A stretch of 46,458 nt of DNA, from the IMG/VR virus record IMGVR_UViG_3300034175_000027; one strand, 5' to 3'. The position numbers and the translations under genes are program-made. Below are positions 1 through 46,458 of this stretch, piece by piece. This DNA comes from a virus. Each line of letters starts with the position of its first letter. Position 1 is the first letter of the stretch. The notes under the pieces were generated by a model. That model did no database searches, had not been told where the DNA came from, and was given only the letters and a program-made list of their open reading frames with translations.

Positions 1-127
1 GGCTGCCTAGGCAGCCATCCCATTCAACAATTAGGTCGCGTAAGTGAATGACTCTTCACGGCGCAACACAATGTCAGCATCCTGGAAAGCCACGATGCGA
101 ATGCCGCCAGACTTCGACAAGCTGGAA
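1..127. repeat. Terminal direct repeat, copy 1. Bases 1-127 are identical to 46332-46458, so this is a closed circular or circularly permuted contig of 46,331 bp.
   Basis: Read directly. Both ends read ggctgcctaggcagccatcccattcaacaattaggtcgcg...cttcgacaagctggaa. The 3' end of the capsid ORF is duplicated with the repeat. Confidence 0.95.
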
Positions 128-2019
128 GTGTCAACAGTCAAGTCGAGACCGCCCCACAAGCCAACAATCAAGTCATTGAAGTTGCCGAAAAACACGTCAT
201 TGCCAGCGATCTGATTGGTAACCTCAGTGCGGTAGCCGTTGATAGTGTTGCCAGCTTCCCAGATGATCGCCTCAGTGCCAGTGCCGAAACGAGTGGTCGT
301 TTTTGCGTTACCGCGAGTCAACGCATTCACTACATACGCCATGCTGTTCACGTCAGCGTTGTCAGCTGCGATCTTGCTTTCCATCTCGACATATTCGGCA
401 TAAGTCGGGTATGCGCCGCCCAATGTCACTGCGTTAATGCCGTTGTAATTCTTCAAGCCTTTAGGCTGATTGGCAGTGCCAGAGCCGTAGTAACCAGCGA
501 GGTCAATCGCTTGCGCAATCGCGTTCAACAGGTCACGGCGCACGATACCCTCGGCATCAGGCGTTGACTGCATCATCAAGCGGCGCGTGATATCCACGTA
601 CGCTGCAACAGTCTTAGGCGAGAGAGCCAATTGCCCGATGGTTGGAGTGCCTTCGGTCGCGTCATCACCCTCGCCAATCCAGTAGGCAGTAGCGCCACCA
701 GTTTGCTTAGGCACTTCAACGTTGCCAACCAGGCCGCCCATTGTGTTGGCGAGCTTCATAATCGTGGTGCGGTTGCGCAGCATCTCAATGAAGCTGCCAG
801 CCATGAAATTGGTATCAACCAAGCCAGAGCCTGTTTGTGCACCAGTCGGGCTGTTAGGTGCGCCACCAGCGTTGAAAGCACGCGCGAGAACGTCCTCAGG
901 AACAAGGATGCCTTTAGCTTCTTTGCCAAGCTGGCGTTGAGCTGCAGAGCTACATTCAAACTCGAACGCAGCAGCCTCGCGATCAGCATTGGTCGCATTC
1001 GGCATCATTGCGCGCACTGCTTTAAACAGTGAGTAGCTGCGAGCCTCAGTATCGGTCAAACCGATGCTTGGATCTTTCGATTCAGACAGCGGCTTGCTGT
1101 CACGCTTGCCGCCACTACCAGAGCCAATGCCGCGAGTGTTCATAAACTCAAGCACTTCACCCTGGAATGACTCGGCAGACTTGCCAGTCTTAACAGCATC
1201 GCGAGCGAGCTGAGGGCAGTTGTATTTGTCACCCATCTCGATGATGGCGGCAGTACGCTTTTGCTCTGCTTCGAGAGCGCGTTGACCAGCTGCTGCGATA
1301 TCGGCGCCAGCCTTTTCAAGCACTTCAAGCACTTGAGTAATTTTACCATCTGCATCAACCATGGCGCGAACCAGGTTGCCAGAGGCATCACGTAGAATTT
1401 TTTCCATTGCTCTGACTTCCTCAGAAATTGAATTTTGGGCGCGTTCGCCACTATTGACGATCGCATTTTGTGGGGTTGTTGCTGGCGCTTCTTCTTGTGG
1501 CTTTTCCAGTGATCTGCCGACACCGACAGTCGGGTCTGCTGGCACGCTCACAAGAGAAATCTCGTAAGGCTCCCAGTCATTGACCAGGTACACATCATCA
1601 TCGCCGCGAGTTTCCTGCAGCTTGATACCGTGCACCATGTAGCCGACAGAAACCTTTGTGACGATGCCGTCTGCAATATCCTGCAGCAGCTGCTCACCAT
1701 CATCGCTCTTGCTAAAGCGCACGACGGCGCGGCCTTTGCGATCTTGGTCAACACGAGCTGTGCCAGGCTCAACAACGCCTCGCATATCGTCCCAGTTATG
1801 ATTCCAAAGCACCGCAGCTTTATCGTTGAGTCTGTCCAGCCGGATGGCACCCGCTGCATGATCTAAAATCTCAAAACCGAACCATCTCCGGTATTCGATT
1901 TCAGAGCTAAATGACAACTCAACCGTGCGGCCTTCTAAATCAACACTACCAACGGTGGCTTCGCGATAGAGCAAGCCCTTTTCGCGTATCTCTATCAGGC
2001 GCTGTGCTAGTTTGTTCAT
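31..2019 (-). CDS. Prohead protease (HK97-type) fused to an HK97-fold major capsid protein
   Basis: 662-aa ORF directly downstream of portal. The N-terminal ~170 aa look like a prohead protease (..VSVGYMVHG.., ..YEISLVSVPADP..). A charged linker or delta-like segment follows, then a ~400-aa capsid-like C-terminus. Confidence 0.8.
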   Translation of the reverse strand: MNKLAQRLIEIREKGLLYREATVGSVDLEGRTVELSFSSEIEYRRWFGFEILDHAAGAIRLDRLNDKAAVLWNHNWDDMRGVVEPGTARVDQDRKGRAVVRFSKSDDGEQLLQDIADGIVTKVSVGYMVHGIKLQETRGDDDVYLVNDWEPYEISLVSVPADPTVGVGRSLEKPQEEAPATTPQNAIVNSGERAQNSISEEVRAMEKILRDASGNLVRAMVDADGKITQVLEVLEKAGADIAAAGQRALEAEQKRTAAIIEMGDKYNCPQLARDAVKTGKSAESFQGEVLEFMNTRGIGSGSGGKRDSKPLSESKDPSIGLTDTEARSYSLFKAVRAMMPNATNADREAAAFEFECSSAAQRQLGKEAKGILVPEDVLARAFNAGGAPNSPTGAQTGSGLVDTNFMAGSFIEMLRNRTTIMKLANTMGGLVGNVEVPKQTGGATAYWIGEGDDATEGTPTIGQLALSPKTVAAYVDITRRLMMQSTPDAEGIVRRDLLNAIAQAIDLAGYYGSGTANQPKGLKNYNGINAVTLGGAYPTYAEYVEMESKIAADNADVNSMAYVVNALTRGNAKTTTRFGTGTEAIIWEAGNTINGYRTEVTNQIAGNDVFFGNFNDLIVGLWGGLDLTVDTSSLSKSGGIRIVAFQDADIVLRREESFTYAT
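1465..1507 (-). promoter_or_regulatory. Predicted late promoter P-late1, internal to the protease-capsid ORF
   Basis: On the minus strand, box GGAAAAGCCACAAGAAG at 1491-1507 (16/17 to consensus), with CAAAAT exactly 20 nt downstream at 1465-1470. An SD (GAGGA) and an in-frame ATG at 1407 follow. Confidence 0.45.
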
Positions 2020-3626
2020 TGTGGCGCCTCTCTTGGGCTTAGTTCTGGCTTAGGAACCGGTCTGCCCATGGTGAGCAAAACGAATTCGGTCGCCGTTTTT
2101 TCGTCGATGCCTTCGTTGACGTAGGTGTCGATCATCGCGCGCACATCGCGGGCGGTCTCCAACCATACGGTTTGAGGGTCTTTCCCTTGCTCACGAATGA
2201 TCGTGCTAGGGCTGGTTAAACCGTTGTTTTTCGAATTCACCGCAGCGTCGACGTCAGCACGCGGGTCAATCCACTGCCAGCGACGTGGCTGCCAGCTAAC
2301 GTTTTTGTAGCGGTCAAGGCGCTCAGCTTTGAGCGGGCGCCCTTTGACCATCAGCTTGCCCATGAGCAGCGCGCGAGGCAGCCACCCTTGTGCAAACACC
2401 CGGCTGATCAGCGTTTCGATCAACCACTCTTGTAATTCTTTCCAGTGTTCACGGCTGTCGAGCGTGCCCTGCCTGATGCTTGAGAAATTCACACCCTCGA
2501 GGTCTGCGGCCAGCTCGTTATAAGGAACGCCGAAACCGGCTGCCATGCTGCGCAGAGCTTGCTTGATAAACGGCGCATATTCGCCATTGGGGTACTGCGG
2601 TGACGTCTCTTTGATTTCAGCTCCCTCTGGCAAAACGATCAGCTCGCCAGGTTCGCTATCAATTATCAATTCCTCGCCGTCATCCATTTCCGGGCCATAG
2701 CCGTCTTTCCACTGAATGACGCCAAGCTTGTTCGCCCCTACGCGAGCATTGACGATCGCGGCGTTTTCCATCGCGTTCATCTGGCGCATGCGAAACAGGC
2801 TGGTAGCAGTCCAGGGTAAGCCGCGCTTTTGCCCGGTCATATCCTCGAGAAAACCGTGAATGATATCCTCGGCTGGCACCTCGATGTACTTTTTACCTCC
2901 ATGCGTGTAGGTGGCTTCTGTCTCATCAGTGGTGCTGAAAAAATAGCCCAACGGGCGCCCGTAACGGTTAAACCGGATGCCCTGGCGAATGAAATTGCCG
3001 CCAGTGGTGGTGCGCTCATTCATGTCGATCGGGCAACGCTGTGCGTCGATCACCTGCAGCGAAAACTGCCACGGTCCAGCCTCTTTGCCGTAAATCATGC
3101 GCACGATAAATTCGCCATCTTTGGCGGCACTGACTACGCAGGTTGATTGAATTTGGCGAAACGATCGGCGCCCGGTGACGTCGCAATTTTGCGGCATGCA
3201 CCACTCAGCCCAACCAGTTTCAATGGCTTCATTGGCCAGCTTGTCGAGCTTGCCTTTTTCGTCTTTGCTTTGAGCCTGCAGGGTTACGCCTTGCGGGCCG
3301 ACAATATTTTGACGGCACATGCGCAGAAACGCCTTGCCGTAATCGTTGTTTGCACACTGCTCGCGCGAGCGGGCAACGATGGTGCGTTGGTTACGATCGA
3401 CAACCTCGTCAGCGGTGAGCGGTGAGCTACCCCAGCCCTGCGAAAGTCGATCCTGCTGAGCAGCAGCAAACATGCGTGCAGAGCTACGGCTGCGCATGTG
3501 ATTGGCGCGCGATTTCTCAGGCTGCTCTGGCGCTGTAGCAATAGCAACGCCGTTCTGGCGCACAATTGGAACGCCAGAACGGGCAAACGCTGTTTTGTCT
3601 CTCTGCGCAAGTTCCCACGAGTTCAT
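2016..3626 (-). CDS. Portal protein (lambda gpB-like family)
   Basis: 536-aa ORF between terminase and protease-capsid. Its N-terminal region is lambda-portal-like (..QGWGSSPLTADE..ARSREQCANNDY..). It overlaps its neighbours by 4 nt (translational coupling). Confidence 0.85.
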   Translation of the reverse strand: MNSWELAQRDKTAFARSGVPIVRQNGVAIATAPEQPEKSRANHMRSRSSARMFAAAQQDRLSQGWGSSPLTADEVVDRNQRTIVARSREQCANNDYGKAFLRMCRQNIVGPQGVTLQAQSKDEKGKLDKLANEAIETGWAEWCMPQNCDVTGRRSFRQIQSTCVVSAAKDGEFIVRMIYGKEAGPWQFSLQVIDAQRCPIDMNERTTTGGNFIRQGIRFNRYGRPLGYFFSTTDETEATYTHGGKKYIEVPAEDIIHGFLEDMTGQKRGLPWTATSLFRMRQMNAMENAAIVNARVGANKLGVIQWKDGYGPEMDDGEELIIDSEPGELIVLPEGAEIKETSPQYPNGEYAPFIKQALRSMAAGFGVPYNELAADLEGVNFSSIRQGTLDSREHWKELQEWLIETLISRVFAQGWLPRALLMGKLMVKGRPLKAERLDRYKNVSWQPRRWQWIDPRADVDAAVNSKNNGLTSPSTIIREQGKDPQTVWLETARDVRAMIDTYVNEGIDEKTATEFVLLTMGRPVPKPELSPREAPQ

Positions 3627-4162
3627 TATTGTAGTCTCACGCGCACAACTGCGCCGAATGGGTTTCTGCCGCAGGCGGTGCCTTTCTCGTTGCGAACCTG
3701 CCGCCGATATTCATTGCGCAACAAAATCAGGTCACTGATCGGTGTGCGGAATAACTCGCGGTTGTTAATGCGGTAGCGCTCTTGATCCAGTGTCGCGCGC
3801 TTGGCGATCACAGCCTCGATTGCCTCGAGTGCGATCTCAGCCGTTGTGCGACCGTCATAAACGCCAGTTTGCGCAGCTAGATCGGGTGTGATTTCGATCT
3901 GGCCAGTTTCATATTCTTCTGTGGTGGTGCCATCAGTGACGCGCAGCGAGTACCAGTAGTTGCCCGGTGTCCAGTCAGCAGTGACGGCAGCGGTGACCAG
4001 TATGCGATGTTGCGTACCCTCAGCTACGGCTGTGAGATCGATGGCCGCAGGTCCGCGCAACAGCAGTGTCACGGTCCATTCAGGAGCGGGATAAGCTGTT
4101 AGCGTCAGCAACCGGCTGAAAGTCAGCCCGGCGCCGGTTTTTTCAGGAATTTTGCAGCTCAC
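3626..4162 (-). CDS. gpW-like head-tail joining protein with an extra N-terminal domain
   Basis: It occupies the lambda gpW position (between gpA-like terminase and portal). The C-terminal ~70 aa (..EAIEAVIAKRATLDQERYRINNRELFRTPISDLILLRNEYRRQV..) have gpW-like character. The GTG start overlaps the terminase stop (GTGA). Confidence 0.5.
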   Translation of the reverse strand: MSCKIPEKTGAGLTFSRLLTLTAYPAPEWTVTLLLRGPAAIDLTAVAEGTQHRILVTAAVTADWTPGNYWYSLRVTDGTTTEEYETGQIEITPDLAAQTGVYDGRTTAEIALEAIEAVIAKRATLDQERYRINNRELFRTPISDLILLRNEYRRQVRNEKGTACGRNPFGAVVRVRLQ

Positions 4163-6165
4163 CAGTTATTTGCCCACCCTTTGCCGCGCTTGGCGCTCAC
4201 AGATTTCGAGCGCTTAATAGTGGGCTTAGTCTGTGCGGGCGCCGCTTTTGGTTCCTCTTGTGGCTTTTCCTCGCGCTTTTTGGGCTTTGGAATTGGCCTA
4301 GGAAGCTCGTTTTCGGGTGCGATTTCGGGTGTTTTTGGGGGTAAATTGTCGTTTGCAGGGGTGCTGTAGCGCTCTGCGAGGCGTTTTAGTGGGGGTTGCA
4401 TGATCTTTAGGGCAGCGGTGGCGTAGACCCTGCAATCTAGAGCCTCGTTTCTAACCTTGTCGCCTTTGGTCCATTCCCGCACAGGAAAACCCTTGACGTA
4501 ACGAGTGACCAGTTTCTCAGACGTCAGCTGCTTGAAATATTCACCGTCACGATCGTGAGGGAAATGACAGTAGCCCGGTCCTGGTCTCGCATTATTCAAG
4601 CGGCGCATGACGATGAGTTTTGTCTCGTCAACACCAACTAGAAACAGGTCGATTTTTCTAGCGTTTTTGCCAGACTGCTTACGTTGTGGTTTCTCAACGA
4701 TCGCACGCCCCCAGCCCGCAACGCCTTTAATGCCGAATAACCTGCGCCCTGTCTTGCCTCGCGCATACTCGTATGCGGCTTGGGTGTAACCGTTGGTGCC
4801 GCCAGTATCCAAACAGGCAGCGCTGATGGGTAGAACGGCACCACTTTCGTGCTGGAATGTTTGCGCAAGGTAGTCATCAAGGTCGTTCCACACCTCGCCA
4901 GCGAGAGGATCGCCGTATAAAATTGTGTAATCGATCGACCAACTTTCCTCACCAACACCCCACGCAACGGTTTCCACCTCGAGGCGGTCCTGCTGAGCAT
5001 CAATGCCGGCTGTTAGGTACACCCCACCCATCGGCACATCAGCGCGGTATTCCTCGCGGCGCCCCATAAGGCTATCAGGGTCAACCTTGTCGCCTTTTTC
5101 CTCCCATGTCTTGGCCAGGCTGACATTGGTGAATGTCTGCAGGTCGTCGGTCGCCAGCTTGTCGAGATAGTCGCGAACGATCGCGGGTATTTTGCGAAAG
5201 GTGCTGTAAAGCTCATTCAGGTGGTAGCTGGCATGCCCATCGAAAGGCTTTTCAGCTACCCAGTGGCCAGCTCGGATTGCTGCCACGCGTTGGCCTTCAT
5301 CCCACTGACTGCCGCAGTGCATACAGTAGTAGCGCGCAGTGTCAGCCTTTTGCTCGGTGAGCGCGGCGGCTGTGTCCTCATCAGTCTCTCGCCTGCCATC
5401 CCATCGCACATTTTCCCAGTCGAGTTTATCGTGCACATGGCAGTGCGGGCACTCGACGTGAAAGTGCCGCTGGTCACCCATCTCAAACGCTTTTTCGATG
5501 TATGAATCATCACGGATCGTTGGCGTTGAAATTTCCAGCAGGAAGCGCTGGTCACCGAACGTGGCAGAGCGCTGCCAGAGCAACCCAACAGGGTGGCCTT
5601 CTGCCGTTCTACTGTAAGAATCAACTTCATCACAAACGATAAGCGGCGCCGATCGGCCACGCATTGTCTTAGGGCTGCCGCTGTAGGCCATCATCAAAAA
5701 CCCGCCGGGGAAACTCTTCATATTTTGGTTGTTAACACCTTCGCGGCCTCGCGGCTTCGACATTAGCCTCCGCACAGGCTCGCACTCATCAACGAGCGGG
5801 TTGAACTTACTTTCTAGCCATGTGCGCACATCATCCTGCGATGGCTGCATCATCATCTGTGAGCGAGGCGACATGGCGATGCAGTAAGCCTGTACGCATA
5901 AAGCCAAAAGCGTCTTGCCAACCTGGGCCGACCACATCAGAGAAACGCGGTAGCAATCAGGGTTTACCAGCTGATTCATTGGCTCGATTTGATATGGTGC
6001 GTTGGCGAAACGCAGCCTGCCAGGAATAGCATTTCCGGCTGGTATCTTGATGAAATTAGATGCCCATTCTGATGGGGTCATATCAGGTGGTGGCTTTAGC
6101 TGCTCAGCTCCCGCTTTGATTGCTGCGGCCACCCCAAGCGGGTTTTTGAAATCTTCTATTTTCAT
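4159..6165 (-). CDS. Terminase large subunit (lambda GpA family)
   Basis: 668-aa ORF with a GpA-like N-terminus (..SEWASNFIKIPAGNAIPGRLRFANAPYQIEPMN..MWSAQVGKT..). Acidic motif LIVCDEVD. Lys/Pro/Glu-rich C-terminal tail. Confidence 0.88.
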   Translation of the reverse strand: MKIEDFKNPLGVAAAIKAGAEQLKPPPDMTPSEWASNFIKIPAGNAIPGRLRFANAPYQIEPMNQLVNPDCYRVSLMWSAQVGKTLLALCVQAYCIAMSPRSQMMMQPSQDDVRTWLESKFNPLVDECEPVRRLMSKPRGREGVNNQNMKSFPGGFLMMAYSGSPKTMRGRSAPLIVCDEVDSYSRTAEGHPVGLLWQRSATFGDQRFLLEISTPTIRDDSYIEKAFEMGDQRHFHVECPHCHVHDKLDWENVRWDGRRETDEDTAAALTEQKADTARYYCMHCGSQWDEGQRVAAIRAGHWVAEKPFDGHASYHLNELYSTFRKIPAIVRDYLDKLATDDLQTFTNVSLAKTWEEKGDKVDPDSLMGRREEYRADVPMGGVYLTAGIDAQQDRLEVETVAWGVGEESWSIDYTILYGDPLAGEVWNDLDDYLAQTFQHESGAVLPISAACLDTGGTNGYTQAAYEYARGKTGRRLFGIKGVAGWGRAIVEKPQRKQSGKNARKIDLFLVGVDETKLIVMRRLNNARPGPGYCHFPHDRDGEYFKQLTSEKLVTRYVKGFPVREWTKGDKVRNEALDCRVYATAALKIMQPPLKRLAERYSTPANDNLPPKTPEIAPENELPRPIPKPKKREEKPQEEPKAAPAQTKPTIKRSKSVSAKRGKGWANNW
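4228..4270 (-). promoter_or_regulatory. Predicted late promoter P-late2, inside the terminase 3' end
   Basis: Minus-strand box GGAAAAGCCACAAGAGG at 4254-4270, with CAGACT 20 nt downstream at 4228-4233. It lies upstream of the gpW-like/portal/capsid genes. Confidence 0.45.
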
Positions 6166-6944
6166 ACCGCTATCAGCCTGTTTGATTTTCTAAGATTGTC
6201 GTTGGCCGGTATAACCTGCAGGTTCCACGGCACGTGCAGCCCGCAAACAGTTGCACCCCTAAGCGGAATAATGTGGTCAACGTGATGCTTGATGCCAGTT
6301 TCGTTAAATAATTTATTGGATAGCTGATAGTAAGCTCTTATCTCCAGCCAATGGTTTTCAGTTAGCCACTTAGGAGTAGCAAGCAGCTTTCTTGCTCTGC
6401 GGGCACCCCAACGCTCTGTCAGTCTATCGGGGCGGGCTTTCCACCAATTTCTGTTATAAGAGTTGACCCTCTCCCTATTTTTATCTGTCCACTTGATTAC
6501 TGAGAGCCTGTGCTTAGCTTTATTCTGGCTGTACCATTTCCGCTTATGCAGGTTGCAGGCTTCTCGGTTTTGTTTAGAGTAAAGAGAGCTTTTCGCGATC
6601 ATTTCGTCGCGATTGGCCTTGTAATACGCCTTCATTTGAGCGAGTTTTTTATCTCTGTTTTTTTCGTGATAGGCCGAATTTCTCTCGCGGATGCGCTCGG
6701 CATTCCGCTTGTAATATTCAGGAGCATGAGATTGCTGGTAGGCTTTGACTTTCTCGGGGTTTAACTTTCTATACTGCTGAGCAGCTGCAACTTTGTCGTT
6801 GAGGCATTGATCGCACAAACACCCTCTGCCATTCACTCTGCGCTCAGCAAGATTGCCGTATTTGCAAGGCGTGCCGCCAAAGTATGTTTTTTGCCCTTTT
6901 GCAATAGCCTCGTTTCGGGTAATGATCTGCATAACTTCGCTCAA
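6162..6944 (-). CDS. HNH endonuclease (terminase-associated)
   Basis: C-terminal HNH motif (..HHVDHIIPLRGATVCGLHVPWNLQVIPANDNLRKSN). The N-terminus is Cys-rich and is followed by about 8 degenerate Y-x-K-x-N-R/P-E repeats. The gene sits between the small and large terminase genes and is visibly AT-richer than its neighbours. Confidence 0.8.
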   Translation of the reverse strand: MSEVMQIITRNEAIAKGQKTYFGGTPCKYGNLAERRVNGRGCLCDQCLNDKVAAAQQYRKLNPEKVKAYQQSHAPEYYKRNAERIRERNSAYHEKNRDKKLAQMKAYYKANRDEMIAKSSLYSKQNREACNLHKRKWYSQNKAKHRLSVIKWTDKNRERVNSYNRNWWKARPDRLTERWGARRARKLLATPKWLTENHWLEIRAYYQLSNKLFNETGIKHHVDHIIPLRGATVCGLHVPWNLQVIPANDNLRKSNRLIAV

Positions 6945-7027
6945 GTTAGCGCTATGATTAGGTTGCGGCAGAGCGTAGCGTTCGCCTTTTCTCCTGGCCG
7001 GGATAGCCGCGCTGTCATTATAAATTA

Positions 7028-7549
7028 CTAATTGTCGTCTTGCTCATCATTATCGTCATCGCTGGCAGACAAATCTGCATTTGATAAAGCTTCGAGAACT
7101 TGGTCGATTTCTTCAAGCAAAACCTTTTTGAACTGTCGCTCATCAAGCTCGCCTATCAAAGTGGCAACCACCCGGCTCGGTATATTCCGCATGCCAGCTC
7201 GCACCTCGGCAAACGCTCGAGACACCATGCGCTCAACCTGATCGAGCGGCGCAACCAGGTCGCGCGCTCTTGCAAGTGTCAGCTCTGCAGTTGCTGTTTC
7301 AGCTGCCAGTTTACGACGCTTCAATTCTGATTCATCTGCGGTAGCGGTGCCGCTGCCTTCCTCGCGCGCTTTGATGCGCAGCCAGTTAGCAACCTCTGCC
7401 GTGTTGAAAGTCGACGCGACACCGCGCTGCCCTTTCGATGCGATCGGGCAACCGGCTCTAACCCATGCGTCAACTGTGGGAGGTGTTACGCCAAAAAATT
7501 CGGATAGCTCGCCACGATTGCAAGTCTGCCCCTTGCCTTTACTGGCCAT
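7028..7549 (-). CDS. Terminase small subunit (Nu1-like, N-terminal winged HTH)
   Basis: The N-terminus (..CNRGELSEFFGVTPPTVDAWVRAGCPI..) is a Nu1-type HTH. The C-terminal tail is acidic. The gene is first in the packaging block. Confidence 0.7.
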   Translation of the reverse strand: MASKGKGQTCNRGELSEFFGVTPPTVDAWVRAGCPIASKGQRGVASTFNTAEVANWLRIKAREEGSGTATADESELKRRKLAAETATAELTLARARDLVAPLDQVERMVSRAFAEVRAGMRNIPSRVVATLIGELDERQFKKVLLEEIDQVLEALSNADLSASDDDNDEQDDN

Positions 7550-7831
7550 AGTTTGCCTTTATTGAAACGCTTATTGTAATTAAAAAACCTAATTTGAAAA
7601 CGCAGCCACAACGCGATTGTCGCGGACCAATGTGCCCCACAGGCTATACCCCCTGTCGGAGTACCTTTTGCCCTTTTTTGGCGCACGACTTGGCATGATC
7701 ATTGCCATGCGTCACGAGCCTAGGATGCGGCCTATACATAGACCTACTGCCCATGCGCCCTAGCCTGAATGCCCTGCGCACCATCACTAGTACGAACAAC
7801 ACATTGATCAGCACCCATACGATAACGACGC

Positions 7832-8365
7832 TTAGAATTGCCATTGCTCTGCCCCCGTGTTGGTGAGTGAGTTATACGCACGCACGCACGCTAGTCCTGC
7901 TGCCCTTGCTTCGTCAGCGTGCTTAGCCAGCTCTCCCGCTCTTTGGTCAGCCCGCTTGAGCATGTCGGCAAGCAATGCGTTGGGGGTGCTGGTTGATGCG
8001 CCTCTCTTGGTAGTGCTGGTATCGCAGGCGCTTGTGTTGGCTGCCTTGCCCAGTCTTTCGATGTGCTCGCGCAGGCTGGTAGCAGCAACATCAGCAGTGA
8101 GAGCATCAGCCCTAGCGTTATTAAGTTCATCTTGTGCACGGTTGATCACCTCGTTGATTGCGGTTTGTCTGCGCTGTTCCTCAACGCGAGCGATGGCCTC
8201 GGCCTCGGCTTTTTCCTTCATTTGTTTGGAGGCTTGCGCATCCCATTTGGTCTGCCAACGAGCGTCACTAGTATCGACGCCATGCTCATAGGCCATATAG
8301 AGAATGGCCAGCACAGCAGCGACACCAGCGATGTACGGCATAAGCCTGGCAAGTAGGATCATCAT
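7832..8365 (-). CDS. i-spanin (Rz-like)
   Basis: The start ATG at 8365 overlaps the endolysin stop (ATGA). It has an N-terminal TM helix (MMILLARLMPYIAGVAAVLAILYMAY) and a coiled-coil, charged periplasmic part. Another ORF with a lipobox is embedded in it. Confidence 0.65.
   Translation of the reverse strand: MMILLARLMPYIAGVAAVLAILYMAYEHGVDTSDARWQTKWDAQASKQMKEKAEAEAIARVEEQRRQTAINEVINRAQDELNNARADALTADVAATSLREHIERLGKAANTSACDTSTTKRGASTSTPNALLADMLKRADQRAGELAKHADEARAAGLACVRAYNSLTNTGAEQWQF
7891..8139 (-). CDS. o-spanin (Rz1-like lipoprotein) embedded out of frame in the i-spanin gene
   Basis: It has a signal peptide plus a lipobox-like LLLPAC, followed by a short proline-rich mature part. It lies wholly inside 7832-8365 in another frame, which is the classic Rz/Rz1 architecture. 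Confidence 0.6.
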   Translation of the reverse strand: MHKMNLITLGLMLSLLMLLLPACASTSKDWARQPTQAPAIPALPREAHQPAPPTHCLPTCSSGLTKERESWLSTLTKQGQQD

Positions 8366-8850
8366 TGCGCCCCTATGCATTGAGCATGAACGCGCTTGCG
8401 ATCGGTCCACAGCCCTGCGCAACGCTTGTTGCCAGGTGTGGAGCAGTCATAGCCAGCGGCGTATTTGAATAACAGGATGGCATCACATGCGCCGCGATAG
8501 TCGCCAGTGTTTAGGCGCTTGACGATCGTTGAGCTGCAGAACGCTGATGAGCCGATGTTGTATGACAGATCGACATACACATCATACTCAGCCTGATTGA
8601 GTGGAGCGGTTACGCAGCGCTTGAGTGCGCCCTCATATTTCGCGGTGTCGGTGAGTGCACGTTGCACCGCCCTGACAGGTGTGGTGACGTCACCCATCTT
8701 GACACCCTCAGTAGTGCCAAACCCGACAGTAGGCACATCGCCCTCAGTCGGTATCACGGCACCAGTGGTGTAGCCTTCACGCGTGAGTATGCCCACAAAT
8801 GCGGCTGCGCTGAGCGATAGCGCTGCAACGACCATACGAGCGCGGCTCAT
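8362..8850 (-). CDS. SAR endolysin (T4-lysozyme/GH24-like, phage 21 R type)
   Basis: The ATG at 8850 overlaps the holin stop. The N-terminal helix is weakly hydrophobic and Gly/Ala-rich (MSRARMVVAALSLSAAAFVGIL). The catalytic region reads ..REGY..PTEGDVPTVGFGTT.., and the C-terminus resembles P21 R (..RLNTGDYRGACDAILLF..). Confidence 0.8.
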   Translation of the reverse strand: MSRARMVVAALSLSAAAFVGILTREGYTTGAVIPTEGDVPTVGFGTTEGVKMGDVTTPVRAVQRALTDTAKYEGALKRCVTAPLNQAEYDVYVDLSYNIGSSAFCSSTIVKRLNTGDYRGACDAILLFKYAAGYDCSTPGNKRCAGLWTDRKRVHAQCIGAQ

Positions 8851-9095
8851 TAGAGCTTGCCCTCGAGTATCTTGGCCATGCGAGCCTGATGCTCTGCCTC
8901 TTGGCGATAATCCTCGCGGCGCCTGAAATACCAATTTAATGCTAGGCCAATGATCCCCAGCACAATGCCGATGATTACACCTGCCTCGCTTGATGCCCAC
9001 CAACCTAGAACGCTGGTGCCAGCCCCTGTGTAAGTGGCTTTTGATCCAACTGCCGCGAGTGTCGCGTCAAGGGTGGTTTGTTTCACTTCATTCAT
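8850..9095 (-). CDS. Holin (pinholin-like, two TMDs)
   Basis: 81 aa, immediately upstream of the SAR endolysin. TMD1 is weakly hydrophobic (..GAGTSVLGWWASS..), TMD2 is strong (GVIIGIVLGIIGLALNWYF), and the C-terminus is charged. Confidence 0.6.
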   Translation of the reverse strand: MNEVKQTTLDATLAAVGSKATYTGAGTSVLGWWASSEAGVIIGIVLGIIGLALNWYFRRREDYRQEAEHQARMAKILEGKL

Positions 9096-9544
9096 GATAC
9101 TGCCCGGAGTGCATTGGTATTTTGCGCATTGTTGTCATTGGCAGCCGTCATGGCCTCTTGTGGCTTTTCCCTCATCAGGTTTCGAACGGTGCGCTCGCAC
9201 ACATTCATGATCTCAGCGACGTACTTTGGCGGCAGCCCATCAGCCAGCATGCGAACGATCGAGCGATCACGAAACGCTCTATACAATTCCATGCATGTGC
9301 CAGGCTTGAGGATTTCCCCACCGAACACGTCGACCAATTTCATGGCGTCATGCCAGCCGAGTATTTTTACCAGTGGGTGGTTTGGCTTGAGAGATTTCGG
9401 CACGTACATGATGACGTGTGCCGAGTGTGAGTTTGGTTTTCTCGAATCTTTCGCATAACACCGCGGCAGTTGCCCAACCAAGTATAACGCCCGTTCATCC
9501 CCGATCACATCGGCTATTTCGCGAACACTTGTAGGTAACCGCAT
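9092..9544 (-). CDS. Mor-family transcriptional activator (candidate late-gene activator)
   Basis: The C-terminal part (..FGGEILKPGTCMELYRAFRDRSIVRMLADGLPPKYVAEIMNVCERTVRNLMRE..) matches the Mor/C-type pattern (GG..P, RDR.I, HTH). I chose the ATG at 9544 because of the GGTGG SD. Upstream in-frame starts at 9562 and 9628 are possible. Confidence 0.55.
   Translation of the reverse strand: MRLPTSVREIADVIGDERALYLVGQLPRCYAKDSRKPNSHSAHVIMYVPKSLKPNHPLVKILGWHDAMKLVDVFGGEILKPGTCMELYRAFRDRSIVRMLADGLPPKYVAEIMNVCERTVRNLMREKPQEAMTAANDNNAQNTNALRAVS
9128..9170 (-). promoter_or_regulatory. Predicted late promoter P-late3, inside the mor-like 3' end and upstream of the lysis cassette
   Basis: Minus-strand box GGAAAAGCCACAAGAGG at 9154-9170, with AACAAT 20 nt downstream at 9128-9133. 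The holin ATG is at 9095. Confidence 0.45.
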
Positions 9545-9633
9545 ATAACCACCAGTAATCATAAGTAATATGTGGTTAGTATAGCGCCAGTTGTGCCCAT
9601 AAGCAAAGAAAAGCTGCGCCCAAGGCACACCAC

Positions 9634-9882
9634 TTGGGCACAGAACACCCCCATTGATTTATAAGGAGTTTTTGGCTGTTTTGGTCAAAATCTGTACTGT
9701 TTGTGCCCAATGCCTGATGCTGCGCCTAAAAAGGTACGACCGTTAGATCACTGCGCATCATCGTCTGTATAAAGGCATTTAACGGTTGTATATTTCTTTT
9801 CAGACATGGAAACATAGAAACAGTGCACAGCCCAGTGTTTATAAGGGGTTAGCTGTGCCCAACTGTTTCTGACTTGGGCACA
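9634..9882. promoter_or_regulatory. Regulatory region upstream of the mor-like gene, with four TTGGGCACA sites and two TTTATAAGGRGTT boxes
   Basis: TTGGGCACA occurs at 9634-9642 and 9874-9882 (plus orientation) and at 9702-9710 and 9854-9862 (inverted). TTTATAAGG(A/G)GTT occurs at 9658-9670 and 9838-9850. A minus-strand sigma70-like promoter (TTGACC at 9683-9688, 18-nt spacer, TTATAA at 9659-9664) sits between one inverted pair. Confidence 0.45.
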
Positions 9883-9884
9883 AA

Positions 9885-9907
9885 TAAAAAACCGCCACTT
9901 GGGCGGT
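9885..9907 (-). terminator. Rho-independent terminator (minus strand)
   Basis: Minus strand reads ACCGCC-caagt-GGCGGT followed by TTTTTTAT. It overlaps the stop codon of the 110-aa ORF. Confidence 0.7.
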
Positions 9908-10239
9908 TATAGCAGCACCTCACCTGGCGTTGGGAAAACGTAATATCGCTCTAGTTTCGTCCTGCCTCTGGTGCATCCTCGCATTGTCAGCAGTCGATTG
10001 CCGAGTGCGTTGATCACCACGTTGTTGTGCTCGACACCAAGGCGCTCACATAGCTCGAGCATCGTCAGCCTGCCGTGCAATTGATGCCGCATCTGGTGCA
10101 ATTTTTTAACAGCGATCTCGGCTTGCTTCTGGTTTGTCATTGGCTTTGGTTTGAGTTTTGGCTTGGGTTTTTTCTCGCTCAATGAGAGCAGGATAATATC
10201 TAGTTTCTTGTTGATGATTTCAAACTCGCGATCGTTCAT
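9907..10239 (-). CDS. Hypothetical protein with a KPKPKLKPKP linker. It forms a stand-alone transcription unit and may be a regulator.
   Basis: 110-aa ORF bracketed by its own promoter-like region and by terminators on both sides. The C-terminal half is basic and helix-rich (..LELCERLGVEHNNVVINALGNRLL..). Confidence 0.55.
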   Translation of the reverse strand: MNDREFEIINKKLDIILLSLSEKKPKPKLKPKPMTNQKQAEIAVKKLHQMRHQLHGRLTMLELCERLGVEHNNVVINALGNRLLTMRGCTRGRTKLERYYVFPTPGEVLL

Positions 10240-10266
10240 AAATGCCTCAAGAGATAATAAGTAGAA

Positions 10267-10325
10267 GGTGACGGGATGACTGGTGACACGGGTGACAGTA
10301 TCTCCCCGGAACAGTTATTTTGCAA
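10267..10325 (-). promoter_or_regulatory. Putative promoter with three GGTGAC direct repeats
   Basis: Minus strand has TTGCAA (10320-10325), a 17-nt spacer, and GATACT (10297-10302). GGTGAC occurs on the plus strand at 10267-10272, 10282-10287 and 10291-10296, just downstream of the -10. Confidence 0.35.
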
Positions 10326-10334
10326 CAACCACAA

Positions 10335-10360
10335 ATAAAAAAGCCCGCACAATGGCAGGC
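10335..10360 (-). terminator. Rho-independent terminator (minus strand)
   Basis: Minus strand reads GCCTGC-cattgt-GCGGGC (one G:U pair) followed by TTTTTTATTT. It lies after the 68-aa membrane ORF. Confidence 0.6.
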
Positions 10361-10388
10361 AAGCATCGGAGGTCAAACTAAAATCTGA

Positions 10389-10595
10389 TCAGAGGTGAAA
10401 AATCGCCACCTCAGGATTTGAAATATACATGCTGTAACTGATAGCAACGATCGCAACCACATTGCTGGCCATGATCCAGTAATGCGAAGGCTCACGGTTT
10501 TTGATGAGCAGCAACGCGATAAACATCAGCGCGTTTGCCATTATGACAATCACTAGCGCAAGCTGTAGTGCATGATCAGCCATTATAGTCTCCAT
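10389..10595 (-). CDS. Small membrane protein (two TM helices), unknown function
   Basis: 68 aa, strongly hydrophobic (..LALVIVIMANALMFIALLLI.., ..VVAIVAISYSMYI..). It overlaps the upstream ORF by 13 nt. Confidence 0.5.
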   Translation of the reverse strand: METIMADHALQLALVIVIMANALMFIALLLIKNREPSHYWIMASNVVAIVAISYSMYISNPEVAIFHL

Positions 10596-10957
10596 CTGGC
10601 CATTAGCCAGCCTTCATAGGTGCATTGAGTAGCTTGATCGACGTAGTAATCGCCATTCCAATCAAGCCGGTATTTGCCGGGTGTCTTATTCACCTCGCCT
10701 TCGAACGCAATACGCTCACGCTCTCGAGCATCGGCTATTGCCTTACTGGCAAATGGTGCCGCCTTGTCAGTGAGGTTGTACAGAAACGGGCAATCAGGCT
10801 CTGGCTGTATAACGCCAATCTCAAGCCCATAATTCAACAGTGCCAGAGATGCACCATAACCCCTCCCGATGCGCGACTGTAGCGTCTGCATCCCGAACGG
10901 CTGGCCATCATGGTCGATCGCGAGCTTGCACAGCATTGCCTGGTGATCAGCACTCAT
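10583..10957 (-). CDS. Hypothetical protein
   Basis: ORF in the early-operon context. The ATG at 10957 is preceded by a GGGGG SD, while the longer start at 10981 has no SD. Confidence 0.55.
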   Translation of the reverse strand: MSADHQAMLCKLAIDHDGQPFGMQTLQSRIGRGYGASLALLNYGLEIGVIQPEPDCPFLYNLTDKAAPFASKAIADARERERIAFEGEVNKTPGKYRLDWNGDYYVDQATQCTYEGWLMARWRL

Positions 10958-11057
10958 ACGGCACCCCCAAACGCCACCCATAAAAGCCAGACAGAAACAG
11001 CGATATAGAACACAAACGATAAGTCGCGGCGCACTTCGTCACTCATAAATCACCTGA

Positions 11058-11354
11058 TTAGTTTAGGTCATCGCGATCCTGCTGCGAGCAGTAGCGACAG
11101 GTTTGGATTGATCCTGGCACGCAGGTGCAGGGGTTGCTGGCATGATTCACGCATCTGTCGTTATCGGCTTTCTCTGGTGATGATTGGCGCGTGTTCCAAT
11201 GCTGTTGCGGTGCTTGACCCCCGCACACTCCGCAATAAACATTAGCCATTTCTATGCCGTAAATCTCTACAAGCGGATTACCCAACAACCTAAGAAGGTT
11301 ACTCCCGCAAAATGGGCACGGCTTCCATTTTTCTTCTTTCGTAATATCACTCAT
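11058..11354 (-). CDS. Zinc-ribbon protein, Lar-like (restriction-alleviation family candidate)
   Basis: ..KPCPFCGSN..(x26)..YCGVCGGQAPQQHWNTR.. matches my memory of the Lar-family CPFCG...C..CG...WN.R pattern. No search was done. Confidence 0.4.
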   Translation of the reverse strand: MSDITKEEKWKPCPFCGSNLLRLLGNPLVEIYGIEMANVYCGVCGGQAPQQHWNTRQSSPEKADNDRCVNHASNPCTCVPGSIQTCRYCSQQDRDDLN

Positions 11355-11356
11355 AA

Positions 11357-12184
11357 TTACTCATCCTTTAGCGGTGGTAGCGAAACATTTTCACCGGACA
11401 ATAATTTACGCATCGCATTAGACGCATCTGTTCCAAAGTTCCATTCTGGAGAGTCGTCGCAGTTATCCATGCACCATTGAAGCCAACACTCTAGCTGCTG
11501 TATTCTGCTAGGTGCATCTGCCTTATTGGGGGATGGCTTTAGTTCAAGTATTTCTTTTATGTCATCCAAATTCCAAACACTTTTTACTAAACTACCCGAC
11601 TTGTTTTTATCGCCCCAATGATAAAAAAGCCAACCACCATCAAAACATGCAAGACAGAGATTATTTCTTTCTAAAAAATTTTGTAAAACTTCAATCTGAG
11701 TCGGCTCATCACCCCCGCCGCTTATCTCGACTGATTGAGAAAATGTGCACGGAAATCCCTCTTCGCAATTTGAGCAACCGCATCCGCTATCCGCCTGCGT
11801 TGTTTGCTGTGGTATTGGAAGCGAGCAAACCGCTATCAACTCATGGTCTTGATAAAAAGGATGTTTTGAGTAGTAAGACTGCTTTTCTTCTGCGATATTT
11901 TTGCTTTTGAAAAACTCACACCCAACTACATAACCAATTACATCCTGCCCATTAGCCCCCTCGAAACTATCGACCTTTGCGCGTAGTTGGTCGCGCTCTT
12001 CTGCGACAAGAATTTTTTCACTGATCAGTTTCGCGGCATGTTTGCGGTGATTGGCTTCAGCAGCGCTTAGGCGGACTTGCAGCGATTCAATGAATCTTAT
12101 GGTTTCTATGGCGTTTAAGCTCCCAAGGCCCTGCATTGATTCCAAAAACTCTTTTACTTTTATTGGCGTTTCAATATCCATCAT
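11357..12184 (-). CDS. Hypothetical protein in an AT-rich island (coiled-coil N-terminus, Cys-rich centre)
   Basis: 275-aa ORF. Several 60-nt rows here count 27-37% G+C, against roughly 55-60% in flanking rows. Confidence 0.6.
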   Translation of the reverse strand: MMDIETPIKVKEFLESMQGLGSLNAIETIRFIESLQVRLSAAEANHRKHAAKLISEKILVAEERDQLRAKVDSFEGANGQDVIGYVVGCEFFKSKNIAEEKQSYYSKHPFYQDHELIAVCSLPIPQQTTQADSGCGCSNCEEGFPCTFSQSVEISGGGDEPTQIEVLQNFLERNNLCLACFDGGWLFYHWGDKNKSGSLVKSVWNLDDIKEILELKPSPNKADAPSRIQQLECWLQWCMDNCDDSPEWNFGTDASNAMRKLLSGENVSLPPLKDE

Positions 12185-12386
12185 TCACCCCCAACTCAAA
12201 CTTAACATCATCCCATATTAAGCGAACAATGGTGGTGACTGTTACAGCCAGCCACACCACAAAGATCACCAGTATAGCCTCATCAACCTTCTCAACGTGA
12301 TTGACTGCTGCGCACACCAAGCCGATCGCAATGACCGGGTAAACAAGCCAGCACAGCCAGAATGCCATCAATACTGTTCTAGCCAT
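12171..12386 (-). CDS. Small membrane protein (two TM helices)
   Basis: 71 aa, hydrophobic (..LMAFWLCWLVYPVIAIGLVCAAV.., ..ILVIFVVWLAVTVTTIV..). It overlaps both neighbours. Confidence 0.5.
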   Translation of the reverse strand: MARTVLMAFWLCWLVYPVIAIGLVCAAVNHVEKVDEAILVIFVVWLAVTVTTIVRLIWDDVKFELGVNDGY

Positions 12387-12759
12387 GGGTCACCGCCTTG
12401 AGATCAGCCAGCATCAAAATCATGCGGTCGCGCTCTGCTTTAAGCGCATCAATCTCACGCTGTTTGGTTTTCTCTGCTGTGTAGTGGCCAAGCGCGTAGG
12501 CTGCCTGAATGACATCAGTTTTGCGCACTTTGCGCTTGGCTATGTCGCTGGTCATTGACGCGAGGTTGTTGGCCAGCTCATCGCTCATAAAGTGCGTGGC
12601 ATGGCGCTCGTTTACAACGATCATCACGTCACCGCTTGATTGATGCGCTGGCACCAGGTTGTAGCTGCCGATCGCATTCAGCTCGAGCGCCTGCGGTAGC
12701 GCGGTGCGGTCTGCAACATCCTGCGCGATGCAGAGTTTGTGGCTTAGTTGGTTGCACAT
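12379..12759 (-). CDS. Hypothetical protein
   Basis: 126-aa ORF in an operon context. No motif recognised. Confidence 0.5.
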   Translation of the reverse strand: MCNQLSHKLCIAQDVADRTALPQALELNAIGSYNLVPAHQSSGDVMIVVNERHATHFMSDELANNLASMTSDIAKRKVRKTDVIQAAYALGHYTAEKTKQREIDALKAERDRMILMLADLKAVTHG

Positions 12760-12810
12760 AATGGGTTGCCTCCGATTAGGCTGCCGCCATTGGCTGGCGG
12801 CTATTGTTGA

Positions 12811-13197
12811 TTAGGCGTCGAATTTCACGAGCTTGAGGTTTGGCTTTGCTGGCTCATCGTCGTGAGCGTGAAGCATCTGGTGCAAGTGTTTCAGCTCGAG
12901 CGCACGGAATAGTGCTGTGAAAACCTCATCATCTGATGCTGTGCCAGCCGATCTCGCTAGCATCACTTCCATAGGCATGCGCGATGGCCCTGGCGCTATG
13001 CCAACTTGAGCAACTGATGTGCCCTCTGAGCTGTCGCTGATTGCAGCAACAAAATTGAACGGTATTCTGTGTTGTTCGCAGAGATCAAAAACCTGATCCA
13101 TCAAAGGCTTGATTTTATCCAGGTAAACCTCACGCTCGTCGTAGGTTTCGGCCTTTGCTTCTATCCAGTCTTTTACATTGAATGATGAGCTGCCCAT
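12811..13197 (-). CDS. Hypothetical acidic protein, first gene after promoter cassette A
   Basis: 128-aa ORF that begins about 50 nt downstream of the predicted -10 of cassette A. Confidence 0.55.
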   Translation of the reverse strand: MGSSSFNVKDWIEAKAETYDEREVYLDKIKPLMDQVFDLCEQHRIPFNFVAAISDSSEGTSVAQVGIAPGPSRMPMEVMLARSAGTASDDEVFTALFRALELKHLHQMLHAHDDEPAKPNLKLVKFDA

Positions 13198-13245
13198 ATT
13201 CTAATTTCCTGTGTTGTAGCCAGCGTTATTGCTTGGCTTAAACAC

Positions 13246-13289
13246 AGAATAGTATTTACCTATGTAAACAACCAATTAATTCTAGCTAT
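13246..13289 (-). promoter_or_regulatory. Conserved promoter/operator cassette A
   Basis: Minus strand reads ATAGCTAGAATTAATTGG (AT-rich upstream part), TTGGTT (13270-13275), an 18-nt spacer holding the palindrome-like ATTTAC-CTAT-GTAAAC (13254-13269), and TATTCT (13246-13251). Two more copies exist at 18288-18331 and 27352-27395. Confidence 0.55.
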
Positions 13290-13304
13290 ACAGATCGAGC
13301 ACGC

Positions 13305-13330
13305 AATAAAAACCCGCTATTACAGCGGGC
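13305..13330 (-). terminator. Rho-independent terminator overlapping the primase stop codon
   Basis: Minus strand reads CCCGCT-gtaat-AGCGGG followed by TTTTTAT. Confidence 0.65.
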
Positions 13331-15584
13331 CACCATGCTGAGGTACATCGTAATATTTGCCGTCACGCGCCTTTTTAGGCTCCCCGCCTGTTAGTTTGCG
13401 CAGTATCTTGGCAACCTCGGTGGTGTGTTTCCTGTCGAGCTTGTTGTTCATGCCGATATCAATCAGCACGTCAGTGGCATTCATAGGCTTGCATGCCGCC
13501 GCACCCACCTGCCCCCACGGGTAACGCTTCAAAATCAATTCCTCGATCGGGTCGACTGCCTCATGCTCACGGTTTAGCAGCTCGAGACTAGCTTCCTCGT
13601 GGCGCTCTAACCACCAATGCTCACCAGCCCTGAATAGCGTTGCCACCTCAGCCCACAGCTGCTGCACGTCGATTTTATGCAGGTAGTCAACACCGATAAC
13701 AGGGATAGTCCACCAGCGCACGTTGCCAGTGTCATCAGACAGGAAATTGCGAGGGTTTACGCTTGCAAAAAACACCGTGCGGCGCTGGTATCGTGACTCG
13801 AGCCGATCGTATGGCTTTCGCAGCATATCCACCTTGCTGCTGACAAACGCTTTGAGCTTGGCCATATCCGCTTTGCGAAATGTGCCATCTAACTCGCCTA
13901 GCTCCACAATCCAGTGGCTGATGGCTGAGCTGATGGTGTCTTTGTTTGACGGGTCGATACTGGCGCCCTCTTTGACCAGCTCTTGCCGATCGTAAGGCAG
14001 CAGTGATTTGATCCAGGCAGATTTGCCGAGTGACTGCTCACCTTGCAGCACCAACACACCCTTTGACCAAAAACCACTGGGGGTGAGCGCTGCAGCTACT
14101 GCCGATATCAGCCAGCGGCGCACCAGCAGCTCGAGCAACCCGCGATTAAACCCGCGCTCAGTCTGCAGGGTGTCGTACAGAGCTGACAGCCGGCTGTAGC
14201 CATCCCACGGGCGCGAGGTGATGAATTCGGCAACCGGGTTGAATTGGTTTTTGTTGGCGATGTATTTGAGGTAGTCAGGGGTATCGGCCTTGGGCATGCG
14301 GTTACGAGCACACAGGCTGTTGATTTCAGCCAGCGCACAGGCTGCAGCTGAGTCATCGCCATAATGCTGGCCAGGCACATCGATGATCACGTCTTTGGAT
14401 ATGACATTGTAGCGAACGCCTATGCCGTATTGATCCAGCATCCATTTCAGGTTTTCGTGCGTGTTGAGCGGCTGCATTTTGTCGCTCAGGTGCGGGAATT
14501 CAAACGGGCCAACGTTGCTGGATAGATCGAGGTGGTTATCGTTATCCGCTGATGGTATCGCCGCCTGCAGCTGCGTGCGCACCGCCTCGATGCCCTCGAG
14601 CTGGTGCAGGTCGTTGAAATCGGTTGGCTTGGTTTCGAGGTTGACGAATTTCGGCACCACCATGATGGCGCCTGCTGAGCTGGCAGCCTGGCGTGCGTAA
14701 TTTACCCCGTCATTGCCGTGGTTTTTGTGGTAGCGGTCATCATCAGCGGCAACGAGGATAGTGGCAGCGCCAAACGATTGACGCAGATCACGCGCGACTG
14801 TCGGAATATTGCCAGCGTCGAATGCTACAGCCACGTACCAGCCGGTTGCCTGATGGATCGTGGCGCCGGTTGAGTACCCTTCACATATGACGATGCGCGG
14901 CATGTTGCCTGATGGCTTGCCGCCAATCATGTGGAAGCCGCCACGTTTCTGGCCACCCGGCATGTAATCGCGATCGCGCCCTAGCTCGGGTGCATCGTTG
15001 GTGAAATACGCCTGCAGGCTCATCAAATGGCCATCGATATTGCGGATAGGCACCAGCAACGCCTCAGCGCCAGTGCGCCACTTGCCCACCTTGAGGCCAT
15101 ACGCCTGCACGCCTTTGCGTTTCAGGTAAGGGTGATCATCACCGCCAACGTCATTGGCCGCGAGCCATAGGTCTGTAGCTTTGGCTGCTGCCTCGGCACG
15201 TTTGCGGGTGCGCTCTGCCTCTGCCTCAGCTTCCTCGGCTTTGCGCTTGGCAATCCGCTCATCAATCTGCTGCTGCGTCAGCGGCTCGGCTTTATTCGGG
15301 TCACGGTTCCAGCCGCAGCGTTTGGCCTCACCAATGAGTGTGCCGATCGTGATTTTACCGCCAGCCCTGGCTGACTTCCACGTATCGCGAGCGTCTTTGA
15401 AATTGTATTTGTCGCTGGTTTTCGACCAGTTGTCCCATACAGAGAAACCAGCCTCTCCAAGCTCTGACTTAACGGCGCACGCCATCTGAAACCAGGTGTC
15501 GCGGTCGCAGCCTGAGTCACAGTGTCTTAGCGCCTCAGCGATTTCGTCAGTGGTTAGGTCTTGGTATGAACTCAGTGCGCTCAT
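13320..15584 (-). CDS. Primase/helicase-like replication protein (PriCT-2-like N-terminus, Toprim domain, VirE/P4-alpha-like NTPase)
   Basis: ..CDRDTWFQMACAVKSELG..FSVWDNWS.. is PriCT-2-like. ..IVICEGYSTGATI..ILVAADDD.. is Toprim. The Walker A motif GEQSLGKS lies in a VirE-like C-terminal half. Confidence 0.8.
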   Translation of the reverse strand: MSALSSYQDLTTDEIAEALRHCDSGCDRDTWFQMACAVKSELGEAGFSVWDNWSKTSDKYNFKDARDTWKSARAGGKITIGTLIGEAKRCGWNRDPNKAEPLTQQQIDERIAKRKAEEAEAEAERTRKRAEAAAKATDLWLAANDVGGDDHPYLKRKGVQAYGLKVGKWRTGAEALLVPIRNIDGHLMSLQAYFTNDAPELGRDRDYMPGGQKRGGFHMIGGKPSGNMPRIVICEGYSTGATIHQATGWYVAVAFDAGNIPTVARDLRQSFGAATILVAADDDRYHKNHGNDGVNYARQAASSAGAIMVVPKFVNLETKPTDFNDLHQLEGIEAVRTQLQAAIPSADNDNHLDLSSNVGPFEFPHLSDKMQPLNTHENLKWMLDQYGIGVRYNVISKDVIIDVPGQHYGDDSAAACALAEINSLCARNRMPKADTPDYLKYIANKNQFNPVAEFITSRPWDGYSRLSALYDTLQTERGFNRGLLELLVRRWLISAVAAALTPSGFWSKGVLVLQGEQSLGKSAWIKSLLPYDRQELVKEGASIDPSNKDTISSAISHWIVELGELDGTFRKADMAKLKAFVSSKVDMLRKPYDRLESRYQRRTVFFASVNPRNFLSDDTGNVRWWTIPVIGVDYLHKIDVQQLWAEVATLFRAGEHWWLERHEEASLELLNREHEAVDPIEELILKRYPWGQVGAAACKPMNATDVLIDIGMNNKLDRKHTTEVAKILRKLTGGEPKKARDGKYYDVPQHGGPL

Positions 15585-15898
15585 TCTTGCACCGCCAACG
15601 CGTGCAATGCACGATCAGGTGACTCACCAACGAGTTTCCATGCGGTACTGAATGCAGCGCACTGGCTTGGGGTAGGGTAGGCGTACCAATGTACGGTAAG
15701 TGTGCCACGGGTATCGGTGGCAGATTTGATCAGGCGTGTTGCCTGTTCCTCTGACAGCCCCATCATCTCGCGGGCAACTAGCATGACTTTGGTAAGGCGT
15801 TCGATGCGGTGTTTCTGGCCGTTATCGGCAATGAGGTCGATCATAGTAGAGTCATCCAAGGGTGCTAACTGAGTAGTTTCGTGTCGCACCATCAACAC
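15581..15898 (-). CDS. Hypothetical protein
   Basis: 105-aa ORF with a 4-nt overlap with the primase start. Confidence 0.5.
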   Translation of the reverse strand: MLMVRHETTQLAPLDDSTMIDLIADNGQKHRIERLTKVMLVAREMMGLSEEQATRLIKSATDTRGTLTVHWYAYPTPSQCAAFSTAWKLVGESPDRALHALAVQE

Positions 15899-15909
15899 GG
15901 GTCGTTATT

Positions 15910-16203
15910 CTAGCGTGAAGTGTCGCGCGAATACCATAGCTCGCGCACCTTATCTTCGAGTTTTTGCGCTGATTGCTTGCCGCGGCGTCCTGCTACACCA
16001 CCAGACATAACGCCTTTATCGTTTGGCTCACCCCAGATAAAGCGCCGCCTGGCACCTCTATCTGGCAGTTTGATCACCCAACGCGCCTCACATTCTGCTC
16101 TGAATTCTTCGCTGTCGCTGGTCACCTCGGTGCCATCGTGCAGTTTCACGATGTTTGGCACCCAGGTGCTAACGTTGACGCTTGGCGGCTTGATGTGCCT
16201 CAC
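15910..16203 (-). CDS. Hypothetical protein (start uncertain)
   Basis: The listed ORF reaches 16290 but would then overlap the upstream HTH gene by 90 nt. An in-frame GTG at 16203 overlaps that gene's stop (GTGA), so the shorter form is favoured. Confidence 0.4.
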   Translation of the reverse strand: MRHIKPPSVNVSTWVPNIVKLHDGTEVTSDSEEFRAECEARWVIKLPDRGARRRFIWGEPNDKGVMSGGVAGRRGKQSAQKLEDKVRELWYSRDTSR

Positions 16204-16394
16204 GATCCCGCCTGCGTTTTCGTCACGCTGATTTTCAGCACTTTGAGTGTGTGCTCTGGTATCTGGCGCAGCTTGCTGTCGCACCGCCAAATGCGCACCG
16301 TCTGCGGCTTGCGGTTTAGGATGGCAGCCACCTCGGCAACGGTGAGGTTGTGGTCATACATGAGCTGGCGCAGCTCTTGGTTTCGGTCTGTCAT
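16200..16394 (-). CDS. Small HTH DNA-binding protein (Cro/excisionase-like size)
   Basis: 64 aa. ..LTVAEVAAILNRKPQTVRIWR.. looks like a helix-turn-helix. Confidence 0.5.
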   Translation of the reverse strand: MTDRNQELRQLMYDHNLTVAEVAAILNRKPQTVRIWRCDSKLRQIPEHTLKVLKISVTKTQAGS

Positions 16395-16606
16395 AGCGAT
16401 CTCAGTTTGTTGAACAGTCGGCGCAGCGCGTAACTGCGCACCAGGCTGATGAGCGTAAACCAGGCGGTGATAGCCAAGTCTGTCGAGAGTGGAACGTGTA
16501 CGCCGTACAGCGGAAAAATGATCAGCTGACTGACAAGCGCGACACCGAAACCGATGGCGATATTTGCCGCCGCTTCGATGAGGCTGGCTTTGCGTGATTG
16601 GCTCAT
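16391..16606 (-). CDS. Small membrane protein
   Basis: 71 aa with two hydrophobic helices (..AAANIAIGFGVALVSQLIIFPL.., ..LAITAWFTLISLV..). Confidence 0.5.
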   Translation of the reverse strand: MSQSRKASLIEAAANIAIGFGVALVSQLIIFPLYGVHVPLSTDLAITAWFTLISLVRSYALRRLFNKLRSL

Positions 16607-16629
16607 AGTGTTCTCGTTATCCGCCCATC

Positions 16630-16659
16630 ATTATACGCAGGCGTGTTGATTATAGTAAA
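16630..16659 (-). promoter_or_regulatory. Putative sigma70-type promoter
   Basis: Minus strand has TTTACT (16654-16659), an 18-nt spacer, and TATAAT (16630-16635), in the 244-bp gap upstream of the 71-aa ORF. A second TATAAT lies at 16649-16654. Confidence 0.4.
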
Positions 16660-16850
16660 CAGTAACCGCAAGTAATCGCAGATAACTGCAGGTCAATGCT
16701 GTATATGCCAGCCGTTACACTTTGAGCATGGGATCGGTAGCGGCTGACGAATCAAGATGCTGCAGCGGCGCACGATCGACGCGCATGCAGTGCTGGCGCC
16801 ATCGCGAGTGTTCCAGCGCCTGCGAGGTGCGCAGGGGTTTGGGGTTGGTC

Positions 16851-17237
16851 TCATTTCAGCCCCCAGATGAGTTTGCGCGCATCCTCTGGCGAGCGAACAA
16901 CGCCAGCGCGACCCCCGTTGTTGTTGACTGCAGCATGAAATGCGAGCTGCAGTTTTGTGGCTTTGCCCTTGGCTGCTTTCACCTCTGGCGCAACGAACCT
17001 GCCAACGTACGTGCCAACCATCTCTGCCGTGATAAGCTCTTTCACCAGTCCGAACGTGTCAGTGAAGCCTGGCGGCAATCCAGTATCGAATGGCCTCGGG
17101 TTTTTGATGAGAATGTCGCCGTTTGGCAGCTTGTATACGTCACCAGTCCAACCCTTTCCCACATTCGCGCGAAACAACAGGCATTCACCAGCCAGCTCGT
17201 TGCGTATCCGGTTTTGCATTTTGTGTTCTTCGCTCAT
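16851..17237 (-). CDS. VRR-NUC domain nuclease
   Basis: ..LFRANVGKGW..PGFTDTFGLV..FVAPEVKAAKGKATKLQLAFH.. matches the D..E.K VRR-NUC-type core. The ATG at 17237 overlaps the upstream stop (ATGA). The longer listed ORF has no support. Confidence 0.7.
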   Translation of the reverse strand: MSEEHKMQNRIRNELAGECLLFRANVGKGWTGDVYKLPNGDILIKNPRPFDTGLPPGFTDTFGLVKELITAEMVGTYVGRFVAPEVKAAKGKATKLQLAFHAAVNNNGGRAGVVRSPEDARKLIWGLK

Positions 17238-17512
17238 GCCCCACCTCTCATTAGCCAATCTTGCTCGCCAGGTCCGATCGGATGCTCTCGACACCAAACC
17301 CCACCACCCGCCCGATGCGGAAACCAATAGCCATCGCACAGGCACTTGGTGCGCTTGTGCTCGATCCGTTTTCTGTACCAATCCACCCGATACTCACCGC
17401 CGCAGTGACACCTGCCGTAACACGCTCGCACGTACTCATCAGGGTGCTTTGCGAGTGTTTTACGTGCGTTGCATTTTTTGCAGCGGCAGGGGTAGTGGGC
17501 GGTGTATTTCAT
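17234..17512 (-). CDS. Cys/His-rich (zinc-binding) small protein
   Basis: 92 aa with CRCKKC..CYGRCHC..CLC..C spacing, coupled to both neighbours. Confidence 0.5.
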   Translation of the reverse strand: MKYTAHYPCRCKKCNARKTLAKHPDEYVRACYGRCHCGGEYRVDWYRKRIEHKRTKCLCDGYWFPHRAGGGVWCREHPIGPGEQDWLMRGGA

Positions 17513-18081
17513 TATGACTGCTCAGGCTCGGCAGGCGCTTTATCTGGCGTAGCCACAGCTGGTGATGCCTTGATGATTTTACGCAGGATTGGGCGCCATA
17601 CTTTCCACCAGCTGGCAGCGCTGCTATCCATGCGTTTGATTTCATCATCACCAAATGCCCACCACTCTTTGAGCGTGTGACGCTGGCAGCCAATCTGCAT
17701 ATGCGTGGCGGTGTATGTGACAGTCCAGCCATCAGTTTGCACTGACTTGATCTCGCGACTGTTGCCAGTGGTGTTCCATAAAGAGTTTTCACGCAGGTTA
17801 GCGCCACTCAGGTTAGCGCCACGCAGGTAAGCGTCACGCAGGTTAGCGCCACGCAGGTTAGCGCCACGCAGGTTAGCGTCACGCAGGTTAGCGCCACTCA
17901 GGTTAGCGCCACTCAGGTTAGCGCCACTCAGGTTAGCGCCACGCAGGTCAGCGCCACTCAGGTTAGCGCCACTCAGGTTAGCGCCACGCAGGTAAGCGCG
18001 TTCGCCGCCTTCCTCATCTCGACGCCAGCGCCCGTGCTTCTCAATGATTTCTGCCAATTCCACCGCGTTATAAGTTTTCAT
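17512..18081 (-). CDS. Pentapeptide-repeat protein with a distinct C-terminal domain
   Basis: About 14 consecutive (A/D)(N/Y)L(S/R)G pentapeptides ([19 protein letters not shown]...), followed by a ~85-aa Trp-rich domain. Confidence 0.85.
17791..18000. repeat. Fourteen tandem 15-bp units (acKcaggttagcgcc) encoding the pentapeptide repeats
   Basis: Read directly. The units are near-identical at the DNA level, with only a few substitutions. Confidence 0.9.
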
Positions 18082-18135
18082 AAAGTATAGTCTACCTGAT
18101 AGTAATCGCCTGAAATCCGCAGGCGTTTCGGTTTG

Positions 18136-18240
18136 TTATTTACGCGCCGCCATCATCAACTTAAACGCAGCCCTACGTATCTCACGCATCTCGTCTTGAC
18201 GTTGCTTTTGGAGTTGCTGATATTGAGCGAATGTTTTCAT
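18136..18240 (-). CDS. Possible 34-aa ORF (MKTFAQYQQLQKQRQDEMREIRRAAFKLMMAARK), absent from the supplied track
   Basis: First ATG after promoter cassette B. It has no clear SD and is very short. Confidence 0.2.
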   Translation of the reverse strand: MKTFAQYQQLQKQRQDEMREIRRAAFKLMMAARK

Positions 18241-18287
18241 GTCGACTGTTCTGTCATCGGCTCAGCCCTATGCCTCACCATGAACAC

Positions 18288-18331
18288 AGCTTAGCGTTTA
18301 CTTATGTAAACTTCCAATTAATTTTAGCTAT
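18288..18331 (-). promoter_or_regulatory. Conserved promoter/operator cassette B
   Basis: Minus strand reads ATAGCTAAAATTAATTGG, TTGGAA (18312-18317), an 18-nt spacer holding the perfect palindrome GTTTAC-TTAT-GTAAAC (18296-18311), and TAAGCT (18288-18293). Confidence 0.55.
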
Positions 18332-18336
18332 TAGAA

Positions 18337-19752
18337 CTATCTACGCTTAAACCTGCGACTACCAAACTCAGCCACAGCTCTGCCCATCGGGTTGCGCTCG
18401 CCTTCGCGCGCATAGATCGCAGCCATAGCGCCAACGTCTTTGGCGTTATCCAGCTCGCGTTTCAGTTTGGCGCGTACGGCGGCTTTTGCTGCCTCATCAA
18501 CGGCGCGCAGCTCACCCTCAGCCACTTCGATCTCTTTCGCCTTGGCCTGCAGCGATTTTCCGCAGTGTGGGCACTCGGGTGGCAATGGCCGTTTGATCGC
18601 GTTGAAACAGCCCTCGCATATCACTGGGGGTGGTGGTCCGTTGTCGTTGGCAGCTCTGCCTTTCTCGCGACCATCGAGTGACCATTCGCGCTCGTCATCT
18701 GGAAAGCCATGGCGCATCATGTTGCCAGCATGGTCGAGAATGACTGCCACCTTGCCTGGCGCCGGTCTCAGTACGCGCCCCCATCGCTGCATAGCCAGCG
18801 AGAGCGATTGCGTAGGTGCGGCATCAATAAGGCAGTCGATAGTCACGTCAGTCTGTGCAATCGCGCTGAGGTCGAAGCCTTCCCCGAATAGCGACACGTT
18901 AAACAGCACCCGGATATCGCCAGCGGCATAACCTTGAATCACACGCTTACGCTCAGCCTTGTCAGTGCCGCCGTCGAGGTGAGCCGCTGGAATGCCTGCC
19001 TGCCTGAATGACTCAGTAAGGTGCTGGCTGTGCGCCACGTTCACACCAAACCCAACCGTGCGCACGCCATCAGCATATTTGCGCCAGTGCTTAATGATGT
19101 TGCCGGTGAGTTTCGGCTTATCCATTTTCTCGGCAGTCTCAGACTTGCTGAAATCGCCCATGTAGCGCTTGACGCCTTTCATGTCGGGTATGTCTGGAAT
19201 GAAAGCCTCGTATCTCGAGAGGTTGCCGTGCTCCATCAGCCAGGCGACTGATGGCCCTAGTACCATCTCATCGAAATGCGCATCTAAACCCTGCCCATCG
19301 TGGCGCTGCGGCGTGGCACTGAGGCCAATCACATACGATCCGCTATCATGCAGCCACTTGATCACCAGTGCCCAACCTGCAGCACCCCCATGGTGCGCCT
19401 CATCTATGATGGCAACCTTTGGTGCTGCGAGTGATGACAGCCGGTTTTTCAGGGTGTCGATCGAGCACACCTGCACCAGCTCGCGCAGGCTCATAGGGTA
19501 GCCAGCTGCGATGAATGCGTGAGCGATGCCAAACTTGCGGAATGTCAGACTGGTCTGCAGCACCAGCTCAGCCCGGTGGCACACAAACCAGACGCTGCCG
19601 CCCTTGGTTGCCGTTGTTCTGGCCATGAATGACGCCAGCACGGTTTTGCCCGCACCCGTTGGTGCCTGCAGCAGAATGCGTTTTACACGGCGCCTCATTG
19701 CGTCCTGGCAGCCGCCAATCATCTCTATCTGGTAATCTCTCAGATTGATCAT
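18337..19752 (-). CDS. SF2 DEAD/DEAH-box helicase with a C-terminal zinc ribbon
   Basis: Walker A APTGAGKT, DEAH box IIDEAHH, motif III LSATP, helicase-C-like region, then CEGC..x13..CPHCG. Confidence 0.8.
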   Translation of the reverse strand: MINLRDYQIEMIGGCQDAMRRRVKRILLQAPTGAGKTVLASFMARTTATKGGSVWFVCHRAELVLQTSLTFRKFGIAHAFIAAGYPMSLRELVQVCSIDTLKNRLSSLAAPKVAIIDEAHHGGAAGWALVIKWLHDSGSYVIGLSATPQRHDGQGLDAHFDEMVLGPSVAWLMEHGNLSRYEAFIPDIPDMKGVKRYMGDFSKSETAEKMDKPKLTGNIIKHWRKYADGVRTVGFGVNVAHSQHLTESFRQAGIPAAHLDGGTDKAERKRVIQGYAAGDIRVLFNVSLFGEGFDLSAIAQTDVTIDCLIDAAPTQSLSLAMQRWGRVLRPAPGKVAVILDHAGNMMRHGFPDDEREWSLDGREKGRAANDNGPPPPVICEGCFNAIKRPLPPECPHCGKSLQAKAKEIEVAEGELRAVDEAAKAAVRAKLKRELDNAKDVGAMAAIYAREGERNPMGRAVAEFGSRRFKRR

Positions 19753-19762
19753 AAACTCTCAA

Positions 19763-19815
19763 TTGTAAGTAATCGCAAATAATCCATTATAACTGTAGCT
19801 AACCTCGCGTGTATA
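19763..19815. promoter_or_regulatory. Divergent, overlapping promoter pair (candidate genetic switch)
   Basis: Minus strand has TATACA (19810-19815), an 18-nt spacer, and TATAAT (19786-19791), reading towards the helicase. Plus strand has TTGTAA (19763-19768), 18-19 nt, and TTATAA/TATAAC (19787-19793), reading towards the wHTH gene. The two -10 elements overlap. Confidence 0.35.
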
Positions 19816-19946
19816 GTGGCGCGGCTTTGTCTAATCAATTATTTGTGAAGCTAAGCCGTAACATCGAGCGGCGCAAGCTCTTGATGCAACAAGATTCACC
19901 CGTAGAATGGTCTCAACGGGGGCGATTTTTTGGAAAGCCATTTGCC

Positions 19947-20348
19947 ATGCCCTCTCGCATAAAACTCAGTCGCCAGCGCGCAGAGATTTCCAGGCTGGTG
20001 CTTTCGCTGTTGCGACTGTCAACAGTCTATAATCCGTCCGAGAACTACGGCGCCACGGTGACTGACGCACTGATCTGCACCGCCATCTACATCGGCCAGT
20101 TTGAAGGCAAGCCAATGTCGACGGGCAAGCTATCAAGCTACACGGGCATACCCCGCCCAACGGTGGCGAGACACCTGGTTGCGCTGCTGGCATCTGGACG
20201 CATCGAAAAACCAGATGGCACCTATCAGCTGCCGCTCGACGCGCTCAACGATCCTGACGTCATCGCCATGATTGTCGAGTCAGAGAGGCTTATTCACCGC
20301 ACTTCTGCCTTATTGTCCAAAATGGACACAAAGCCTATTGCCACCTAA
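19947..20348 (+). CDS. Winged-helix (MarR/IclR-like) DNA-binding protein, a repressor candidate
   Basis: ..MSTGKLSSYTGIPRPTVARHLVALLASGRIEKPDG.. looks like a wHTH. It is transcribed divergently from the early operon. I chose the ATG at 19947 because of the GGAAAG SD. In-frame starts at 19809 (GTG) and 19884 are possible. Confidence 0.5.
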   Translation: MPSRIKLSRQRAEISRLVLSLLRLSTVYNPSENYGATVTDALICTAIYIGQFEGKPMSTGKLSSYTGIPRPTVARHLVALLASGRIEKPDGTYQLPLDALNDPDVIAMIVESERLIHRTSALLSKMDTKPIAT

Positions 20349-20450
20349 TGAGGCATTTATTAAGTTTTCTAGGCATTAACCCGTCTAACCTAAGGTAATG
20401 CCAAGTTTACGCAGAGGAAAACATATAACCCTGCGTCACTACAAAAGTAT

Positions 20451-20480
20451 TTGCATAATCGTGCGTAACGATGTTACTAT
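20451..20480 (+). promoter_or_regulatory. Putative promoter of the recombination module
   Basis: TTGCAT (20451-20456), 18 nt, TACTAT (20475-20480). The spacer contains the inverted repeat ATCGT-gcgta-ACGAT. Confidence 0.4.
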
Positions 20481-20514
20481 TGCAATACACAAATAAAACG
20501 TAGTGGGGCATACA

Positions 20515-21660
20515 ATGAAAGCAGGCATTTACGATTCGGTCCCGAATTGTGACTATCACAACGGGCCAGGTATTTCGAAATCTGGCCTCGATCTCATCAA
20601 CCGATCGCCCATGCATTACAAGGCGGTGATTGATGCGGAAAACGACAACGAGCCAACAGCGGCGCAACGCATAGGTACGGCAGTACATTGCGCCATTCTC
20701 GAGCCTGATGTGTTTGTGCAGGAATACTGCCTCGCACTGCAGCAGTCAGACGTGCCGCACGCCATCGACGATCGTGACCAGCTGATTGCGATGGTTATGG
20801 AATTGAACAGCAAGCGGCTGCCCAAGCTGGCGACCAGTGGCAGCAAGGCTGAGCTGGTGCAGCGCATCACCGATGCGATCGATGATCACATGAATATCGA
20901 CGTGCCAGCCCTCGAGGCTATGGGTGTCGCTGAGCTGAAACTCACGATCGGCAACATCAATCAGACACGCGCTGGCTTACTTCCAATGAGCGGCAACCGC
21001 CACGAGCTGGCGAACCTGCTGCGAGATAATGGCGTCGACGTAACCCTGTGGAGCGATTGCCAGGCTGAGTGGCTGCAGAACAATGGTCACCGCAAGGTGC
21101 TCACCAAGGCTGAGTGGGATCAAATCGCGCAGATGCGTTATGCGGTGATGGCGCACCCGGCTGCCAGCAAGTTGCTGCTGCAAGCAAACAACGTGGTGAT
21201 CGATCTCAAAACCACTGAGGATGCCAGCCTAGACGGTTTCAGTAAGTCAATCGCCAACTGGCGCTATGATCTGCAGCACCCGTTTTATCTCGATGGCTTG
21301 CGACTGGCGCTCGATCAATCTGGCCAAGAGCCGCCGATCGACGGCAAAGCAGAGCTGTCAGCCTATTGGAATGATCCAGCCACTGGCACCCTATGCCGTT
21401 GCCGCCCTGATTACTGGCGTGGCCAGCCTAACAACTTCGTTTTCATCGCGGTCGAGAAAAAGCCACCCTACGCGGTTGGCGTCTACGTGCTCGATGAGGA
21501 AAGCGTCGAGTTAGGTCGCGCTCAGTACCGGGCAAACCTGCGTACGTACACCGAGTGTCTGCAGGCAGATAAGTGGCCAGGGTATGGCGACAAGGTGCAG
21601 TCAATCAGCGTGCCTGGTTGGCATGCGAACAAAAACAATCACCTGCTCGACGCAGTGTAA
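20515..21660 (+). CDS. PD-(D/E)XK exonuclease (RecE/exodeoxyribonuclease VIII-like, DUF3799-type)
   Basis: The N-terminus (..YHNGPGISKSGLDLINRSPMHY..GTAVHCAILEP..) and the ..VVIDLKTT.. core are as in phage PDDEXK exonucleases. The central ~100 aa carry two SAP/HeH-like motifs. The ATG at 20515 has a GTGGGG SD. Confidence 0.65.
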   Translation: MKAGIYDSVPNCDYHNGPGISKSGLDLINRSPMHYKAVIDAENDNEPTAAQRIGTAVHCAILEPDVFVQEYCLALQQSDVPHAIDDRDQLIAMVMELNSKRLPKLATSGSKAELVQRITDAIDDHMNIDVPALEAMGVAELKLTIGNINQTRAGLLPMSGNRHELANLLRDNGVDVTLWSDCQAEWLQNNGHRKVLTKAEWDQIAQMRYAVMAHPAASKLLLQANNVVIDLKTTEDASLDGFSKSIANWRYDLQHPFYLDGLRLALDQSGQEPPIDGKAELSAYWNDPATGTLCRCRPDYWRGQPNNFVFIAVEKKPPYAVGVYVLDEESVELGRAQYRANLRTYTECLQADKWPGYGDKVQSISVPGWHANKNNHLLDAV

Positions 21661-21683
21661 TTCAACCTCAAGAGATCATCAAA

Positions 21684-22661
21684 ATGGCAGTAATGAATAT
21701 TCGCAAGGCGAAGCGTGAAGGCGCGCGCCTAGTCATAGGGTTGTGCGGCATCAGCGGCACAGGGAAAACCTACACGGCAATCAAGCTGGCGCACGGTCTG
21801 GCCAACTACAATCCTGAGAAAATCGGATTTATTGATACTGAAAATCGACGCGGCAGCCTGTACTCGGAAATCCTGCGCGATGATCCAGTCAAGCCAACAG
21901 ATACAGAGTTTTGGATCGGTGATCTTGATGCGCCTTTCAGCCCACAACGATACATCGATGCCATCAAAGAATTTGAAAAGCTCGGTGTTGAAGTGCTGGT
22001 GATCGACAGCATCAGTCACGAGTGGGAAGGCACAGGCGGATGTGAGGAAATCGCGCACGCTGGCAACCCGAAAAATCCAAAGTGGAACGATGCAAAGCGC
22101 GAGCACAAACGTTTTATGAATGCGATGCTGCAGTCAAACATGCATATCATAGTTTGCATCCGCGCTCGTGAGAAAGTGAAGCTCGTAAAAGGCACTGATG
22201 GGAAACTCGGATACGAGCCGCAAGGCATCCTGCCAGTAACTGAAAAAAACGTGCTGTTTGAAATGACTGCAAGCTTGATGATGTGGAGCGATGGTAGTGC
22301 GCAGGATGTGCTCAAATGCCCTAGCGAGCTGCGTCAAATTCTTGGCAGAGAGCAAGGCTTTATCACCAGCGCAGACGGCAAAGCGTTACGCGACTGGGTA
22401 GACGGTGCAAAGCAGCTCGATCCTAAGGTTGAAGCGTGGCGCAACCGCCTGCGCAACAACACTGAGCAAGGTGCTGAGCATGCAGAGGCTTGCTGGCTGA
22501 AAGTGCCGCAACCGATCCGCGATGCGCTTGGCTCAGATTTTCACGCCGCACTGATCGCATCCGCCAAGGCATTCGATGAGCAGCGCGCGCTCGATGCCAA
22601 AGGCGATGGCGCGATAGTGGATAACCTAAACGCGCAGCTAGAAAGTGAGGGCGCCGAATGA
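21684..22661 (+). CDS. RecA-fold AAA ATPase (Sak4-like single-strand annealing/recombination protein)
   Basis: Walker A GISGTGKTYT, then ..IGFIDTENRRGS.. and ..VLVIDSISHEW... The ATG at 21684 has an AAGAGA SD. The longer listed ORF overlaps the exonuclease gene. Confidence 0.65.
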   Translation: MAVMNIRKAKREGARLVIGLCGISGTGKTYTAIKLAHGLANYNPEKIGFIDTENRRGSLYSEILRDDPVKPTDTEFWIGDLDAPFSPQRYIDAIKEFEKLGVEVLVIDSISHEWEGTGGCEEIAHAGNPKNPKWNDAKREHKRFMNAMLQSNMHIIVCIRAREKVKLVKGTDGKLGYEPQGILPVTEKNVLFEMTASLMMWSDGSAQDVLKCPSELRQILGREQGFITSADGKALRDWVDGAKQLDPKVEAWRNRLRNNTEQGAEHAEACWLKVPQPIRDALGSDFHAALIASAKAFDEQRALDAKGDGAIVDNLNAQLESEGAE

Positions 22662-22945
22662 ATCCTGCCGAGTTTGTAAAAGTGCTGACGCAACTACGCA
22701 GCAAAGCAACTGGGGGCGATGGAATGTACCTTACACCTGATCAGCTCGTTGAGCGCTGGAATGGCGCTATTACCAAAGGAACGCTTGCGAATTGGCGCTC
22801 GAAAAAGAAAGGCCCATCGTTCACGAAAATGGGTGAAAAAGTGCTGTACCCGATCGACAAGCTCGAGAAATGGGAAGCCAGCCAGCTCACCAACATTGGC
22901 GCCAACGACAACAACCAACTGGGGGCCGTCAATGCAGCAAGTTAG
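22658..22945 (+). CDS. Excisionase/AlpA-type HTH protein
   Basis: ..LTPDQLVERWNGAITKGTLANWRSKKKGPSFTKMGEKVLYPIDKLEKWE.. is the typical HTH_17 pattern. It has an ATGA overlap with the upstream gene. Confidence 0.55.
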   Translation: MNPAEFVKVLTQLRSKATGGDGMYLTPDQLVERWNGAITKGTLANWRSKKKGPSFTKMGEKVLYPIDKLEKWEASQLTNIGANDNNQLGAVNAAS

Positions 22946-23342
22946 CGGGTATGAAAAACTTGATGATGTTTTGGCGCGAGCGTATCGCCAAGCGTCAGAG
23001 GGCAAGGGAGTGGAGCGCCACGCAGATGGTGAGCCGTTCCATGAGCAGCCAATGCAGATCATCAGCGATTTGGTTGGTGTTGGTTTCTGCATTGGGCAGG
23101 CGATCAAAAAGGCACATGAGTCACAGCGCCTGCCGCACGATCGGGCGGTTGCTGAGTTGCTTGGTTCGATCAACTACCTGGCAGGTGCTGTCATCGCGAT
23201 GGAACGTCGCCACCAAATCAATCTGGATAAGCTCACAAGTCCAGCCAATGACAACAACCAAGTCTGGTGCAAAAACTGCATCGACAAAAGCGATTGCCTG
23301 CGCCGTGAAGGCTGCATAATCGCAGCAGGCGCATTATCGTGA
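22932..23342 (+). CDS. Hypothetical protein, possibly of the MazG-like dATP/dGTP diphosphohydrolase-domain family
   Basis: 136 aa from an internal ATG of the listed 207-aa ORF. ..EGKGVERHADGEPFHEQP..GQAIKKAHES..ELLGSINYLAGAVI.. recalls that family. This is from memory only. Confidence 0.35.
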   Translation: MQQVSGYEKLDDVLARAYRQASEGKGVERHADGEPFHEQPMQIISDLVGVGFCIGQAIKKAHESQRLPHDRAVAELLGSINYLAGAVIAMERRHQINLDKLTSPANDNNQVWCKNCIDKSDCLRREGCIIAAGALS

Positions 23343-23542
23343 CTGACATAATCGACCAAGCTGGCGAGCTTGAGGATAAACAACGCGAACAAGCATTCGA
23401 GGCGCAGCGGCAACGTGCTGCCCTCGAGTTAAAAAATCGGCAAAAACCTCAAGGCTACTGCATCACATGCTTTGAGGATTTCGCCGCAAACGACAATCAA
23501 AAACTGTTCTGCGATGCCAAGTGCGCGCAGGCTCATCGATAA
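23339..23542 (+). CDS. TraR/DksA-like C4 zinc-finger protein
   Basis: 67 aa with a coiled N-terminus, then C..C-x14-C...C. GTG start overlapping the upstream stop. Confidence 0.4.
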   Translation: MTDIIDQAGELEDKQREQAFEAQRQRAALELKNRQKPQGYCITCFEDFAANDNQKLFCDAKCAQAHR

Positions 23543-23556
23543 TTCAGGGGTAGGGT

Positions 23557-24042
23557 ATGGCTCGAGGCATAAACAAGGTAACGATTCTAGGGAATTTGGG
23601 TGGCGATCCAGAGGTAAAATACATGCCGTCTGGTGGCGCAGTAACGAACGTCAGCGTTGCAGTTGATGAGTCCTACAAAGATAAAAACACTGGCCAGATG
23701 GTCGAAAAGGTAGAGTGGATACGCTGCGTGTTTTTCAACCGCATTGCTGAGATAGCTGGCGAGTTTTTGAAAAAAGGCAGTAAGGTTTATCTCGAGGGGG
23801 CAATGCGCACTCGCAAGTGGCAGAATGCACAAGGCGTTGACCAGTACACTACAGAGGTGATTATCAGTGAGATGCGCATGCTCGACGGCAAGCCTCAAGA
23901 TGGCTCAGCGGGTACTAACCAAAGCAACCAACGACCAGCACAACAGCAGAATGCACAGCCCAACAATGCAGCCAAGCAGCAACAAACCTATCAGCAGCCA
24001 CCGCAAGGGTTTGATGATTTCGATGATTCGATCCCTTTCTAG
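23557..24042 (+). CDS. ssb: Single-stranded DNA-binding protein
   Basis: OB-fold N-terminus (..INKVTILGNLGGDPEVKYMPSGGAVTNVSVAV..), a Gln/Pro-rich linker, and the canonical acidic tail DFDDSIPF. Confidence 0.92.
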   Translation: MARGINKVTILGNLGGDPEVKYMPSGGAVTNVSVAVDESYKDKNTGQMVEKVEWIRCVFFNRIAEIAGEFLKKGSKVYLEGAMRTRKWQNAQGVDQYTTEVIISEMRMLDGKPQDGSAGTNQSNQRPAQQQNAQPNNAAKQQQTYQQPPQGFDDFDDSIPF

Positions 24043-24052
24043 CCAACGAATA

Positions 24053-24076
24053 ACCCGCCTCGCAGCGGGTTTTTCT
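24053..24076. terminator. Terminator between convergent genes (strong on plus, weaker on minus)
   Basis: ACCCGC-ctcgca-GCGGGT followed by TTTTTC on the plus strand. It lies between the ssb stop and the stop of the 99-aa minus-strand ORF. Confidence 0.7.
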
Positions 24077-24375
24077 TACCGGTAAAACCGCACAAGCTTG
24101 GTGCCAGCGGATACGCCAGACAGTACGATTTTCGAGATGCCATAGCCGCTATCAAGCTTGATAGCGTTACCCGATCCAGCTGGTGCCGTCACAACTTTCG
24201 AGCCGCCTACGCTGTTATAAACGGTTATCGTGACGGTGGTGAAATCCAGCGTATCTGAATCGATGTTGATCGAATGAAGGTTAGACTTGTTCATGTCATC
24301 ACAGGTGAGCGTGTCGCCCGTACCTGTGCTAACCCACGATTTTTCTTTACCCATGAATGCGATTGTATCTGCCAC
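24076..24375 (-). CDS. Hypothetical beta-rich protein, third gene of the late cassette
   Basis: 99 aa. Its GTG start is 1 nt after the upstream stop. Confidence 0.5.
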   Translation of the reverse strand: MADTIAFMGKEKSWVSTGTGDTLTCDDMNKSNLHSINIDSDTLDFTTVTITVYNSVGGSKVVTAPAGSGNAIKLDSGYGISKIVLSGVSAGTKLVRFYR

Positions 24376-24376
24376 G

Positions 24377-31393: not shown

Positions 31394-32464
31394 TTATTCG
31401 TCATCTGCCGTTAGATCATGCTCGAGCACTTCAACGCTATCGGTTTCGTCAGCGTTTGGTTTCTCGGCTTCGATGCTGCAGGTGTAGCCGCTGGAATTGT
31501 CCAGTGAGTGCGTGACGCGGCTGATCAGCCACTCACCATCAACGTCTGGCCGGAAACCGAGCAGCGTCAGGGGGCACTCTGCGGCGATCGTTGGTGCACC
31601 CGTGACGGTGCCAGCCCATGTTTTCTGGCCGCGCTTGCGGCGCTCGAGATCGGCACGAGCTGCGGCTAGTGCCATCTCTTGCGTTGGGTAGTATTGTTTC
31701 AGCCGGCGCACAGGCTCACCCGTGCCGACTTTGATTTCATTTCGCTTGGCGCTGCTGACTGCGTGCCAGTAGGCGACAACCATGCCAGCCGTCTCGCGCT
31801 TTGAGAGCACCATACGCCAGCTGGCGCAGTCACCAGAGTCGATCAGCACAGGCGGCATAGCTTCACCGCTGGCAGATTTTGATTCGCCTCGCTTGGCCAA
31901 CACCAGCTTGCCGGCTGATGGCTTCACGATCGCATCGTATTTTTTGGCCAGCCTGATGAGCAGGTTGATATCTGACTCATCGGCTTGCGTGATGTGAGGC
32001 AGTACGATCGATTTCAGTTTAGCCGCAACCACAGGCTTAAGCCCATGCTCTTTGGCGATTTTCGAAACCATGTCGCCAAGTTTGGTATCTTTCGGCCAGC
32101 TGCGATTTTTCTGCGTTTGCAGGTTTGTTTTGCCAGCCTTGGATTTATCATAGGGGGCCGCTCGAGCGCGAATGACCATCTCACCTGGCCGGCCAGACAC
32201 CTCAACCTCGTCAACGACAAACATGCCCATGGGCATATTGATGCCATCGTAACCGAGTGACACCTCAAGCTCTGCGCCAGTCTCGGGTATGGCGATCGGC
32301 GCCGTAGGGTCGTTATCAGCGAGCGTGATTTCGAGCAAATCCGATTCCATCCCGACAGCATCGGTGAGCGTCAGGCTGATAAATCGCTCGAGCACAGCGG
32401 CGGTGATATCCACTGAGTTGGCCAGGATCATGTAGGTTGGCGCGGTGCCGGTGATTAAGGCCAT
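31394..32464 (-). CDS. Tail protein D (P2 late control gene D family)
   Basis: 356 aa. The N-terminus (..TYMILANSVDITAAVLERFISLTLTDAVGMESDLLEITL..) is typical of gpD, and the gene follows U and X in the tail module. Confidence 0.8.
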   Translation of the reverse strand: MALITGTAPTYMILANSVDITAAVLERFISLTLTDAVGMESDLLEITLADNDPTAPIAIPETGAELEVSLGYDGINMPMGMFVVDEVEVSGRPGEMVIRARAAPYDKSKAGKTNLQTQKNRSWPKDTKLGDMVSKIAKEHGLKPVVAAKLKSIVLPHITQADESDINLLIRLAKKYDAIVKPSAGKLVLAKRGESKSASGEAMPPVLIDSGDCASWRMVLSKRETAGMVVAYWHAVSSAKRNEIKVGTGEPVRRLKQYYPTQEMALAAARADLERRKRGQKTWAGTVTGAPTIAAECPLTLLGFRPDVDGEWLISRVTHSLDNSSGYTCSIEAEKPNADETDSVEVLEHDLTADDE

Positions 32465-32601
32465 AAGTAGACACCAGTCTCAATAATCACTGCGATGGCA
32501 GCTGCGATGCAAATCACAATGAGCACTACAGGAAAATCATTGCGCAATACCCTAGGCGCTGGTGGCGCCGGTGGCTGCGGCCTTGTGCGTATCAATCCCA
32601 T
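32455..32601 (-). CDS. Possible 48-aa membrane peptide between X and D, absent from the supplied track
   Basis: ATG at 32601 (overlaps the gpX end) through to a TAA at 32455-32457 (overlaps the gpD start). It has a Pro-rich N-terminus and then one TM helix (FPVVLIVICIAAAIAVII). It exactly fills the gap. Confidence 0.35.
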   Translation of the reverse strand: MGLIRTRPQPPAPPAPRVLRNDFPVVLIVICIAAAIAVIIETGVYLWP

Positions 32602-32804
32602 AATCTTACCACCGTAGCTGCCGCCTCGAGCTGGATATCAGGCAGGGTCACGAGCACGCCAGCGGGCAGCTCAGGTCCGTAGTCAGCCAAGCCGGGGTTT
32701 GCGTCGAGCAGCTGCTCAACCACGCGACCAGATTGGGTGCCGTATTGTTTGTAGGCGATGAAATCAGCGGTATCGCCAACACTGGTGCGGTAAACTTGGC
32801 TCAT
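32592..32804 (-). CDS. Tail protein X (P2 gpX-like)
   Basis: 70 aa. ..GDTADFIAYKQYG..VEQLLDANPGLA..LPAGVLVTLP.. shows the gpX/LysM-like pattern. Confidence 0.7.
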   Translation of the reverse strand: MSQVYRTSVGDTADFIAYKQYGTQSGRVVEQLLDANPGLADYGPELPAGVLVTLPDIQLEAAATVVRLWD

Positions 32805-33205
32805 ATTTCCCGCCTTGCGAGCTTGATCGTAAATTCTTGTTTGCGTGGTCGCCCTGCAGCGGCGAAAACCGATTGCGTTTCGTCAACGCCTTCGATCACC
32901 CAACGCCCTAGCAGATTGCCATCGCCATCGATCAGCAACAGAGGCTCGCCTACCTCAGCCTCTGAGCGCATATCATCGAGCTGGCCAACGCCGCCGCGAT
33001 ACTCGCTGAAAATGACACCGCTGAGCGTGATCGTATCGTCACCCGGCCCAGTGAATTGGCGGGTAGGCAGTTTGCCGAAACGATCCTGCTTGGCCCAACG
33101 GTACTCAGTGCTGCGGCGCAGTTCTTTGTACGCGGCGGTTCCAATGCTGAATTGGTAGCTGCCAAGCTGCATCATGATCGTTTGGCCGAGCGAGTAGCCT
33201 ATCAT
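32801..33205 (-). CDS. Tail protein U (P2 gpU-like)
   Basis: ..QFTGPGDDTITLSGVIFSEYRGGVGQLDDMR..GEPLLLIDGDGNLLGRWVIE.. is typical of gpU. ATGA overlap with the tape-measure stop. Confidence 0.8.
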   Translation of the reverse strand: MIGYSLGQTIMMQLGSYQFSIGTAAYKELRRSTEYRWAKQDRFGKLPTRQFTGPGDDTITLSGVIFSEYRGGVGQLDDMRSEAEVGEPLLLIDGDGNLLGRWVIEGVDETQSVFAAAGRPRKQEFTIKLARREI

Positions 33206-35484
33206 TGTGCAGTTACCCCATCAGTCATGGTGCCACGCTGACGAACAGCGCGCTGTTGTTCCTGAATTTTGGTGATCTCTTTGGCCAGTGCGCGGCTATC
33301 TTGGCCAGGCTGTTGCGTGACTTGAATGGTGGTCTGGCTTTGATCAGTGTAGGTGCTGGTGCCTTGGCCGCGAGCCGTAGCCATTGCTGGTGGTGCTGGC
33401 AGGGCAGGGGCACCAGGTGCAGCGGTTGCCGCTGGCGTGGTCTCACCACCGAAAAACGCCTTGGTTTTATCCCACGCGCCACCCACGAAACCGCTGGCCG
33501 CATTCTTGAACTCGAGAGCCTTGCCGAGTGCGGCGCCAATATTGTTGTTGATCCAAGTGATGCCATCAATCAGCACCTTGAGCGGCGTCAGCACCAGGTT
33601 GATACCGAAGGCCAGCGCCTCACCAAATGAGCGCCCTGCAGAGCCTGCTTTCGTCAGCTCGTCTGCGCTGTACGATACCGGGCCAAGCAGTTTCGTGAAC
33701 CAATCCCATGCGACACCGAGCGCAGTGCCGATGCCGTTGAATATCGCCTGCAGGGGTTTGGAGCTATCCCACAGAGCGGTGAACGCGGTGACTACCGGCT
33801 GCAACCCGGTTTTGATACCGTCAAACACCCCCACCATAAACGCAGAGACACCATCCCAGTGCTGGTAGATCAGCGTGCCAGCGACAGCAATGCCGAGCAC
33901 GATCGCGCCGATGCCGGTGCTGACTAATGCGGCGCCTACCAAGCGAACGCCTGCAGCCATCGCAGGGAATGAGGCAGACGCCATGACAGCACCTGCGCGC
34001 AACTTAGCGAACACGCCAAGCACCTGCAGAGCGCCACCCTTAAAGAATGTGAACGCGTAACCGCCACCGAGAGTGGCCAGCTTGAGTGACGTCAGCGCCA
34101 CAACAGTGCCCACGATCGCCTGCGTGACCTTTGGGTTTTCGCGAGCAAACGATGCGATACCCTCGACCACAGGCGCGATCGCAGCGAACGTGCCATTGAG
34201 TGCTGGCAGCAAAACCGAGCCGATGTTTACCGACAGCTCAGTCACCCGGTTTTTCATAATCTGGAATTGAGCGCCAGTGGTCTGCAGGCGTGCCGCAAAC
34301 TCGCGCCCCATGCTACCCTTAGCTGCCTCACTGTTGGCCATTCCCAACTGCTTGCGGAATTCGCCAGTGTTGGCAGCTAGCTTGGCAAGGGTATCGGAAT
34401 GCTCGAGGCCAACCAGCTCAGTGAGTACGCCTAGGCGTTTCTCAGCTGGCAGTTTGCCTACAGCATCCATGACTTTCATCATCGTGCCGATCGCGTCAGA
34501 CTGCATGCCTTTCTCGATGGCAGCAGTTGATAGGCCAATCTCTTTCATGGCCGACTTGAATTTTTTGGTGCCCTTGGTGGCTGCAGCGAATTTCGCAAAC
34601 ATCGCGTTGGTAGCGGTGCCTGCGGTCTCGGTGCGCTCACCAAGTGTCAGCAGCGTTGATCCTAGTGCCGCCATCTCTTTCGCTGTGACCTTCACCGATC
34701 CAGCCACACCACCAGTGCGAGACAGGAATTCGATAATGTCAGAGCCTTTGCTGATGGCGTTATCGTCAAGGAAATTGATGCTGTCAGCCAGTTGGCCGAT
34801 CGCAGGAATAGGTATTTTAAATAGGCCAGCAATCTTGCCCATATCGTCAGCGAGCTGGCCAGCGGGCAATTCGAATGCGTCTGCCATCATCGCGGCAGTG
34901 CGGGTGAAATCGATCAGCTGATCTTTAGCCACGCCCATGCGAGCGCCGGCTGCAACCATGTCAGCTAGGTCATTTGTGGCCAGCGGCATCTCACGCCCCA
35001 TCTGCTGAATGGCTTTGCCCATTTCATGATAGGTGGCGGTGAGCTTGCCGTTTTTGTCTCGAGCGCCTTCAACCTGCTTGGCAACACCGAGCATGGCGGT
35101 TTCGAATTTTGCAGCTTGAACGATCGGCGCAGCAACTGTGGCGCCGAGTGCTACAGCGTCAAACATTTGACCGCGATAGTTGGCGCGCTTGGCAAGGTTC
35201 GCCTGTGACGCAGCCTCAACTCTAGCCAGTTGTTGGTGTGCTGATTTTAGGCGTTCGATTTGGGTGGTGAGTGCAGCGTAACGAGTGCGTAACCCGTCGA
35301 CGTTTTTGCCCATCTTGCCAAAGGTTTGAATGGCGTTGGTGAGCATGCGCTGCTCACCTTCCATTTTGCGCAGGGCTGCGCCAACCTGATTGACTTGGGT
35401 TTTGATAGTGCCGAATGCAGCCTTGAGGCTGCCAGCTACAGCGCCGCCGATTTCGATTGTTGCGCTGAGCTTTTTGTTAGCCAT
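33202..35484 (-). CDS. Tail tape measure protein
   Basis: 760 aa, Ala/Gly-rich and helical, with hydrophobic central segments. It lies downstream of the E/E' chaperone genes. Confidence 0.85.
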   Translation of the reverse strand: MANKKLSATIEIGGAVAGSLKAAFGTIKTQVNQVGAALRKMEGEQRMLTNAIQTFGKMGKNVDGLRTRYAALTTQIERLKSAHQQLARVEAASQANLAKRANYRGQMFDAVALGATVAAPIVQAAKFETAMLGVAKQVEGARDKNGKLTATYHEMGKAIQQMGREMPLATNDLADMVAAGARMGVAKDQLIDFTRTAAMMADAFELPAGQLADDMGKIAGLFKIPIPAIGQLADSINFLDDNAISKGSDIIEFLSRTGGVAGSVKVTAKEMAALGSTLLTLGERTETAGTATNAMFAKFAAATKGTKKFKSAMKEIGLSTAAIEKGMQSDAIGTMMKVMDAVGKLPAEKRLGVLTELVGLEHSDTLAKLAANTGEFRKQLGMANSEAAKGSMGREFAARLQTTGAQFQIMKNRVTELSVNIGSVLLPALNGTFAAIAPVVEGIASFARENPKVTQAIVGTVVALTSLKLATLGGGYAFTFFKGGALQVLGVFAKLRAGAVMASASFPAMAAGVRLVGAALVSTGIGAIVLGIAVAGTLIYQHWDGVSAFMVGVFDGIKTGLQPVVTAFTALWDSSKPLQAIFNGIGTALGVAWDWFTKLLGPVSYSADELTKAGSAGRSFGEALAFGINLVLTPLKVLIDGITWINNNIGAALGKALEFKNAASGFVGGAWDKTKAFFGGETTPAATAAPGAPALPAPPAMATARGQGTSTYTDQSQTTIQVTQQPGQDSRALAKEITKIQEQQRAVRQRGTMTDGVTAQ

Positions 35485-35886
35485 CGTTTTTGGGCAACCC
35501 GTCTATGTACCATAGGAGTTTCGACGTTCTGAAACTCATTATCTCCGCTTCTGACCAGCCGGTGTGACTGGAAAGTGCTAGTACCGCGCTGCGGATGTAA
35601 TCGCGGCCTAGTCGATGAAAGCCATGTATGCCGTCTGCAAACGCTTGTACTCGCGCAGTGGCAGCTTGCGGATATCGTCAGGCAGTATCTCGCACAGATT
35701 TGCAAATACTGTGATCTCGCGAGAGGCATCGCTGCCATTCATCACGCTGGCAGCCTCTTGGTCGCCTACTGTCGGCTCGCGCATGCGCAAAACTGACTGG
35801 CTTACACCGTTGAATAATGCTGGCTTGGAAAGTGTGATATCAACATAGCCGACGCCATCAGCCAACCACTCTGGTTTTTTGCTCAT
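35477..35886 (-). CDS. Tail assembly chaperone E+E' (predicted -1 frameshift product)
   Basis: The -1 frame relative to gpE is open from about 35670 and stops at the TAA at 35477-35479, overlapping the tape-measure ATG. This matches P2 E/E' geometry. The exact slip site was not identified. Confidence 0.45.
35608..35886 (-). CDS. Tail assembly chaperone E (P2 gpE-like)
   Basis: 92 aa between the tube and tape-measure genes. ..LRMREPTVGDQEAAS..ITVFANLCEILPDDIRKLPLREYKRLQ.. is gpE-like. Confidence 0.7.
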   Translation of the reverse strand: MSKKPEWLADGVGYVDITLSKPALFNGVSQSVLRMREPTVGDQEAASVMNGSDASREITVFANLCEILPDDIRKLPLREYKRLQTAYMAFID

Positions 35887-35913
35887 AATTTTTGCCTGTA
35901 GTTTTCAATTGTA

Positions 35914-35937
35914 GAAAAAGGCCAGTCTGTGCTGGCC
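35914..35937 (-). terminator. Rho-independent terminator after the tube gene
   Basis: Minus strand reads GGCCAG-cacaga-CTGGCC followed by TTTTTCT. Confidence 0.7.
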
Positions 35938-35947
35938 TCGGGTTTTC

Positions 35948-36454
35948 TTAGATGCCGAGCGCGTTTCGGATCAGCGCCAGTGCATCGGTGCCGTTGATGA
36001 TGCGCACCATGTTTTCTGCGTCGATCTCATGCACTACGGTGTCACCGTGCTGCATCTTGTAATACGTGAGCGACAATTCAAACTTGAGCGGCTGCAGCTC
36101 ACCTGGCTTACTGGTGCCAGGGTCAATGGTAACAATCTTGCCGCGCATGGTGTGGATCACCTGCGTAACGGTTCCATCGAATGAAACCAGCGCTTCACGA
36201 ACAGTCAAAGGCACTGATGAGCCTTGGGTTACGCCCCACAACGACAAAACGTTTTTGTCGTAAGCAAGCAGGCTGAAATCGCAGGTGAGCTTTTCCATGC
36301 CCATCGTTACATCAATAGGTATATCCATCCCGCCTGCGCGGAATTCCTCAACTTGCAATGTGAGCTTTGGTGCGTTGAATTCCTCAACCTGGCCGGCTAA
36401 GCCGCGCCCGTCGACGAACAAATTGAAATTCTTACGAATGTCGCGTGCTGCCAT
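35948..36454 (-). CDS. Major tail tube protein (P2 FII-like)
   Basis: 168 aa. ..NFNLFVDGRGLAGQVEEFNAPKLTLQVEEFRAGGMD.. aligns by eye with P2 FII. Confidence 0.85.
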   Translation of the reverse strand: MAARDIRKNFNLFVDGRGLAGQVEEFNAPKLTLQVEEFRAGGMDIPIDVTMGMEKLTCDFSLLAYDKNVLSLWGVTQGSSVPLTVREALVSFDGTVTQVIHTMRGKIVTIDPGTSKPGELQPLKFELSLTYYKMQHGDTVVHEIDAENMVRIINGTDALALIRNALGI

Positions 36455-36456
36455 GA

Positions 36457-37890
36457 TTAAAAAATCTCCGTCAAGTAGTTGTCAGTCAGGTGACTGCGGA
36501 AAATAACGTGTTCAGACGGATACACAGGCGTGAAATCGAAATCGAAATACACTTTGCCCAGTGCAATCTGATCAGGCGTATTGAGGTCAGGATCGGCCCA
36601 ACATTCGCCGCCAAGAATAGCACCGATTGTCACCAAATGCCGCAAATAGTTATTCACGCCCTCGGTTACATCAGCGATGTATTGCTTGGTGATGCCGCGA
36701 TCGACTGCCCATAAGTGAGCGCGCAGCAAGCTGTCATTGATAATGTCAGCAGAGCGCACCACGCACAAGAATGCCCACTTAGGATCGGCAGACAGTGTGC
36801 GATTGCCCCACAGGCGGTAGCCGTTCTGGCGAATGATCGTGGTGACCTTGCTCTCGTTGAGCAGGTTAGCGCGCGAATTGGCATCACCTAACGTGAAATC
36901 GATCGGGCGCGCAGTGCCCTGAATGCCGTTGATATTCTGGTTAGATGGCGACCACCAGAAACCGCGCTCGTTGTCTGACTTGGCGATGAGGCCAGCCACG
37001 CACGGTGAGGCGTAAGTCGTGAACAGCGCACCATCCTCATCGGTTTTGAAAACCTGAGGGTCAACCACAAACACGCGCTTGCTGCCAAAGTCGCCAGCGT
37101 AAGCGATTGCGTCAGAGTCAATCGTGTTAGGTCCGTCAGCGATGATCACAGCGCGCAAACGCTCTGCAATGCCAATCAGCTCAGCCACAACAGCGTTGCC
37201 GACTGTGCCGCGAGTGATGGTGAATGTTGCTGTGGTGGTGCCAGTGCCAGCGGTGCCAGCTGCCAGCGTCACAGTTGGGTTGGTAGTGTAGCCAGAGCCG
37301 TGATCGGTTAGCGTCACAGTCGTAACAATGCCACCCGCAACAACAGCCGTACCAGCTGCGCCAGTACCGCCGCCGCCAGTGAATGTGAGTGCGTGGGTGC
37401 CGTTAGTGTAGCCGGCGCCTGCGTTGTTTTTTGCAATCGTCAGGATGCCGTTAGCTACGCGCTCGTGCGTGAAGCCAGGCGCCAACAGAATGCGCGGCTG
37501 GAAACCGACAATCGACTCAGCACCAAGGAATGCGTGCACGCCTTCGTAATTGCCAGTCGTTGAATTCACACCGCCAAGAATGTTGGCCAGCGTTTCGGCT
37601 GGTGTAGCCTCTTCCTCAACGCGCACAACGATAACCACTGCGCCTGCCTGGTCGAAAATCGAATCCATTGCAGTCGGCAGGGTGCCCTCACCATCGCCAA
37701 CCGTATCGAGCAGAGCAGCCTCGCGGCGGCTACCGGCGATCAGCACAGGCGTGTTGAGCGGGAATGCATCGGGGTCTGCGTCTGGCGCAGTACCAATCAA
37801 ACCGATAACGCTTGAGCGTACGGTGGAAATCGGGCGGGGGCCGTCATCAATCTCTAAGACCTCGACACCATGTAAAAAAGTTTCAGCCAT
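36457..37890 (-). CDS. Tail sheath protein (P2 FI-like)
   Basis: 477 aa. MAETFLHGVEVLEIDDGPRPISTVRSSVIGLIGTAP.. is a typical sheath N-terminus. Confidence 0.88.
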   Translation of the reverse strand: MAETFLHGVEVLEIDDGPRPISTVRSSVIGLIGTAPDADPDAFPLNTPVLIAGSRREAALLDTVGDGEGTLPTAMDSIFDQAGAVVIVVRVEEEATPAETLANILGGVNSTTGNYEGVHAFLGAESIVGFQPRILLAPGFTHERVANGILTIAKNNAGAGYTNGTHALTFTGGGGTGAAGTAVVAGGIVTTVTLTDHGSGYTTNPTVTLAAGTAGTGTTTATFTITRGTVGNAVVAELIGIAERLRAVIIADGPNTIDSDAIAYAGDFGSKRVFVVDPQVFKTDEDGALFTTYASPCVAGLIAKSDNERGFWWSPSNQNINGIQGTARPIDFTLGDANSRANLLNESKVTTIIRQNGYRLWGNRTLSADPKWAFLCVVRSADIINDSLLRAHLWAVDRGITKQYIADVTEGVNNYLRHLVTIGAILGGECWADPDLNTPDQIALGKVYFDFDFTPVYPSEHVIFRSHLTDNYLTEIF

Positions 37891-37929
37891 TATTTGGTCC
37901 TCGATAGACGCGGCAAGAATTGTGACGCT

Positions 37930-37972
37930 ATGGTCGCAACTCGCCGTCTGTTGTTCCTCTTGTGGCTTTTCC
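37930..37972 (-). promoter_or_regulatory. Predicted late promoter P-late5 (sheath/tube operon)
   Basis: Minus-strand box GGAAAAGCCACAAGAGG (37956-37972), with GACCAT 20 nt downstream (37930-37935). It lies immediately after a terminator, and GAGGA plus ATG at 37890 follow. Confidence 0.5.
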
Positions 37973-37975
37973 GCA

Positions 37976-38000
37976 TAAAAAAGCCCCGCCGAAGCGAGGC
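37976..38000 (-). terminator. Rho-independent terminator (TTCG tetraloop)
   Basis: Minus strand reads GCCTCGC-TTCG-GCGGGGC (one G:U pair) followed by TTTTTTAT. Confidence 0.7.
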
Positions 38001-38019
38001 AAGCAGGCAGACGAAACGG

Positions 38020-38757
38020 TTAAACGTATTCTTCGATGATCACGACGCCAGATGCACCAGCGCCGCCAGCTGCAGAGCCGCCAGATTGGTTGACCACACA
38101 GCCGCTGCCGCCAGTGCCGTAATTTGTTGCTGAGGCGCCTGTGACGTTACCGGCTGGCCCTGTTGGCCCTCCGCCAAGCACAGATGAGCCGCCAGAGCCG
38201 CCAAGCATGCCGTTGGCGTTTGCTGATGAGGCGAATGTCGCAGGGCCGGCTGTTCCTGCAACGGCCAATAAGTTTGCGCCAGTAGGCACAGCCGTGGGCA
38301 CGCCGTTACCATTCACGGCTGGTGGCACTTGGTTTGCAAGCGTACCGCCTCCCGTACCACCCACTGCAACGAGCAGCGTGCCGATCGATGTGGTGCCACC
38401 TGCAAAGCCGTTGGCATTGCTGGCTGCTACGCCACCCACACCAACGCTGATCGCTTTCGACGCGCCAACATCGGTGGCGGTGTAAATGCCAACACCGTAC
38501 GCGCCACAGGTTCCGGGTGCGCCTAGACTCACGTTACCTGCAGCGGCGCCGCCAGCTCCACCGCCTGCGCCGCCACCACCGATCGCCTGAGCCTTGATAA
38601 ACTTCATTCCGGCGGCTGGCGTATAATCACCTGCGCCAGTGGCTGTGAAAGCGGCGCCATTGATTGACACCTGCTGCGTACCACCCGATCTGCGATAAAC
38701 CAGAATTCTATTCAGCTTCCCCGATAACCCAAAAACATAATCTAACGTCTTGCTCAT
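38020..38757 (-). CDS. Glycine-rich protein downstream of the tail fibre gene
   Basis: 245 aa with long GGxGG/GxG tracts and a ..GVVIIEEYV C-terminus. Such glycine-rich-domain ORFs often follow fibre genes (from memory). Confidence 0.45.
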   Translation of the reverse strand: MSKTLDYVFGLSGKLNRILVYRRSGGTQQVSINGAAFTATGAGDYTPAAGMKFIKAQAIGGGGAGGGAGGAAAGNVSLGAPGTCGAYGVGIYTATDVGASKAISVGVGGVAASNANGFAGGTTSIGTLLVAVGGTGGGTLANQVPPAVNGNGVPTAVPTGANLLAVAGTAGPATFASSANANGMLGGSGGSSVLGGGPTGPAGNVTGASATNYGTGGSGCVVNQSGGSAAGGAGASGVVIIEEYV

Positions 38758-38791
38758 ACATTAGCGCCTCCATCGGCTGCAAACTGGCGGC

Positions 38792-41692
38792 TTATACAAG
38801 CCACGCGATTGGTTTTGTTGTAACGCCCTGTATGTCGCAATACGCAGACAGCCCTGTGCCAGAGGTAGAGCGGGCACGCAGAATGTTTCCGTTAAACTCC
38901 AATAAGATATCAGCGCTATAGGTGCCGTTTGACGATGCGAGCGTTACCGTTTTTGCTGCAGAGTTCACCGTCACATTGTAAACAAACTGGGAATTGTTTG
39001 CAGTGCCGCCAACGCCAACCCATAAACGCACGGCAAAGCTGGCAAAATTGTTGAGCGTGAACGATGTGAAATCAAACAGATTGACGCTTGACGTGGCGGC
39101 AATCGACATAAGCTTTGACTTGTGACGCACAGGCTTTTGGAAACCTGACTCGATTTCTTTGTAGATATTAGATGTGATCAGGTCTGTAGTTTCGATGTAG
39201 TCAACCCCAAGCCCGTTCACAATACCTTTGACGAATGCAAACTTGATCGGTGCCTTGAGATAGTACGCGCCGAACAATGAGTAATTTTTCGCAGACGAGT
39301 TGAGCAAAATATCGCCCTGCGCCGAGAAATGATTGATAACGCCAGAGGTTGTTTCGATATGCACTACGCTCGGGCTGGCAGGGTACGAGCCAGATGTTTT
39401 GCCTGGCGAGTCAATTTCGTTACCCTCCGTTATAATCTCCATATAACCATCTTCTTTTACTTGGCCAGCAACATAGAGGAGATTGCCGTTTGTGCCTTTG
39501 ATCCTGTTGTTTTTGAGACTGATCGATCTTACCCACGTATCTTCAATCACAGTGAAATGCGTAGCCTGATTGGTGTTGTCTGATAAGTCGATAGTGTTGT
39601 CGTGCACGCGAATATCATCTCTGGTTTTTGCGGTCTCGCCAGATATGCCCATTAGAAAGATCGGTGAGTTAGTTTTTGTGCTCTTGAAATGGTTGCCAGT
39701 GAAATGCACCGACTTTTGATCGAACGTCGACGGGTCAAGGCTTCCGAGATAGTTGCACTGCTCATAAGTGTTGTTACACACGCTGACGTTTCTGTTGTTT
39801 TTCGATGATGACGCGATAAGCACAGGCAGCTGCACATGACTAAAGTAAACGCCTGTCACCAGTGTTCTGGTCGCGCCGTGCAGCTCAAGCGCCGTATGGC
39901 CTCGGCTTAGATCAAACGTGAAATCTGAGTTTGTAAAGCTGCCACCCCTGATCACGATATCATCGGCTTGGATATATACAGCGCTGACGTCTTGCTGTGA
40001 GTTGCCAGTGATACCAATGCCGAAATTTTCAACATGGCAGTCGGTCAGTCGGATGCGCTTCCCGTATCCAACAGACGTGTCATTGCCTACTCTGATACCT
40101 TGCGAGCCAGACAGATTTTTTATCGTCACTCGTTCCCAAGCTATGTTTGTGCATTTGCAGAAAAAGTAGAACGCTGAATTGTATCTAAGAGGGTCAGCAA
40201 AACTGGTTTGCAGGTTGTTCTGGCCATTCAAATCAACAACAAAATCGCGAAAGATCATGTTGTCGAAAGTGTCGCCATTGGCGCCACCAAACAGCAGGAT
40301 ATTTCTGCCGACACTGTTGCCCAACTTGATAATACTCTTATCGCCCTTGCCGTGAACGCGCATACCGCTGCGGCTGCTTGGGTTTCCACCAGCGCCTTGC
40401 GTGCCGAGATAGAGCAGGAAATCGCCAGACGTGCCGGTTGGCGAACACAGGTAAGTGGCCTCCTGTAGCTCGATATCTTTGCTGGCCGAGATCACGCGCT
40501 TAAACGGGTCGGTGTCATTTGACGAGCCGTCACCTTTGCAGCCGCCCATTTCCGGGGTTATTTGAACATCCTTGTGGCGTTTAAGTCTGTGACCGCCAGA
40601 GGTGACAAAAACCGTCACGCCGTTATCTGCAGTGGTGACGTCAGATGCGTCATAGTACAGTGTGCCACCGCCAATAGGACCACGAGCCGTAGCCGCCCAC
40701 CCGGTGTTATATCCAAGCAGCTCGAATTGCTGGCCGGTGTATGTCGGCACGACTGCGGCAATTGCCGAGACTGAATCAATTCGCTTTACGTACGGGCGCA
40801 AGCCATGAGGCTGAACAGCAAGCAAAGTCGCTGTGCCTGCCTCGGTCTGCGCGTCTGTGGCAAACTGCACGATACCTTTGGTTGTTTCATCACCCCCGCC
40901 GATATTGTCGAGCGCGTCATTCTGGTAAGCGTGCAGAATGCTGCCAGCCGGGTAGCTGGTGGTAAGGGTGATCTGAGCTGCGCCCGTGACGGTGTAGTCA
41001 ACGCCAAGAATGAGGCGCACACCTTCGATATAGACAGCGATGCCTTGCGCGATGATCGTGGTGAAATTGACCACAGTTTGCGCAGCAATCAGTGTGACAT
41101 TTTCGGGGATGACGTCGACTGTAACATTGACTGCAGCCGTTGGGTCAACCCAGGCAAACACCTCATCGCTGTTTGAGCCTTTGGCCAGAATTTGCCCTGC
41201 TGTACCGCCAGCTACACGGCTGCGCAACAGGTACAGGGATGACACCCAGGCATGGGTAGCAGTCACAGAATAAGGATCAATGATCAGCGTGATAGCTGAC
41301 GAATTACTCACTTCGATGATCGTGCGCACAACCATATCGCGCAGCGTGCCATCGGCAGGCTCTGGCTTTTCGGTTTCAGGGAAATTGCCGACTGCAATCA
41401 GGTCGCCGTCGATATCGTACAGACCAACCTCGCGTATGGTCCAGCCGCCCTCGGTGGTCGGCACGATCAGCTCTGCGACAACGTGAAAATCATTTGTCTC
41501 AGATATAATCAGCTGGTTGAGATCGCCACGATATACCTCATTTACCAGCGCCGTCTGCGACTGAGTAGGTGTAGTGATGGCGCCATTGCCGTCACCGAGT
41601 GCCATCTCAGTAATCTGGATTTGCTCGCCAAGCGCAATCGCTGACGCAATTTTCGCCAGCCCGATGTTTGTCAGTTTCGTATAAAATGCCAT
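38792..41692 (-). CDS. Tail fibre/tailspike: P2 gpH-like N-terminus plus a right-handed beta-helix (depolymerase-like) domain
   Basis: The N-terminus (MAFYTKLTNIGLAKIASAIALGEQIQITEMALGDGNG..VYRG..) is the conserved fibre N-domain. The central part has repetitive N/G/I-rich motifs typical of pectin-lyase-fold spikes. G+C falls from about 60% to about 40% near 40.3 kb. Confidence 0.75.
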   Translation of the reverse strand: MAFYTKLTNIGLAKIASAIALGEQIQITEMALGDGNGAITTPTQSQTALVNEVYRGDLNQLIISETNDFHVVAELIVPTTEGGWTIREVGLYDIDGDLIAVGNFPETEKPEPADGTLRDMVVRTIIEVSNSSAITLIIDPYSVTATHAWVSSLYLLRSRVAGGTAGQILAKGSNSDEVFAWVDPTAAVNVTVDVIPENVTLIAAQTVVNFTTIIAQGIAVYIEGVRLILGVDYTVTGAAQITLTTSYPAGSILHAYQNDALDNIGGGDETTKGIVQFATDAQTEAGTATLLAVQPHGLRPYVKRIDSVSAIAAVVPTYTGQQFELLGYNTGWAATARGPIGGGTLYYDASDVTTADNGVTVFVTSGGHRLKRHKDVQITPEMGGCKGDGSSNDTDPFKRVISASKDIELQEATYLCSPTGTSGDFLLYLGTQGAGGNPSSRSGMRVHGKGDKSIIKLGNSVGRNILLFGGANGDTFDNMIFRDFVVDLNGQNNLQTSFADPLRYNSAFYFFCKCTNIAWERVTIKNLSGSQGIRVGNDTSVGYGKRIRLTDCHVENFGIGITGNSQQDVSAVYIQADDIVIRGGSFTNSDFTFDLSRGHTALELHGATRTLVTGVYFSHVQLPVLIASSSKNNRNVSVCNNTYEQCNYLGSLDPSTFDQKSVHFTGNHFKSTKTNSPIFLMGISGETAKTRDDIRVHDNTIDLSDNTNQATHFTVIEDTWVRSISLKNNRIKGTNGNLLYVAGQVKEDGYMEIITEGNEIDSPGKTSGSYPASPSVVHIETTSGVINHFSAQGDILLNSSAKNYSLFGAYYLKAPIKFAFVKGIVNGLGVDYIETTDLITSNIYKEIESGFQKPVRHKSKLMSIAATSSVNLFDFTSFTLNNFASFAVRLWVGVGGTANNSQFVYNVTVNSAAKTVTLASSNGTYSADILLEFNGNILRARSTSGTGLSAYCDIQGVTTKPIAWLV

Positions 41693-41701
41693 GGCGCCGC
41701 C

Positions 41702-42244
41702 TTAAGGTAGTTCTTCTGGAAAAATCGTTGTTTCTGTGCCGTCTACCGTCATTGAGCCGAAATAGAGCGTGCCGCTAATTTCAGATGAGACAGTCAGCCC
41801 GATGAGGTGCGAGCGCAGGTTTTTGTACTTCTGCACCAGTCGCTCAGCGCGCTCGTAAAAGTCGCCAGTCACAGGCTCATCATCTTTGCTGATGACGATG
41901 CTGAATGTGAACGGGTCGCCTGGTGGTTCCATGTTGAACCATTCTTTGACCTCGATCACCAAACCTAGCGGCGTCAGCGCGCGCTCAATGGCGCCGATCG
42001 TGCCCTTGTGTTTGTGTACGTACAGGCTGGAATTGATGACGTCGCGTTTTTGCTGCTCAGTCCAACTGGTATCCCACTCATCAACGCTCATTGCCCATGC
42101 GAGCCACGGCAGAATGTGGGCAGGGCAGGTGTCAGGGTTCCATGTCTCGCGCACCAGTATCGGCACATCAGAAATTCGTGAGATTGCCTCAGAGATTGCG
42201 CGCTCTTGAGCCGTTGCGTTGGGTGGCAGCAAATCGTTACTCAT
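41702..42244 (-). CDS. Baseplate/tail protein I (P2 gpI-like)
   Basis: ..LLPPNATAQERAISEAISR..WNPDTCPAHILPWLAWAMSVDEWD..W.. is a typical gpI signature. Confidence 0.8.
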   Translation of the reverse strand: MSNDLLPPNATAQERAISEAISRISDVPILVRETWNPDTCPAHILPWLAWAMSVDEWDTSWTEQQKRDVINSSLYVHKHKGTIGAIERALTPLGLVIEVKEWFNMEPPGDPFTFSIVISKDDEPVTGDFYERAERLVQKYKNLRSHLIGLTVSSEISGTLYFGSMTVDGTETTIFPEELP

Positions 42245-43142
42245 CTACACCAACCGATGTGATGTTGATGCTGGTGCAATAAGGCGCCTCATTCCACTCT
42301 GCCACGATGTTTGAGAATGGCACTGTGAGCGCGACGTTTTGCACGCCCTCTTGATGCAATGCTGCGTACAAGCCGGAGATCGTGACGTCACGCCCTAGCT
42401 TGTGGTTTTCCTCTGCGTATGCCTCGAGCGCAGCCTCAGCAGCGGCGATAACCACCGTGCTGTCAGGTCCGCTATAGAGTGTTAGCTCGGCAGACACAGT
42501 GTAGTTGATGATCACCGCTGACTCGACAGAAACGCTGTCTGTGAGTGGCCTTACGTCATCGTCAGTCAGCACTGCCTCGACAGCATCGAGCAGATCAGAT
42601 GACGCAGCGCCATCGCCAGTGCGTGACATTACCGCCACGCGTACAACGCCAGGTGTTTCTGGTGGTCCGTAAGCTGATGCGTCAAGCACATCGCCATCAA
42701 CGCCAAGCGCATGGAAAATGTAGGCGCCCTCGGGTCCAGCTGTGCTGAAACCCTCAAACGACAGTTGCACCCTGCGGCGCAAATCGGTGTCTGACTCCAT
42801 TACCGCCTCAACAGGTGGCACGGCATCAGGGTCGGCTGGCGTGATCACCAGTCGCTCAAGATTGTAGTTGGCTGCCAGCTGATCGAGATCGGTGTTGAGC
42901 GCGTAGGCGAGCATTACCGCACGCGCAGCCTCATTCACGCGCTGGCGAATAAGCAGCTCGCGATACGCGGCAACCTCGAGAAATTTATATGCAGGGTCAC
43001 TTTCAACGAAAGCGGAAAAATCAGGATCGATCGCAATCAGCTCAGCGAGCATGGCTGCGAAAATGGTTTCGAAATCCAGTGCCTCGACAACATCAGGCGC
43101 AGGCAATCTCGATAGGTCAACTGCCGTGAAAGAGCCTGCCAT
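42237..43142 (-). CDS. Baseplate protein J (gpJ/gp47 family)
   Basis: 301 aa between W and I, with a gpJ-like N-terminus (..LSRLPAPDVVEALDFETIFAAMLAE..). Confidence 0.8.
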   Translation of the reverse strand: MAGSFTAVDLSRLPAPDVVEALDFETIFAAMLAELIAIDPDFSAFVESDPAYKFLEVAAYRELLIRQRVNEAARAVMLAYALNTDLDQLAANYNLERLVITPADPDAVPPVEAVMESDTDLRRRVQLSFEGFSTAGPEGAYIFHALGVDGDVLDASAYGPPETPGVVRVAVMSRTGDGAASSDLLDAVEAVLTDDDVRPLTDSVSVESAVIINYTVSAELTLYSGPDSTVVIAAAEAALEAYAEENHKLGRDVTISGLYAALHQEGVQNVALTVPFSNIVAEWNEAPYCTSINITSVGVDE

Positions 43143-43489
43143 TAGGTCACCACTATTCCGTCAAGTTTGATTTTTTGGCCGTCTGGCAGGTACTCGCCTG
43201 TCATGTCCAGCTCGAGAATGCCCGGTGACGCGGCGATCGCTTGCACGCTGGTGAGCTTGAAACGCGGCTCCCACTTGTCGAGCGCTTCTGCCACAGCGGC
43301 ATAGACGTCCAACAAGGTTGAGCGATTCATAGGTGCATCGATCAACTGAAACAGTCGGCAGCCGTATTCGCGGCGCATAACTCGCGTGCCGATCGGGGTA
43401 GTGAGAATGTCGCGAATGCTCTGCCGCAAGTGATCAATGCCGCTAAGCCGCTTTCCAGTAGATGCATTTATGCCGTTCATGGCAGGCAT
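43142..43489 (-). CDS. Baseplate protein W (GPW/gp25 family)
   Basis: ..GIDHLRQSIRDILTTPIGTRVMRREYGCRLFQLIDAP.. is the canonical gp25/GPW motif. The start may instead be the second ATG at 43479. Confidence 0.85.
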   Translation of the reverse strand: MPAMNGINASTGKRLSGIDHLRQSIRDILTTPIGTRVMRREYGCRLFQLIDAPMNRSTLLDVYAAVAEALDKWEPRFKLTSVQAIAASPGILELDMTGEYLPDGQKIKLDGIVVT

Positions 43490-43530
43490 TCTGGGGGCGG
43501 TGCGGCTGGCCTTCCTCTTGTGGCTTTTCC
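43487..43530 (-). promoter_or_regulatory. Predicted late promoter P-late6 (baseplate/fibre operon)
   Basis: Minus-strand box GGAAAAGCCACAAGAGG (43514-43530) directly after the gpV stop. CAGAAT lies 21 nt downstream (43487-43492) and overlaps the first ATG of gpW. Confidence 0.4.
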
Positions 43531-44163
43531 CTAGGCGCCGCCGTCACCGTTGCTGTCAGTGATGCTGCCTCCTGATGTGATGTTGCCGCCGCTGGTGATG
43601 TTGCCAGTGACATTCATGTTGCCGTTGATCGTTGCTGTTGTGCCACCGCCAGAGCCATTCATGCCGCCAAGATAGGTCAGTGAGCCATTGACGAGCACGT
43701 CGCCTGTGCAGTGCGTGAGCGGGGTATCGATAACGACACCGGTCTCAGCGTTCACGGTAGCCGACTTGCAGTTGATGATGATATTGCCGGCGCCGGCTAC
43801 GGTGAGTGTGAGCGTGTTGGTTTGGCTGTTGTAGTCAACCGTGCTGCCGTCAGGGTAGATGGTGGTTTCCTGGTGCATGCTCGCAGCTGGTGCGGCTTTG
43901 TCAGTCGAGAACAGCGAGCCTGATACGTACGCCTGCCCTAAGTCGCCATAGGGTGAGCAGATAGTGACTTGCTCCCCTACGCGTGGCGGTGACCAGGTGC
44001 GGGTGTTACCAGCTCGAGCCGCAGCCCATGGTAGCCAGTCGGTGGTGAGGCCAGCTGTCGAAACTTTGACGCGAGCGTTTGCCTCGTCAAGCTCAACAAC
44101 CTTGCCAACCCGGTGCATGTTGGCGATCTGGCGAGATATCTCACCAAGCTCGTAATCACTCAT
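43531..44163 (-). CDS. Baseplate assembly protein V (spike, P2 gpV-like)
   Basis: From the ATG at 44163: MSDYELGEISRQIANMHRVGKVVELDEANARVKV..LTTDWLPWAAARAG..W.PPRVGEQV.. is gpV-like. The C-terminus has G-N-I-T-S-G repeats. The longer listed ORF overlaps the upstream gene by 200 nt. Confidence 0.8.
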   Translation of the reverse strand: MSDYELGEISRQIANMHRVGKVVELDEANARVKVSTAGLTTDWLPWAAARAGNTRTWSPPRVGEQVTICSPYGDLGQAYVSGSLFSTDKAAPAASMHQETTIYPDGSTVDYNSQTNTLTLTVAGAGNIIINCKSATVNAETGVVIDTPLTHCTGDVLVNGSLTYLGGMNGSGGGTTATINGNMNVTGNITSGGNITSGGSITDSNGDGGA

Positions 44164-44761
44164 CAGATGGCACCTCGACGTAGCCATCGCCAGGATTGCC
44201 GTTGACGTGCTCTTGCACAAACACGATCGACGGTGTTTCGCCCTCATCGTTCCAGACGCCAACACCCAAATGAAACAGCTGCTGCCACTCGACGCGCCAC
44301 ACCTCAAACTGATCGAGGTTGGTATCGCGCTGTCCACCGCCTCTGCCGCTGAAATCATCGCGGTAGGCGCCGGTCACCATGGCTGGCCCAGTGGGTAATT
44401 TTTTGGTGACGTCAGCCGGATTTGTCCAGCGGCGTTTGTGCAGCCAGGCAGCGAGGTTGGCTGCAAGCAATCTGATTTTGTGCTTAGGGGTGGCTGTGTC
44501 ACGAAAGTGAATGACCAGCTCAGCCTCAAAGCTACCCATGACAGCGATCTGCTCGGTGCCAGGATCATCATCGGGTTGCGCGTCGAATTCGGTTAGGTCA
44601 AGCAGGCAGGCAGGGGGTGGCAGGTTCTTGCGCTCTGCCCCATCATCCTCGCCCTGGCCGCGATAAAACTGCACGGTGACAAACGCAGGGAATGCCGCAG
44701 CTATGTCAGCCTCTATGGCTTGCTGCAGTACCGTCAAATTAATGTCAGTGTTGGCGTTCAT
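44156..44761 (-). CDS. Tail completion/terminator-like protein (function uncertain)
   Basis: 201-aa ORF between the Z-like gene and the baseplate genes. Called from position only. Confidence 0.35.
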   Translation of the reverse strand: MNANTDINLTVLQQAIEADIAAAFPAFVTVQFYRGQGEDDGAERKNLPPPACLLDLTEFDAQPDDDPGTEQIAVMGSFEAELVIHFRDTATPKHKIRLLAANLAAWLHKRRWTNPADVTKKLPTGPAMVTGAYRDDFSGRGGGQRDTNLDQFEVWRVEWQQLFHLGVGVWNDEGETPSIVFVQEHVNGNPGDGYVEVPSDE

Positions 44762-45309
44762 CAGTATTTTGACTCAATGTTGTATTTCACGCGAGCTGCG
44801 AGATCGCGGCGAAAGTGCTGCCAGAATATTTCCTCGACTTTATCGAAAACTTGATCCTCGATAAACACGATTGCCCTATCCTCGATCGGCATCAGCTGCT
44901 CAGCGATCGGCAATGCCTTGTCGCTAACGCGCTTGAATATGGTTTGCTTGCCTTTGACTTTACTGCGACCGACAAAGCCACCGTCAAATTCTTGGCCTTG
45001 GAATGCGGCGCCGGTCTGCGTCTTACGCGGGCGCCCTTTGAATGCGCTCACTGGCAAGTCGTTCAAACCGTACCAGAGGCCAACCTCGCCACCCTTGCTG
45101 CCCATCTTTATGGATTTCAACCGCTTGCGCAGCGATGATGCCGCGCGTAGCTCAAGCTCTTTCGTCAAGCCCTTAGATGACAGCCGGCGCAGCGTTGCCT
45201 CTGTGCGGCGTAGTGCGCGCGAGAGTGCAGAGCCTACCTGTTTGCCAGATGCCTCAAGCTCGTCACCTACAGCGCGCAGGCTTCGCCAATCAATATCAAA
45301 GCTGAGCAT
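44761..45309 (-). CDS. Minor tail protein Z-like (lambda gpZ family)
   Basis: About 182 aa from the ATG at 45309. ..LRRLSSKGLTKELELRAASSLRKRLK..VGLWYGLNDLPVSAFKGRP.. is gpZ-like, and it follows an FII-like gene as in lambda. Confidence 0.55.
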   Translation of the reverse strand: MLSFDIDWRSLRAVGDELEASGKQVGSALSRALRRTEATLRRLSSKGLTKELELRAASSLRKRLKSIKMGSKGGEVGLWYGLNDLPVSAFKGRPRKTQTGAAFQGQEFDGGFVGRSKVKGKQTIFKRVSDKALPIAEQLMPIEDRAIVFIEDQVFDKVEEIFWQHFRRDLAARVKYNIESKY

Positions 45310-45628
45310 CTTGACGCGCCAGTTTGATGATCGCCCAACCAGTACCATCGTACTGAGGGCTGCCCATGACGTCGAATGTCTCGGCGCCGATCGTCACGGT
45401 GCAGCCGCGCTCGAGGCCAACGAAATCGGATTCTTTGCCGCTGATACGCGGCTCGCTGGTGTCTGCCTCGTACTCGCCTAGAGCGGCGTTTAGGTACAGG
45501 TCATCACCAATGACGTTGACTGTTCTGGTTGAGCTATTTCTGAATGTGAGAACGGCGGGTGTTGCAAACCCGCCGTCATCATCAGTTTGCAGAAAGTCAT
45601 CCAGGTTTTCCCAGGATGGCCCACGCAT
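45296..45628 (-). CDS. Head-tail joining protein (lambda gpFII-like)
   Basis: ..GLERGCTVTIGAETFDVMGSPQYDGTGWAIIKLAR.. parallels lambda FII ..LRRGDTLTIGEENFWVDRVSPDDGGSCHLWLGR... Confidence 0.6.
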   Translation of the reverse strand: MRGPSWENLDDFLQTDDDGGFATPAVLTFRNSSTRTVNVIGDDLYLNAALGEYEADTSEPRISGKESDFVGLERGCTVTIGAETFDVMGSPQYDGTGWAIIKLARQDAQL

Positions 45629-45981
45629 TACACGTACTGCTTTTTGCCAGCCAAGGTGACGCTGCGCGAAATTGACGTCGCGGTCACAAAGGTGTCGACC
45701 ACACGCACGTATTTGCGCAGCTTGTCAGCGTTGATTTTCAACGTTTGGGCTGATGCGGTTGTAGCTACAGCGGTAAACGCCGCACCTGTCACATCCTCCC
45801 AGTTAGTCGATCCATCTTCGCTGTGCTGAATTTTGGTAGTCACAGTTCCTGCGTTAGCTGCGCCTGCATTCAGGTGCAACAGGCAAATGCCTTGATACTC
45901 GCTAACATCAACAGCAGCGCCGTTGGTAGTAGCGGTTAGAGCAAGGACTACAGCCAGTGGGGTAAGGGTAATTCCGCGCAT
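45628..45981 (-). CDS. Hypothetical head/neck protein
   Basis: 117-aa ORF in the head-completion block. No motif recognised. Confidence 0.45.
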   Translation of the reverse strand: MRGITLTPLAVVLALTATTNGAAVDVSEYQGICLLHLNAGAANAGTVTTKIQHSEDGSTNWEDVTGAAFTAVATTASAQTLKINADKLRKYVRVVDTFVTATSISRSVTLAGKKQYV

Positions 45982-45982
45982 G

Positions 45983-46306
45983 TTAGTTAGCCTCTTGTGC
46001 GGCTTCGATGGCTGCGACCAATTCTGCTTTGGTCATTTCGCCTGGCTCGATGCCTAGTTGGGTTGCCAGCTCAGAGAGCTGCGTTTTGTTTAGTCGATCG
46101 AGCTTGACGCTAATGCTTTCGTCAACATCGTCAGCGGTCACACCCTCATCAGGGATGCCGTCAGCCTCTGTCGCCAGCCGCGCCTTACCACGATGCAAGA
46201 GGTTTTTAGCCTCGCGCTCGCTTACCTCGACAATCTCGCCAACTTTGGCGATCTCACCCTCAATAACAATTGCGCTGGTGATCACTAGAAAAATTCCGTC
46301 ACTCAT
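45983..46306 (-). CDS. Small head-associated protein with a C-terminal HeH/Rho-N-like motif
   Basis: The ATG at 46306 has a GAGGA SD. The listed longer start at 46354 would run through the terminator hairpin. ..LNKTQLSELATQLGIEPGEMTKAELVAAI.. is HeH/SAP-like. Confidence 0.5.
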   Translation of the reverse strand: MSDGIFLVITSAIVIEGEIAKVGEIVEVSEREAKNLLHRGKARLATEADGIPDEGVTADDVDESISVKLDRLNKTQLSELATQLGIEPGEMTKAELVAAIEAAQEAN

Positions 46307-46325
46307 CTGAAAAATCCTCGGTGCT

Positions 46326-46347
46326 GGAAAAGGCTGCCTAGGCAGCC
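46326..46347 (-). terminator. Hairpin terminator after the capsid gene. The perfect palindrome GGCTGCC-TA-GGCAGCC is also present at 1-16.
   Basis: On the minus strand the hairpin is followed by TTTTCC. It lies between the capsid stop (31, equivalent to 46362) and the next gene start (46306). Confidence 0.5.
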
Positions 46348-46458
46348 ATCCCATTCAACAATTAGGTCGCGTAAGTGAATGACTCTTCACGGCGCAACAC
46401 AATGTCAGCATCCTGGAAAGCCACGATGCGAATGCCGCCAGACTTCGACAAGCTGGAA
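46332..46458. repeat. Terminal direct repeat, copy 2 (identical to 1-127)
   Basis: Read directly. Confidence 0.95.

Follow-up and report, generated by a model that had tools for sequence, protein, structure and literature searches.

The late promoters of phage Mu have a −10 element, no −35 element and a 16–19-bp activator element that overlaps the −35 region, and each such element forms an imperfect dyad with its centre at −43.5 (PMC2582627, PMC4390567). Here, we analysed a stretch of viral DNA of 46,458 nucleotides (IMG/VR record IMGVR_UViG_3300034175_000027; hereafter the window), for which an earlier note, made from the sequence alone, had proposed a set of Mor-dependent late promoters. 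As in the Mor- or C-activated Mu promoters (Pm; Plys, PI, PP and Pmom), the candidate promoters show a recognizable −10 element and no functional −35 element. Furthermore, several dispersed late promoters are predicted to be switched on together, and the activator is small and phage-encoded, and in it a Gly-rich beta linker leads into a C-terminal helix–turn–helix (HTH). Unlike the Mu dyads, the box of the window has no dyad and its centre would lie at about −40/−41, with the hexamer placed at −12 to −7. One activator was recognized here, in contrast to the Mor-to-C cascade of Mu; its N-terminal half has no detectable similarity to Mor or C, and, of the five conserved promoters, three are located within ORFs.

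Other phages offer partial parallels. The late operons of P2, 186 and P4 are activator-dependent and have poor −35 regions, and, as in these Ogr-, B- or Delta-controlled systems, the tail genes served are of the P2 type (W, J, I, fibre gene, sheath FI, tube FII, U, X and D). No Ogr-type activator was recognized in the window, whose sole zinc-finger protein is DksA/TraR-like, and the TGT-N12-ACA element occurred at chance frequency only, with none of its copies located upstream of a predicted promoter. In the T4 middle promoters (MotA box plus AsiA, 'sigma appropriation'), an activator box without symmetry stands in for the −35 element and keeps a constant spacing to a sigma-70 −10 element; the box of the window is likewise asymmetric and takes the place of −35, but it is longer and further upstream than the MotA box, and the likeness is a mechanistic analogy only. 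In lambda C/Nu3, a shorter in-frame scaffold-capsid product without protease arises within the longer head gene through translation that begins internally on the same mRNA; a comparable product is predicted here, but it appears to have an internal promoter in addition to its own Shine–Dalgarno sequence (SD) and ATG.

The window represents a circular temperate myovirus of approximately 46.3 kb, belonging to the PPpW-3/ECO1230-10/Persinger/Mano/FoX group (Iiscvirinae and relatives). A transposable phage of the Mu type was considered and rejected, given the lambda-type head module, P2-type tail, integrase and primase, and the absence of a transposase.

The repeated box and its downstream hexamer

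The six copies of a 17-nt box described in the earlier note (four exact and two with one mismatch, all in one orientation) were reproduced in our scan of the window, and all lie on the minus strand. The exact sequence, GGAAAAGCCACAAGAGG, was located at 4254–4270, 9154–9170, 37956–37972 and 43514–43530, and the one-mismatch copies were GGAAAAGCCACAAGAAG at 1491–1507 and TGAAAAGCCACAAGAGG at 26891–26907. When up to three mismatches were allowed, seven matches were obtained against 0.16 expected, a number reached in none of 100 shuffles. The seventh match, CGAAAAGCTGCAAGAGG (29539–29555, minus strand, three mismatches), lies inside ORF 29339–29839. Its C9 is broken, although C9 was invariant in 34 of 34 sites; its position 1 is C, which was never observed in the other sites; and the hexamer at 20 nt, AAAATC, lacks T6. 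With 0.16 expected, a single three-mismatch match is compatible with chance, and this copy is probably a non-functional chance occurrence.

The downstream hexamers CAAAAT, CAGACT, AACAAT, CACACT, GACCAT and CAGAAT were re-found at the six boxes, and all fit NANNNT. The spacer of 20 nt held at the five sites for which it had been claimed, whereas the 21 nt given for the gpW site did not: 20 nt separate the two elements there as well (aaggccagccgcaccgcccc followed by CAGAAT), giving the same spacer at six of six sites. NANNNT occurs at 5.4% of minus-strand positions, and finding it six times out of six at a common offset has p ~2e-8 (~3e-7 after allowing 11 offsets). The shuffles and the hexamer-offset statistics exclude chance, and the box is a real, non-random motif. 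The −35 position reads AGGAAC, a 2/6 match to TTGACA, in agreement with the reported absence of a −35 hexamer. The box itself lacks dyad symmetry, a counter-point to a Mor-like reading, as Mor and C are dimers or tetramers that recognize imperfect dyads.

The information profile of 34 sites showed two conserved blocks, namely, box positions 1–19 and the hexamer, separated by non-conserved, GC-rich and T-poor sequence. A2 and T6 of the hexamer were each present in 33 of the 34 sites; the three in-ORF hexamers of the window lie in coding sequence, and protein selection could explain part of their conservation. Each of the five complete relatives (PPpW-3, Persinger, Mano, ECO1230-10 and FoX1), the hosts of which range from E. 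coli to Xanthomonas, has a box variant of its own in exactly five copies, all of them on the coding strand. The five places are syntenic: the 3′ end of the activator gene before the holin gene, the 3′ end of terL before the head-tail-joining and portal genes, the interior of the protease-capsid gene, and the regions before gpW and before the sheath gene. A search of related genomes, as the earlier note had advised, detected the box at matching gene junctions in six relatives, five of them complete, and in dozens of IMG/VR contigs; the terL-site box, for instance, was found in PPpW-3, Persinger, Mano, ECO1230-10, FoX1 and the partial contig L154.

The A2/T6 hexamer followed at 20 nt in 27 of the 28 copies from the five complete relatives and L154, and at 21 nt in the remaining one. 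Among the IMG/VR pattern matches, A2/T6 was found at offset 20 in 85 of 142, compared with 0–17 at neighbouring offsets; a further peak, of 39 at offset 31, probably reflects conserved terL coding sequence downstream. The 20-nt geometry was present for activator-embedded boxes in all 30 parsed IMG/VR relatives and for further same-strand copies in 37 of 37 cases, with 0 copies on the other strand. This candidate late-promoter layout recurs throughout an entire group of related phages that has received little study, and no published description of the box was found in the literature.

Candidate late promoters and the genes downstream

Box, 20-nt spacer and A2/T6 are conserved at the same junctions while the intervening sequence varies, and the box changes together with the activator HTH, all of which strongly supports the late-promoter reading. 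We therefore consider it likely (probability about 0.75) that the six boxes are activator-binding elements of the late promoters of this phage, read by its own Mor-related activator. Host sigma-70 RNA polymerase would read the weak −10 element nAnA(A/C)T exactly 20 bp past the box; a usable −35 element being absent, the 17–19-bp box (about −49 to −31) would be bound instead by the product of 9092–9544, which may recruit or stabilize polymerase, as Mu Mor and C do. We infer binding of the box by the activator, transcription starts about 7 nt past the hexamers, and activator-dependent expression. Once made, the activator would switch on five conserved late units and, in the window phage, an extra cassette that has acquired the same box.

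The first two units would comprise lysis and terminase genes, and head-tail joining and portal genes. P_lys (9128–9170, minus strand) consists of the exact box at 9154–9170, the 20-nt spacer and AACAAT at 9128–9133, with a predicted start at ~9121; it would serve the genes for holin (8850–9095), endolysin, spanin, terS, HNH and terL. P_portal (4228–4270, minus strand) has its exact box (4254–4270) in the TerL C-terminal tail, CAGACT at 4228–4233 and a predicted start at ~4221, and would serve the head-tail-joining (3626–4162), portal and protease-capsid genes.

The third unit would be an internal transcript for a scaffold-capsid protein without protease. The one-mismatch box of P_capsid-internal (1465–1507, minus strand) is located at 1491–1507 in the linker of a Peptidase_S78-capsid fusion ORF (31–2019), with CAAAAT at 1465–1470 and a predicted start at ~1458. 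The SD GAGGAAG follows, and translation from an in-frame ATG at 1407 would yield a scaffold-capsid product lacking the protease. In seven of seven genomes, the capsid gene has an in-frame ATG 51–57 nt past the hexamer, accompanied in most by an SD-like sequence, and the linker between hexamer and ATG shows no conservation.

The fourth unit would cover baseplate W/J/I and the fibre. P_W (43488–43530, minus strand) has an exact box (43514–43530) that abuts the gpV stop codon, and CAGAAT at 43488–43493; the genes served would be W, J, I, the fibre gene and the fibre-assembly gene. Its predicted start (43480–43481) is the A of the second gpW ATG, so that the gpW mRNA is probably leaderless. The hexamer-N6/7-ATG layout is kept in PPpW-3, Persinger, Mano, ECO1230-10 and FoX1, and also in nine IMG/VR contigs, where this ATG opens a gpW-type N-terminus, M(D/N)G...HLRQS.

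The fifth unit would supply sheath, tube and the remaining tail components. The TTCG-loop terminators noted directly upstream of two intergenic boxes are real, both on the minus strand, and a start codon with SD was confirmed 20–60 nt downstream of the intergenic sites that directly follow these intrinsic terminators. At P_sheath (37930–38000, minus strand), the terminator (38000–37983) and its T-run are followed by the exact box at 37956–37972 and GACCAT at 37930–37935, with TGC in front of the hexamer as an extended −10 and a predicted start at ~37923; the genes served would be sheath (36457–37890), tube, tape measure and the U/X/D genes. The terminator-box-hexamer order is kept in PPpW-3, Persinger, Mano and ECO1230-10. 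P_cassette (26865–26938, minus strand) has the same organization (terminator 26938–26923, box 26891–26907, CACACT 26865–26870, predicted start ~26858), and the sixth box would drive an accessory cassette of three ORFs (25699–26838, 24377–25699 and 24076–24375). This promoter was not found in the five complete relatives, which have five boxes each. The cassette proteins gave no matches to Pfam or PHROG; for the 379-aa protein, a homologue of 46% identity is encoded in an unrelated myovirus contig, just past the genes for baseplate and fibre.

The candidate activator and other possible readers

The putative activator gene (9092–9544, minus strand; 150 aa, MRLPTSV start at 9544) directly precedes the first late unit in each complete relative that was examined, and its last 25 codons contain the P_lys box and −10 hexamer. 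The protein matched phrog_836 'late transcriptional activator' (E 2e-25) and had 161 homologues, including proteins of PPpW-3 and Persinger. Mu Mor and Mu C matched the same family at 1e-10 and 2e-11, respectively, and the homology to Mor/C extends across the linker and HTH, that is, the C-terminal half. The assignment to the Mor family needs refinement: phrog_836 is a sister family of Mu Mor/C (phrog_532), and the window protein itself falls below the Pfam Mor threshold. The AF2 model showed a folded core (1–125) with the C-terminal HTH and a disordered tail (126–150, pLDDT <50); Foldseek and a PDB profile search with the activator recovered only generic LuxR/GerE-type HTHs and not Mor (1RR7).

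Box copies are near-identical within a genome and differ between genomes, having evolved in concert across the group, and the 5′ half of the box shifts with the second HTH helix of the activator, the predicted recognition helix. GGAAA accompanies S(E/D)RxV(R/K)N, GCAGA accompanies SRETVNA, GAAGA accompanies TEQHVRF, GGCAA accompanies SVTGVRA and (T/G)GACA accompanies SERTVKRH; this co-variation is confounded by phylogeny, and the embedded copy also overlaps the activator's own codons.

It is possible, albeit unlikely, that the boxes mark late promoters read by a host factor or by another early phage protein, while the DksA/TraR-like zinc-finger protein (23339–23542) acts on polymerase. The box is asymmetric, unlike Mor/C sites, the DksA-like protein (phrog_54) is conserved in relatives, and several small early ORFs lack an assigned function. 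However, DksA/TraR-type proteins bind polymerase rather than specific DNA, and the Mor-like gene, with its position and co-varying helix, is the only recognizable late-activator homologue; no sigma factor or RNA polymerase gene was found in the window. Two phages of the same host genus, Pseudomonas, differ in their box (Persinger, GGAAATCCC...; PPpW-3, GGCAAACCC...), which makes a host factor unlikely; moreover, the box is common to phages without detectable DNA similarity elsewhere in the genome.

Roles of the box other than promoter recognition

A role in RNA, as a nut/put-like antitermination, processing or translation signal, appears improbable. The box does lie on the transcribed strand of read-through transcripts and ends in the SD-like AAGAGG, and antitermination is frequent in phage late regions. 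However, the sheath and cassette boxes lie downstream of a strong terminator and would therefore be absent from the terminated transcript, and the fixed 20-nt distance to the A2/T6 hexamer is left unexplained. The distance from box to start codon (26 to ~100 nt) is too great for an SD, no obvious self-complementary stretch was seen in the 17-mer on inspection, and an Rfam search gave no match.

Slightly less probable still is a DNA site unrelated to transcription (packaging, ParB-like partition, recombination/Chi-like or uptake) or a host genome-wide repeat. The single orientation would fit such a site in a genome with nearly all genes on one strand, and relatives encode ParB-like proteins; no ParB-like gene was recognized among the window ORFs scanned. 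Against this, the sites stand at operon starts with fixed geometry to the −10 hexamer, in exactly five syntenic copies per genome across the host range of the relatives. Searches of bacterial and viral collections for exact matches gave single matches only, and none of the loci retrieved was similar to the window.

Finally, as the earlier note had stated, EKPQE is encoded by each of the three in-ORF copies, which share one reading frame and belong to the tail of TerL, the linker of the protease-capsid protein and the tail of the activator; a shared peptide motif or chance, with no DNA-level function, is nevertheless effectively refuted by the three intergenic copies and the cross-genome synteny, the peptide sitting in linkers or tails of three unrelated proteins (the activator tail being predicted disordered) and the nucleotide sequence itself, beyond the peptide, being identical within each genome.

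The repeated box and its downstream hexamer

The 17-mer GGAAAAGCCACAAGAGG was found on the minus strand, the coding strand, in four exact copies (4254–4270, 9154–9170, 37956–37972 and 43514–43530) and two one-mismatch copies (1491–1507 and 26891–26907), and the window scan thereby reproduced the set of six boxes in one orientation described in the earlier note. When up to three mismatches were allowed, the window gave seven matches against 0.16 expected, a number reached in none of 100 shuffles. The seventh copy (29539–29555), with three mismatches, is broken at C9, which is invariant elsewhere, carries a position-1 base found in no other copy and lacks T6 at 20 nt; this copy is regarded as a chance or decayed match.

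The flanking sequence confirmed a weak −10 hexamer with A2 and T6 past each of the six boxes (CAAAAT, CAGACT, AACAAT, CACACT, GACCAT and CAGAAT, all NANNNT). The claimed spacing of 20 nt held at the first five sites, and the 21 nt given for the last one, the gpW site, proved to be a miscount for 20 nt. NANNNT occupies 5.4% of minus-strand positions, and its presence at six of six sites at a single offset corresponds to a p value of approximately 2e-8; nAnA(A/C)T, used as the −10 form in the promoter-class test, was scored at all six. At the −35 position, the sequence AGGAAC agrees with TTGACA at two of six bases, and a sigma-70 two-hexamer scan of the window called none of the six late promoters, in line with the proposed lack of a −35 element. 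With the hexamer placed at −12 to −7, the box would extend from about −49 to −31, spanning the −35 region with its centre near −40/−41 relative to the predicted start. Dyad symmetry was sought by inspection at several centres of the box consensus GGAAAwnCCnCAAGAGGAA, and none was convincing, the partial symmetry being limited to GG..N5..CC and a weak CCnC/GnGG; the box of phage FoX1 contains GGAAATTCC, and the rest of it is asymmetric.

Conservation in related phages and IMG/VR

The first and last 127 nt of the window (1–127 and 46332–46458) are identical, indicating that the genome, of about 46,331 bp (approximately 46.3 kb), is circularly assembled or terminally redundant, so that the head-completion genes, at high coordinates, come next after the capsid gene at low coordinates. 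The gene order on the minus strand starts with the early genes, including primase (13320–15584) and helicase, followed by the activator gene (9092–9544), holin, endolysin and spanin, then terS, an HNH gene and terL (4159–6165), and then head-tail-joining, portal and a Peptidase_S78–capsid fusion (31–2019); head/tail completion, baseplate V/W/J/I, fibre, sheath, tube, tape measure and U/X/D genes continue across the junction, and accessory ORFs, an integrase (27392–28639) and a three-gene cassette come after the tail genes. A recombination module lies on the plus strand. The same architecture is found in Pseudomonas phage PPpW-3, in the E. coli phages ECO1230-10, ep3 and HeidiAbel (Jilinvirus, Iiscvirinae), and in Persinger, Mano, Mica, Arya and the FoX phages; a Mu-like transposable phage was rejected in favour of this PPpW-3/Jilinvirus-type organization. 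This phage group is described as poorly characterized (PMC11990801). Its hosts include Pseudomonas, Achromobacter, Burkholderia, Ralstonia, Xanthomonas and enterobacteria, and phage-therapy and biocontrol candidates are among its members.

No cultured phage proved a close relative of the window at the DNA level by Megablast, and the relatives had to be sought through protein-level searches. Exact 16/17-mer scans of 185,579 species genomes and IMG/VR gave single copies only among the matches listed, and the loci checked from them had no similarity to the window; as the box differs from genome to genome, scans of this kind cannot inform on relatives. The box was compared in five complete relatives (PPpW-3, Persinger, Mano, ECO1230-10 and FoX1) and one partial contig, L154. 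De novo k-mer counting missed the box in the GC-rich Mano and FoX1, where direct reading of the syntenic junctions revealed it. Each of the five complete relatives has its own variant, namely, GGCAAACCCACAAGAGG in PPpW-3, GGAAATCCCACAAGAGG in Persinger, GGAAAA(T/G/C)CCGCAAGAGG in Mano, TGACAAACCCCAAGAAG in ECO1230-10 and GGAAATTCCGGACATGG in FoX1, in exactly five copies, on the coding strand only and at five shared places: in the 3′ end of the activator gene, ahead of holin; in that of terL, ahead of head-tail-joining/portal; within the protease–capsid gene; at the gpV–gpW junction; and ahead of the sheath gene, after the fibre module. The search at syntenic positions proposed in the earlier note thus yielded lineage-specific variants at shared junctions. 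A further contig, encoding an activator 84% identical to that of the window, carries GGAAATCCCACAAGAGG at the activator site.

In the five genomes and L154, an A2/T6 hexamer lies exactly 20 nt past the box in 27 of 28 copies and at 21 nt in the remaining one. In a profile of 34 sites from seven genomes, box positions 1–19 are conserved and free only at 7 and 10, the hexamer is conserved at A2 (33/34), A4 (26/34) and T6 (33/34), and the stretch between them is GC-rich, T-poor and non-conserved. Scanning IMG/VR with the degenerate pattern GGAAANNCCNCAAGAGGAA gave 142 sites, with A2/T6 at offset 20 in 85 and at neighbouring offsets in 0–17; the one extra peak (39 at offset 31) is probably due to conserved terL coding sequence past the hexamer of that site. 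A second IMG/VR set, anchored on the activator, comprised 80 loci, and all 30 parseable tails had the hexamer at 20 nt from the embedded box. Of the 17 loci extending 9 kb or more downstream, 15 contained at least two further copies on the same strand, with none on the opposite strand, and the hexamer was kept in all 37 of these further copies. Two conserved blocks at a constant spacing are the signature of a putative two-element promoter, and the conservation of box, 20-nt spacer and A2/T6 in relatives and IMG/VR supports the late-promoter reading. Fixed geometry and synteny across genomes rule out a chance origin of the repeat. A distant member of the group, L321 (IMGVR_UViG_3300046463_000397), has the divergent box (A/G)C(G/C)TATCTCGCAGGAGG and the helix SASQVRL, and keeps the 20-nt spacing, to GACAAT or GAAAAT; it would be useful as an outgroup for specificity studies.

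The Mor-like activator as predicted reader of the box

The 150-aa product of 9092–9544 matched phrog_836, ‘late transcriptional activator’, with an E value of 2e-25, and 161 homologues were found in the protein search. Pfam Mor (PF08765) gave no match to this product at an E value of 0.01 or better, and matched 12 of 39 close homologues (best, 6e-8). Mu Mor and Mu C, which have their own family (phrog_532), matched phrog_836 with their C-terminal halves (E values of 1e-10 and 2e-11), and alignment of Mor with the activator family by hhalign gave an E value of 0.019 across the Gly-rich (GG) linker and the HTH. The AF2 model (pLDDT 83.7) shows helices at the N-terminus, then a beta hairpin, and an HTH at the C-terminal end of a folded core (residues 1–125), past which the tail is predicted to be disordered. 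Foldseek matched this model only through the 34-residue HTH of LuxR/GerE/NarL proteins and resolvases; Mor (1RR7) was not in its top 50 matches, and a PDB profile search likewise picked up a LuxR/GerE-like HTH alone and no Mor. Since homology is seen for the C-terminal half only, the activator is best described as a member of a sister family of Mor/C: of the earlier description as a Mor-family activator, the Mor/C kinship of the C-terminal half stands, but the protein belongs to phrog_836 and falls short of the Pfam Mor threshold.

A −10 without a −35 characterizes Mu Pm and the four late promoters of Mu, where Mor or C binds a 16-bp imperfect dyad centred at −43.5, inside a 19-bp region (−52 to −34) that Plys requires (PMC2582627, PMC4390567). 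A recent preprint describes tetrameric binding in which alpha-CTD, sigma region 4 and the beta flap are contacted (10.1101/2025.05.02.651988). The predicted promoters of the window would work similarly in outline, with a −10 and no −35. The size of the box and its predicted overlap with the −35 region would fit the 16–19-bp element, but its centre is shifted by about 3 bp (−40/−41 against −43.5, with the hexamer at −12 to −7), and in contrast to the two inverted 5-bp repeats of the Mu element the box has no dyad. The system also differs in sequence, in having one activator where Mu has two, and in the type of phage that carries it. P2 Ogr/Delta-dependent late promoters were rejected, there being no Ogr-type zinc finger and no TGT-N12-ACA upstream of the boxes: this element gave 11 matches against 12.9 expected, and the zinc-finger ORF of the window (23339–23542) differs from Ogr/Delta in belonging to phrog_54, DksA-like. 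A class of promoters read by a polymerase or sigma factor of the phage itself was likewise rejected; among 35 ORFs searched against Pfam, a set that takes in some of the late ORFs, no sigma or polymerase domain rose above threshold, and the ORFs of more than 500 aa are all assigned (primase, tape measure, fibre, TerL, capsid and portal).

In all complete relatives examined, the activator gene directly precedes the first late unit. The copies of the box are nearly identical within a genome and different between genomes, which points to concerted evolution with a trans-acting factor. The pattern-scan loci gave only five usable pairs of box and protein, and the comparison was made on the 80 activator-anchored loci instead. 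Here the 5′ half of the box varies together with the second HTH helix, GGAAA occurring with S(E/D)RxV(R/K)N, GCAGA with SRETVNA, GAAGA with TEQHVRF, GGCAA with SVTGVRA and (T/G)GACA with SERTVKRH; this co-variation is confounded by phylogeny and, for the embedded copy, by overlap with the activator codons; the terL and capsid copies of these genomes, however, have the variant in common with it. Gene order, co-occurrence and co-variation together give indirect support for dependence on, and binding by, the activator, and some other factor binding the box in its place appears unlikely. Less probable is a role at the RNA level, in antitermination, processing or as an SD, which leaves the fixed distance to the −10 unexplained and conflicts with the position of boxes downstream of terminators. 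Slightly less probable still is a non-transcriptional DNA site or host repeat, since neither the placement at operon starts nor the hexamer would be explained, and the box variants follow phage lineage, not host, from E. coli to Xanthomonas.

The analysis thus supports the boxes as putative activator-dependent late promoters of Mor/C type across the whole phage group, with activator binding and start sites predicted from sequence. This overturns nothing, and the mechanism would be of a kind already known from Mu. In keeping with the earlier note, no description of the box as a late-promoter consensus, or of a motif or transcription programme for this group, was found in the searchable literature, a scope outside which the PPpW-3 genome paper lies. 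The result is a testable late-regulon map for a widespread and barely characterized group, with five conserved transcription units predicted, and six here; the rule box-N20-nAnAAT could make annotation better and also find use as an orthogonal activator/promoter pair.

In an alignment of 39–42 activator tails past the HTH, nearly all have E-x-P-Q-E, three to four residues, and A-N-D-N, of which E-x-P-Q-E is encoded by the box and N-D-N by the −10. The same peptide occurs in the TerL tail and in the protease–capsid linker, and the three boxes inside ORFs of the window do read EKPQE, as proposed. This recurrence in three proteins appears best explained by selection on the DNA, the alternative favoured earlier over selection on the protein, with the caveat that the terL-site hexamer lies inside the conserved QTKPTIKRS, so that DNA and protein pressures are not fully separable there. 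A purely peptide-level motif is ruled out by the two-element geometry at fixed spacing. The case illustrates cleanly how regulatory DNA can restrict which sequences disordered protein tails may have. With a probability of roughly one in three, we tentatively consider that phrog_836 activators bind a non-palindromic 19-bp site, hence asymmetrically and unlike the dimers or tetramers of Mu Mor/C on their dyads, in sequence-specific replacement of the −35 contact, and that the box code is stamped as E-x-P-Q-E ... A-N-D-N on the disordered tails or linkers of three proteins group-wide; the motifs would recur in three unrelated proteins as a consequence of the intragenic position of three of the five promoters.

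Predicted promoters and neighbouring features

All six predicted promoters are on the minus strand. P_lys, ahead of the lysis genes, has its box at 9154–9170, hexamer at 9128–9133 and predicted start at about 9121, followed by the holin ATG at 9095. P_portal has its box at 4254–4270, hexamer at 4228–4233 and predicted start at about 4221, ahead of the head-tail-joining GTG at 4162. Three corollaries of the promoter map are noteworthy, namely, a predicted internal capsid promoter, a likely leaderless gpW mRNA and the possible capture of a cassette by the regulon.

P_capsid-internal lies within the protease–capsid gene (box, 1491–1507; hexamer, 1465–1470; predicted start, about 1458) and is followed by an SD, GAGGAAG, and by the in-frame ATG of M205 at 1407, the whole spanning 1405–1507. 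This ATG is kept in seven of seven genomes, 51–57 nt past the hexamer, with an SD-like sequence in most; the linker sequence is non-conserved, and strong conservation restarts just past the Met. Internal promoter, SD and in-frame ATG together predict two products, the second being a separate protease-less scaffold–capsid protein, and the promoter could set the protease-to-capsid ratio transcriptionally.

The box of P_W (43514–43530) adjoins the gpV stop. The first gpW ATG overlaps the hexamer (43488–43493), and the second, at 43480, lies 7 nt past it. The arrangement hexamer-N6/7-ATG (43480–43493 in the window, 9740–9753 in L147 and at the equivalent places of L148–L151) recurs in PPpW-3, Persinger, Mano, ECO1230-10 and FoX1, and the conserved ATG is seen in six genera and in nine IMG/VR contigs; in these contigs it opens the conserved gpW N-terminus. 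In the Mano annotation, gpW is the sole late gene of that stretch without a ribosome-binding site. The conserved ATG 6–7 nt past the −10, together with this annotation, makes a leaderless gpW mRNA likely. A second, unrelated gene (MDNLIAHLFLARELAH...) has the same −10/ATG arrangement in contigs L179, L183 and L230.

The TTCG-loop terminators reported upstream of two boxes are real (38000–37983 and 26938–26923). The first precedes P_sheath, with box 37956–37972, the hexamer as TGC-GACCAT, a predicted start at about 37923 and the sheath ATG at 37890; a TGC-extended −10 is present at the sheath site in four of six genomes. The second precedes P_cassette (box, 26891–26907; hexamer, 26865–26870; predicted start, about 26858; GTG, 26838), which, with its three ORFs, is absent from the complete relatives examined. 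The cassette (24076–26838, minus strand) encodes proteins of 379, 440 and 99 aa between the integrase and the recombination module, and none has a Pfam or PHROG family; relatives of the cassette in the databases are almost lacking. Only three were found for the 379-aa protein, and the gene of one (46% identity) directly follows the baseplate/fibre genes of an unrelated E217-like myovirus contig (L155), suggesting that the cassette may encode virion (fibre-type) proteins recruited into the late regulon by acquisition of the box.

Upstream of the activator gene, the gap at 9545–9906 (minus strand) contains a TGTGCCCAA / TTGGGCACA cluster of four exact and two one-mismatch copies in approximately 300 bp, in both orientations and several as inverted pairs, together with two CCTTATAAA repeats and terminator-like hairpins at 9908–9890 and 9643–9614. 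The equivalent gap of ECO1230-10 (28538–28768) contains GGGACTATC four times. This region looks like an operator/promoter that would time activator production. The top sigma-70-like two-hexamer matches, TATACA-18-TATAAT (19786–19815) and TTTACT-18-TATAAT (16630–16659, both minus strand), sit at the divergent early region and ahead of the early operon, and are candidate early promoters, in contrast to the late ones without −35.

Between terS and terL, at a position empty in PPpW-3, Persinger and ECO1230-10, lies a 260-aa ORF (6162–6944, minus strand) with an HNH-like C-terminus and no Pfam match at an E value of 0.01 or better. Rfam and tRNA scans of the window found nothing. At 30173–30229, a stretch of 49–57 nt is 95–100% identical to unannotated DNA of unrelated Klebsiella and Pseudomonas phages; ARAGORN called no complete tRNA there, and the relatives have a tRNA at the equivalent place. 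The stretch is probably a tRNA 3′ fragment, i.e. the attP core of the integrase module. An early gene at 17512–18081 (minus strand) encodes a pentapeptide-repeat protein of A(N/D)LSG and A(N/D)LRG units, with about a dozen 15-nt DNA repeats at approximately 17798–17993, and its product may be a DNA mimic or anti-defence protein.
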